DNA from: Eukaryota sp. TZLM1-RC
Taxonomy: Eukaryota; Protista; Metamonada: BaSk clade
NCBI GenBank assembly: GCA_040285825.1
Contig: JAUPSS010000012.1
Coordinates: 186,001 to 250,000 of the forward strand
Reading direction: 5' to 3'
Length of the DNA stretch: 64,000 bases
The notes beneath the pieces are model-generated. The model was given only the letters and a program-made list of their open reading frames with translations. It did not search any database and was not told the origin of the DNA. The translations under genes and the position numbers were made by a program. Positions 1 to 64,000 of the stretch are shown piece by piece (positions within the stretch are counted from its first letter, which is position 1; each line of letters begins with the position of its first letter).

Positions 1-2242
1 TTGCTTCCTATTTTCAAAATTTAATGTGTTTGAATTATGTTCCTCCGCCTGAATTGACTGCTGCCCGTTTAGTTGCTTTAGTTAAACCTGGTAAAGGTGA
101 CAAACCTGATGGAGTTAGACCAATTGCTATTGGAGAGTCATTAACCAGATTGCTTTGTTCGCTTATTTTTAACAGAATTTCTACTAAAGCAAAGGATCAT
201 TTGAAGCCTTTCCAATTTGGTATAAAAACTGTTGAGTGTGCTTCTGTTGCTTCAATGACTTCAGATGTTTTTTTCAATAGTCAACAACATCAATATATTT
301 TCAATTTGGATTTCAAAAATGCTTTCAATTCTGTGAAACGTAATTGTATTTTTGATTCGCTTCTTCAAGATTTTCCAGAACTTTCTGCATATTTTTATTT
401 ATTTTATGGAAAAAAATCAGACTTAATTTTTGACTCCTTTACCCTTGAATCTTCTTCTGGTGTGAAACAAGGTGATCCTCTTGGCCCTTTGCTGTTTTGT
501 TTGGCTATTCATATTATTATTAAAATGACACAACAAGATTTTCCTGATTTGCGCATTGTTGCCTTTATGGATGACATTTCTATTATTGGTTCTTTTGAAA
601 GCATTTCTATGGTCTCTGAAGACATTGCGGCGAAATACAAAGAAATTGGATTATCTTTGAACCCATCTAAATGTCTCTTGATTGGTAGAGGAAAACAATC
701 TTTGATGTTTGGTAAAGCTCAGATTCCTTTTATCAATTATGACCAACAAGCTTTTAAGTTTCTTGGATGTTGGCTTGGCAATTTGGATGAAATTTATTCC
801 CAGTTAAACAATTTATTGGAGAAGTTTGACAAGGATCTTAGTTTTATTGCTGAATGTGACAATGAGAAACACATCAAATTTTTTATTTTAAAAATCTGTT
901 ATTCTGGAAAATTCACTCATATTTTAAGGTCAACTCCCCCATCGGTATCTCTCAATTTTTGCAGATCTTTTAACAAACTTCGAGTCAAATTTTTTTCTTC
1001 TTTATTTAGAAGTAAATGAATCTTTAATTCGAAGTCATGTATTTTGTTCAGCAGATTTGGGTGGAATGGGATTCACCAAATCTTCGATTCTGTGTAAAGC
1101 AGCATTTTTGGGAGGTGGTAAAAATTTTGTTTTTGAATTTTTCCAAAGGTTCCCTTTTGATGTTCATCTGATCAATGGTGAATCAAATTTTTACTTGAAT
1201 CAACTGGAATTTGAATTAGAAAATTTGCCTAGTGATATCTGGATTCAGTGTTTTCCTCAAAATGTGCAAGAAATTCCCACCCGATCACTTCCAAATTTAC
1301 GTTTTTTGCTTGAAAAAGCTTCAGCACCATCTGGTTAAATTATATGAAGTCTTGGATTATGAAGTAAGACTTGGCTTGGCCAAAACTAAAAATCCCGCTT
1401 TCGGTAATTTTTTAAAGGATAGTCGTGATAGTTCAGCTGCTGCTTTAGTAACTCAAGTTCCCTCTGTTTATGGACTTTTGTTAAAAAACAATGAATGGCT
1501 TCTAAACATGCGTTTTCGTTGTTTTCTGTGGCCAAACAATTTGCCCAATCATTTAACTTGTAAATGTGGTAAACCTCTTTTGTTTACTCATCTTTTGAAC
1601 TGTAAACATTTCATTACGTTTAGAAGCAAAGTGTATAATAACGTCAGGGACCAAATTTATGTAATGTGCAAATCATATCGAGTAGATTCCTTTTTAGTAC
1701 CGCTGTTATCAAAATTAATTCTTGATGATCCCAATATTGATAGTACGCGTTACAACAGAGCTTCTATGGGTTTGACTAGAGGTGATCTAGTTGTTCCTGG
1801 TTTAAATGGTAGTTTTACTATTTTGGACGCCATGTCTATTGACCCTTGTAATTCCTCTAACGAACATCTCATTAACTCGGATGTAAATAATCCTCTTCTT
1901 GCAGGCGAAAAATATAAAATTGCTAAATATGCGAAACCCATTTCCTCGGTTAATGAAAATTCTCATGCCCAATATAATTTATGTCCATTTGTTTTTTCTT
2001 TGCTTGGATCTCTAGATAAGGCTGCTATGGCTTTCCTTGAGGATTTTGTTGTAGTTGTAAAGGAAAGACCTGGAAGAATTTTCAATCGTGTTTACTGGCA
2101 AAACAGGATTGTATTTTCTATTTTTAAGGGAATGGTAAAACTAATTTCTGATTCACTATCTTCTTTTGGGAAATTTTCAGAATCTTTAGCAATTAATCGT
2201 TTCGATGTAGGGGAGGCAGGTTTTGAGGATGTGGAGTTTTAA
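1..2242 (+). mobile_element. CRE-like non-LTR retrotransposon (RT + CCHC + restriction-like endonuclease), family A, frameshifted, 5' end outside window
   Basis: ORFs 24-1019, 1057-1338 and 1232-2242 join into one polyprotein. RT motifs are VRPIAIGE, LDFKNAFNSV, GVKQGDPLGPLLF, AFMDD and FKFLG. These are followed by GGMGF, a CKCG..HLLNCKH knuckle and the RLE core RGDLVV..ILD..KYKIAKY. Breaks near 1010 and 1305. Confidence 0.9.
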
Positions 2243-2261
2243 TTGAGTATTTCATATTTGT

Positions 2262-2490
2262 TGTTTTTTTTTCACATAAATCTCTTTCTTCTCTCTCTAC
2301 TTTCTTCAATGCCAATCAAGTTAATGATCTAGATTTAGATAGTATAGATCATTCGGAATAAAAGTTCACTTTGGCAAATAGTGTAATAATATAAACCGTG
2401 ATGAGAGGAACAATTGCGTGATATTACTGAACCGAACTACACTAACCGAACGTTCGTTTGAACAAATCTTGGTTGGGCGAACCAGTGCAA
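2262..2490 (+). mobile_element. Internally deleted copy of the BED-finger element at 9030-9629
   Basis: Shares collinear blocks with the minus strand of 9030-9480: cataaatct..actttcttcaatgccaa, tgaYctagat, gaataaaagtt, gtgtaataRtataa, gatattaMtgaa and ccgaacgttcg. Confidence 0.55.
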
Positions 2491-2930
2491 GTATTCTTGT
2501 TGGGTGAATTCAACTAAATAGACATCATTGTTGACATGGTAAATCAAAATTGAGGATGTTAGAAATGATTGAAAAACTTCAAAATTGAAGAAATATGTTC
2601 TCAAGAAGTAATTAATAACTGAACCTAAAACGTGGGAAACTATTTGAGTTTTTTGGAAGCAATTGGCTACAACGTGATTATCAATGTTCCAAATTAATAT
2701 TACTTAGTGCTACCGCTTATGTTTTCACTAATTTGTATGCGTACTGTTGTCAGGTCAAATGTGACAGTATTGAACTATTCAATTAACATGATATTACTAT
2801 TACAAATTGATAAATTCATTGTATTGGGGGAATACATTGTCATTTACACCAAACTCAACCAAATTGACTGTTACCAATAATATCAGACCCAATTCAGCAG
2901 ACCAAAATAATCAACTACAAAACAGCCACA

Positions 2931-3344
2931 TTAGCTATTGTGAAACAACTCATCTAGTTTTTTAATGAACGAAGGAGCAATTTCCTCGGTTATTACACTC
3001 TGTGGTGTCCATGATGGATTCTTTACCACAAAGTTAAGAAATAGGTCTTCGAAAGAAGATGTTGTCAGCGGTGATATGGAAGTAGTATTCGGATCTGTGA
3101 TGACGATGACATGGTATCCGGTGGCACTTTCATAATGATGCATACAATAAGAACAAGTTTTGACTACTGAAAAGGTATCTGTTTGGACAGGAGCTCCTAG
3201 ACTTACTCCAGTTTTGATTGCGTTTATAAAATCAAACATAAGATGTTGATCCTCCACTGGATCCAAGGCTTGATGTGTGCGATTCCATTCACGATAGAAT
3301 AGACACTTACCCTTTCGATTAAATAGATAATAGCAGTGGAACAT
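2931..3344 (-). CDS. TRAPPC1: TRAPP complex subunit 1 (Bet5, sybindin-like longin)
   Basis: 137 aa. YLFNRKGKCLFYREWNR, MHHYESATGYHVIVITDP and FVVKNP match the Bet5/TRAPPC1 pattern. Confidence 0.88.
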   Translation of the reverse strand: MFHCYYLFNRKGKCLFYREWNRTHQALDPVEDQHLMFDFINAIKTGVSLGAPVQTDTFSVVKTCSYCMHHYESATGYHVIVITDPNTTSISPLTTSSFEDLFLNFVVKNPSWTPQSVITEEIAPSFIKKLDELFHNS

Positions 3345-3374
3345 TGGTAAATTGAAAACCTAAATTGTCATTAA
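3345..3374. promoter_or_regulatory. Candidate minimal bidirectional promoter (30 bp between divergent ATGs)
   Basis: The divergent start codons at 3344 and 3375 are separated by tggtaaattgaaaacctaaattgtcattaa, which contains TAAATTG twice. Confidence 0.55.
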
Positions 3375-5567
3375 ATGTCTCTTCAAGCTGCAAAAACGCC
3401 AGACGCCTCCTTGGCCGTCGTCAACAAAGTCTGGTTACACCCCAACGATGTGGAAACCATCTTTGGTAACGTACCAAAGCCAATTCTTGCATTGACTGGT
3501 CCGGCTTCTACAAAGCCTCTGTACACATTTGCTGGCTCCTCAGCTTCCATGCAAGAAGGCTCTGTTGGGCTCAATGACGTTCAACGCAAGTACCTCGGAA
3601 CTCCCCTCGGTCAATCTCTTTCCTACTCCAAACACGACGTCAGCGACTTTGGACCTCTTGACACCATTACCTTCACCATTGACAAACTTAAAAAGAACTC
3701 CTCTTCCTCCATTGATGCTTCATCCCTCGCTGACTACTTCCGCCGTCAGTTCCTTTACCACCCCTTTTATCTCAACCATTCAATGACCATCTTCTTCAAC
3801 AATTCCTACTATGTTTGTTCTGTAACCAATCTTCAAAAAGCCAATGTTGAACAGCTCTTATCACAAAACCCTTCGTCATCCCAATCAAAATCCACGTCAT
3901 CAAATGAAAAAGTCATTGGAATTCTCGTAAAGGGAACGAGTCTTTTGTTTGAAGCAGGTTCTTCTGGAATGACAATCAAGGGTCAATCAGATCAAAATCA
4001 ATCAAAAAATCTTCTTTCTGATGGATTCGACCCAGTCAAATTCGGAATCGGAGGTCTTTCATCTCAATTCCTTCAAATTTTCCAACGTGCCCTTGTTCGC
4101 AGAATGCTACCCCCTGAAGTCCTTACCAAACTTAACCTTCCCCATATCAAAGGTATACTACTGTATGGTCCACCTGGAACAGGGAAAACACTGACCGCAC
4201 GCAACCTCGCACGCGTACTTAATTGCAGAGAGCCAATTGTGAAGTCTGCGCCTGAAATTCTTAATAAATATGTAGGAGAAAGTGAAAAGAATGTTCGTGA
4301 AATGTTCTCTGCCGCTGAGGAGGAGTACAAAGAGCACGGAGAAGATTCTGAACTTCATGTCATTATCATTGACGAATTGGAAGCTATTTGTAAAGAAAGA
4401 GGCAGTACTAATGATGGAACTGGTGTAGGTGATAACGTCATCAATCAATTACTTGCCAAAATGGATGGAGTTGACGAGTTGAATAATATATTGATTATTG
4501 GAATGACGAATAGAAAAGATTTGATTGATAAAGCATTGCTTAGGCCAGGTAGATTCGAACTGCATATCGAAGTTGGTCTTCCAAGTTCAACGGGAAGGTC
4601 AGAAATCATTCAAATCCATACTCAATCACTTGTCGATAATAACCTTCTCGACACGACTTCTGAAGACTTTGCCAGTCTTCTCAACCATTTTGTCAATCTT
4701 TCCCAAAACTACACTGGTGCTGAGCTGGCAGGTGTTGTCAGGGCTGCTTGTGATATTGCTCTAAGTAAACATGCTGACATGAAGACTGGTGAAGTTAAAG
4801 ATTTAGATAAGCTGAAAGTAAGCAAAGAGGACTTTGAAGTTGCTTTTAATATGGTTAAACCTCAGTTTGGGCGGGATGAGAGCACTTCTAATGCTTTGGC
4901 GCCAAATGGGTGTTGTTCCTTTCCAGAATTTGATTTGGTTTATTCGGAGTTAAAATCATTTATTGATTCATTTAATGATGGAAGTTCACCAATTACTACG
5001 CTTTTGTTAGAAGGAGATCGTTTTACCGGCAAAACAGCAATTGCAGGCAAACTGGCTGATTATAGCAAAATCCCATTTATCAAATATTTGTCCATCAGCG
5101 ACCTTGACCACTACTCTGATGCAAGGAAATCTCAAGCTATTGCTACTGCCTTCCTGGACGCCTACAAGTCGCCATATTCAGTAGTCATTCTTGATGATGT
5201 AGAGGATTTAATGGGTTACATAAGAGTTGGTGAAGTCTTTTCTAGGGATATTTTCACCAGAATTAGAACCTGTATCAGAAAAGAGCCACCAATGGGTCAT
5301 CGAGTTTTGGTTATTGCCACCACATCTGAACCAGTCCTATTACGAAGGTTGGGGTTAATATTTGACGAAGTTGCCCAAATTCCCCTTATTTGTTCTAAGG
5401 AATCAGCCAGGTGCGTTCTCAAAGAAAGTGGCTTTGTTGAGAAGTTTAGAAATGACGGGGATGATGGTTATTTCACAGATTTGGAAAAGTTCTTTGGGGA
5501 GTTTCCATTACCAGTTTCTAATTTGTTCAGTGACCGCTTGAAAAACAAGAAAATGGATAATGAATAG
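3375..5567 (+). CDS. NSF: Vesicle-fusing ATPase NSF/Sec18
   Basis: 730 aa. Contains GIGGL..IFQRA, the D1 Walker A GILLYGPPGTGKT, PEILNKYVGESEKNVR, LHVIIIDE and LLRPGRFE. The D2 domain has FLDAYKSPYSVVILDDVE. Confidence 0.95.
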   Translation: MSLQAAKTPDASLAVVNKVWLHPNDVETIFGNVPKPILALTGPASTKPLYTFAGSSASMQEGSVGLNDVQRKYLGTPLGQSLSYSKHDVSDFGPLDTITFTIDKLKKNSSSSIDASSLADYFRRQFLYHPFYLNHSMTIFFNNSYYVCSVTNLQKANVEQLLSQNPSSSQSKSTSSNEKVIGILVKGTSLLFEAGSSGMTIKGQSDQNQSKNLLSDGFDPVKFGIGGLSSQFLQIFQRALVRRMLPPEVLTKLNLPHIKGILLYGPPGTGKTLTARNLARVLNCREPIVKSAPEILNKYVGESEKNVREMFSAAEEEYKEHGEDSELHVIIIDELEAICKERGSTNDGTGVGDNVINQLLAKMDGVDELNNILIIGMTNRKDLIDKALLRPGRFELHIEVGLPSSTGRSEIIQIHTQSLVDNNLLDTTSEDFASLLNHFVNLSQNYTGAELAGVVRAACDIALSKHADMKTGEVKDLDKLKVSKEDFEVAFNMVKPQFGRDESTSNALAPNGCCSFPEFDLVYSELKSFIDSFNDGSSPITTLLLEGDRFTGKTAIAGKLADYSKIPFIKYLSISDLDHYSDARKSQAIATAFLDAYKSPYSVVILDDVEDLMGYIRVGEVFSRDIFTRIRTCIRKEPPMGHRVLVIATTSEPVLLRRLGLIFDEVAQIPLICSKESARCVLKESGFVEKFRNDGDDGYFTDLEKFFGEFPLPVSNLFSDRLKNKKMDNE

Positions 5568-5869
5568 TTTTGTATAGTTTACATTTATGTTTTTGATTCA
5601 AAAATTTTGATTTTTGCTTCATAAATTATTTTTATTTATTTATTTTTCATTGGTTGATTGACAGTGATTCTTTGAATTTTGCTTTACTTAAACCTGAAGA
5701 GTAAAACAAAAAGGTTGAACGGGTATAATTTAAATTTTCAACCTGCGTCTGGAACCGATTCTTCTAGGAATTAACTTCGATTTCATACCATGTGTTTGTT
5801 TTCCAACTAGCAAATAATGAATCCACTTTCATTTTGACACTATTTACCTCTGGTCTTCCATAATGACTT

Positions 5870-6134
5870 ATCAGTTGAAGCAGAAACTTTTTTGGATGAC
5901 TTCCAAAAAATGGTGAAAGAAAAAACAATGAAAAGATTTGATATTTTTTTATGGCGTTCACGGATTCAATTTGCCATTATTAATAGATTACCGCGGTTTT
6001 TCAATCGAATTAGAGAAGCTTTAGCTAGACAGCAAGCAAATCAAGATTTTGTAGAGGAAATCTTGGTTTAATGATAGTCGTCCCATTAGTTATGATTTAA
6101 TTTAATCAAGTGTGCAAATTCAATAAATTAACAA
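5870..6134 (+). mobile_element. 5'-truncated insertion of CRE-like family B with 10-bp TSD
   Basis: Near-identical to 16494-16753. Flanked by ATAATGACTT at 5860-5869 and 6135-6144. Confidence 0.85.
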
Positions 6135-6414
6135 ATAATGACTTGGATGATGAGTTTGGCTTTCTTCTCTTGCAACTTGATCACATGGAATTGAATTTGG
6201 GAGGTACTGTTCTGTGTTGTGATATTCCAAATTTAGGTTCAACTTGTCGGTCTTGGAAATCTACCGGATAGATGTTATTCAATTGCTAAACTTCATAATT
6301 AACAATTTCGAAAAGGTTAATTGAACTCAGTTGTAAGAAGATACTTTATTTTCATATTGTTTATTTCATTTTCATATCAAACTGGTTTGTTGTACAACAA
6401 CATGTTTCAACTTT

Positions 6415-7135
6415 TATTAAACTTACACAATTGACAAAATAAAGTCATTACTAATGGGACGAAATTCATTGAATCAAGATTTCCTCTACAAAACCTTGAG
6501 CTGCATGCTGTCTAGCTAAAGTTTCTCTAATTCGATTTAAAAACCGAGGTAATCTATTAATAATGCAAATTGAATCCGAAGGCGCCATAAAAATTATCAA
6601 ATCCTATCACTGTTTTTTGTTGAAGCATTTTATGGTAATCATTCAAAAAAGTTCCTGTTTCTACTGATAGTTTTACGTTTATCGAAAATGGGAAAACAAT
6701 AAAAACAAGTGGTCTATTTCTACCAGCATTAGTGTCTTTAACTTTGTCATATTTTCTATGTTTTTCTTTTGCTTTAAATTCGAGAGCACTTACAGGATTA
6801 AGTTTTCCTTTGTGAACCAAATTGTCATTTGCAACATTACATGAGACAAAGTCAACAACAGCTTCAGAGTTCTCAATAAAATCACAGTTTACATCACCTC
6901 TATCATCAGAACCAATATTTTTCAACGGCAATGTTTCCTTCAGCAGAGGCTCTTTGATACACGAGATTCTTGCAGTTCGTGCCATATTGAAAACAGTGTC
7001 CCTAACAGCATCATGTAATAAAGATCAATAGATTATCAATTAAGAACAATTTTGATCATGACGCAAAGTGAGGTGAGCTGAATGCGAACAAATACAATTT
7101 TCTTTTGATAATAATTGATCAATGGGGATAGTCAG
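6415..7135 (-). mobile_element. 3' fragment of CRE-like family B (RLE domain)
   Basis: ORF 6557-6985 (MARTARISCIKEPLLKETL..DRGDVNCDF..KAKEKHRKY) is a diverged copy of 16095-16649. Confidence 0.85.
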
Positions 7136-7149
7136 ATCTCAATTCTGTT

Positions 7150-7350
7150 GGAATTTTTACGTGTTTAATTTATCAAGTACCATGAATTTGTGGTTTGTTT
7201 TTGGGTGAACCTTGCTTTGTATTATCTATGCGTCATAGATATTGTGCTTGGTCTGATAATCTTGCCTATGGTTTAAATTGTAATTGTGGTAAGACTGTCA
7301 CTCCGACTCATATGTTTAATTGTAATCGTTTTATCTGTTTTAGATCAATT
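7150..7350 (+). mobile_element. Short CRE-like fragment (CCHC knuckle region)
   Basis: LSMRHRYCAWSDNL..CNCGK..HMFNCNRFICFRS resembles LNMRFRCFLWPNNL..CKCGK..HLLNCKHFITFRS of family A. Confidence 0.7.
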
Positions 7351-7410
7351 GATGTCAGATCTACGTTTGATGATCTGTGGGGGTTATGGTTCATGAGTTC
7401 CTAAGAATAG

Positions 7411-8105
7411 TGTGATTTAGTACGAAGTAAAATAAGTTTCTTCAACTTGAGCGCTAGAGCGCTCATTGAATTGTACATTAGACTAGAGTAAACTATACAA
7501 AACTAATCTAAAACTAATATAAACAGTTAAGCTAGCAAAGGCTAACACTGCCCTTTCACTTTTTCCAGCTCCGAGACCTAAAAACGACGAGAGCAAAAGG
7601 ATTGTTTGAATACCGATTTGCACGACGTTTTCGAGTAATGGACGAGAACGGAGAATTAGTCAAAGAGTTGGCAAAAGCTTTATAGGCAGCACTGTTATTA
7701 ACGGTGGATTTAGCTCAGTGGTGATGTGGTTACCAGGCTATTGGACTTGACAGTAATCACCATCCTGACTGAGGACCCTCTGTATAACGTGCTCTTCAAC
7801 ATAACCAACTGCAACCAAGGAACGGAATTCATCATCAGAAAGGAGGCCACAATTCTAAAACTGGAGGTGATGGTAGCTGGCTTTGATCACCATACCGGTA
7901 CACAAATTCTTAATGTTCACAGTGCAGGTAGAAGGGGTGTCAACTACTAGAAATGGGCCTTTGTAGTTACCATGCAGTTTGCCTCAGTTAATGAAGCACA
8001 CTTGACCAGTTGACCTGGAGAAAAAGGGTTAGCTTCAGGAGGATTCATTGAGGAAATGGCTATGGCGCTCAGGCTCTTCCTGTTTCTTCTTCAATCTCCT
8101 TAGGT
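7411..8105 (-). mobile_element. 3' remnant of a second Ty3/Gypsy family: integrase C-terminus, PPT and 137-bp LTR (7411-7547)
   Basis: The minus strand near 7920-7983 reads GKLHGNYKGPFLVVDTP, matching GKLHGCFAGPFLVEEV in the full element. A purine-rich GGAAAAGTGAAAGGGCAG directly precedes TGTTAG...AAATCACA. Confidence 0.8.
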
Positions 8106-8385
8106 CCTTAGGATGTTGCCATCATAAAACCAAAAGTCCACAGGTCCTAGCATACCGTCGTTAACACTGCCATAAATAACTTTATTGGCAAAGTCTAAGG
8201 AAACGGGGTATTCCTTGCCTTCAAGGCCAACAACAGTGTATTCGAACTATTAATGAGGTCCACTAAAGACAACAAGGAGAACAACAACAGTTGCAGTAGC
8301 AGCTACGCCACCACCAGCAATGATTCCGATCAAAGTGTTCTTACTGGGATCACAGGAGGAAGGGATAAACAAACGAAAAAGGCAT
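8106..8385 (-). pseudogene. Truncated paralog of the membrane-anchored protein at 58714-59481
   Basis: ATG at 8385 and a 31-nt GTTTG..CAG intron at 8344-8374 give spliced MPFSKNTLIGIIAGGGVAATATVVVLLVVFSG. In-frame TAA TAG follow, and the sequence then runs into the Gypsy remnant. Confidence 0.75.
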
Positions 8386-9029
8386 GAGGAGTCGAATTAA
8401 TGAGCAGTGATCGGACACCACCACGTGGTGTCACGTGGTAGTCAATTCCATTTCATTATTCCTTTCTCTTTTCTTTGTTCCAGATACCATGGCCTGGTCG
8501 CAAACACCCTGTATTTGGAAACATTTTTCCTAATAATGCTCATGATGAAGTGGAATATTCGAGAGGACGTCTACATGCCATATGTGACTTTTATTCATAT
8601 GGATGAATGCTGAAATAGTAAAAATGATGGAGAGAAGGAAGAAGTTGCAGAGGCAGTCAACGAACAGGATCAAGAAGCAGATTATTCACTGGATGAGAAA
8701 GTCCAACCGATCCTTGTTATTTCAGAAATCTTTATGTTTCGGAGGTCATTGAGGAGGAATGATATGATCGATCTCAAATGCTTTTTTCGTTCGAGAGTTG
8801 AGTTATGGGTTTTGTATTTGTTAGAATAAATAAACATGTTTTATTCATAATGATTTGACATATCAGAAAGTAACAGCATTTTCTAAGCTCAAACACCACC
8901 ATGTGGTTCAATTTTACCACTATGTGGACCACGCGGTGCCACCATGTAGGAAAAATTCCGAACCTTGTTAATGAGAAACAAAGTTGAAAAACTGTAAAGC
9001 AATCTTTTGATAGAATCAATGTAAGAATT

Positions 9030-9629
9030 AGTGAACTAGTTCGGCGAACGTTCGGGTGAACGTTCGGCACCTACTGATATGTTCGGTTAATTCGGCATCT
9101 CGTTTTGATTCATTAATATCAAAACGCTGTTTATCTCCTCCTTCCTTATACTATTACACTCACTATCAACCAACAAAGTAACTTTTATTCAGAAAGTTCT
9201 ACAACATCTAGGTCATTAAGCTAGGACAGTGTTTATATCCTTGACAGAAATGGTGGATAATTGAGTACATAAGGCATATCCAGCTCTATACTCCTTAATG
9301 AAATGGGAGGAAAAGCGACGGGCTGAACCTTTTAGCATTTTACTGCAGCAGCGGCACTGTGAAGTATTATTTTTGGACACTTTATCGCAATTATCGCTGT
9401 CCAAAAGTTTGTAAACAGGGTGCTTTGGCATTGAAGAAAGTTGATGTAAAGAAAGATTTATGTATGAAAACAGATTTTTAAACAATGAAATTTATTGTAG
9501 TAGTTGAAATAGGAATTTGGGAAAACATCTTTAAACAAAACTCTGTTGACACGTGTAAATGAACAAAAACTAGTTCGGCCGAAAAACTGTCAAGCGATCT
9601 TTTGATTGAATAATAAATACCACACCCTA
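9030..9629 (-). mobile_element. Non-autonomous DNA transposon remnant with BED zinc finger (hAT-like)
   Basis: ORF 9216-9485 has QCRCCSKMLKGSARRFSSHF (BED-like). The minus strand starts TAGGGTGTG at 9629. CCGAAC repeats cluster at 9038-9090. No partner TIR was found. Confidence 0.5.
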
Positions 9630-10205
9630 TTGTTGCTACTTACGCCTTACTGCTCTTCAATGGACAGTGGCATATCATGTGTATCTTCGTTGCCTTCTTC
9701 ATGAGTTATCACATTTGCTTTAATAGAATCGGAGATGACCATGTTCAAAACTATTCCTAATACTTACTCGTCCACCAAAAGGTTCATTCATAACCTCCGT
9801 TGCTCTCTCCTTAACCTAATGTTTCATCACTGTCAACTACAGAAAAACCAACACAAAATCGCAAGACTTCAGGATCAGAAGTTCTCCCATAATGTTAAGA
9901 ATCATTAACTTTTACGACTATTTTCATATTTTCACCTTCAGTTTACTCTGTACTCTGGTCAATTTCTCTGAAGGTACATATGTATGATGTCATTTGCTAT
10001 TCTTGATGACAGACTAAATCTGACCGGAGTGACCTTTACAAAAAAATAAATATAAATTTTTATAAATTGAACTAAACAACCAATAAAGTTGTGCAATATT
10101 ACATATTCACCACTATCAATGCACCAGTAGAAGTAGAGTCACTCTTGAAAAAGAACAAAATTTGTTTTAAAAGTTGCAGTTGGTACTGCTGCTATTGTTC
10201 CCGAG

Positions 10206-10409
10206 TTTTTATTTTTATTTTTATTTTTATTTTTATTTTTTTATTTTTATTTTTATTTTTTTATTTTTATTTTTTTATTTTTCATTTTCATTTTTTTATT
10301 TTTCATTTTTATTTTTTTATTTTTTTATTTTTATTTTTTTATTTTTTTATTTTTTTATTTTTTTATTTTTTTATTTTTATTTTTATTTTTATTTTTATTT
10401 TTATTTTTA

Positions 10410-10441
<32 letters not shown>

Positions 10442-10690
10442 ATTTTTTTATTTTTATTTTTATTTTTATTTTTATTTTCATTTTTATTTTTATTTTTATT
10501 TTTATTTTTTTATTTTTATTTTTTTATTTTTTTATTTTTTTATTTTTCATTTTTTTATTTTTATTTTTCATTTTTTTATTTTTTTATTTTTTTATTTTTC
10601 ATTTTTATTTTTTTATTTTTTTATTTTTTTATTTTTTATTTTTTTATTCTTATTTTTATTTTTTTATTTTTATTTTTATTTTTTTATTTT
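10206..10690 (+). repeat. 485-bp low-complexity (T4-8)A tract
   Basis: Degenerate (TTTTTA)n array with a few C and no G. Confidence 0.97.
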
Positions 10691-11095
10691 GTAAAGAACT
10701 TGTGTAAGAACTGATAATTTTTCAAATAAATCATGCATAGAACCTAGTCACCTTTGAAAAAACTTTTCTACCTGTTGAATGATAAGGTTTTCTTAACCCT
10801 CAAACCAACAAACAAACATGGTTTGTTTGAGAGGGTTGATTAGTCTAGTGAATCTATTCCATTTCTGCCAACGACAAAAGCACGTGTATTTACAATTTAC
10901 ATAAGAACAAAGAGCTTATAAAACGATTCTGCAGCAAATTGAAATCAATAAAATGAATAAGGAACAACAATAACAAACCAGTAAATGACAAAAACTTGAG
11001 GAAAAAATTACAAGTCGAACAATCATTGACCAAGAAATGGTGGATATGAAACAAAGTCATAAAAAGTTCAAAATCAAAATGAGCACAGTAAATCC

Positions 11096-11995
11096 CTAAC
11101 CATTGTCCTCCAACAATTGACTACTCCGAAGTTTCTCCAAAGCCAAAACACTATTACTGGCAAAAGGGACATTTGGACTAAGACAACTCTTCCTCATTTC
11201 GATAGCTAGTTTCCTGGCGGTTGATTTAGAGTTTGCTTTTACATGAGCTGCTTTAATTGACATTTCAAAATTTGGGAAAGTTGTTGACATGCTGACTACT
11301 GGAGAAGAGGTCAAATTTCCCTTGACCTGACAAGACTTGAGCTCTTCTTGTCTACGCCACGTCACAGAAGGAGGCGGTTTGAACGTCGTATAACTAATCG
11401 ATTGACTTTCGTTGTTGAGCGATGACGACATCATTGATGACGTCATTGAAGGCATCATTTTTGATTGACAGAGAGCGCGTTGATTAGACTTCCGACAACT
11501 TCCTAACAATGGAACAGAAGGTGAAACAGTTTTTGGTATCGTGACGTGACCCAAATCAGAAGGTCTGTTTATGGTTTTGTTGCTAAGAGCTGAGATACGT
11601 TGCTTGGTGCTCATAAGGGGTGAGGAAAGGGGAGAGGAGAGAACTTGAGATCTGTAAAGATGGTTGAGTGAGAGGACATCGGGAGAGCGAGCACGAACAT
11701 TAGAAGGGAGTTGACGAGGGATAGATGGAGACGTAGAGGGTGGGGACGGAGGTAGATCTTCTACAGGGGATGAAGGAGGACTGGGAGTCAGTGAAACGTA
11801 CTTTCCTTCAAAACGGGGCTGGAGTTCAATTGACAGTGTATCCAAGTCATCAAGCTTGATGGGACGATCATCGCTTGTAGGAGATGTACAGTCTAATGGA
11901 GACGAGGATTTTGCACCAGATAGAGCATTTTCAGATCGTTCAAGGAGAGTCAACTTAGGCCAAGACTGTTCCAATGGTTCATCACTGGGCCTCAT
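11096..11995 (-). CDS. Hypothetical Ser/Pro-rich, probably disordered protein
   Basis: 299-aa ATG-initiated ORF with higher GC than its flanks. No recognisable domain. Confidence 0.7.
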   Translation of the reverse strand: MRPSDEPLEQSWPKLTLLERSENALSGAKSSSPLDCTSPTSDDRPIKLDDLDTLSIELQPRFEGKYVSLTPSPPSSPVEDLPPSPPSTSPSIPRQLPSNVRARSPDVLSLNHLYRSQVLSSPLSSPLMSTKQRISALSNKTINRPSDLGHVTIPKTVSPSVPLLGSCRKSNQRALCQSKMMPSMTSSMMSSSLNNESQSISYTTFKPPPSVTWRRQEELKSCQVKGNLTSSPVVSMSTTFPNFEMSIKAAHVKANSKSTARKLAIEMRKSCLSPNVPFASNSVLALEKLRSSQLLEDNG

Positions 11996-12881
11996 AGGGC
12001 TCTTTAAGTGTAAAATGCCAAAAGCTCTTTGATGTTGTAAAATGTGTGCCTAAATCATCAATTATCGTATTTATAACATAGTTGAAGACTGTCCTCAAAC
12101 CCATTTCGTCATGACGTCATGTAATCAGTGTGCATGGGGTGTTCGCTCCTTGCAAATTGTTGTTTCTTCATCTATAATAATCTTTATTCAATGAAACTAT
12201 AAATAGATGCGTAGCCCTATAAAACCAATAATTTAAATGGCAGCATAAAAATCTAGTTTGTTTTTCGGTTTTGTTTGGTTTGGGAGATAGTTTTACAACT
12301 TCTAGGTTTTAAACTTAAACCCTTAGTGATAATGCTGATGAAACAATGCTCTAAAAATCGTTTGAATTTTTGTGGAATAATGTGGATTCATCACCTAAAT
12401 TGGATCAAACTCACTATTTGTTCCTCCCAAATTACCTTGTAATTGATTCAGAATTTGTCGCACCTACCTAGAAATGTAAAAGCACCACTTTTTTTAATTT
12501 TAATTCATTTCTGCTCTTCTAATCGCATCATCTGTTCTTATTGAATATAGATTCTGATATATTCTTTATGATTTATTATAGATGATTATAAATTCCAAAG
12601 ATAAACGACTCCTCTCTCTCTTCAAGTCATAGAAACTGATAACAAATCATCTTGTTGAAGGTTTGGTTAGATTAAAAATGTGGAATGTTTAGTTTTGTAT
12701 TACTTATGCAATAAAGCTTGGATTATTGATTTCGAGTTCAAGTTGAGATTTGTCAACTCTAATCATATCATAATATATAATATTGGCCGCACCCTGGGTG
12801 CCATGATAGAAAGCATTGCACTCGGCAACACTACAGTTATAGACAATATTGCGGTTGTAGAAATAATGTGATCTTACCTAC

Positions 12882-13268
12882 TTACTCTGTTCCATTAAGT
12901 ATTTCTGTTAAATAGTAGAATGGTTCAAAATCACATGGTAATTTGGTAATCACAAACACAGGAGTGTTAACGATCTTACATGGATTCCCTGCTTGATCGA
13001 GCTTATACAAACCACAATATTCTCCAATTTCTTGACCAGAACAGTCACGGAACAAAGGAACGTTGTTTTCCTCACATAAAGCTTCAAACATATGCACTAT
13101 GTACTCTTCAGCATTAGAAGCAACACAGCACATAAAAACCTGTTCAGATTCCAGTGCATGAAGGGAGTCACGGAGACCTGGTAGAAGTCCATTTAGAACA
13201 CGCGCTGCATCGATGCACTGGCGAATAGCAGCAACAGGGCAATACTTCATGTGAAGATGATGCGACAT
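12882..13268 (-). CDS. RPS12: Divergent 40S ribosomal protein eS12-like (L7Ae family)
   Basis: NGLLPGLRDSLHAL..CCVASNAEE..FEALCEENNVPL..EIGEYCGLYKLDQAGNPCKIV follows eS12 ([47 protein letters not shown]). Confidence 0.8.
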   Translation of the reverse strand: MSHHLHMKYCPVAAIRQCIDAARVLNGLLPGLRDSLHALESEQVFMCCVASNAEEYIVHMFEALCEENNVPLFRDCSGQEIGEYCGLYKLDQAGNPCKIVNTPVFVITKLPCDFEPFYYLTEILNGTE

Positions 13269-14024
13269 TGAATGAATCAGAAAGATGACCTTATCTCAAG
13301 AAAGGTATATATCCAAAACCTCTCAGACGGTTCAAATTGCCAACTGTTCACTAATTGATGCTATTGAAACTTATTGTCACTTACCAAATTAGCTCTGTGG
13401 TCTATTGATATTTGGTTGATTTTTCTCGACCTGTATGATATAGTGAATCATTTACCTTCATCAACAATAGTCCCTTTCAAGTTCCTATCTGAACAACAAT
13501 CTGATAGTTTTATGTGATGGACATTCTATTGAATGAAGAAGTCCATCGGATATAGTGACATTTCAAAGTCCAAAGCAGGTTTGAATTTAGTAAGTCTTTG
13601 CCAAAAATAGGTTTTGCAGCAGTATATAACACAATTGGTTAAAAATGACTCAGATTTCTTGGTGAAAAGCAAAAATTGAGATGAAAAGCAAAAATCCACC
13701 GAATCATTGTAATGAGGCAAAAATGACATACAGTAGATGCTGAAGCACATCGTATTGGTGATCACAAATGCAATCAATGATTATTTTGTGTTTGTAGCGA
13801 ATTGTGCAACTATTATAAGTTTCACCAACTTTGTGGTTGCCAAGCTTTGGGAAGTTTTGTTGACAAATGAGTTTTACAGCCTTTTTTATTCACAAAAAGT
13901 AATCTTTTACTTACCAGAAAAAGGCTGAACATTAGTTGTTAAACAACATTGTGCAGCAGTTTGGCAACCCAAAAGTAACTTAATCACTGATGGGTGACTC
14001 TGTTAAAAGCCAAAAAAGTTTCAG

Positions 14025-14045
14025 TTACTTACTTACTTACTTACT
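14025..14045 (+). repeat. (TTAC)5 microsatellite at 5' junction of CRE-like family B copy
   Basis: ttacttacttacttacttact directly precedes the element. Confidence 0.8.
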
Positions 14046-14054
14046 CACTTCCTT

Positions 14055-16755
14055 ACTTCCTCGAGGAATTGAATGGATTCAGCTTTTCAAAAGAAATGGA
14101 TTTGAAGCTTTGGTTCTTTTTTTCCTCCTTTTGAACAAAATTTCGTAAATAATTCCGAAGATTTGACAAATATAGCATCGAGAAATCAGTCATCCGAGAA
14201 ATTAAGTAAAATTTTGAAGGCAAATGCTTTGACAACAAATGGTCCAAGGCATTGTCAGCTTTAAGTCCCGGAGTTAAAGCACCCAACAATGAAAATACAA
14301 TAGATAAACTAAAAATTCTTCATCCTTATGAAGACCCTATAATGGATCAAAATTTTTACGGCACATACTGGGAAAATTATCCATTGATGCCATCAGAAGT
14401 TTTGTCGGTGATAAAAAAGAGACCACGCGGTAAGTCTGCCGGACTTTCTGGTATTAATATTGATCATTTAAAAGCCGCAATTATTTCTTCAGAGGATTGT
14501 CTTGGTTTATTAACCAAATTTTACAACAAAATATTGACTGGACAACTCAGATATCCAGATGAATTAAGAAGTTCTCGTTTGACCGCACTTGTCAAAAATT
14601 TTAAAATGGATGTTCGTCCTATTGCAGTTTTTAAGAGCTTACAAAATATTTTTTCTGCGTGTTGCTTAAGCAGGTTCAATGAGAAAGCAAAAAAGATTTT
14701 ATTACCCTTTCAATATGGAATTAATACCACGGATGGAGTCTCTTCTGCGATATCTGCTACTGATGTATTATTTCGCCAAAATGAATCCCATGTTTATATG
14801 TCATTGAATTTTAGTAATGCCTTTAATTCACTCAGTCATCGCAGTATCCATGGTGCTTTATTGCAACATATGCCTGAATTAATGCCGTATTTTCAATCAA
14901 CATATAGCACATATTCTAATTTACATTTTGGAAGCAACATTTTGAGTTCATCAAGTGATGTAAAGCAAGGAGATCCGTTAGGACCTCTTTTGTTTTGTTT
15001 GGCCATTCATCCTATTTTACTGCAAATTCAAGAGATGTTTCCTTCGCTAAAAATGATTGCAAATATGGATGATGTTATGCTTATTGGTGATTTAAATATT
15101 GTGAAACAAACAACTGTATGTTTTAAAGAATTATTTACCAAAATTGGTCTCCGATTTAATTTACTTAAATGTGTTTTGTTATCGAATTCTTCAGCTTCCA
15201 CAATAGTTGATGATATTGAAATTCAAGCCAAATTTTATTCAATTGATGCTATTCGTCATTTGTGTTCGTTTCTAGGAAATAATGATGAAATTACCAAAAA
15301 ATTGTTAGAAAAGTTGAACTCAATTTCCGACAAAATTGACCGAATGATGAATTTAGATATAAAAAACACATCAAATTTACCATTATAAGACTATGTTTTA
15401 GTTCCAATTTTAATCATATATTTCGATCTACAAATCCTCTCGTCACTAGACCTTTGGCTCAGAAGTTTGATGAGTTACGTGCAAAAGTTCTGTCTCAATT
15501 ACTGGGATGTAAAATGTTTCAAATTCCAGATCATTCTTACCTTAGTCTTATGGCGGTTTAGGGTGGACGAAGGCTTCTATTCTTACCTCGTGTGCTTTTG
15601 TTGGAGGATGCAGAAATGCAATCTTTGAGTTTTCCGAAAGATTTTCAAATTGGAAAGAATTATTGATGACAACGCAAAGTTCCACTGTTTTTGCATTAAA
15701 TGAAGAAATTTTAAAAATTGATGTAGAAAAATGGGGTCGCTGTTTTCCCCAATCATTTAATGCCAATATTCCAGAAAAAAATGTTTTAAATTTGAAGTAC
15801 ACTCTTCGAACATTACAGAAACGATTGACTGGAATATATGAAAAAGGTCTTTATAATAATATATGCAGCTCGGCTGTTTTAAATCAAGATCTTCACTCAT
15901 TGTTATTGGAAAAGTGTGTTTGTGAAAACAAGTCGTCAGATTCTTCACTTTTTGTAACCATTGTACCACGAAGATTTGGATTGTGTGCCACTAATGAAGC
16001 ATTTGTAACAAAAATGAGATTATATTTGAACATCCCCATTAATTAGTTATTATCAAAAGAAAAATGTATTTGTTCGAATTCACCTCAACTCACTTTGCGC
16101 CATGCTCTGAATTGCTCTAAATTGATAACTTATCGTTCTTCATTACATGATGCTGTTAGAGACACTGTTTTCAATATGGCACAAACTGCAAGGATATCGT
16201 GTATCAAAGAGCCCCTGCTGAAGGAAACACTTTCTCTGAATAATTTTGGTTCTGATGATAGAGGTTATGTATACTGTGATTGGATTGATAATTCTGAAGC
16301 TATTGTTGACTTTGTCTCATGTAATGTTGAAAATGACACTTTGGTTCACAGAAGAAAACTTAATCCTGTGGCTGCTCTGGATTTTAAAGCAAAAGAAAAA
16401 CATAGAAAATATGATAAAGAAATTGAAGATGCAAATGTCGATAGAAATACACAGCTGGTTTTTATTGCTTTCCCATTTTCGATAAATGGAAGATTATCAG
16501 TTGAAGCAGAAACTTTTTTGGATGACTTCCAAAAAATGGTGAAAGAAAAAACAATGAAAAGATTTGATATTTTTTATGGCGTTCACGGATTCAATTTGCC
16601 ATTATTAATAGATTACCGCGGTTTTTCAATCGAATTAGAGAAGCTTTAGCTAGACAGCAAGCAGATCAAAATTTTGTAGGGGAAAACTTGGTTCAATGAT
16701 GGTTGTCCCATTAGTTATGAGTTATTTTAATTAAGTGTGCAAATTCAATAAATAT
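14055..16755 (+). mobile_element. CRE-like non-LTR retrotransposon family B (RT+RLE), degenerate and probably 5'-truncated
   Basis: Motifs are KSAGLSG, VRPIAV, NFSNAFNSL, VKQGDPLGPLLF, ANMDD, HALNC..LHDAVRD and KAKEKHRKY, spread over ORFs 14252-15388, 15663-16046 and 16095-16649 with stops and frameshifts. Confidence 0.9.
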
Positions 16756-16835
16756 TAATTTGAAGCATTGATGATAATTCACTTCAGCAAAATGCCCTAT
16801 TTGTTTTCAAATGTTTAATACGTTTTTGAGCATAG

Positions 16836-16971
16836 TGTTGTACTGTGGACAATTGGTCTAGTACATTTGTATTTATATAGTATAGTTCACTAGTGATGGC
16901 CTTTATAAGGGCCGGTGAAATTCTAATAAATTATTCCTTATTCTTTGTTATCATATATGGATAAAGCATCA
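16836..16971 (+). repeat. 5' LTR (136 bp)
   Basis: TGTTG...GCATCA, identical to 23606-23741 at 134 of 136 positions. Confidence 0.96.
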
Positions 16972-19827
16972 TTAATTAATGGCCTGAAAAGCCGCGATGA
17001 TAACCCTCCTTCCTCTCTGAGGAAGAGTAATGTCCCTTCGTTGAAGGAGAACAATCCACCATCCACGGTGAGTAATCCACCATCCACGGTGAGTAATCCT
17101 TCCTTCGGGAAGAGTAATCCTCCTAAGGAGAGTGAGCTTTCCGCTGAGAAGAGCCTTGCCTCTCAGAAAGAAAGCCACCTCCCCAATAAGGAGAGTGAAC
17201 TTCACACTGAGGAGAGCCTTTCCTCCCAGAAAGGAAGTCACCTCCCTAATAAGGAGAGAGGTAACCACGATATGGATGTAACAGAACTGTACACATATCC
17301 CAATAACCCCTCGGAGCTCCTTCCTTGTAGGAAGAGTTTTCTCACTCCGAGCGAGCAACGGAGATTCAAAGCGTTTGTTGTAAGTAATAAATCTGACGCT
17401 TGTGCAGAAGGTGAAGGAGGCGAAGGCGAGCAACGGTCTACGACTAGCTCCTCACGTAAAACTCCCCCCTCACCTACTTCTGACATCAGCTCAAGTGAGG
17501 AACCTCAAAGTGATTCCAGAGGATCTCTTAATCAGAACTACAGCAGGAGAGGGGATGAGAGCGATGATGAACCACCTCATTCACCCAATCCTCCTAATCC
17601 AACTCCTAGTTTCCCATCTACGGAAAGGACTTCTCAGGGTCTTTACCGAAGGAAATTAGCAAAGGCAGTTGAGGCTGTAACTAGAGATTTCTTATTGGAC
17701 CTCATCGCCAATCCTCCCGAAGATGTAATGGATTGGAGTGATGACGAATTATTAAAAATGGCTGAGAATGAGTCAGAGCGTCTTGCGGGAGACGTAGACC
17801 CAGCCGAATGTGAGAAGGTCCGACGTGACTATTTAGCGAAACGTTGGCCCTTCTTCTTTGGGGAAGCCCACGGCAAAACACTTGACGACGACGTCTACGA
17901 GAGTTATGATCAGAGTCCAAATCTTTTGAAGAGACTGGATGATCTTACCGATTCGGCAGTCTCGTGTGGAATGAGTGCAGTCGAGGATTGCTATTTTAGC
18001 GCACCTCGTTCAAAGTATCAAGCTGCTACTCCCAGGCCTGTCAAATGGCATAGGGATGCAATTGATGACCACAAAATATATTTCAGTGGAAATCAAGAAG
18101 CTTACGACAGATTATTTTGGATAGCCAAAATGTATCCTCATAATCAACAAGGTAGAAACCTTAGAGGCGTCGTAAGGCATTTCCTAGTGGAGAACGTACA
18201 TCCAAAAGATTCCATTGCGGACATTTTTATTATGCTTGGGGGCAGATTCGATGAATCTCGAGGTGACACCCTTCAATTTCATACCAAAGAGTCCTACATT
18301 AGAGAAATAGGCACTAGGGTAATTGAATTGAAAGAGCAGCGTGTTGGCCCTAACAAGTTAAAACTAGTATACCCTGATGCATGGATGGCTAAACTTAAGG
18401 CATGGGTTGATAGCTGGCCCGACCAAAATGTTTTTGAGAATGTCTTAATAAAAAGCAGTTGCCTTCCATATGATCATAAACTAGCAGGGGTCCCTAGAGG
18501 ATCTAAAGATGCACCAGATTGGGTGGATTTAAGACCACCAGCCCAGACGGTACCTGTGCAGGAGGAACCTCCTAAGACAAGATTTATCATTAAGTTGGGC
18601 GAAACATTGCCTTCAGAAGAGAGGAATATGAACCTATTTGGTACACCTTCTGTAGGGCCTCTGGCATCTAGGAGAGCTTCTTGCGAAGCAACTCCTACAC
18701 AAGCATCTGTTATAAAATCATCTATACCCACGCAACCCCTAGGAACGAATGCTCCTAGAGATTCTCTCGTCGACACCCTCGGTCTTTATAGAACTCCTGT
18801 AACAGACGAGGAGAAATTGAGGAAAAGAATAGACGACAAACTTAGATGCCTAGTTGAGTTAAATGAAGCGTTTGACGCCAAGAAGATCTTCGACTTCGTT
18901 CTTAACTTTGGCAATTGGGCTAAAACAGTTAGGGATCGCGATGGACCCACCAGAGCATTTACGCCGATCACCAAATACGGTCAACCTGTTCATCAGTACG
19001 ACTTCGTTAGATCTATGTTCTTCGAAGTGGACCCTTTGTATTTGAGATTTATGATCGAGGGTAAGGTGATGGCAGAATGGCAGAGTTTTTATGGAGGCCG
19101 AACAAACGTGTTAGGCAACAACCCATCTGACGCCGAAATCTGGGAATATTTGCTACTCAGCACCCAGTACAAATACCCTACCGATGTTGAGAAGGCTTTA
19201 AGGTCTGTAAGACCACCTGAGATCAGTCGCAAAATGACTGCTGAATCTTCATGGACAGCCTTCACGGAGCAGATCATATATATAATTCGACGCTCTACAA
19301 TTATGCCTGGAACGGATGGTAATCCGTCTGTCGTCTACCCAGCAAAAAGATTTCTCGAAACTATTAACGACAAAACAAACAATCAATTGATGGACACATA
19401 TATCATTTGGATTGGCAAGTTTGATTCAAGTAACGAGAAACTGGGCGATGCGATTTACGATTTAGGTAACGCATTTGTTAACAATGTCAATAGCCTTGAA
19501 TCCTCGATCAAAGATATGGATTTGATAAGAACAGCTTTTGGTGCTCACGCTCCTGCGCAAAAAGGACGAAGCCAGTCAAAAGGTCCTTTTAAGAACCCTA
19601 GAGTAAGCAGTCGACCTATCCCTTCAGAGCAATGGTGTAACTTATGTAAAACCAATAAACATCCTGAAGAGAAATGTTTTAAATTAGTGGGAAGACCTGG
19701 TTCAAAAAAGCGTCAAGGAGGTGAAAGACGTGATAAAAACGTAAAAGTAGTAGTAATAAATCAGATAATTATACATCTTTTAACAATAACCTTACAAATA
19801 ATTCAATCAAATCCATTTATAAAATGA
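16957..19827 (+). CDS. gag: Gag-like protein
   Basis: The first in-frame ATG is at 16957. The N-terminus has 7-aa and 21-aa repeats, and a CX2CX4HX4C knuckle CNLCKTNKHPEEKC lies near the end. Confidence 0.85.
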   Translation: MDKASLINGLKSRDDNPPSSLRKSNVPSLKENNPPSTVSNPPSTVSNPSFGKSNPPKESELSAEKSLASQKESHLPNKESELHTEESLSSQKGSHLPNKERGNHDMDVTELYTYPNNPSELLPCRKSFLTPSEQRRFKAFVVSNKSDACAEGEGGEGEQRSTTSSSRKTPPSPTSDISSSEEPQSDSRGSLNQNYSRRGDESDDEPPHSPNPPNPTPSFPSTERTSQGLYRRKLAKAVEAVTRDFLLDLIANPPEDVMDWSDDELLKMAENESERLAGDVDPAECEKVRRDYLAKRWPFFFGEAHGKTLDDDVYESYDQSPNLLKRLDDLTDSAVSCGMSAVEDCYFSAPRSKYQAATPRPVKWHRDAIDDHKIYFSGNQEAYDRLFWIAKMYPHNQQGRNLRGVVRHFLVENVHPKDSIADIFIMLGGRFDESRGDTLQFHTKESYIREIGTRVIELKEQRVGPNKLKLVYPDAWMAKLKAWVDSWPDQNVFENVLIKSSCLPYDHKLAGVPRGSKDAPDWVDLRPPAQTVPVQEEPPKTRFIIKLGETLPSEERNMNLFGTPSVGPLASRRASCEATPTQASVIKSSIPTQPLGTNAPRDSLVDTLGLYRTPVTDEEKLRKRIDDKLRCLVELNEAFDAKKIFDFVLNFGNWAKTVRDRDGPTRAFTPITKYGQPVHQYDFVRSMFFEVDPLYLRFMIEGKVMAEWQSFYGGRTNVLGNNPSDAEIWEYLLLSTQYKYPTDVEKALRSVRPPEISRKMTAESSWTAFTEQIIYIIRRSTIMPGTDGNPSVVYPAKRFLETINDKTNNQLMDTYIIWIGKFDSSNEKLGDAIYDLGNAFVNNVNSLESSIKDMDLIRTAFGAHAPAQKGRSQSKGPFKNPRVSSRPIPSEQWCNLCKTNKHPEEKCFKLVGRPGSKKRQGGERRDKNVKVVVINQIIIHLLTITLQIIQSNPFIK

Positions 19828-22800
19828 GCAAAACAGATTCGAATTATAATCACCTAAATCCATTAAACAAATTTAGAGAGTTATCCAATCCTGTGGGTTC
19901 TATCCACAGTGTTAGACTATCCAGGGTAGCAGAGGACCAAGAAAGTTCTAACGGGGAACTTTGGTTAACCTGCACCATAAATAACGTGGAAGTACAAGGC
20001 GAAATTGATAATGGAGCTGCATTTTCAGCATTATCAATGGATTTAGCCTCTAAATGTAATATGACAGTTAATGACAATAAGACTGTCGAATACTTATCGG
20101 CAAATGGTATTCGCTCCACGACCCTGGGATGTGCAAGTGGTGTTCTTGCTCTAAATGTGGGAAGCTTGGCCACTCAAGTGTTTTTAAGGATCGAATTCCA
20201 GATCATTCCTGGTACCAATAATTTTTTGATCGGAAGAGACTTATTACAAACCTTGGGGCTACGCACGGAGCACGGTTTTAATATTAATGTGGATCGCGAA
20301 CATCGCACCATCTTAAATGCTGAATGTGAGTTCGATAATAGAATTTGTCAACCAATTAGATTCATAGAACAATTGAGTAATAAATCAGACTTAGGTAATG
20401 ATTTTGGGCATTCCACATTTAGACATGAGTTAGATGAGTTGGGCTGTAGAATATGCCTGGATGACATTAGGGACGTGGAACGCCTAGTCGTGCTACTCGA
20501 AAAATATAGAAATGTATTTAGTGGGCTACCTCACCCGGATGGAATTGATTGTGAGCCGATGACCATTCCATTTTATGACGAAAATAAGGTCGTCCAAAGG
20601 AAACCTCGAAGATTAAACCCAGAAAAACAACGGGTAGCCGAGGAAATTTTTAACGAATTGATCCGTAACGGATTTGCTGTGCCCGCAAAGTCTCAATTCA
20701 GTAGTCCCATCTGTCTTGTGATTTACCCTGATCACAGGAAACCACGATTAACTGGCGATTTTAGTGGTATTGGTGGAGTAAATGATTTAACTAAACCTGT
20801 AGAGGCAAATTTGCCCAGGATTAGCGACATTTTAGAGTTTCTAAGTAAAGCTAATTATATAGCAACTCTAGATTTACCTAAGCCATTTTGGCAGCTCAAA
20901 ATTGCAGAAGAGGATATTGATAAAACTACCGTATCAATTCCCGGGATGTCGATCAGTTTTAAAAGGGCTTGTTTTGGTTTGAAGAACGTTCCTGCAGTCT
21001 TCCAGAACATGAAGATGGAAATATTTGATTCTGAGGGCGTATTCATTTATATCGATGATATAATAATAGTAGCTTCGACCCTGGATGAATTTCTATCTAG
21101 AGTAGGTACGGTCCTAGAACGCGCGAAACGTTTTAGAGTTAACTTGGCCTACCCAAGTGTAGCTTTACCACTTGCAAACATGAAATAAAAATTCTAGGTA
21201 GGATTTTTGTAAACAAAACCCGTTATATAGATGAATCTAGGATTGAGGGACTGATCAACCTACCCAAACCCAGGACATTACCTGAAGTTAGGAGTTTTAT
21301 AGGATCGATCAATTATATACGTGACTGGTTGCCAAATTTGTCTGACTTGATAGAACCAATCAACAAATTAACCAGAAACAAACCGTCAAAAATCAAGTGG
21401 ACTCCTGATCATGACGAGGCTTTTGGTAAGATTATAAATCTTATCAAAGCAAATATCCCTCTTGAATTGCCCTCAGAAGACAAGCATATTTTAATAAGTG
21501 CTGACGCGTCCGATGTGGCTGTAGGTGGAGTAATATGGCAAGAAGCTAACCCACCTAAAGTTCCTACGACACCGCTAATTAAGAGAAAGGTTGTACCTAT
21601 TGCCTTCTTTAGCAGATTATTATCAACTTCACAAAAGAATTGGTCTGTACTTCAGAAAGAGTTGTATGCAATTTTACTAATTCTCATTGACAGTAGTTTA
21701 GAAAATTATTTAATTTCGAGGAAATTAACTATTTTCACTGATCATAGAAATTTAGCATACCTCATATCAGCTCCTGAAAAGAACAGAATTGTGAAGAGGT
21801 GGCTACCAATATTGTCAGAATTCAATTTTGATGTAGTCCATACTGCAGGCGAGGAGAATTATTGGGCAGACATGTTGTCTAGATTGGTTGACACCAAACC
21901 CAAAACTCCTCGAGTCCAACAAGTGACAAACTTGGCACCTCACAGAGTTGAAGAACAATTACCCTATTTAAATTTATTAACTAGAGTTAATTTGTTAAGG
22001 GATGATATTACTCAACCGTCCACAATTGAGCTACCCACGATCAATAGCTTATCTGCACTGAAAGAAGCAGTTGAGGATACTAAATTTGATTTATTTGACA
22101 CTTGGATCTCAAAGATTAGGCAAGAACAACTTATAGATGTTGATTCAAATCTTGATTATTATAAAGATTACAATTATAATTCAGATATTCAATTGTATAC
22201 CAACAATCGTGGGAAGATTGTCATCCCAGATAGTTTAAAGAAGCAGACTTTAACTATCATTCATGGACATGCAAATGTTGGCCATCCTAGTGTGACGACT
22301 AGCGTAAAGAAATTACTCAATAGTGATTACTTTTGGCCCGACATGCGCAAAGACATGATTAACCATATTAAGAGATGCCCAGCATGTCAAAAGACGGCAC
22401 ATGTGCCTAAAAATGTCATTGAATCATCTGGCTCTCATTGGGCTGATCGACCTTTTGCACGATTAAACGCAGATACTATTGGACCATTACAACAAGATGA
22501 TAATGGATTCAAATATTTAATAGTTTTTGTAGACTCGTTCACCAGGTATACGATCATTTGCCCTGTAAAGGAATTGAATGCAGTGGAGGCAACCAATCAC
22601 CTCCTATGGAGTGTAGTATCAATTTTTGGTATTCCACTGTTGATTCATAGTGACAATGGTATTGAATTTGCAAATGCCATATTCAAAAGGTTATGCGATT
22701 TATTAAACATTGAAGTAAGTCGTTCACTAACTAGCTTTTCACAAAGCAATGGTTTAGTAGAAAGACGACACAGAGACATTTTACAAAGTCTAAGAAAGAT

Positions 22801-23605
22801 TTTGGTGGACTCTGGCGATTATAGCAATTGGAGTGAATATATCCCAATTGTACAACTTCAAATCAATTCAACTATTAGTAGAGTTACTGGTCATTCGCCC
22901 TACAATTTAATGTTTGGTAGCGACCACAGCCCTAGAGCTGATCCTAGCAATATGTTTGAATTAATAAAATCAGCTAATGTTAATATTCCCTTTGTTAAAG
23001 ATCTTGAAGCAAAACTTGAAAGGATTTCAAAGAAGAGAGAAGAGGCAGAGCTCAGGCAAGCTCAACAACTGCCTGAAGTTAACAAACATAGGAACCCTTT
23101 TAATAAAGGTGACTTAGTTTTGCGATTAAAGACTAATGGTAAACTCCATGGTTGCTTCGCTGGCCCTTTTCTCGTTGAAGAAGTTAAATTCAATAAAAGT
23201 TTATTACTCAAGAATCTTGTCACTGTTTCGATGTCTACGGCAAGTATAAATCATTGTAAACTATACCTTTCAGACTTCCCTAAAGAAGATCTTGATTGGC
23301 ATAAGAATATTGCTGCTGGCGATATGGAAGAATCTGTAATCGTTAAAATTATAGATCACTTTGATTACGTAGATTCGAACAATAATAAAGTTCCTTATTG
23401 TACCGCAGTTTGGTATGGCGGCGAGACTTCGTCTGTCCCAGTTGCTGACGTCAAAAGCACTGAGGCATATCAAACATATTTGCGCTCTATTAGTCCTCAC
23501 ACTACCAGGAAACCGAAGGTATCTTCTAATTCCAAATCTAAGACTAATTCCCCTGCAGTCAGTACTCGTAGCTCTCGTTCGAGATCTAAGAGAGGGAAAA
23601 GGTAG
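19737..23605 (+). CDS. pol: Pol: protease, RT, RNase H, integrase, chromo-like tail (frameshift near 21146)
   Basis: Motifs are EIDNGA (protease), FGLKNVPAVFQ/YIDD (RT), ADASDVAVGG (RNase H), H..H..CPAC plus ADTIGP/HSDNGIEF/VERRH (integrase), and GPF. The frame is open from about 19737, and one missing base near 21146 joins the two ORFs. Confidence 0.92.
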
Positions 23606-23741
23606 TGTTGTATTGTGGACAATTAGTCTAGTACATTTGTATTTATATAGTATAGTTCACTAGTGATGGCCTTTATAAGGGCCGGTGAAATTCTAATAAA
23701 TTATTCCTTATTCTTTGTTATCATATATGGATAAAGCATCA
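23606..23741 (+). repeat. 3' LTR (136 bp)
   Basis: Direct repeat of 16836-16971 with two transitions. Confidence 0.96.
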
Positions 23742-24233
23742 ATAGGTACCAAAATCCCGCATTCAATACGAGAAAGAAGATCCCCGTTACTACATCTCAT
23801 GGTTGATTAGCTTGTATAAGTGAAAGTTTGCAATTGCTGAAGCAAGAACTAGTAATAAGCAATGGCCTCAATATCTGCGTAGTAGATAGTTTTGAATTAT
23901 TATGCAGGAAAAAAGAATGTACACCTAGGAAATGTGTTTGAAATCCCCCGGGTGTTTCACCAGATGAAAATCAAAGCCAACTGTTAATTCTTCCTCCATA
24001 AACACTTGCTTTGTCAGAAACTTGCAAATGTCTATGAGTGTTGACGAGCAATAATATAAAATGTATAACAAAACAATTGGTTCAATAAAGGTATTGCGTT
24101 TCAAAGAATCATACTGGCAACATTGTAGACGTGTGTCATAAATCAGCAACTCAGCCAGTTGATATTTCAAACACTTCTTGGGAATTCCTCATTATTTTAT
24201 CAATCAATCATTAATCACCCAATCTTCATTTTG

Positions 24234-25817
24234 ATGAGTAATCCACACTGCCACATCTGTTGTAAACTGTTGCCAGAACCTACCATCCCTCATCGTGTCT
24301 ACAACTTCTGTTGTGTTAAATGTCTCAAAAGTTGGCAGAGAAGCTCTTCATCCTGCAGTTCTTGTCGTCAAGAAATAGCATCAGGTCCTACACACATAAT
24401 CATCACTCTTACTCCCCCAACGGAGACGACCCAGGCCTCTTCCCACTGTAATGAGTGTGAAGCAGAGACTCCCACTCTTTACTGTTCTGAATGTGATCTG
24501 TACTACTGCCAAGAATGTTCAATGGAAGCCCACAAGTTTAAAGCTCTTCAATACCACAAGATCGCACCCATCGCACCCATCGCTGAAAAAATTACCTCTT
24601 CCATCCATCATTGTCCTGTCCACGACTCTGACCAGTTTTGTACCGTGTGCAAGACCACAACGACAGATACGGGTCTCTTTGACCCTGATGAATCAACTTG
24701 TATCACTAAAGAAGAGTTAATGAAGGTCATGACCTCAAGAACCAATGATGAATCAAAGCTCAAATGTTTGATTCATTTCATCAACCAAGGAGAAGTAGAT
24801 GACGATTATGGTGATGAACTCACAGAAAGCAGGCTTTGTATTCAAGATTTAACCTGGGGTTTAAACTTTGATTTATCATTAATTTCTAATTCAATTTTAA
24901 AATACTTGTTTTCAAGATTTGGATTTCTTAACCTAGTCAACTTCACCATTGAGCAAACTAATGCCCAGTTCTTTTCGCTATTGGTTAATAACTTTTCATT
25001 TGAAATAGTCCCTGAAGTAGCAGATGTCCCTGATGAGATGCTTTCAAATCTTTCTTTATCAAAACCACTTACCTCCAATCAAGAGACATGGTTGGAAATG
25101 TTGATTAAAAGAAGTTCCAAATATGAAGAACTTTCTGTTAAACTTTTTGGCAAAGAGTATGTTGACAAACTGTGGGTTGGAATTTGGGGCTATTCAGTTT
25201 CTCCTAATGATTTGAAAAATCATTTAGAAAAAGTGTTTGCGTTGCAATATTCTCATATCAGAATTAAACTTATTAGCAGGTCTTATCATGTTTATAACCA
25301 CCAAGACTTTTCTTTCTTTGATGTCGTTGTTTTTGATTCCTGGAACTGTCACTGTCCCGGCCATTACCTAAACCAGTTGTTGGAAGCTGGTAAAGGTTTG
25401 GTTTTGTTCAACACCAATCCAAACAACACTATTGGCTTCTCCTACTCTTGTTTGAGCGGGGGTTCATTGGAATGGATGAGGAAAAAGGCTTACATGAAGA
25501 TGAAGAAAGTTCTACCCAATGATCCAATATTAACAGATGTTGGATCATTCTCAAGTAATTGTGGACGAAAAGATGTCAAACAGATTAATGGAATATTGGT
25601 GGCAACAATTGGTAACAAAATTCCTTTAATTGTAAAAAATAAAGTTGGTTGTGGTAGATTGGTCGAGTTCAATTGCTTCAGCGCTAGTACTGACGGCAAC
25701 CCTGGTGAAACCACTTGGAATTGGCCTGCTTCAACTGATGGTGGCCAATTGATTGCAAATTCTATCGTTTGGGTTGCTCAATTAGAGCAAATTCAGCCGT
25801 TTTATTTGGTAGAGTGA
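24234..25817 (+). CDS. RING-like/B-box zinc-finger (TRIM-like) protein with uncharacterised C-terminal domain
   Basis: The first ATG is at 24234. Contains a degenerate RING (CHICC..CCVKC..CSSC), a B-box (CNEC..YCSECDLYYCQEC..H..H) and a second box (CPVH..FCTVC). Confidence 0.8.
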   Translation: MSNPHCHICCKLLPEPTIPHRVYNFCCVKCLKSWQRSSSSCSSCRQEIASGPTHIIITLTPPTETTQASSHCNECEAETPTLYCSECDLYYCQECSMEAHKFKALQYHKIAPIAPIAEKITSSIHHCPVHDSDQFCTVCKTTTTDTGLFDPDESTCITKEELMKVMTSRTNDESKLKCLIHFINQGEVDDDYGDELTESRLCIQDLTWGLNFDLSLISNSILKYLFSRFGFLNLVNFTIEQTNAQFFSLLVNNFSFEIVPEVADVPDEMLSNLSLSKPLTSNQETWLEMLIKRSSKYEELSVKLFGKEYVDKLWVGIWGYSVSPNDLKNHLEKVFALQYSHIRIKLISRSYHVYNHQDFSFFDVVVFDSWNCHCPGHYLNQLLEAGKGLVLFNTNPNNTIGFSYSCLSGGSLEWMRKKAYMKMKKVLPNDPILTDVGSFSSNCGRKDVKQINGILVATIGNKIPLIVKNKVGCGRLVEFNCFSASTDGNPGETTWNWPASTDGGQLIANSIVWVAQLEQIQPFYLVE

Positions 25818-26662
25818 ACCTGGACCACATTTAGTTGATCTGTTCAAAATCAGATGCACAAACTTTTTTTGAAACGGTAGAAATTAAAAATTCCAATACA
25901 GAATTCTATTTGCACAAGAGGCAGTGTTCAGCAGTGTCCAGGTTACTTGATCCAATACATTGCTTGATACATCTAGATAGTGAATAAAATTTGAATTTTT
26001 TGTTCGCAGGTTCTATTATATATATCAATGATTGGAATTTTCATTCAATTGTTGGAATAGTGAGGTATTATTATCTATTGTGACAATAAATTGACGTGGA
26101 TTGGAGTTCAACATTGAAAATTACAATCTGTTTACAAAAATAAAAATAATAATGAAAAATTGTAAAAAAACGTAGATATTATAGGAGGTGTGTGGATTTT
26201 TAAAATGCTTCCAATTCTGTGCATCGAAATGCAGTTTATGATGTTATTCAAAGAGAATTTCCAGAATTTTCTCACATTTAGTCTTTTTATTTAGTGTTTT
26301 TTGGTGCAGTGTTTATTTTTGGATAATCTATTTTCTGTAATTGTGTTTGAGTTACTGTCCCAAATTTGTGTTTTTGTTTTTTTACACTGATATAATTGTC
26401 TTTAATGTTCAATTCTTCGTGTACTCCACGGAAAACTCCCTGAATTTTCTCTATTCATTCAAAGTAAAAAGTAAAGTTGTTTTTGTGTTTTAATATTAAA
26501 TTCATTTATAAAAATAAATAATGTTTTTCAACAACAAATGTCATCACTAGACAATTGTTCCTCAACGATGGATCATCCTGTAAATGATGCAACTAAGCAA
26601 TACTGTTAACATTATTACTAACCCCACAAGTAATAGACCCAAGAAGTAACGACTCCACTGCA

Positions 26663-26709
26663 GAAAATAACTTTATCAAAATAAGGAAAAATAACTTTAT
26701 CAAAATAAG
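26663..26709 (+). repeat. Short tandem duplication in 3' flank of giant gene
   Basis: aaaataactttatcaaaataag occurs twice in tandem. Confidence 0.8.
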
Positions 26710-26794
26710 AAATAAAATGTAAAATCTAAAGTATAGAGCAAATTCTAAAATTCAAAAATGTGGTTCGTTTGAAATTCTTTGCTTTTGACATAGC

Positions 26795-29700
26795 TTACTT
26801 TCCTCTCGTCGAATTCCTCCCAACTCTTCTCCGTGGTGCTCTAATGCCAGCAAATGGAACTGGGGGTAACTGTCGTGGTAATATTCTGTTTTGAGATTGC
26901 TCCTCCTTGAGAGGATCCGAGCGATATGGACTAGTTACCAAATGAGGTTCAATGTTGGGTAATCTATCACTAGTTGCCAATCCAGAAGGTCTTGCCACTT
27001 GAACTGAGGACGAATCTATGGGTGGGTTGGTCTTGTCGGTAGCATTGGAAGACCTTATTGGAGAATCAAATACTCCAGGAAGAGTAGAATATCGTGAATA
27101 ATGATGATTTTTTGGTCCCAGACTACTTAATGCAGCTTTTGCTTTAACTTTGCTATGTGAAAGGCCTTGTTTAATTGAGCCAACTTGTTTACTTTCAGCT
27201 CTTTTGAATACATTCTGTAATTCATTTCGCGAAAAAGATGACGATACACAAGGAGAACTTGAATGGAGCGAGTTTGCTAAAGTATTGCTCGCTGGAGAAA
27301 ACACATCGTTGGGGCTGAGAGCAACTATCTGGCTTTGATTTGATTGAGAAGATTTAACTTGTGAAACACATGAAATGCTTTCATTAAATGTTGATGATCC
27401 AGGGGTTTTTGTTTTCTCACTATTTTTGGAATTATTTAAACGTGGAGAAGCTGTGGAATGAATCGGCGATGGTCGTTGCTGTAGTTTTGGCAATGCGTTT
27501 CTAATTGGTTTAGGAGTTGGCAAAGACAACGGTGAAGGTTCATTCACAACATTCGTAGAATCAGAATTAGTGTTTGGTTCAAATGGTTCTACTGGTTCAA
27601 CGTCACCAGGTATTTCTTTATTGCTCGTTAAGGGTAGTGACCTCATTCGATGATGTAATGGAATCTTCGAAAATGCAGCAATTGGAACAGTTTTGCTCCT
27701 CTGATGAGTTCCAGAAACATGGTGGCTTTCGGAGAGAGGAATCGAAGTTTTTGAAGAAGCCACTGGAGATGAGTATTTTACCAAATCTTTACGACGTTTT
27801 CGAACCACAAAAAGACCAATTATAACACACAAAACAAACAATACAACCACAGCAACAACAACCAGGAAAGCCCTTTTCTGGGCAGAAATTACTGGTGGAA
27901 CACAGAGTAGATGGGCTTCAGCTTCGGACTCGTGAACACCATTATCATCTGCAAAGGTAAAAACAAGACTGATTGATAATAATGATCTTATAGATACTTC
28001 TGGCAGAGTGATGTAGCCAATGATTACAGTGTCAGTTTGTCCATATGCAGTTTCAATGTTTTTGATAACCAAATTGTGGCAATCTGGTTCCAAATCACGC
28101 TGATTCTTGTGCACCAGCAAACTCTTTGTACAAATTAAACTTGTTTTGATTCCAACATCGTGTCTCTTCTGACGATGCTTTAGGTGAAAATAAACATTTT
28201 CCCCACTTTCAAAGGGTCCCATAGAGCTGTGTGCAATAATGGACTGATAAGGGTATTCAACATTTAGCTTTTGTGTAGATAACATCAAAGTAGTTGATGA
28301 TGATTCTGATAATAAATTAATAAACGTAGGTACAATTGATAAATCTACAAAGCCTGAATCATCAACAGCAAAAGTGGCATCAATGGGGAAACAGTTACTA
28401 ATGGGTCCATGGGTCTGAGTAATAACCATCTTGAACACAGAACCAACCTTTTCAACTTTGTGTTTACAATTAGAATCAGTAAAAGCAACATCAGTCAATT
28501 CTATTGGATCATCTTGCTTGAAATTAATCTCAGCAGAGTCCTGTTTCTCAAACGAAAACCAGTAATCTTGAAACAAAGGTCGTTCATCAACATTTTGAAC
28601 AAATGAACCACGGTGTTCATAACTAGCAAAGGCAATAAGAGAAGCTAATATTGGATGTTTCACATTCAACATCATTTCATCAGCCTTACCATCAAGAGAA
28701 AGCTCAATTAAAGCAACACTCAACGTAATATTGACGTGGAGAAAGGGAGTCGAAACAGTGGCAGAAGTTCCATCAATGAGACAAGCTGAAAAGTCGCCAA
28801 AAGTGAGATCAACTTCATACCCCACAAGCTCACATGAAGGCGAATACTGTCGCCAAATATTGGATGGACTGTATGGTAAATAATAGGTAGAATTTAAAGC
28901 AAAACCAAGACTTGAGTGGGGAGCTGAATAATGGAAATAATCGCGATCAACCTCATCCAGAAAGCCCCCTTCCTTGTTGGAGCAAGTACCAACAGTAATG
29001 GTATTGAGTGACACGTCTGCCACCTCAGCAAAATCAATGAGCCAAGTATGACCTTGGCGAACATAAGGAACATGTACATCAATGGTAATGGTGTTGCCAT
29101 TGTAAGGATTGATTGAACTTGTGAAACTCAAATCTGAAGGCCGTACATTCTGCACCAATTCACACTCAAGACACGAATCGTAATAGAAATATTCAAAGAA
29201 GCCATGTGACGAGACTCCATTACTAGCTGAGACACAAAACTTGTTATCCATTACCCACCCACAATTTGGATCAGTCACACAATCATGACATGAATGATGT
29301 TCAAAGCAAAAGAACTCGTCAGTAAAGAACCTACAATAAGAATAGGTACAGTACATTTCATCAAGCATCACTTTGCCACTACCAACAATAAAACCTTCGT
29401 AACCGAATGGTCCTGGAGAGACAAACGTAGATGTCGAGTTTTGCACATACAACAAAGAGTTTTCACTTTTCAGTTCTAGTTCATTCATAAATGAGTTATT
29501 GGCTACGTGTACAACACCGGCAATAACCTCAACTCTATTCACCGTGCTGTTTTCCAGCAAAAATAAACCTTGCTGATCACAATAATTCATCCAAAAATCA
29601 TCTCGAGGTTGTGTGTCACCAAAATCTTCTACAATTTGACACTGAATATCACAAACAACCGTTCCATCTAGATGCGAAGAGGAAAGTACATGTAATTGCC

Positions 29701-32700
29701 CACTGTAAATGTTGATAGACATTTTAACCCATGAATAGATTGCCACAACTGAATCCTCAATGATCATGTTACCAGAAAAACTTTCCATATTGGTGAAAAG
29801 AGCTGCGGTCGTGTTGATGAAATTAATAGAATTGATAGAGTCATTGCATGAAAACAATAAGGCCAAATTCTGAAGACCAGACATATACATTGTGAAATTA
29901 GAATGGCATAACTTGACAGAACCATGATTGAAGAACAACACGCTATCAAATAAAACATCACCATTAGACATCGAGATTAAACCATCATTACTGATAGGCC
30001 CGGCCATTCGCGACGACATTATCACAGGAGAGCCAGAAATGTTGAGTATAGCGTTAAAAAGTACTGATAATTTTGAATAAGAATCCATTGATAACCCAGA
30101 AGGTAACAATGTCATGTTCCCTTCGATAAGAAGATGGCATGAATCAACATTAAGTCCATTGGAGACCACACAACTTGATGCGTAAGTAACAGTGGTTACA
30201 TTGGTTGATGACACAGAACATTGATCGAAATGAGAATTCAACATCCGAACTTCACCCATCTCAAAGTGATAACTACTTTTAAAACAGAAAAGACTTTGAA
30301 TATTTGGAATAAAACTTAAAGTGATGTTCGAAGTATTAGAAATGAGTACCGCATCTGACAGATCAATGTTTGAAAGATACACATCAGAATAAGAAAACTT
30401 AATACCAGTGCTTTGGAGGCTAGAATCAGTGGCAAAACTGTTCAACAACTCAGCTACAGGCATTAGATATAAATTGTGTAGGGTAACAATGGCGTGATTA
30501 AACGCTATTTGGCCGTGTAGCTCAACAGAGCAATTGGTAGCCGTAATAATTCCTTCCAAAACACTAATACCTGAACCTACCATGAGAGTCGATGTAAATG
30601 ACAGTTCGAGTGGTTGGTTGAAAGAAACAGTTGAGTTTTTCAATAAAAGCGAACCATCTATGAAAAATGGAATATGAGATACTGTTTGGGTAGACGAAAT
30701 CGAAAGAGTAGAAGATTTTGTAAAGAGAACTGATGAGGAAAATTCAAAACTTACAAAATTTCCAGAATTCCAAACAGCATGACCCTCAATAATAAGCTTG
30801 TGGTTTTCCAAATTTAAATCTTCATTACCATCAAATAAACCTTCTCCTTTAATTATAGTGGATGAATGGGTAGTTTTAGAGGTAAGCAATCCACTGATCC
30901 AGTGATAAAAATCATTTATAACTAGTTCAGTATCACCTGTTCTTGTTCCTCCATAGTGGTTGAATGTGGCAATATAAGAGTCCCCAAAGCATGAAAAATC
31001 AAATGTTGAATCTTGAAGTAAATTTAGAGAGGAAAAGTGACCATTACATTGACTTAATAATTCAAATTGACAGGAATTGTGTAAATAAACTTCACTTCCC
31101 CAAGTAATTAATCCTGCATTTTCAGAAAGTTTAAACAGAGAATTGTCGTAAAAATTAATTAAAGAATTGGATAAATAAACTTCAGAATTACCATCAATTT
31201 GGATAAAACTTTCATTATAAAGATTAATTGACTCAATTGAAGTGATATTGGTAAAATCTGTTATACCTACTGAACCACCAAATAAATTGAGAGTTGGTAT
31301 TGACGAAACCTTTGAATTATCATTAAAGTCAACCAAACCATCAAATACATCAACAAATAAAGAATCAACTTGAACATTTTCTTTAAATTCAACATTACCA
31401 TTAATAACTTTTACCATCAACCTAGAAACAAAAGCTTCACCTTGGAAAACAGCAGAACCAAATGAATCAATAATAATATTTTCAGCAACATCAAGATTTC
31501 CTGCTACAATTAATTGAGAGTTTGAATTATTTAATAATAAAAGAGAATAGCTTTCCAATGACCCACTTTCTCGAACATTTAGGATGTTATTTAGGTTTAA
31601 TTTCCCAGAATTTTCCAGTAAAAAATTGCCATTTACAATATCAAACTCTTGATTAAGATCCAAAGTACCATTTCCTATTACAAAATTACCATTATTGACA
31701 ACTTTTGCATCAATAAAGAGTAGAGATTCACAGATTTTTTCAACTTTACCATAATTACTTACAAGTGAATTAGAATCAGAATCTCCGGTAATAATTCCAC
31801 TTGAATTCACGTCAATAGTAAATAAACCATGGTCTGAAACATTAAATTCTCCATTAGAATTCAGTACAAAATTTCCAGAATTCCAAACAGCATGACCCTC
31901 AATAATAAGCTTGTGGTTTTCCAAATTTAAATCTTTATTACCATCAAATAAACCTTCTCCTTTAATTATAGTGGATGAATGGGTAGTTTTAGAGGTAAGC
32001 AATCCACTATTCCAATGATAAAAATCATTTATAACTAGCTCAGTATCACCTGTTCTTGTTCCTCCATAGTGGTTGAATGTGGCAATATAAAAGTCCCCAA
32101 AGCATGAATAATCAAGTGTTGAATCTTGAAGTAAATTTAGAGAGGAAAAGTGACCATTACATTGACTTAATAATTCAAATTTACAAGAATTGTGTAAATA
32201 AACTTCACTTCCCAAAGTAATTAATACTGCATTTTCAGAAACTTTAAACAGAGAATTGTCGTAAAAAATAATTAAACAATTGGATAAATAAACTTCAGAA
32301 TTACCTTCAATTTGGATAAAACTTTCATTATGAAGATTAATTGACTCAATTGAAGTGACATTGGCAAAATCTGTTATACCTACTGAACCACCAAATAAAT
32401 TGAGAGTTGGTATTGATGTAACCTTTGAATTACCATTAAATCCAACCAAACCATCAAATAAATCAACAAATAAAGAATCAACTTGAACATTTTCTTTAAA
32501 TTCAACATTACCATTAATAACTTTTACCATCAACTTAGAAACAAAAGCTTCACCTTGGAAAACAGCAGAACCAAATGAATCAATAATAATATTTTCAGCA
32601 ACATCAAGATTTCCTGCTACAATTAATTGAGAGTTTGAATTATTTAATAATAAAAGAGAATAACTTTCTAATGACCCACTTTCTCGAACATTTAGGATGT

Positions 32701-35700
32701 TAATTAGGTTTAATTTCCCAGGATTTTCTAGTAAAAGATTACCAGTCACTATATCAAACTCTTGATTCAGATCCAAAGTACCATTTCTTATTACAAAATT
32801 ACCATTATTGACAACTTTTGCATCGATAGAGAGTGGAGATTCACAGATTTTTTCAACTTTACCATAATTACTTACAAATGAATTAGAATCCGAAACTCCA
32901 GTAATAACTCCACTTGAATCCAAGTTAATAGTAAGTAAACCTTGGTCTGAAACATTAAATTCTCCATTAGAATTCAGTACAAAATTTCCAGAATTCCAAA
33001 CAGCATGACCCTCAATAATAAGCTTGTGGTTTTCCAAATTTAAATCTTTATTACCATCAAATATACCTTCTCCTTTAATTATAGTGGATGAATGGGTAGT
33101 TTTAGAGGTAAGCAATCCACTATTCCAATGATAAAAATCATTTATAACTAGCTCAGTATCACCTGTTCTTGTTCCTCCATAGTGGTTGAATGTGGCAATA
33201 TAAAAGTCCCCAAAGCATGAATAATCAAGTGTTGAATCTTGAAGTAAATTTAGAGAGGAAAAGTGACCATTACATTGACTTAATAATTCAAATTTACAAG
33301 AATTGTGTAAATAAACTTCACTTCCCCAAGTAATTAATCCTGCATTTTCAGAAAGTTTAAACAGAGAATTGTCGTAAAAATTAATTAAAGAATTGGATAA
33401 ATAAACTTCAGAATTACCATCAATTTGGATAAAACTTTCATTATAAAGATTAATTGACTCAATTGAAGTGATATTGGTAAAATCTGTTATACCTACTGAA
33501 CCACCAAATAAATTGAGAGTTGGTATTGACGAAACCTTTGAATTATCATTAAAGTCAACCAAACCATCAAATACATCAACAAATAAAGAATCAACTTGAA
33601 CATTTTCTTTAAATTCAACATTACCATTAATAACTTTTACCATCAACTTAGAAACAAAAGCTTCACCTTGGAAAACAGCAGAACCAAATGAATCAATAAT
33701 AATATTTTCAGCAACAACAAGATTTCCTGCTACAATTAATTGAGAGTTTGAATTATTTAATAATAAAAGAGAATAACTTTCTAATGACCCACTTTCTCGA
33801 ACATTTAGGATGTTATTTAGGTTTAATTTTCCAGGATTTTCTAGTAAAAGACTACCATTTACTATATCAAACTCTTGATTAAGATCCAAAGTACCATTTC
33901 TTATTACAAAATTACCATTATTGACAACTTTTGCATCGATAGAGAGTGGAGATTCACAGATTTTTTCAACTTTACCATAATTACTTACAAGTGAATTAGA
34001 ATCCGAATCTCCAGTAATAATTCCACTTGAATCCAAGTTAATAGTAAGTAAACCTTGGTCTGAAACATTAAATTCAGTAGAAAATTAAAGAATTCCAGAA
34101 TTCCAAACAGCATGACCCTCAATAATAAGCTTGTGGTTTTCCAAATTTAAATCTTTATTACCATCAAATAAACCTTCTCCTTTGATTATAGTGGATGAAT
34201 GGGTAGATTTAGAGGTAAGCAATCCACTATTCCAATGATAAAAATCATTTATAACTAGCTCAGTATCACCTGTTCTTGTTCCTCCATAGTGGTTGAATGT
34301 GGCAATATAAAAGTCACCAAAGCATGAATAATCAAATGTTGAATCTTGAAGTAAATTTAGAGAGGAAAAGTGACCATTACATTGACTTAATAATTCAAAT
34401 TCACAAGAATTGTGTAAATAAACTTCACTTCCCAAAGTAATTAATACTGCATTTTCAGAAACTTTAAACAGAGAATTGTCGTAAAAATTAATTAAAGAAT
34501 TGGATAAATAAACTTCAGAATTACCTTCAATTTGGATAAAACTTTCATTATGAAGATTAATTAACTCAATTGAAGTGATATTGGTAAAATCTGTTATACT
34601 TGCTGAACCACCAAATAAATTGAGAGTTGGTATTGACGAAACCTTTGAATTATCATTAAATTCAACCAAACCATCAAATACATCAACAAATAAAGAATCC
34701 ACTTGAACATTTTCTTTAAATTCAACATTACCATTAATAACTTTTACCATCAACTTAGAAACAAAAGCTTCACCTTGGAAAACAGCAGAACCAAATGAAT
34801 CAATAATAATATTTTCAGCAACATCAAGATTTCCTGCTACAATTAATTGAGAGTTTGAATTATTTAATAATAAAAGAGAATAGCTTTCCAATGACCCACT
34901 TTCTCGAACATTTAGGATGTTATTTAGGTTTAATTTCCCAGAATTTTCCAGTAAAAAATTGCCATTTACAATATCAAACTCTTGATTAAGATCCAAAGTA
35001 CCATTTCCTATTACAAAATTACCATTATTGACAACTTTTGCATCAATAAAGAGTAGAGATTCACAGATTTTTTCAACTTTACCATAATTACTTACAAGTG
35101 AATTAGAATCAGAATCTCCGGTAATAATTCCACTTGAATTCACGTCAATAGTAAATAAACCATGGTCTGAAACATTAAATTCTCCATTAGAATTCAGTAC
35201 AAAATTTCCAGAATTCCAAACAGCATGACCCTCAATAATAAGCTTGTGGTTTTCCAAATTTAAATCTTTATTACCATCAAATAAACCTTCTCCTTTAATT
35301 ATAGTGGATGAATGGGTAGTTTTAGAAATAAGCAAACCACTATTCCAATGATAAAAATCATTTATAACTAGCTCAGTATCACCTGTTCTTGTTCCTCCAT
35401 AGTGGTTGAATGTGGCAATATAAAAGTCACCAAAGCATGAATAATCAAGTGTTGAATCTTGAAGTAAATTTAGAGAGGAAAAGTGACCATTACATTGACT
35501 TAATAATTCAAATTTACAAGAATTGTGTAAATAAACTTCACTTCCCAAAGTAATTAATACTGCATTTTCAGAAACTTTAAACAGAGAATTGTCGTAAAAA
35601 TTAATTAAAGAATTGGATAAATAAACTTCAGAATTACCATCAATTTGGATAAAACTTTCATTATAAAGATTAATTGACTCAATTGAAGAGATATTGGTAA

Positions 35701-38700
35701 AATCTGTTATACCTACTGAACCACCAAATAAATTGAGAGTTGGTATTAATGAAACCTTTGAATTACCATTAAATTCAACCAAACCATCAACCAAATCAAC
35801 AAATAAAGAATCAACTTGAACATTTTCTTTAAATTCAACATTTCCATTAATGACTTTTACCTTCAACTTAGAAACAAAAGCTTCACCTTGGAAAACAGCA
35901 GAACCAAATGAATCAATAATAATATTTTCAGCAACATCAAGATATCCTGCTACAATTAACTGAGAATTTGAATTATTTAATAATAAAAGAGAATAGCTTT
36001 CTAATGACCCACTTTCTCGAACATTTAGGATGTTATTTAGGTTTAATTTTCCAGGATTTTCTAGTAAAAGATTACCATTCACTATATCAAACTCTTGATT
36101 AAGATCCAAAGTACCATTTCTTATAACAAAATTACCATTATTGACAACTTTGGCATCAATAGAGAGTAGAGCTTCACAGATTTTTTCAACTTTACCATAA
36201 TTACTTACAAATGAATTAGAATCCGAATCTCCAGTAATAATTCCATTTGAATCCAAGTTAATAGTAAATAAACCTTGGTCTGAAACATTAAATTCTCCAT
36301 TAGAATTCAGTACAAAATTTCCAGAATTCCAAACAGCATGACCCTCAATTAAAAGTTTGTGGTTTTCCATAATTAAATCTTCACTACCATCAAATAAACC
36401 TTCTCCTTTAATTATAGTGGATGAATGGGTAGTTTTAGAAATAAGCAAACCACTATTCCAATGATAAAAATCATTTATAACTAGCTCAGTATCACCTGTT
36501 CTTGTTCCTCCATAGTGGTTGAATGTGGCAATATAAAAGTCACCAAAGCATGAATAATCAAGTGTTGAATCTTGAAGTAAATTTAGAGAGGAAAAGTGAC
36601 CATTACATTGACTTAATAATTCAAATTTACAAGAATTGTGTAAATAAACTTCACTTCCCAAGGTAATTAATACTGCATTTTCAGAAACTTTAAACAGAGA
36701 ATTGTCGTAAAAATTAATTAAAGAATTGGATAAATAAACTTCAGAATTACCATCAATTTGGATAAAACTTTCATTATAAAGATTAATTGACTCAATTGAA
36801 GAGATATTGGTAAAATCTGTTATACCTACTGAACCACCAAATAAATTGAGAGTTGGTATTAATGAAACCTTTGAATTACCATTAAATTCAACCAAACCAT
36901 CAACCAAATCAACAAATAAAGAATCAACTTGAACATTTTCTTTAAATTCAACATTACCATTAATGACTTTTACCATCAACTTAGAAACAAAAGCTTCACC
37001 TTGGAAAACAGCAGAACCAAATGAATCAATAATAATATTTTCAGCAACATCAAGATATCCTGCTACAATTAACTGAGAATTTGAATTATTTAATAATAAA
37101 AGAGAATAGCTTTCTAATGACCCACTTTCTCGAACATTTAGGATGTTATTTAGGTTTAATTTTCCAGGATTTTCTAGTAAAAGATTACCATTCACTATAT
37201 CAAACTCTTGATTAAGATCCAAAGTACCATTTCTTATAACAAAATTACCATTATTGACAACTTTTGCATCAATAGAGAGTAGAGATTCACAGTTTTTTTC
37301 AACTTTACCATAATTACTTACAAGTGAATTAGAATCCGAATCTCCGGTAATAATTCCACTTGAATTCAAGTCAATAGTAAATAAACCTTGGTCTGAAACA
37401 TTAAATTCTCCATTAGAATTCAGTACAAAATTTCCAGAATTCCAAACAGTATGACCCTCAATTAAAAGTTTGTGGTTTTCCAAATTTAAATCTTCATTAC
37501 CATCAAATAAACCTTCTCCTTTGATTATAGTGGATGAATGGGTAGTTTTAGAGGTAAGCAACCCACTATTCCAATGATAAAAATCATTTATAACTAGCTC
37601 AGTATCACCTGTTCTTGTTCCTCCATAGTGGTTGAATGTGGCAATATAAAAAGTCACCAAAGCATGAATAATCAAGTGTTGAATCTTGAAGTAAATCTAG
37701 AGAGGAAAAGTGACCATTACATTGACTTAATAATTCAAATTTACAAGAATTGTGTAAATAAACTTCACTTCCCAAAGTAATTAATACTGCATTTTCAGAA
37801 ACTTTAAACAGAGAATTGTCGTAAAAATTAATTAAAGAATTGGATAAATAAACTTCAGAATTACCATCAATTTGGATAAAACTTTCATTATAAAGATTAA
37901 TTGACTCAATTGAAGTGACATTGGCAAAATCTGTTATACCTACTGAACCACCAAATAAATTGAGAGTTGGTATTGATGTAACCTTTGAATTACCATTAAA
38001 TTCAACCAAACCATCAAATACATCAACAAATAAAGAATCAACTTGAACATTTTCTTTAAATTCAACATTACCATTAATAACTTTTACCATCAACTTAGAA
38101 ACAAAAGCTTCACCTTGGAAAACAGCAGAACCAAATGAATCAATAATAAAATTTTCAGCAACATCAAGATATCCTGCTACAATTAATTGAGAGTTTGAAT
38201 TATTTAATAATAAAAGAGAATAACTTTCTAATGACCCACTTTCTCGAACATTTAGGAGATTATTTAGGTTTAATTTTCCAGGATTTTCTAGTAAAAGATT
38301 ACCATTTACTATATCAAACTCTTGATTAAGATCCAAAGTACCATTTCTTATTACAAAATTACCATTATTGACAACTTTGGCATCAATAGAGAGTAGAGAT
38401 TCACAGTTTTTTTCAACTTTACCATAATTACTTACAAGTGAATTAGAATCCGAATCTCCGGTAATAATTCCACTTGAATTCAAGTCAATAGTAAATAAAC
38501 CTTGGTCTGAAACATTAAATTCTCCATTAGAATTCAGTACAAAATTTCCAGAATTCCAAACAGTATGACCCTCAATTAAAAGTTTGTGGTTTTCCAAATT
38601 TAAATCTTCATTACCATCAAATAAACCTTCTCCTTTGATTATAGTGGATGAATGGGTAGTTTTAGAGGTAAGCAACCCACTATTCCAATGATAAAAATCA

Positions 38701-41700
38701 TTTATAACTAGCTCAGTATTACCTGTTCTTGTTCCTCCATGGTGGTTGAATGTGGCAATATAAAAGTCACCAAAGCATGAATAATCAAATGTTGAATCTT
38801 GAAGTAAATTTAGAGAGGAAAAGTGACCATTACATTGACTTAATAATTCAAATTGACAAGAATTGTGTAAATAAACTTCACTTCCCAAAGTAATTAATAC
38901 TGCATTTTCAGAAACTTTAAACAGAGAATTGTCGTAAAAATTAATTAAAGAATTGGATAAATAAACTTCAGAATTACCATCAATTTGGATAAAACTTTCA
39001 TTATGAAGATTAATTGACTCAATTGAAGAGATATTGGTAAAATCTGTTATACCTACTGAACCACCAAATAAATTGAGAGTTGGTATTAATGAAACCTTTG
39101 AATTACCATTAAATTCAACCAAACCATCAACCAAATCAACAAATAAAGAATCAACTTGAACATTTTCTTTAAATTCAACATTACCATTAATGACTTTTAC
39201 CTTCAACTTAGAAACAAAAGCTTCACCTTGGAAACAGCAGAACCAAATGAATCAATAATAATATTTTCAGCAACATCAAGATATCCTGCTACAATTAACT
39301 GAGAATTTGAATTATTTAATAATAAAAGAGAATAGCTTTCTAATGACCCACTTTCTCGAACATTTAGGATGTTATTTAGGTTTAATTTTCCAGGATTTTT
39401 CTAGTAAAAGATTACCATTCACTATATCAAACTCTTGATTAAGATCCAAAGTACCATTTCTTATAACAAAATTACCATTATTGACAACTTTGGCATCAAT
39501 AGAGAGTAGAGCTTCACAGATTTTTTCAACTTTACCATAATTACTTACAAATGAATTAGAATCCGAATCTCCAGTAATAATTCCATTTGAATCCAAGTTA
39601 ATAGTAAATAAACCTTGGTCTGAAACATTAAATTCTCCATTAGAATTCAGTACAAAATTTCCAGAATTCCAAACAGCATGACCCTCAATTAAAAGTTTGT
39701 GGTTTTCCATAATTAAATCTTCACTACCATCAAATAAACCTTCTCCTTTAATTATAGTGGATGAATGGGTAGTTTTAGAAATAAGCAAACCACTATTCCA
39801 ATGATAAAAATCATTTATAACTAGCTCAGTATCACCTGTTCTTGTTCCTCCATAGTGGTTGAATGTGGCAATATAAAAGTCACCAAAGCATGAATAATCA
39901 AGTGTTGAATCTTGAAGTAAATTTAGAGAGGAAAAGTGACCATTACATTGACTTAATAATTCAAATTTACAAGAATTGTGTAAATAAACTTCACTTCCCA
40001 AAGTAATTAATACTGCATTTTCAGAAACTTTAAACAGAGAATTGTCGTAAAAATTAATTAAAGAATTGGATAAATAAACTTCAGAATTACCATCAATTTG
40101 GATAAAACTTTCATTATAAAGATTAATTGACTCAATTGAAGAGATATTGGTAAAATCTGTTATACCTACTGAACCACCAAATAAATTGAGAGTTGGTATT
40201 AATGAAACCTTTGAATTACCATTAAATTCAACCAAACCATCAACCAAATCAACAAATAAAAGAATCAACTTGAACATTTTCTTTAAATTCAACATTACCA
40301 TTAATGACTTTTACCATCAACTTAGAAACAAAAGCTTCACCTTGGAAAACAGCAGAACCAAATGAATCAATAATAATATTTTCAGCAACATCAAGATATC
40401 CTGCTACAATTAACTGAGAATTTGAATTATTTAATAATAAAAGAGAATAGCTTTCTAATGACCCACTTTCTCGAACATTTAGGATGTTATTTAGGTTTAA
40501 TTTTCCAGGATTTTCTAGTAAAAGATTACCATTCACTATATCAAACTCTTGATTAAGATCCAAAGTACCATTTCTTATAACAAAATTACCATTATTGACA
40601 ACTTTTGCATCAATAGAGAGTAGAGATTCACAGATTTTTTCAACTTTACCATAATTACTTACAAGTGAATTAGAATCCGAATCTCCGGTAATAATTCCAC
40701 TTGAATTCAAGTCAATAGTAAATAAACCTTGGTCTGAAACATTAAATTCTCCATTAGAATTCAGTACAAAATTTCCAGAATTCCAAACAGTATGACCCTC
40801 AATTAAAAGTTTGTGGTTTTCCAAATTTAAATCTTCATTACCATCAAATAAACCTTCTCCTTTGATTATAGTGGATGAATGGGTAGTTTTAGAGGTAAGC
40901 AACCCACTATTCCAATGATAAAAATCATTTATAACTAGCTCAGTATCACCTGTTCTTGTTCCTCCATAGTGGTTGAATGTGGCAATATAAAAGTCACCAA
41001 AGCATGAATAATCAAGTGTTGAATCTTGAAGTAAATCTAGAGAGGAAAAGTGACCATTACATTGACTTAATAATTCAAATTTACAAGAATTGTGTAAATA
41101 AACTTCACTTCCCAAAGTAATTAATACTGCATTTTCAGAAACTTTAAACAGAGAATTGTCGTAAAAATTAATTAAAGAATTGGATAAATAAACTTCAGAA
41201 TTACCATCAATTTGGATAAAACTTTCATTATAAAGATTAATTGACTCAATTGAAGTGACATTGGCAAAATCTGTTATACCTACTGAACCACCAAATAAAT
41301 TGAGAGTTGGTATTGATGTAACCTTTGAATTACCATTAAATTCAACCAAACCATCAAATACATCAACAAATAAAGAATCAACTTGAACATTTTCTTTAAA
41401 TTCAACATTACCATTAATAACTTTTACCATCAACTTAGAAACAAAAGCTTCACCTTGGAAAACAGCAGAACCAAATGAATCAATAATAATATTTTCAGCA
41501 ACATCAAGATTTCCTGCTACAATTAACTGAGAATTTGAATTATTTAATAATAAAAGAGAATAACTTTCTAATGACCCACTTTCTCGAACATTTAGGATGT
41601 TGTTCAGGTATAATTTTCCAGGATTTTCAAGTAAAAGATTACCATTTACTATATCAAACTCTTGATTAAGATCCAAAGTACCATTTCTTATTACAAAATT

Positions 41701-44700
41701 ACCATTATTGACAACTTTTGCATCGATAGAGAGTGGAGATTCACAGATTTTTTCAACTTTACCATAATTACTTACAAGTGAATTAGAATCCGAATCTCCA
41801 GTAATAATTCCACTTGAATCCAAGTTAATAGTAAGTAAACCTTGGTCTGAAACATTAAATTCTCCATTAGAATTCAGTACAAAATTTCCAGAATTCCAAA
41901 CAGCATGACCCTCAATAATAAGCTTGTGGTTTTCCAAATTTAAATCTTCATTACCATCAAATAAACCTTCTCCTTTAATTATAGTGGATGAATGGGTAGT
42001 TTTAGAAATAAGCAATCCACTATTCCAATGATAAAAATCATTTATAACTAGCTCAGTATCACCTGTTCTTGTTCCTCCATGGTGGTTGAATGTGGCAATA
42101 TAAAAGTCACCAAAGCATGAATAATCAAGTGTTGAATCTTGAAGTAAATCTAGAGAGGAAAAGTGACCATTACATTGACTTAATAATTCAAATTTACAAG
42201 AATTGTGTAAATAAACTTCACTTCCCAAAGTAATTAATACTGCATTTTCAGAAACTTTAAACAGAGAATTGTCGTAAAAATTAATTAAAGAATTGGATAA
42301 ATAAACTTCAGAATTACCATCAATTTGGATAAAACTTTCATTATAAAGATTAATTGACTCAATTGAAGTGACATTGGCAAAATCTGTTATACCTACTGAA
42401 CCACCAAATAAATTGAGAGTTGGTATCGATGTAACCTTTGAATTACCATTAAATTCAACCAAACCATCAAATACATCAACAAATAAAGAATCAACTTGAA
42501 CATTTTCTTTAAATTCAACATTACCATTAATAACTTTTACCATCAACTTAGAAACAAAAGCTTCACCTTGGAAAACAGCAGAACCAAATGAATCAATAAT
42601 AATATTTTCAGCAACATCAAGATTTCCTGCTACAATTAATTGAGAATTTGAATTATTTAATAATAAAAGAGAATAACTTTCTAATGACCCACTTTCTCGA
42701 ACATTTAGGATGTTATTTAGGTTTAATTTCCCAGGATTTTCTAGTAAAAGATTACCATTTACTATATCAAACTCTTGATTAAGATCCAAAGTACCATTTC
42801 TTATTACAAAATTACCATTATTGACAACTTTTGCATCGATCGAGAGTAGAGATTCACAAATTTTTTCAACTTTACCATAATTACTTACAAATGAATTAGA
42901 ATCCGAATCTCCAGTAATAATTCCACTTGAATCCAAGTTAATAGTAAGTAAACCTTGGTCTGAAACATTAAATTCTCCATTAGAATTCAGTACAAAATTT
43001 CCAGAATTCCAAACAGCATGACCCTCAATAATAAGCTTGTGGTTTTCCAAATTTAAATCCTCATTACCATCAAATAAACCTTCTCCTTTAATTATAGTGG
43101 ATGAATGGGTAGTTTTAGAGGTAAACAATCCACTATTCCAATGATAAAAATCATTTATAACTAGCTCAGTATCACCTGTTCTTGTTCCTCCATGGTGGTT
43201 GAATGTGGCAATATAAAAGTCCCCAAAGCATGAATAATCAAATGTTGAATCTTGAAGTAAATTTAGAGAGGAAAAGTGACCATTACATTGACTTACTAAT
43301 TCAAATTTACCAGAATTGTGTAAATAAACTTCACTTCCCAAAGTAATTAATACTGCATTTTCAGAAACTTTAAACAGAGAATTGTCGTAAAAATTAATTA
43401 AAGAATTGGATAAATAAACTTCAGAATTACCATCAATTTGGATAAAACTTTCATTATAAAGATTAATTGACTCAATTGAAGTGATATTGGCAAAATCTGT
43501 TATACCTACTGAACCACCAAATAAATTGAGAGTTGGTATTAATGAAACCTTTGAATTACCATTAAATTCAACCAAACCATCAAATAAATCAACAAATAAA
43601 AGATCAACTTGAACACTTTCTTTAAATTCAACATTACCATTAATAACTTTTACCATCAACTTAGAAACAAAAGCTTCACCTTGGAAAACAGCAGAACCAA
43701 ATGAATCAATAATAATATTTTCAGCAACAACAAGATTTCCTGCTACAATTAATTGAGAGTTTGAATTATTTAATAATAAAAGAGAATAACTTTCTAATGA
43801 CCCACTTTCTCGAACATTTAGGATGTTGTTCAGGTTTAATTTTCCAGGATTTTCTAGTAAAAGATTACCATTTACAATATCAAACTCTTGATTAAGATCC
43901 GCAGTACCATTTCTTATTACAAAATTACCATTATTGACAACTTTTGCATCAATAGAGAGTAGAGATTCACAAATTTTTTCAACTTTACCATAATTACTTA
44001 CAAGTGAATTAGAATCCGAATCTCCAGTAATAATTCCACTTGAATTCAAGTCAATAGTAAATAAACCTTGGTCTGAAACATTAAATTCTCCATTAGAATT
44101 CAGTACAAAATTTCCAGAATTCCAAACAGCATGGCCCTCAATAATAAGTTTGTGGTTTTCCATAATTAAATCTTCATTACCATCAAATAAACCTTCTCCT
44201 TTGATCATAGTGGATGAATGGGTAGTTTTAGATGTAAGCAAACCACTATTCCACTGATAAAAGTCATTTATAACTAGTTCAGTATCACCTGTTCTTGTTC
44301 CTCCATGGTGGTTGAATGTGGCAATATAAAAGTCACCAAAGCATGAATAATCAAATGTTGAATCTTGAAGTAAATTTAGAGAGGAAAAGTGACCATTACA
44401 ATGACTTAATAATTCAAATTGACAAGAATTGTGTAAATAAACTTCACTTCCCAAAGTAATTAATACTGCATTTTCAGAAACTTTAAACAGAGAATTGTCG
44501 TAAAAATTAATTAAAGAATTGGATAAATAAACTTCAGAATTACCATCAATTTGGACAAAACTTTCATTATAAAGATTAATTGAATCAATTGAAGTGATAT
44601 TGGCAAAATCTGTTATACCTACTGAACCACCAAATAAATTGAGAGTTGGTATTAATGAAACCATTGAATTACCATTAAATTCAACCAAACCATCAAATAA

Positions 44701-47700
44701 ATCAACAAATAAAGAATCAACTTGAACATTTTCTTTAAATTCAACATTACCATTAATAACTTTTACCTTCAACTTAGAAACAAAAGCTTCACCTTGGAAA
44801 ACAGCAGAACCAAATGAATCAATAATAATATTTTCAGCAACATCAAGATATCCTGCTACAATTAATTGAGAATTTGAATTATTTAATAATAAAAGAGAAT
44901 AGCTTTCCAATGACCCACTTTCTCGAACATTTAGGATGTTATTTAGGTTTAATTTTCCAGGATTTTCTAGTAAAAGATTACCAGTCACAATATCAAACTC
45001 TTGATTAAGATCCAAAGTACCATTTCTTATTACAAAATTACCATTATTGACAACTTTGGCATCAATAGAGAGTAGAGATTCACAGATTTTTTCAACTTTA
45101 CCATAATTACTTACAAGTGAATTAGAATCCGAATCTCCAGTAATAATTCCACTTGAATCCAAGTTAATAGTAAGTAAACCTTGGTCTGAAACATTAAATT
45201 CTCCATTAGAATTCAGTACAAAATTTCCAGAATTCCAAGCAGCATGACCCTCAATAATAAGTTTGTGGTTTTCCATAATTAAATCTTCATTACCATCAAA
45301 TAAACCTTCTCCTTTGATCATAGTGGATGAATGGGTAGTTTTAGATGTAAGCAAACCACTATTCCACTGATAAAAGTCATTTATAACTAGTTCAGTATCA
45401 CCTGTTCTTGTTCCTCCATGGTGGTTGAATGTGGCAATATAAAAGTCACCAAAGCATGAATAATCAAATGTTGAATCTTGAAGTAAATTTAGAGAGGAAA
45501 AGTGACCATTACAATGACTTAATAATTCAAATTGACAAGAATTGTGTAAATAAACTTCACTTCCCAAAGTAATTAATACTGCATTTTCAGAAACTTTAAA
45601 CAGAGAATTGTCGTAAAAATTAATTAAAGAATTGGATAAATAAACTTCAGAATTACCATCAATTTGGACAAAACTTTCATTATAAAGATTAATTGAATCA
45701 ATTGAAGTGATATTGGCAAAATCTGTTATACCTACTGAACCACCAAATAAATTGAGAGTTGGTATTAATGAAACCTTTGAATTACCATTAAATTCAACCA
45801 AACCATCAAATAAATCAACAAATAAAGAATCAACTTGAACATTTTCTTTAAATTCAACATTACCATTAATAACTTTTACCTTCAACTTAGAAACAAAAGC
45901 TTCACCTTGGAAAACAGCAGAACCAAATGAATCAATAATAATATTTTCAGCAACATCAAGATATCCTGCTACAATTAATTGAGAATTTGAATTATTTAAT
46001 AATAAAAGAGAATAGCTTTCCAATGACCCACTTTCTCGAACATTTAGGATGTTATTTAGGTTTAATTTTCCAGGATTTTCTAGTAAAAGATTACCAGTCA
46101 CAATATCAAACTCTTGATTAAGATCCAAAGTACCATTTCTTATTACAAAATTACCATTATTGACAACTTTGGCATCAATAGAGAGTAGAGATTCACAGAT
46201 TTTTTCAACTTTACCATAATTACTTACAAGTGAATTAGAATCCGAATCTCCAGTAATAATTCCACTTGAATCCAAGTTAATAGTAAGTAAACCTTGGTCT
46301 GAAACATTAAATTCTCCATTAGAATTCAGTACAAAATTTCCAGAATTCCAAGCAGCATGACCCTCAATTAAAAGTTTGTGGTTTTCCAAATTTAAATCTT
46401 CATTACCATCAAATAAACCTTCTCCTTTAATCATAGTGGATGAATGGGTAGTTTTAGAGGTAAGCAACCCACTATTCCAATGATAAAAATCATTTATAAC
46501 TAGCTCAGTATCACCTGTTCTTGTTCCTCCATAGTGGTTGAATGTGGCAATATAAAAGTCACCAAAGCATGAATAATCAAGTGTTGAATCTTGAAGTAAA
46601 TCTAGAGAGGAAAAGTGACCATTACATTGACTTAATAATTCAAATTTACAAGAATTGTGTAAATAAACTTCACTTCCCAAAGTAATTAATACTGCATTTT
46701 CAGAAACTTTAAACAGAGAATTGTCGTAAAAATTAATTAAAGAATTGGATAAATAAACTTCAGAATTACCATTAATTTGGACAAAACTTTCATTATAAAG
46801 ATTAATTGACTCAATTGAAGTGATATTGGCAAAATCTGTTATACCTACTGAACCACCAAATAAATTGAGAGTTGGTATTAATGAAATCTTTGAATTACCA
46901 TTAAATTCAACCAAACCATCAAATAAATCAACAAATAAAGAATCAACTTGAACATTTTCTTTAAATTCAACATTACCATTGATAACCTTTACCTTCAACT
47001 TAGAAACAAAAGCTTCACCTTGGAAAACAGCAGAACCAAATGAATCAATAATAATATTTTCAGCAACATCAAGATTTCCTGCTACAATTAACTGAGAATT
47101 TGAATTATTTAATAATAAAAGAGAATAACTTTCTAATGACCCACTTTCTCGAACATTTAGGATGTTGTTCAGGTTTAATTTTCCAGGATTTTCTAGTAAA
47201 AGATTACCAGTCACAATATCAAACTCTTGATTAAGATCCACAGTACCATTTCTTATTACAAAATTACCATTATTGACAACTTTGGCATCAATAGAGAGTA
47301 GAGATTCACAGATTTTTTCAACTTTACCATAATTACTTACAAATGAATTAGAATCCGAATCTCCAGTAATAACTCCACTTGAATCCAAGTTAATAGTAAG
47401 TAAACCTTGGTCTGAAACATTAAATTCTCCATTAGAATTCAGTACAAAATTTCCAGAATTCCAAACAGCATGACCCTCAATAATAAGCTTGTGGTTTTCC
47501 AAATTTAAATCTTTATTACCATCAAATATACCTTCTCCTTTAATTATAGTGGATGAATGGGTAGTTTTAGAGGTAAGCAATCCACTATTCCAATGATAAA
47601 AATCATTTATAACTAGCTCAGTATCACCTGTTCTTGTTCCTCCATAGTGGTTGAATGTGGCAATATAAAAGTCACCAAAGCATGAATAATCAAATGTTGA

Positions 47701-50700
47701 ATCTTGAAGTAAATTTAGAGAGGAAAAGTGACCATTACATTGACTTAATAATTCAAATTTACAAGAATTGTGTAAATAAACTTCAATTCCCAAAGTAATT
47801 AATACTGCATTTTCAGAAACTTTAAACAGAGAATTGTCGTAAAAATTAATTAAAGAATTGGATAAATAAACTTCAGAATTACCTTCAATTTGGATAAAAC
47901 TTTCATTATGAAGATTAATTGACTCAATTGAAGTGATATTGGTAAAATCTGTTATACTTACTGAACCACCAAATAAATTGAGAGTTGGTATTGACGAAAT
48001 CTTTGAATTATCATTAAATTCAACCAAACCATCAAATACATCAACAAATAAAGAATCAACTTGAACATTTTCTTTAAATTCAACATTACCATTAATAACT
48101 TTTACCTTCAACTTAGAAACAAAAGCTTCACCTTGGAAAACAGCAGAACCAAATGAATCAATAATAATACTTTCAGCAACATCAAGATTTCCTGCTACAA
48201 TTAATTGAGAGTTTGAATTATTTAATAATAAAAGAGAATAACTTTCCAATGACCCACTTTCTCGAACATTTAGGATGTTATTTAGGTTTAATTTTCCAGG
48301 ATTTTCTAGTGAAAGATTACCATTTACTATATCAAACTCTTGATTAAGATCCAAAGTACCATTTCTTATTACAAAATTACCATTATTGACAACTTTTGCA
48401 TCGATAGAGAGTGGAGATTCACAGATTTTTTCAACTTTACCATAATTACTTACAAGTGAATTAGAATCCGAATCTCCAGTAATAATTCCATTTGAATCCA
48501 AGTTAATAGTAAGTAAACCTTGGTCTGGAACATTAAATTCTCCATTAGAATTCAGTACAAAATTTCCAGAATTCCAAACAGCATGACCCTCAATAATAAG
48601 CTTGTGGTTTTCCAAATTTAAATCTTTATTACCATCAAATAAACCTTCTCCTTTAATTATAGTGGATGAATGGGTAGTTTTAGAAATAAGCAACCCACTA
48701 TTCCAATGATAAAAATCACTTATAACCAACTCAGTATCACCTGTTCTTGTTCCTCCATGGTGGTTGAAATACCGCACCAACAACCCACCATGACTGGAAA
48801 CATCAAGAATACTTTCGCAGGCAATTGAAGCATTAGAAAAGCTGTAATTCCCATCAACACTTCTTAAGGATACCTCTGACACGGGTTGAATTACTAGACT
48901 TATGTCATCACCATTTAAACTATCAGCAGAAATTACAAACTTTGAGTGATTGCTGTGCCAATAATTTCCATTCAATTCAACACTAAAGGCATCAATAAAT
49001 TTCAAAGAAGAGCCAAAGTCCAGATTAAAAACTGAATCAGAGATTGAAACATGGTGGCAGTCAAGAAAGAAAATATTGGAATTTTGACTCAAAATTGTCA
49101 TATTTTCTAAAATGAAATCACAATTGGAAACTGTAAAGTTTGAAAAATTGGTTAAATTCAAAGCCGAATTTGAAACTGAAATTTTGGTTAGCGGTGAACA
49201 CGTCACCAGCACCTGAACTTCTGAACTGACGGTTTCAAAAATCACACTCAACTCTTCAAATGAAACCGACTCAGTTAATTCATATGTTCCAGAGGAAAAC
49301 AAAATTTTCCCTCCATGAGAGAGTCTGGCCACCGCTGTTTTGAATGAGCTGCATGAACCTGCTTGATTGGAACCACAACAAGACTGTTGGCTGGCGTCAA
49401 ATGAAACGTACACCGTGTCTAGGAAAACAATTGGGGAAATTTCAATAATAATTGAAAATTCTGAGTAGACCAAGTCAACAATTTCACAACCTTCTGGCAA
49501 CTCAAATGAAAAATCTCCATTTAATTCGGAAAATTTAAAAAGAGTAAAGTTTGAACCTGGTTCAATCTGAGAAAAGTCCCATTCCAAGTCGATAGAACCT
49601 TCGATACTCAATGTTCCTTCAACAATAATAGTGGGTTTAGAGACAAGATCAATAACAGTAGTTGATGTAGAATGTAATGTAAGGTCTCCATTAACAAACA
49701 AAGTTCCATTAGGTTGAAAAGTGCCATAAACTTTTAAATCACCCCCAATTACACCATTTCCAACCAAAAAAAAGTCAGATGCTATTGATAATACTTCCAC
49801 ATTCAAATTACCAGAATTCAGGGTAATATTACTAAGGAAGCTCGACTGCGTTGTTGGCGAAACATCCATTGTACCAGACACTGCGAGAGACTCATGAAAG
49901 TTGCATAGACTATTATTGGCCGTGACCTTACCAGATACATCGAGAGGGCAATAAACGTCAAAATCATGGGCAAGAATACTAAGCGTACCATGAATCTGCC
50001 CAAAAGAATAACTATCAACTCTTGAGATAGAAACAGTCTCAGAAGTAATAGGTGAATGCTCAGGCTCCGCAAAAACGCCCGAAAAAATGATGGAAAAATC
50101 AAACCCCAAGGTGATGAAGGACCCTGATCTATTTGGAATTAGAACAGGTGATCGATAAATCTCGTGAGTGTGATGTGGCAACCCCAATTGCGAATGCTGG
50201 TTGTCTCCCCAAGCAGCAATACTTCCATTATTGAAGAGAATCATTGAATTATACCCAGATGTCTTGACAGAAACGATGGGTGAAGTCCCAGTGATCCTGA
50301 CAGTGACTGGGTTGTGTCGATTGTGTATATTTCCATCACCAATTTGACCCTAAAATCAGGAAAAAACCAAACCAAACCTTGTTACCCAAACCATATGACT
50401 TTAATGTACCACTGTTGAGAAGGACCAATGTATGGTGAATTCCACAAGAAAATTGGTCTACATCTGACAATCCATTCTCTGTTGGACGACGGCGTGAATG
50501 AGGGTCTGCCAAGCCTAATTGTCTAAGATAAACATGAAAGAAAGAACAAACCCGTAATCATTAGGACCACATACCCATAATTTGTTGGCTGAATCAAGCA
50601 GATGGGAAAACTGAAACCCACAATCTGTGATTAGATCGAAATTAACAACAAACCCAAAGTTTCAATTGATGGTATACCTTCCAAAAGAACTGGGGTAGCA

Positions 50701-51575
50701 CGGTAATCTACGTGAGGACCTAGACCAATGGCTCCTTCCATTCCAAAAACATCAGATCCTAAAGAAAAGTCACCATTTGCACAGATACTGGAGGCGTTAT
50801 GAAGAGGAATTATGGAAGAATGAGACTGTGGGTTTAATGAATTAATTCCAAGCTGTCCAAAACTAAGGTTAAATTATAAAGAAAAACAAAACTTATTGCG
50901 TCCCCAGCTGGCGAGAGAGCCATCTGAAAGCAGTGCTAAAACGTGGGAATCACCAGAAGTGACAGCGGAAACAGGAGAAGGAAACCCAATGGAGAGTGGG
51001 GTCATGAAAGAATCATTTGTAGAACCTAAACCAAGCTGCCCTTCTTCGTTACTTCCCCAGGTGATAATGGAGCCGAAAGCAGGCGACAGGAAAAGTGTTG
51101 CAGAGGGGTGCAGGGTGAAGGTGGCAGCATTCTGAAAATGAAGAATTCCACGTATCCATACGCTATTGCCAGCAACAATATGGAGAGACACATGATCAAA
51201 GTTGATCGAGACAGTACTGTTAATATAAATAGCCGATGCACTGATGGAACAAGCTGATGGAGCTGCACAAACAAAGGATCCTCCAAATAAAGTAAGTGTG
51301 GTTGAAACTTGGAGAGATGCACCATCCCCCACAACAAACGTATTATCCCCCTGTGATACCAGTGATAAAACTGACAGTTCCTCATCAAGACTGATTTGAA
51401 TGGAATATTCTAGCTTCGGAAACACAACATCCGAGTGTTCTCCAGGAAGAACATTATCATTCCAACAAGAAGGATCAGTCCAACTACTTGTGCTTGAACA
51501 AATAAATGTCGAAACGTTGGAATTTACCAAGAAGAAGCAAAAAGTGACAAAAAACACAAGACGTGAGCTTAGCAT
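26795..51575 (-). CDS. Giant type I membrane surface protein (~8,220 aa): signal peptide, G8-like, RCC1 repeats, 16 x 371-aa repeats, PSI-like, TM, S/P-rich tail
   Basis: Six ORFs on the track join via four GT-AG introns (50863-50892, 50625-50653, 50523-50551, 50350-50377), four single-base homopolymer indels (~40260, ~39400, ~39232, ~37650) and one garbled in-frame patch (~34075-34095). The TM segment FLVVVAVVVLFVLCVIIGLFVV is followed by RKRRK. Confidence 0.88.
30755..48770 (-). repeat. Coding tandem array, 1113-bp unit, ~16.2 copies
   Basis: The marker cctgttcttgttcctcca occurs 17 times, from 30936 to 48740, at 1113-bp spacing (1114 twice and 1107 once, at the indels). Confidence 0.97.
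50350..50892 (-). other. Four spliceosomal micro-introns (30, 29, 29, 28 nt)
   Basis: All are GTTT..YAG. Removing them restores the frame and the RCC1 motifs SWGRNNFGQLG, LDCGFQFS, CGPNDYGQLG and YGLGNKGQIG. Confidence 0.92.
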
Positions 51576-52281
51576 TGAAAGTGATGAAGGAAATAATCAC
51601 TATGGAAGTAAGAAATCACATCTACAGTGACATCAACTATGACAAGAGGTGATATTGATGAAGAAAACTGGTTATCTGAGGCCATCGAGTCAAAGACTGT
51701 GCTGTGACAGTTGAGTAAATCTTGAGCACAGAGTTGAGTCTAAGTTCCTTTTTGTGTATCAGAATTGTAAAAAGGGATTATCAAAAAAAATTCTTTTGAA
51801 TTAAATAAATTCGAATATCATTTGAGAAATAACAATCCGCTTCAATGACCAGAAAAGTGCCAACAATTGAATCAAATTAACAATATTTTGGACACCTACA
51901 TCATGTATTTTCTTTCTATTAACCAATTGACAGGAACATATTTTAACATTCAAAAACATTATGAAAGTTGTAATTAGTTGAGGAATTGCAGTCATTTTGT
52001 TTACTGTTGAGAGTTTTTGTAAGTTTTGCTTAGTGTATTTACTTGGTCATGTGTTTAATTTGGTTTATTTAAATTAATCTTGTTTGTTTTTTTAAAAAGT
52101 CCCCAAATAAGAACTAAATTGATAAGGTAACATATTCCAGCAAAGAAATCCAGAAAAGAAAGAAAAATTGATAATTTAATAAATTTAATGCAGAGAATTA
52201 ACAGTTTGGAAATACGTTTCCAATACATAACTGAAAACAAAACTTAATGTTGATCAAAGAAACAAATTTAGTTAAAAATAG

Positions 52282-53655
52282 TTAGATAAATTCAGAGAAA
52301 TCCCACACAAAAAATTCGTTACTTTTGAGATGCTTTAAAAGCAAGGTACTTCTTGTTGAAGCTGAAGCAAATTGATAATTCTCTGGATATTTTAACTCAG
52401 AATAATATTCGCAATCAAGTGTAAAAATTGACATATGATATTTGAATAATAAATAAATAAATTCTTCATCAAGAAAAACGGAGTTGGGGGGAGTCGAACT
52501 CGCGACCTCAAAGGTTTCATTATCAGTATTAGTCAATTTTACAAAATTTGAAGAAAAAAAGCAAGAAACATCACTATTGGATGAAGAAATCACCGGAATC
52601 GTGTCGAAATTTTGAAACAATGGATCAACTGTAGACTTGGACCCCAACTCTGACATACACATTGACAATTCCTGCTCAATTTTTTTAAAAATTGACAAGA
52701 AATCAATCAAAAATGATGGTTTTGTGTAATCAAACGCAACCAAGTGACGTACACCTACTGATAACTCTTCAGAGTTACCTTCAAAAGTACCAGAAACCTG
52801 ACCCACATCATCCACCTTGATTGCAATCAAAGCGGTCAAAAATGATAGAATTTTGGAGACCTTTTCCCTAAATAACCTAGCATTATCCACAAGCTCAGCC
52901 ACTATTTTTCTGATTTCAAACTTTTTAAACAAATTTAAAACAATTCTATTTAAATTATTATCTGAAAAACCACAACTAAATAGACTAAAACTATACAAAT
53001 CACTAATAATAACACCATCAATAAAAGAATCAATAATTTCCAAAATTTTTGCTAATAACCCACAATTACTTTGATCAAAGGGTAAGAGACGACCATGAAC
53101 GCAAAAGTGGTGAATCCATTCATTATCAGGAAGTGAAAGCTTTGAAGTGAGAGAAGATAGTTTGTGTTGAAATTCTGAGAGGTTATTAAGCAAGTTCAAA
53201 TAAGAGGTCAAAAAAGAAAAGATTTCAGAAGACTTGAGAATAATGTCTTGATCACGTGATGATGGCGTGATTGATGGCGTCAGTGGAGCCTGGGAGAGAA
53301 TGATACCATGTAGGGTGGTGATGTAGGCATATGTGGTGTAATACAAGATGAGATAGTTTTGCCTCCATTGGATAGAAGAGGGAAGGTCAGTGATGGTGTG
53401 CAGAGGAAGATCTGAGGTGATAAAAGACGTATCGATATTGTAAATGATCAACTTGAGTAAACATGAAGATGAGTTGTACAGAATGGCCAGACGAGTTCCA
53501 CAAGGCGACCATGTGGAGATGGATTTGTTGATGTGTTTCAGCTTGGTTAAGGGTTCAGCGAGAGATAACCCATGGCGAAGTGCAATGAGTGATAAGCATG
53601 TATCATGAATCAGGTAAATGTCTCGTGTAGGATTGGGGTGTACTGAGGATGTCAT
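52282..53655 (-). CDS. Hypothetical protein, possibly divergent APC/C subunit 4
   Basis: 457 aa. The N-terminal PNPTRDI and WSPCGTRLAILY resemble the Apc4 WD40 start, followed by a helical middle and a beta-rich end. Confidence 0.4.
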   Translation of the reverse strand: MTSSVHPNPTRDIYLIHDTCLSLIALRHGLSLAEPLTKLKHINKSISTWSPCGTRLAILYNSSSCLLKLIIYNIDTSFITSDLPLHTITDLPSSIQWRQNYLILYYTTYAYITTLHGIILSQAPLTPSITPSSRDQDIILKSSEIFSFLTSYLNLLNNLSEFQHKLSSLTSKLSLPDNEWIHHFCVHGRLLPFDQSNCGLLAKILEIIDSFIDGVIISDLYSFSLFSCGFSDNNLNRIVLNLFKKFEIRKIVAELVDNARLFREKVSKILSFLTALIAIKVDDVGQVSGTFEGNSEELSVGVRHLVAFDYTKPSFLIDFLSIFKKIEQELSMCMSELGSKSTVDPLFQNFDTIPVISSSNSDVSCFFSSNFVKLTNTDNETFEVASSTPPNSVFLDEEFIYLLFKYHMSIFTLDCEYYSELKYPENYQFASASTRSTLLLKHLKSNEFFVWDFSEFI

Positions 53656-53914
53656 TTGTCACAGATGATGTCCATTAAACAATGAAATAAGTGATCGAAT
53701 TTCTCGTAAGTTGTTTTAAAATTAATTTATTCCATCTATTCGAGAAACTAAACAACAGAATTCAATTTCTAAATAATAATGTTCCAAATGAGCCACAAAA
53801 ATTAACAGGAAATTTTTCCTTCATAAAAGCGTCCAAGAGATGATAAAGTAGAAGACAATAAGTGAAAAAAACCTTTAAAAATTGAAAATACAATTCTGTT
53901 CTGGGTTAATTCGG

Positions 53915-54215
53915 GCCCACTTGTTCTCACCTTCACAATTTTGTGGTGTTGGCTTCACAAAATCATGGAGGCAAGAATTGAATATACGAATTTTCTCGTA
54001 GATTTTTTTGAAGATTCACATTTGTTAGTTCCCAGTTGCAGTCCATATTTGAATGAGTCATCTTGTGAACTCGATAAATGGCCACCATCAGTATGGCCTC
54101 AGTGTTTTCCCCAATCCATTCAAGAAAATCCGAACCGATCTTTTTTTAATTTGCAGTTTTGCTATAGTTGTCTCACCGCCACACCATTGAACAGTACAGA
54201 AACTACCTGAATCAG
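53915..54215 (+). mobile_element. Degenerate CRE-like family A fragment
   Basis: PSVWPQCFPQSIQENPNRSFFNLQFC parallels PSDIWIQCFPQNVQEIPTRSLPNLRF. Confidence 0.75.
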
Positions 54216-54779
54216 AGTTATATTGTGAGAGGATTTTCTCTATAACATGTTTGTCAGCACAACTTGGTGCGACTCCTTTGAGGAATTCAATATCCTGAGG
54301 GTTTTCAGCGTTATAGATTTTAGAATTGTTCTTTGCAGCTTTCAATTCAGTACCAGAAATAAGATTCTTCAATAATAAAGTGGACTTGGAAGGAATGTCA
54401 ATAACTCAGAATGGTCCATTGCAAGATCCATAAAGTTTATTAATTTGCTTGGTTTTCCTGGTTAGTTCAAGCTCATTCCCTCCACTCCCCCACTCTCCCC
54501 ACCCTCCAAGCTATGCTCGAAATTATAAGAACAAAAATTCAAATTCGAAAAATGGCCATTTTGAAGGAAATTCGGAAAAACATTCTAAAATGCTCTTCCT
54601 CGTTGTCCTTTTTGTCACAAACTGGGTCACGAAAAAAATTCAAAAAAATGTGAAAACTATCATAATATGACGTAAAATAATGTTGAAATTTCTTTTGTAA
54701 ACTATTTCTCAGACGCTTTACGCTTCCTTAGTTGTTGGCTTGAAATGTTCCCAAATTCACCGATGAATTAATTAATCTT

Positions 54780-56175
54780 TTAATGAAAGTGGGCTCTGAA
54801 CTTGATACAATTTCTTCATTTGAAGTAGAGAAACATATTAAATTTTGTATCTTTATAATTTGTCATTCAGGGAAAATTGCTCATTTTTAAAAAAACAACT
54901 TCTTCTGATATTTTACGTAGATTGTGCCGCATATTTAATTATTTGAGATCAAAATGTTTTTTGTATCTTTGATTGATGTCAATCCTGAACTAATTCGAAG
55001 CCATGTATTTTGATAGTCTATTTTTGGTGGAATTGATGTCACTAAATAGTCTATTCTCTGTCAAGTTGGTTTATTTGGTGGAGGAAAAAAATTGTTTTTG
55101 AATTTTGCAACCGTTTTCTCATTGATGTTAATTTATTGTATTCTACAAGCAATAACTATTTAGGAGACCTTGAAAAAGCTCTTGATTGTTTGCCTCCTTA
55201 AATCTGGAAAAAGTGTTTGCCGATAATGTGCAAAAAATACCATCTAGGACACTAGTTGAGTTGAGGTATTGTGTTAAAAAATTGCAACAAAAATTAACAA
55301 TGATTCTTGAAGGCTTGGTTTTTAATGTTCGTCTTGGCTCGGCCAGAAAAAGATAATCCCACCTTCGCAAAATTTTTGTTAGATGCTCAAAATTGTTCTT
55401 CATCTTGTTTAATTTCACAAATTCCTCAAATTTATGGTCTTCTTTTAAATGATACCACATTTTCTTGTACAATGTACCTTCGATGTTTCATTTGGCCCAG
55501 AAACGTGCCTCATAATTTGATTTGCAAATGTGGATCAAAAATTTCTCCAGATCATTTGTTTAACTGTAAACATTCTATTCTTTTCGATCAAAAGTCCATG
55601 ATGCAGTTAGAAATCAACTCTATTGTATCTTTAAGTCTCTCAGAATTGTCTCCTATTTGGAACCATTACGTTCTCGTTTGATTGATGACGATACTTTGAA
55701 TTCTTTTGATCGTAACAGAGGTGATTAAATACTTGAAGGACTTGATGGGACCACTATCATTACTGATGTGAGATCAGCTTTTGTGTGTAATGATTCTTTT
55801 ATACCATTAGCTCAGTCTAAACACAAGAATCCGCTGTCTGTTGCCGAAAATTCTAAAAAAGATAAGTATAAAGCAAAGATGGTATCCTTGAATGCTGAAT
55901 CTCACACTCATTATGTCCTTTGTCCACTTGTTATTTTACATGGTACACTTGGACCACTTGCTTTATTTTTTTGGATGATTTTGTAGAAATTGTAAAACAA
56001 CTTACAGGAAGAATTTTTGACAAAACGTTTTGGTAGAATAGAATTGTATTTTCAATTTTTAAAGATGAGGTCCCATTATTGTCTTCTGTTTTATTATTTC
56101 CTGGTCGCTTTTATGAAGGAAAAACTTCCAGTCAAATCTTGTTGGCTGATTTGGGATATGAAGATTTAGAATTTT
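54780..56175 (+). mobile_element. Degenerate CRE-like family A-related 3' half
   Basis: ISQIPQIYGLLL..RCFIWP..ICKCG..HLFNCKH, NRGD and KKDKY, with many stops. Confidence 0.8.
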
Positions 56176-56249
56176 AATTTTTGTGTTTAGTGTCTTGAAA
56201 GTTATAAATTCAACTTTGAAAAAAAATATGTTTGTGTGATAGTGCATCT

Positions 56250-57022
56250 TCTGCCTTGGTAACAACAATTCCTCAAATTTATGGTACTCTCTTAACTCAT
56301 TCTGCTTGCACATTGAATATGAAATTTAATTCTTGTATCTGGCCTGATAATCTACCTCATAGTTGAATTTGTAAATGTTCTCGAAAAATTACAATTACTT
56401 ATTTGTTAAATTGTGAACATTTTATTACTTTGAGAAGCAAGATTCACGCTGCTGTAAGAGACCAATTATATTGTCTGTGTAAGTCTCATGAAATTGAATC
56501 CTTTTTGGAACCTCTGTTGTCAAATCTGTTTGATACTGAAAATGATTTTCATAAGAACAACAGAGGTGATGTCATATTACCTGAATTGGATAGAAACTTC
56601 ATTATATTGGATGTAGTGTTTGTTGATCCTTGTAATGCTTCAAATGAAAGGGTTGTTAATTCTGAAATTCATAATCCTCATTCAAATGCTAAAAATTTCA
56701 AAATCAAAAAATACAATGAACCTATCTCTAAATTGTCCAGCCAACGGCATGCAAAATACAATTTGCATCTACTTAACTTTTCTCTATTTGGTTCAATGGC
56801 TCCCACGGCTATCCGTTTTTTGGCAGATTTTAAAATGGTTGTAAAAAGTAGAACTAACAGAAATTTGAAGATTGTTTTGGTAAAATAGAATTGTGTTTTC
56901 TTTTTTAAGGGGAAGTTGAAGATGGTTTCTGATGCCTTGCTTTTTCTTGAATCTCACTATGAGAGAGCTGTATAAAGTTGTTGTGTTTTGGGAGAGATGT
57001 ATTATTTAGACGTTGATTTATA
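56250..57022 (+). mobile_element. Degenerate CRE-like family A-related 3' fragment
   Basis: LNCEHFITLRSKIHAAVRDQLY..NRGDVIL..ILD..FKIKKY. Confidence 0.8.
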
Positions 57023-57619
57023 AGTTTCTATTCAAAAATAATAATTAAAAACAATGATACTTATTTTTTGATTCGAAAGAACTTTTGGAACAAGTCTATC
57101 TTTAAGATCTTAGTGATGGAATTCTAACAATAATGCACAATGAGGATTTTGTAAAGCTGTTTTGTTTATGGGTTAAGGCAACTTTCCTCCTCACTTTAAA
57201 ATGTGACCACAAGAAATGCGTCACAAAATAATAGCGTTTCAATTTTTGGTCAAATATCATTGGGGTTGCAGTCAAGAAGATGCAAATAATAACCACAAAT
57301 GAATTCTAATCCGACAAAAAAATCCTCACACCTAATTACTGCCTCGTCTGTCACGTCAATCATTTTCGGAACTCTGTTGTCATTCATTTTTCATTAGTCA
57401 TTCGTATATAATTCAAATTATTGATGAATTATGTTAAAGCAGAGTTTGGAAGTGCAAAAGAGCACTGAGTGCGGTTCATGGTGCGATAGTGGTTTTGTGT
57501 GACACCTGTTTTGGATATAGTACACCCGACTATGCAGACACGAGTTTCAAAGGCCACATTTGTTAAACACTGCTTTCAATTGAAATACAACACTGAATCA
57601 AATTGAATCAGAAATATTG

Positions 57620-57915
57620 GACTATTGGGAGTAGTTTCAATGAACCAAGTTTTCCTTTGCAGAGTCCTGATCTGCCTGTTTTCTCAACATTATTTCATTT
57701 ACTCGACAAAAAACCGAGGTAATCTATTAATTCTAACAAATTCGATTTACCACAACCATCATTGTTTTTCTTGAACCAATTTTGGAAATCTTTCAAAAAA
57801 GTTCCTGTTTCTGCTGATAATCTTTTCTTTAGAAAAAAATGGGAAAGCAATAAAAACAAGTCGCCTATTTCTACCAGCATTAGCTTCATATTAGCTTATG
57901 TATTTGTCATATTTT
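57620..57915 (-). mobile_element. Degenerate CRE-like family B 3' fragment
   Basis: Shares aaaaccgaggtaatctattaat, ttcaaaaaagttcctgtttct and ctatttctaccagcattag with 6540-6735. Confidence 0.75.
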
Positions 57916-58713
57916 CAAAGTTTTCCACAAAGTAGTTTATGTCTTGATATAACTAAATTTCATTTTTTCTTGATGAAAAATAAATTCGATTACTTTAATT
58001 TGTTCCAAACTGTTCCAGGTCATTCAACTTCCAATTGAATCAACATTCCCCTCTACATTGTAACTTTATCAAAAGGATAGTATCATGAAAGAAGACGTCA
58101 TTTATCTGTTGAATACACTTGCTCTTCCCGAAAGTATTCATTACTCTTAAATATTGTTTAGGAAATTTTGTTTACATAACGTTCATCCAAACAAACATAT
58201 TTTGAAAATTCTGCCACAATAGTAACAATAGACATTCGAATTCGTTATTGTTATGAAAATAAATTCGAAATTCCTTTGCACTCAGAAACAAACTTCTATG
58301 AAGGGAAACAGCCAATGGTTTAAAAAAATAATGAGCTTCATTTACGAATAAGGGAGGCTTGAATCTAACTTTTATAATTCTCAACTTTAGCATTTTGAGC
58401 ACTTTCTCAATGATTGAAATCATATTTCAACAAATCTGTGTAGGTATCTCACTAGTGAATACCTTAATATATAACACATAGAGCTAGCAGATATGCATTC
58501 CAGCAAAAGCTGTAGTAGATGAGTTGTTAAAGGGATGAACATTTGTTCAGTCCAAAACCATTTCCTGAAAATCATATAATCCAGCACACAACAATGAGCT
58601 TTCGCCTCGTGGTGGAAGATTCACTGAACCAAGGCATATAACAAACAACAGCCATTGAAGTGCAAACTTCTATTTATCATTATTTACAATTTATTCAAAC
58701 CAAAAACCCACAC

Positions 58714-59481
58714 CTATGTCCTCACGAATTTTGCAAACTTGGAGGTCCCTACCATGTTAACAGAACGAAGATCATCGGGCGGGTCTTCAAATTTCTTACA
58801 AACAATAGTATGATCAAAGCGATCATCATTTCTGCTGAGAGCTCTTATGTTAGATGTTGACACCAAGAAACAAACTCATGATCAGTAAATGTAGCAAGGA
58901 TTATGGTGCCAGAAAACTGGTATGACATGTACTGCACAAACTTATCTGCTGTACACCAAGTCAATTCAACGCTATTTTCACCCAAGTCTGGATGTTCGAT
59001 TTTGTGGGTAGCAGTATACAGTTGACATTCAATTTCGCCGGATTTGTCCTTCTTTTGCTTTTTAGCTTCATCTGTGGGCAAAAAGTAGTCAAAGTATATT
59101 TCAGTTTCCTTCTTAGTGTTTTTATCAGTAAATTTGTAGCACGTGTCTTCCATTCCGTCAAAATGAAAGTAAAATGAGCCAAAGATGAGTATTACATGGT
59201 TACAAACCTTGACTGTACCAAAGATGTCCCTTTTGACCCTCAAACTCACCTTCTGTATAGAGCTTGTGATTAGCTAGATCTATGGAGTAGGTTTCTGTAC
59301 CTTGCTCTCCTAGGGCAATGTAGTTTTCAGTAACTTGAAACTGTTCATGATAACCACCAAAGACAACAAGGACAACTACAACCACAGTTGCAGTAACAGC
59401 TACACCACCACCGGCAATGATCCCAATCAAAGCGTTCTTACTGAGTTAAGTGAAGTTTGTAGTCATATACCTCAAGGGCAT
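58714..59481 (-). CDS. 225-aa protein with N-terminal membrane anchor, three micro-introns
   Basis: ATG at 59481. Introns at 59441-59470 (30 nt), 59180-59207 (28 nt, ends TG) and 58844-58875 (32 nt, CTAAC branch) give an open frame MPLSKNALIGIIAGGGVAV...KFVRT*. Confidence 0.75.
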
Positions 59482-60033
59482 TGTGTAATGACTGAACAAA
59501 GTGTATTGACGCTGGCAAATGGCACAGTCGATAGAATTCTAATATGTCCATCATTACCTGCTTACTATTTTATCCATTATCAAGGGTTGTGTTAGAGTAC
59601 CCGACTTTGATCAGCCGACAGGCCATGGCTGTTCCGACAGGTGGGATTTCTTTGCTTATGAAGGGATTAAACTCTTCTTTCTCTGTGCTTAAAATGTCAC
59701 TGTTGAATTGGTTGGGATCTTCTGAAATGTCATGTATTCTCAGTTGATTTCCTCTAAATCAGTTGAATAAATCTTAGATATTTATGGATAAATTAAGACA
59801 ATCTAATAAATTAATAAACAATTGGTAATTTGAGTTTAAACATAGACCAGATTCTGCTTCTCCTTCACCAATTGAAAAAAGGTTAGATAAAAGTAAATTG
59901 TGTTTGACGAGTACATTTTAGTGGATTGTAACAATATTCAAAGTTGTCATAATCTAAAAAAAATTCTAAAATAATAATGATCCATAAATGTTGTTTATAC
60001 AAAAGATAGACATATATGAAGAAACTAAAAATA

Positions 60034-60792
60034 CTAATAGTGTCCATCTGCTTCAACCACCAAACAGACTGCAGGTGACATATTGAGCTCCTGTAGCGTT
60101 TTATAACAATCTTTTACAGGAATTCTTGGCATTTGAAAAAACCTCAGCCTGATACTACTCGGATAATTCCTTTTCTTCTTGACCCAACGTTCAATATCCT
60201 TAATGGTCGAGCTCTGATCAAACTCCCTCCTCAGTGAGTCTGCCCCAATCCTCACCTGAACGCGGACAGTACCCCCATAATAAGGGAGCGGGGAGGGGGA
60301 GGTAGGAGTGGAAATTTCTTTTGGTGGCAATCCACGTTGTTTTCGAATTCTGCCTTCGCGTTCTCTATGAGCAGCTAGTTTTTGTTCCTTCAAATAGTTG
60401 CGGGTTTCTTCTCGTTCCCGCTTAGCCTGGGCAAGTTCACGCTGCTTGATCTCTCTCTTTAGATCAGATTCCCAGTCTTTGATTGTTGGAATTTCTTCCA
60501 AGCGACGGAGTTCTTCCTCACGCTCACGTTGTTCCTGCAATTTCTTACGTCGTAAATAGTCATCGCGGTAACGATTAGTGATTTGTTGAGGAAGGTTTCG
60601 AGAAGGAGATTGTGGTATTGGCACAGTTGACTGTGTCTGTGGGATGCTCGAGCGATGAGCGGAACATTCTGGACAAGAAATCGCACCAGGCGTGTCTAGA
60701 TAGGGAGCTATACACTCTGTACATGCTAAGTGTCCACAAGAAAGAACAGATGCGTCATCAGGAAGTACGTGATGGATATTGCACAAATACAT
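60034..60792 (-). CDS. RING finger + coiled-coil + UBX domain protein
   Basis: The RING reads CNIH..LSCGHLACTEC..CPEC. It is followed by an E/R/K-rich coil and a C-terminal VRVQVR..LRREF..STIKDI..MPR..KTLQELNMSPAVCLVVE (UBX). Confidence 0.8.
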   Translation of the reverse strand: MYLCNIHHVLPDDASVLSCGHLACTECIAPYLDTPGAISCPECSAHRSSIPQTQSTVPIPQSPSRNLPQQITNRYRDDYLRRKKLQEQREREEELRRLEEIPTIKDWESDLKREIKQRELAQAKREREETRNYLKEQKLAAHREREGRIRKQRGLPPKEISTPTSPSPLPYYGGTVRVQVRIGADSLRREFDQSSTIKDIERWVKKKRNYPSSIRLRFFQMPRIPVKDCYKTLQELNMSPAVCLVVEADGHY

Positions 60793-62196
60793 GAGGCGTG
60801 AGGCGTCGTGCAGGGAGAAGCCTCAACCAAGATCTTTGTGTTGCGAATATTTAGAAGAAATTATCAATCATTATTATTTGCGGTATACATGATTTGAGTG
60901 TTGCTCGTGGGTTTGTGACCACCGCTGCGGTACAGGTGTTCTTTAAAACGTCCACATCGGTGTTTGAGTTGAAGGGGGATTTATGTGGACTAGGTTACAG
61001 GATTTAAACGAAATTGATCATCAACTGTTACCTTTTCAGTTTATCTAATACCGTAATCAATTCAAGTTCAACTCTTATTCATTTCTATTGTTCTTTTTTC
61101 TAATTCATTTATCTAAACCTATTGATACCGCAAATAATATGAACTCATTAACGAATATGTAATTGGCTTGTAAGAGCAAAAGCATACACACAAGAATACA
61201 AGGCACACAAGAATGTTCTTTGCAATTTCTTCCTCAAAAATTGTTCAAGATATTCAAAAAGTCCAAATAAGGATGTGTTTATTCAGCATAAAAAATTGAA
61301 TTGATTATTTGTATCTTTTGTCCAGTAATTGGTGTAATCTAGCTACCTCACTAGTGAAGCCCCTCCTCTGTATTAATTCTGCCGAATTGTCAGTCGTAGT
61401 ATTAGCTCTTCTATATTTAAAGCTAAATTACAAAGCAAAGAAGGTTGAATTTTTTGTGCCTAATTATTGTGTTTTTGAAGTCACAATACGATGTGTTTAT
61501 TCAGCATAGTTTTGATGAATTATTTAATAGACCACAAAGTCTTTATTGCAATGACACCACTTGTGTCACATGTCCGGTAGTAGTCCAGATAGTTCAACTC
61601 TTACTCATTAAAATAAATTAACAAAATTAAAAAAATTCATTAAAATAAGAAATTCAACAATCTGTTGTCTGAATTGTTGTTAATGTGAAGACGAAAATGA
61701 CATAATTAATTTTGGCACAACTTTTGATGTTGCTACATCCAAGTTCATGAATCATCAATTTCTCCTGAAACTCATGTAGTTTCAAATACCCTAAAGTTAT
61801 GTAGCTTGTTGACATCTTTACTAGTTTTCACTGGAATTGGTAATGTGAATAATGTGTGTCTACACAAATGTGAAGGTGGTTTCGGCTTATTTTCTTCAGT
61901 CTTTGTACATTTAATGACAAATTCACAAATTCCATATTTTGTCAAAATTATAATGATCTTGAAAATTGAGAGAAAATCTATTTGAAAACGCATTTGATCT
62001 AAAATAACTAAAAATGGAACATCGACTAAAGAAGGAATTTGCTTCACAAATTTAGAAATTGTTACGCTTTTTTAAAATTTAAAAGTGATCAAATCCATAG
62101 AATGGGTAGACATTTACAACGAGCCAAACTAAAATTAATAAAATAAATTTCATTTATTTATTATATAAAAAAAGTAACAAAACATAACGAAACAAA

Positions 62197-63175
62197 CTAA
62201 AACACATAAGAAACAAAATTCTCCACGCCAACTCTTGATGAATCCTTATAAAGTTTGGACATCATTAAACTCAAGTACTTGGGAACACTTCTGTACAAGG
62301 CGAAAATGATACGATTCTTCCATAAATTCCCTGCAAAATTCTTACCACTTGAACGGCATAAATTACCAAAATCATTGATAAAATTCAAGGCGGACTGTCC
62401 AATGTTGCCAGAAATCGAAAAGGCAAAAGGAACAAACGAAAACTTCGAGTAAATATTCTTATTTAAATCATTTAATATCTCAGTATATTTATCTCTTTTA
62501 CGATCTTCAGCCTTGTTTAAATGACCATTAGCACTAAGTAAAACATCATCACGATAAACAAAAGCAAAGGGATCAACTGTAGTAAAATCAACAACAACTT
62601 GAGAGGAATCCACAAAAGGAGCAATTATATCACCTCGACGTGAATTAAACAGATTATTATCGCTATAATGCTTCAACAACGGTTCTACTTTGCAACTGAA
62701 ATTGTAACACTTGAACATCTCATATGTGACATCACGAACCGCATTATGAAGAACCGACCGATATTGAAGAAATTTCTTACAACTACCAATATGACGGAAA
62801 TTGGCAGTAGGTTTTTCATTACAAATACAAACAGAATTATTCAAAAGACCACTTGGATACAGCCCCAATCTCAACCGCATGTTGTGTTTCCAAGCTTCAT
62901 TTGTTAAGTGAAGACCAAATGGCCTTGGTTGTTGAGATATTGAACTAGTGCAGCTCTGGATTTCTGATAAAAAGGCAGCAAAGACGAGATTATTAATCTT
63001 AGTCACACTAAGTCGTTTAGAAAAATCCAGGTCTTCAAAATCATTTAAAACAGACTTCTGTAATTTCACAACAGCAAGATGAAGATTGGTAAAAGATCTC
63101 GAAGGTACAGAAGGCAAACATGAAGGAAAACACTTATTCCACACATCAACATGTAGTTCCTGCACCATGTTAAAA
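62197..63175 (-). mobile_element. CRE-like family C 3' fragment with open RLE frame
   Basis: MRLRLG..CICN..HIGSC..HNAVRD..RRGDII..VVDFT..KRDKY..FVPFAFS. Confidence 0.85.
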
Positions 63176-63528
63176 TTGTAAAATTAATCAAATATATTAT
63201 ATAATATTAAATCTACACTTCGTTAGTAATGGTTAAAGAAAACTAATACAATGCACGGATTCTTGCTTTAAAAGCAAAAAACACCATCAACAACTATCGC
63301 CACGTCATCACACGTAGCAAAAAAGACCATCAATGGTGATTCATTCACAAAGGCAAGTGTTCATTTTGCAGTATTCAAAAAGAGTTCATTATGGAGATCT
63401 GAAAATGGAAATTGGCTCAACCCAGGAAAAGTCACTTGCAGCTCTTTCTTCATTCACACAACCAAGATGAACAAAATTCAAAACAAAAATTCTAAAAATA
63501 ATTTACTTATAAACAAATGAATACACAA

Positions 63529-63999
63529 CTAAGCATAATGATCAGTAAGACCACTCCGAACTATCTTAAAAGCCAAATTATCAGAAATATACAGATTATT
63601 TTCCAGTGTTACCGTTAGGTTCAACTGGAACTGAATTCTAAAACCTTCGCCTTCAGTAGACGTACACACGAATAATTTTGGGAACAACAAAAATAAAGGA
63701 ATTTCAACTTTTTTGGGGGGATCATCATGAGCTATTTGAATGTTCATGATTTCAGTTGATTCTCTCATTCTATCCACCCCAGTACCAACAGTTTCCACTC
63801 TCAATAGCTGAGCTTCTATACTCTTGATTGAAGTGTCACAGCGATCAATGCGAAGAAATCCAGATAAAGGTTTGCAAATATCACAAACACCCTTGTCTAA
63901 CTGGCCAACAATAGAAAAGTCAGGTAGGGAATTAATAGCATCAGTGGAGCTTTTTTTGAGCGAATCACGACTTAAAGTAAAGGAGAGAGGTTTTTGGTC
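63529..63999 (-). CDS. VPS26C: VPS26C/DSCR3 (Retriever subunit), 3' part
   Basis: The frame is open from the window edge: CKPLSGFL..IKSIEAQLLRVETVG..RESTEIMNIQIA..LLFPKLFVC..FQLNL. This matches the DSCR3 pattern QLVRVET..TEIQNIQIA..FPRLFTC. Confidence 0.85.
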   Translation of the reverse strand, partial: DQKPLSFTLSRDSLKKSSTDAINSLPDFSIVGQLDKGVCDICKPLSGFLRIDRCDTSIKSIEAQLLRVETVGTGVDRMRESTEIMNIQIAHDDPPKKVEIPLFLLFPKLFVCTSTEGEGFRIQFQLNLTVTLENNLYISDNLAFKIVRSGLTDHYA

Positions 64000-64000
64000 A

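Follow-up and report, generated by a model that had tools for sequence, protein, structure and literature searches.

A putative giant membrane protein of Skoliomonas litria with an RCC1-type propeller and a predicted beta-helix repeat array

On the minus strand of a 64,000-nt window (the whole stretch of DNA analysed here) of Skoliomonas litria TZLM1-RC, the stretch from position 26795 to 51575 holds six open reading frames of 150 aa or more. The question is whether they are pieces of one gene and, if so, what kind of protein this gene would encode. In GenBank, the region carries KAL0205255.1 and KAL0205254.1, both hypothetical proteins. An initial annotation had instead read it as a single gene whose product starts with a signal peptide and an RCC1 domain, continues with a repeat array and a Cys-rich module, and ends with a transmembrane helix and a tail. 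Each of these parts is present, in this order (Table 1).

Table 1. Features of the locus in window coordinates, listed from the start codon to the stop codon
Feature	Position	Strand	Description
Start codon and signal peptide	51516..51575	-	start codon 51573-51575; ~aa 1-20, MLSSRLVFFVTFCFFLVNSN
N-terminal cap	51069..51515	-	aa 21-159, strand-rich, holds intron 1
Intron 1	51132..51161	-	30 nt, GTATGG..TTTCAG, in frame, stop-free; missing from protein P0001
RCC1-like propeller	50125..51068	-	aa ~160-435
Intron 2	50863..50892	-	30 nt, GTTTTG..CTTAG; in-frame stop at 50874-50876; removal restores WGRNNFGQLG
Intron 3	50625..50653	-	29 nt, GTTTGT..CACAG; yields ...IETLDCGFQFSHLL, RCC1-like
Intron 4	50523..50551	-	29 nt, GTTTGT..CTTAG; splicing restores PNDYGQLG
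Intron 5	50350..50377	-	28 nt, GTTTGG..TTTAG; splicing restores GLGNKGQIGDG
Linker	49900..50124	-	aa ~436-510; model residues 415-490 with pLDDT <50
Strand-rich pre-array region	48757..49899	-	aa ~511-891; contains CCGSNQAGSC..GGKILFSSGTY
Repeat array	30752..48756	-	16 full 1113-nt (371-aa) units and a 201-nt partial unit (blastn)
Frameshift	~40261	-	+1 T; A/T run; units 8-10
Frameshift	~39400	-	+1 A; A/T run; units 8-10
Frameshift	~39234	-	-1 T; A/T run; units 8-10
Frameshift	~37652	-	+1 T; A/T run; units 8-10
Complex lesion, unit 14	34075..34095	-	+7 nt, -13 nt between GAATT direct repeats, G>C
Post-array region	29351..30751	-	N/S-rich, strand-type, ~467 aa (translation)
Cys-rich PSI-like module	29162..29350	-	C..C....C..C..C.....CGW......C...C..C
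Membrane-proximal region	27872..29161	-	~430 aa; blocks VPY.R.G.T..ID, CSNK, APHS, SNIW.Q conserved (alignment)
Transmembrane helix	27803..27871	-	single, AFLVVVAVVVLFVLCVIIGLFVV, then RKRRK
Cytoplasmic tail and stop	26795..27802	-	335 aa; stop codon 26795-26797

One gene behind interrupted reading frames

A stop-to-stop frame map shows that the six ORFs adjoin or overlap one another. The open stretches reach 3366, 2429 and 1203 codons, while at 29% GC about one stop per 12 codons is expected by chance, which excludes chance ORFs. The frame map, combined with a comparison of the repeat units, traces every frame switch to a single homopolymer indel, and the minus strand from 51575 to 26798 reads as one gene of ~8,210 codons. 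The five local lesions proposed earlier were located as four frameshifts and one complex change in unit 14; apart from these, no further stop or frameshift occurs in ~8,200 codons. These observations support a single gene, as first proposed, and neither six ORFs nor the two annotated genes. Similarity searches were made with separate exons and ORF pieces, the joined N-terminus being represented by the public proteins P0001 and P0002.

The start codon is the first ATG downstream of an in-frame stop and is identical to the start of the GenBank model P0001. Splicing is predicted at five GT-AG introns, those of the public gene model, which corrects the initial count of four micro-introns. Intron 1 is invisible from the ORFs because it is in frame and contains no stop. 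For intron 3, a 53-nt reading was dropped; the public model has a GT-AG intron of 29 nt here, and splicing it out yields the RCC1-like DCGFQFSHLL.

GenBank splits the gene at the first frameshift. The upstream model, P0001, maps exactly onto 51575..40252 and yields a product of 3,726 aa. If this division were right, a secreted RCC1 and beta-helix protein would be encoded next to a separate membrane-anchored beta-helix protein, and both models do come from an RNA-seq-trained pipeline. This is nevertheless highly improbable. The downstream model, P0002, begins inside a beta-helix unit, lacks a signal peptide and starts at an out-of-frame ATG in mid-unit that is attached via an 11-nt pseudo-intron. 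Its three further “introns” (189, 103 and 120 nt, compared with 28-30 nt for the true introns of the gene) jump the lesions and would delete conserved repeat sequence. The split coincides exactly with the +1 T in a T run, and the paralogs show the same order of RCC1, array and C-terminal region across their split models.

All four frameshifts fall within A/T runs that are 3-5 long; around three of them, 525-631 nt match another unit perfectly but for the indel. The units around the lesions are near-duplicates (u08/u11, 99.8% identical; u09/u12, 99.6%). Nanopore R9.4 reads served for the genome assembly, with Illumina data used for correction (PMC11316075). In two paralogous loci, L001 and L002, each broken into three gene models, the arrays carry ~29 indel sites, all of them homopolymers lengthened by 1-2 nt (28 are A/T runs) and all confined to inner units. 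This pattern argues for a technical origin. The gene is most likely split by errors of the Nanopore assembly, namely four frameshifts inside the array, where polishing with short reads was not possible. The lesions look technical rather than biological, with the unit-14 change set apart. That change is not of the homopolymer type; it has a net length of -6 nt and creates an in-frame TAA at 34085-34087, which, if real, would terminate the protein ahead of its membrane anchor. A micro-intron removing this TAA was rejected, as no GT..AG of suitable size exists at the site.

If the lesions were real, the locus would be a recent pseudogene, or a truncated allele whose N-terminal product would be secreted without an anchor and would stop either at the first frameshift (the annotated 3,726 aa) or at the unit-14 TAA. 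This is considered unlikely. It is true that five frame-breaking changes stand in an assembly that had Illumina correction and that the +7/-13 change between GAATT repeats resembles replication slippage, not a basecalling error. In addition, the pN/pS of 0.59 among units suggests relaxed constraint, and constraint on the units appears to be only weak. However, the frameshifts are all ±1 in A/T runs, three of the four at places where short reads cannot be placed, and the homopolymer-only, inner-unit-only pattern is also found in two paralogs, which independent decay of three genes would not give. Moreover, more than 4,000 downstream codons are still open at 29% GC, and the net -6 of the unit-14 change keeps the frame.

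With a single gene, the two hypothetical proteins in GenBank should become one of ~8,200 residues, which would be one of the largest proteins predicted in metamonads, and at least two paralogous loci are split likewise. In long tandem arrays of these Nanopore assemblies, systematic homopolymer errors would fragment exactly the largest surface proteins.

Domains of the predicted protein

The signal peptide has an arginine at position 5, followed by a hydrophobic core. The cap behind it is predicted by AF2 as strands, with a pLDDT of ~54-77 across 10-residue blocks. Its W..W..VLP..DVVF motif (at ~51420-51482) had been called G8-like; the motif is indeed present, but the N-terminal exon has no Pfam match to G8 (PF10162) at E<=0.1, and the family assignment is not retained. 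The sole non-RCC1 match is a weak one of the cap to Amnionless (E 0.0022; 17.3 bits against a cut-off of 30.4). Paralog L002 has both cap and motif, as does P0010 from strain GEM-RC1.

Six GxxxxGQLG-type motifs (aa 164, 215, 258, 307, 356 and 408) mark the propeller, in agreement with the approximately six RCC1 repeats counted initially. The RCC1-like domain is represented in Pfam by PF00415, PF13540 and PF25390. Exons 1-2 match Pfam RCC1 (PF00415) with 46.8 bits (gathering cut-off 21.7) and PF13540 with 39.1 bits (cut-off 22), and two later exons give more RCC1-family matches. In the AF2 model, the pLDDT of the propeller is 85-98 except in two blocks of 55-63 (model residues ~231-250). Structure prediction and a Foldseek search of the N-terminus, both suggested at the outset, retrieved the RCC1-like domains (RLDs) of UVR8, RPGR and HERC (E 6e-20 to 1e-15, rmsd 2.2-2.5), with ~298 of ~370 target columns aligned and a TM score by target of 0.67-0.70. 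Six motifs are recognizable compared with the seven blades of RLDs, residues ~231-250 being poorly predicted. Taken together, the models support a genuine propeller of the RCC1 type in which six repeats bear the motif.

The region between linker and array consists of strands in the AF2 model, with a pLDDT mostly of 55-82 and one block at 40. No Pfam family scores above its cut-off in it, and relatives are found in strain GEM-RC1 (P0010, P0012, P0013 and P0024).

The array had been described as 16.2 units of 371 aa, which is what blastn found; TRF, with a period limit of 500 nt, missed the 1113-nt array. The units are 95-100% identical in nucleotides in the identity matrix and 95.7-100% identical to unit 3 by blastn. 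They show a 21-residue period and hold ~5 N-glycosylation sequons each. As judged from their sequences, they are under concerted evolution, so that copy number could tune the reach of the protein.

An AF2 model of two units is all-beta and confident over the unit boundary (pLDDT 94.8, pTM 0.80). Over residues 1-742, it matches models of FHA repeats and PATR autotransporters with TM scores of 0.70-0.74. In VIA, Z scores of 19.2 for TibA, 18.0 for pertactin and ~17 for Ag43 were obtained, and of 11-12 for EtpA and Fap2 in a full-length alignment. In the structural search, the units returned beta-helix adhesins, and the prediction that they build a continuous beta-solenoid rod, the stalk that had been foreseen, has high confidence. 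No piece of the gene matches Pfam Beta_helix (PF13229) or PbH1, no Pfam family matches the unit, and a PDB sequence search with the pre-repeat region and one unit gave 0 matches. For the unit, Atlas features gave nothing beyond generic beta-solenoid leads, which stayed under the recognition level.

Behind the array follows a region that is partly conserved in the paralogs P0004 and P0022. The Cys-rich module had been compared to PSI domains. Its Cys/CGW framework is conserved, with C467, C472, C481, C487, C490, C496-G-W, C505, C526 and C529 invariant in three paralogs, but its score for Pfam PSI (PF01437), 19-19.6 bits (E 0.0012-0.0018), stays below the cut-off of 23.1, and the module can be called PSI-like at most. 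For the membrane-proximal region, no match was found in Pfam, PDB sequences or Atlas features, and PDB sequence searches with the C-terminal ectodomain and with a three-paralog profile gave 0 matches each.

In the two public models, the Kyte-Doolittle profile exceeds 2.2 at the transmembrane helix and nowhere else. Both this helix and the Ser/Pro tail of about 330 aa behind it were found as proposed. The tail contains 17.7% Ser and 10.7% Pro, has no Pfam match and no NPx[YF] motif, and holds one YxxPhi motif (YSTL). From the single helix and the RKRRK behind it, the topology is predicted to be type I, which would place the propeller outside the cell, as the initial annotation supposed.

A probable rod at the cell surface

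The locus probably holds a single gene, intact or almost so, whose product would be a type I membrane protein of ~8,200 residues with a beta-helix rod and an RCC1 head, likely acting in adhesion or recognition. The signal peptide would target the protein to the secretory pathway. The first 435 residues are expected to form a small strand-rich cap and the RCC1-type propeller, followed by a linker of ~75 residues. Approximately 7,000 residues would be right-handed beta-helix, of which ~6,000 make up sixteen near-identical super-units of ~17-18 coils each, stacked in one continuous rod. The Cys-knotted PSI-like module and the domain of ~430 residues would join this rod to the single transmembrane helix, and the disordered, Ser/Pro-rich tail of 335 residues, sitting in the cytoplasm, would provide the link between the protein and the inside of the cell.

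At ~4.8 Å per coil, which is generic beta-helix geometry and not taken from measured coordinates, the array would by itself measure roughly 140 nm. Such a length would keep the propeller, as a binding head, at a great distance from the plasma membrane, while the flanks of the beta-helix, with their sequons, may add adhesive surface. Adhesion to or recognition of bacterial prey, the substratum or other cells is the most likely role, and binding of prey, a partner or a substrate by the head, as first suggested, is plausible. In a free-living bacterivore, the protein would be a concrete candidate for the contact with prey or surfaces.

An intact gene might also encode a mainly structural protein, a thick glycosylated coat or spacer in place of a specific adhesin or receptor. 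Skoliomonas litria, a flagellate, lives in a soda lake (PMC11603281), and a coat of this kind would give protection in hypersaline alkaline water or keep particles away, with the RCC1 head as a cap or lateral cross-linker. The habitat would suit this function, as would a uniform rod with ~5 sequons per unit that accounts for most of the mass, the homogenization rather than diversification of the units, and a tail without a recognizable signaling domain. Still, a mainly structural role seems improbable: propellers held at the far end of long rods typically act as binding heads, and in structure the rod comes closest to adhesins. A role as a coat would also require abundance. Furthermore, several paralogs carry one or two RCC1 modules, suggesting that the head is the diversifying part.

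Relatives and comparable systems

The six relatives of the unit at E<=1e-30 all belong to Skoliomonas strains, as do all named matches. In P0004, P0022, P0003, P0005, P0019 and P0006, units of 357-377 aa (mostly 372-377) match query positions 1-370, and P0008 has related, less regular units. The gene has its cap and RCC1 part in common with P0010 and with the first of the L002 gene models; the C-terminal ectodomain is shared with P0004 and P0022. A distant member, P0019 of GEM-RC1, matches Pfam Beta_helix with 28 bits (cut-off 25.9). On this distribution, the gene is assigned to a small, undescribed family of giant Skoliomonas proteins whose units measure ~371-377 aa. The sequence itself is already public, as the two hypothetical proteins; the combination of domains is new and the type of protein familiar.

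Giant repetitive adhesins are well known as a class. A very long rigid shaft that stands on the surface of the cell or flagellum and has a globular distal recognition head is found in the Chlamydomonas sexual agglutinins and other protist head-on-shaft adhesins. The concept is alike in the Skoliomonas protein, although the Chlamydomonas agglutinin shaft is a hydroxyproline-rich fiber of polyproline type, not a beta-helix, and no sequence kinship is expected.

The right-handed beta-helix rod predicted here resembles those of autotransporter passengers (TibA, Ag43, pertactin, EspC, Fap2) and of two-partner-secretion (TPS) exoproteins (FHA, EtpA, HMW1), and these bacterial adhesins are likewise very long, repetitive and surface-acting. 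In contrast to them, the Skoliomonas protein is eukaryotic, its gene has spliceosomal introns, and its anchor would be a C-terminal transmembrane helix instead of a beta-barrel or TPS system. The 371-residue super-units with 95-100% nucleotide identity, the RCC1 head and the PSI-like module also set it apart. In Pfam, the gene pieces match none of Fil_haemagg, PATR, Pertactin, AIDA, Autotransporter or TPS. The protein would be a rare eukaryotic case of an autotransporter-like beta-helix rod that is anchored by a transmembrane helix and carries an RCC1 propeller at its tip.

The trichomonad Pmp-like proteins are the nearest eukaryotic precedent for how such a protein may work. They come from metamonads, are anchored by one transmembrane helix and have a bacterial-type beta-helical ectodomain and a cytoplasmic tail, and their over-expression raises adhesion (PMC6701047). 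The ones tested are only ~67-68 kDa (PMC6701047), compared with ~900 kDa for the Skoliomonas protein. They lack an RCC1 head, and the Skoliomonas tail lacks NPx[YF]. Membership in the Pmp family was rejected: GGA[ILV] is absent from the units (0 per unit), FxxN is at chance level (5 per unit against 2.9 ± 1.6 in shuffles), and there is no Pfam Pmp match.

A more far-reaching idea, tentative and rather doubtful at present, is that Skoliomonas has a class of its own, in which transmembrane-anchored beta-helix rods of >150 nm are built from homogenized super-units of ~371 aa, copy number sets the reach, and RCC1 domains serve as extracellular recognition heads. RCC1 would then be a general-purpose surface recognition module of this lineage for prey, partners or foes, in a receptor architecture without a described counterpart in eukaryotes.

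The premise that RCC1 propellers are mostly intracellular leaves out of account hundreds of giant bacterial extracellular RCC1 proteins. A search with the head gave 656 candidates at E<=0.001. Giant proteins of this type in Verrucomicrobiota, Planctomycetota and others, with names such as “alpha-tubulin suppressor-like RCC1 family protein”, are secreted or surface-located and 2,000-6,400 aa long. Unlike in the protein described here, their propellers are usually in tandem, beside cadherin-like, FN3, Big or LamG modules and with no beta-helix rod, and a eukaryotic transmembrane segment and tail are missing. The best structural matches of the head are eukaryotic RLDs (RCC1, UVR8, RPGR, HERC1/2), which are nuclear or cytosolic and seven-bladed, whereas the Skoliomonas propeller follows a signal peptide. 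A transfer from bacteria was considered and is not claimed; the head is 25-36% identical to the propellers of the bacterial proteins and 24-27% identical to the eukaryotic RLDs.

One giant gene in two public models

Six open reading frames of at least 150 aa lie on the minus strand between 26795 and 51575. A stop-to-stop map of this span consists of nine open stretches, abutting or overlapping, the longest of 3366, 2429 and 1203 codons. With a G+C content of 28.5-29% in the array DNA, a stop is expected by chance about every 12 codons, and open stretches of thousands of codons therefore indicate that the region is coding. The proposal that the six frames form one gene is upheld by these overlaps and by the mapping of each public half (see below) onto the same minus-strand span. 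After subtraction of the introns (146 nt) and of a net indel gain of 2 nt, 51575..26798 leaves ~8,210 codons. A 24-nt sequence, AAAATAACTTTATCAAAATAAGGA, is perfectly repeated in tandem (1.9 copies, window 26664-26709) about 90 nt past the stop codon, a position presumably within the terminator region or the 3' UTR.

The 441 residues preceding the array, together with unit 1, were searched exhaustively with HMMER against 1.84 billion representatives, giving 18 matches at E<=0.001. The best two, KAL0205255.1 (3726 aa) and KAL0205254.1 (4334 aa), are adjacent hypothetical proteins of "Eukaryota sp. TZLM1-RC" on the same 664-kb contig; the paper describing Skoliomonas includes TZLM1-RC (S. litria) among its cultures. 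The gene is already public, yet unnamed and divided into two models. Same-strain paralogs are located on other contigs of GCA_040285825.1.

The first model removes five GT-AG introns, where the initial annotation had found micro-introns as well, but only four. Intron 1 is in frame and stop-free, which made it invisible from the sequence alone; its sole basis is the annotators' RNA-seq-trained pipeline. Removal of four of the five regains the RCC1 motifs WGRNNFGQLG, ..DCGFQFSHLL.., PNDYGQLG and GLGNKGQIG. For the third intron, a 53-nt reading was dropped in favor of that of the public model. The second model starts at an ATG in another frame (window 40210-40223), which is tied to the repeat frame via an 11-nt GT..AG "intron", and further removes three segments of the conserved repeat, of 189, 103 and 120 nt, as "introns". 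Being far below the 28-30 nt of the introns of this gene, the 11-nt "intron" is almost certainly an annotation artefact, and the handling of the lesions in this model as a whole, the join and the three skips, looks artefactual.

Features of the gene under study (positions in the window)
Feature	Position	Strand	Size or change	Remark
KAL0205255.1	51575..40252	minus		exact match
KAL0205254.1	~40223 to 26798	minus		
Intron 1	51161-51132	minus	30 nt	
Intron 2	50892-50863	minus	30 nt	
Intron 3	50653-50625	minus	29 nt	
Intron 4	50551-50523	minus	29 nt	
Intron 5	50377-50350	minus	28 nt	
Repeat array	48756 to 30752	minus	16 full units of 1113 nt + 201-nt partial unit	blastn
Frameshift 1	~40261		T3 to T4	unit 8
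Start of KAL0205254.1	40223-40221	minus	ATG	
"Intron" of KAL0205254.1	40220-40210	minus	11 nt	
Frameshift 2	~39400		A4 to A5	unit 9
Frameshift 3	~39234		T4 to T3	unit 9
Frameshift 4	~37652		T4 to T5	unit 10
Stop codon of the lesion	34085-34087		TAA	unit 14

The repeat array and its frame departures

A single unit, aligned to the region by blastn, served to delimit the array. The count agrees with the 16.2 copies of 371 aa first described, and the units are 95.7-100% identical to unit 3. The sole reason why TRF does not report the array is its 500-nt period limit. The distinct variants among units give a pN/pS of ~0.59, which reflects weak purifying selection under concerted evolution. Certain pairs, some of them three units apart, are 98.3-99.8% identical (u03/u04, u06/u07, u08/u11, u09/u12 and u13/u16), and the mean identity hardly changes with lag (96.4-97.2%). 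This pattern is evidence of recent duplications or conversions of one unit or of three units, and not of a regular higher-order period. In base composition, the array (window 30000-48000) is distinctly poorer in G+C than the N-terminal (39.5%) and C-terminal (35-38%) parts of the gene and than the neighboring genes, and its GC skew on the plus strand is strongly negative.

Exactly five frame departures are visible in the alignment of the 16 units, the same number of local lesions as was read from the sequence initially. Four are frameshifts, all of them single-base changes inside A/T runs. Redundancy within the array is highest in the frameshifted units (identity is 99.8% for u08/u11 and 99.6% for u09/u12), and three of the four indels are found within 525-631-nt stretches otherwise identical to another unit (control median 286 nt), so that short reads are not uniquely placeable there. 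The genome is a Nanopore R9.4 assembly, corrected with Illumina data (PMC11316075).

In our view, the pattern in two paralogous S. litria loci, L001 and L002, is decisive for judging these frameshifts. Both loci are split inside the array into three gene models, of 6029, 157 and 2793 aa in L001 and of 2329, 334 and 2403 aa in L002. Their arrays (L001:4436-14190 and L002:6555-13621) have periods of 1119 and 1137 nt. At every one of the ~29 indel sites in the two loci, a homopolymer is lengthened by 1-2 nt, in 28 cases an A/T run, and the sites are confined to the inner units, the outer ones being clean. Had three genes decayed independently, indels restricted to homopolymers and to inner units would not be expected, and a systematic basecalling or polishing bias is thus favored. 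It is quite likely that the four frameshifts are assembly errors. The indels and three-model splits of the paralogs suggest that, in these Nanopore assemblies, the annotation of long tandem arrays is affected throughout the genome.

The fifth departure, in unit 14, is complex. Seven nucleotides are gained, 13 are lost between direct repeats of GAATT, and a G is replaced by C; the net change is -6 nt, and a TAA is brought in. If real, this lesion would be recent, since the 2429 codons beyond the TAA are still open.

Predicted architecture of the protein

In the unit, Leu makes up 13% of the residues, Asn and Ser 12% each and Gly 9%; hydrophobic residues recur with a period of ~7, and self-similarity is greatest at a lag of 21 residues. 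The unit has no match in Pfam, PDB sequences or named Atlas clusters. Two consecutive units were modeled with AlphaFold2 from a 13-row alignment of relatives. The model is all-beta (mean pLDDT 94.8, pTM 0.80), with values of 94-97 across the unit boundary, and supports the beta-solenoid stalk suggested initially: the units are predicted to stack as one continuous right-handed beta-helix, not as beads on a string. In an ESM-Atlas shape search, residues 1-742 resemble filamentous-haemagglutinin-repeat and PATR autotransporter models (TM 0.70-0.74). The top PDB chains in Foldseek were EspC, EtpA and Ag43, with weak E-values (6e-3 and above). VIA-align, applied to Foldseek's list, gave a Z of 19.2 for TibA (rmsd 3.9 over 261 residues), 18.0 for pertactin and ~17 for Ag43; over the whole two-unit model, EtpA and Fap2 reached 11-12. 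A rise of the usual ~4.8 Å for each coil of ~21 residues would, by generic beta-helix geometry, make a unit ~8.5 nm and the array ~140 nm long.

The RCC1 repeats score above the Pfam cut-off, and six GxxxxGQLG-type motifs are present at aa 164-408. The N-terminus was modeled over residues 21-900 from a 30-row alignment, the public protein being the source of the joined sequence; elsewhere the gene was searched piece by piece. Confidence is high only for the propeller (pLDDT 85-98 outside two blocks of 55-63); it is moderate for the cap, below 50 for the ~75-residue linker and mostly 55-82 for the strand-rich pre-array region. The propeller superposes on the RLDs of UVR8, RPGR and HERC (E 6e-20 to 1e-15, rmsd 2.2-2.5, ~298 columns), which substantiates the RCC1 propeller originally claimed, one of six or seven blades. 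The "G8-like" label given to the cap motif is not supported by Pfam, which returns no G8 match and only a weak Amnionless match; the motif also heads paralog L002 and the GEM-RC1 protein P0010. The premise that RCC1 propellers are mostly intracellular is weakened: 656 giant proteins matched the head, bacterial wherever the source names them, and an extracellular RCC1 is not exotic. The head (window 50125-51068) is slightly closer to propellers from giant surface proteins of bacteria (25-36% identity) than to solved eukaryotic RLDs (24-27%). The first L002 model (L002:1227-8216), a single exon of 2329 aa without introns, carries two cap-plus-RCC1 modules (~aa 30-420 and 1106-1383), so the number of propeller heads varies within the family.

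Toward the membrane, the protein has the CxxCx5CGW module, with a score under the Pfam cut-off for PSI. All nine cysteines of the module and its GW are nevertheless invariant in three paralogs, and "PSI-like" refers to this conserved pattern. The following ~430 residues contain conserved blocks and have no match in any database searched. They are followed by one TM helix, RKRRK and a Ser/Pro tail, both helix and tail as initially described, the tail measuring 335 aa instead of ~330. In the tail, a motif scan finds YxxPhi once and NPx[YF] not at all.

Relatives and putative function

Other Skoliomonas proteins contain tandem units of 357-377 aa, mostly 372-377, that share the register of the units here; two of these proteins are S. 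litria paralogs, and the rest are from strains GEM-RC1 and TZLM3-RCL. In the HMMER search of 1.84 billion representatives, the six matches at E<=1e-30, and every named match, are from TZLM1-RC, GEM-RC1 and TZLM3-RCL; a few weak metagenomic matches (E 9e-6 to 5e-4) carry no source name. In P0019 (GEM-RC1, 6277 aa) and P0008 (TZLM3-RCL, 5703 aa), the beta-helix unit is combined with long terminal regions, N- as well as C-terminal, of no detectable likeness to the cap, PSI-like or RCC1 parts of the gene studied here; a Pfam Beta_helix match is seen in one of the two.

The gene is real, lineage-specific and probably intact, and its product is predicted to be a giant surface protein. In the literature searched, no eukaryotic protein was found that joins an RCC1 head, a beta-helix rod of super-units, a PSI-like module and a TM helix. 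The rod is predicted to work like those of bacterial autotransporter and TPS adhesins, although the protein has no barrel, TPS domain or repeats of those families and is not a member of them. Among eukaryotes, the closest precedent comes from trichomonads, whose TM-anchored Pmp family raises adhesion (PMC6701047); the Pmp motifs are absent here. A putative role in adhesion is plausible. The species description notes that TZLM1-RC cells stick by their surface, which its authors took for an artefact.
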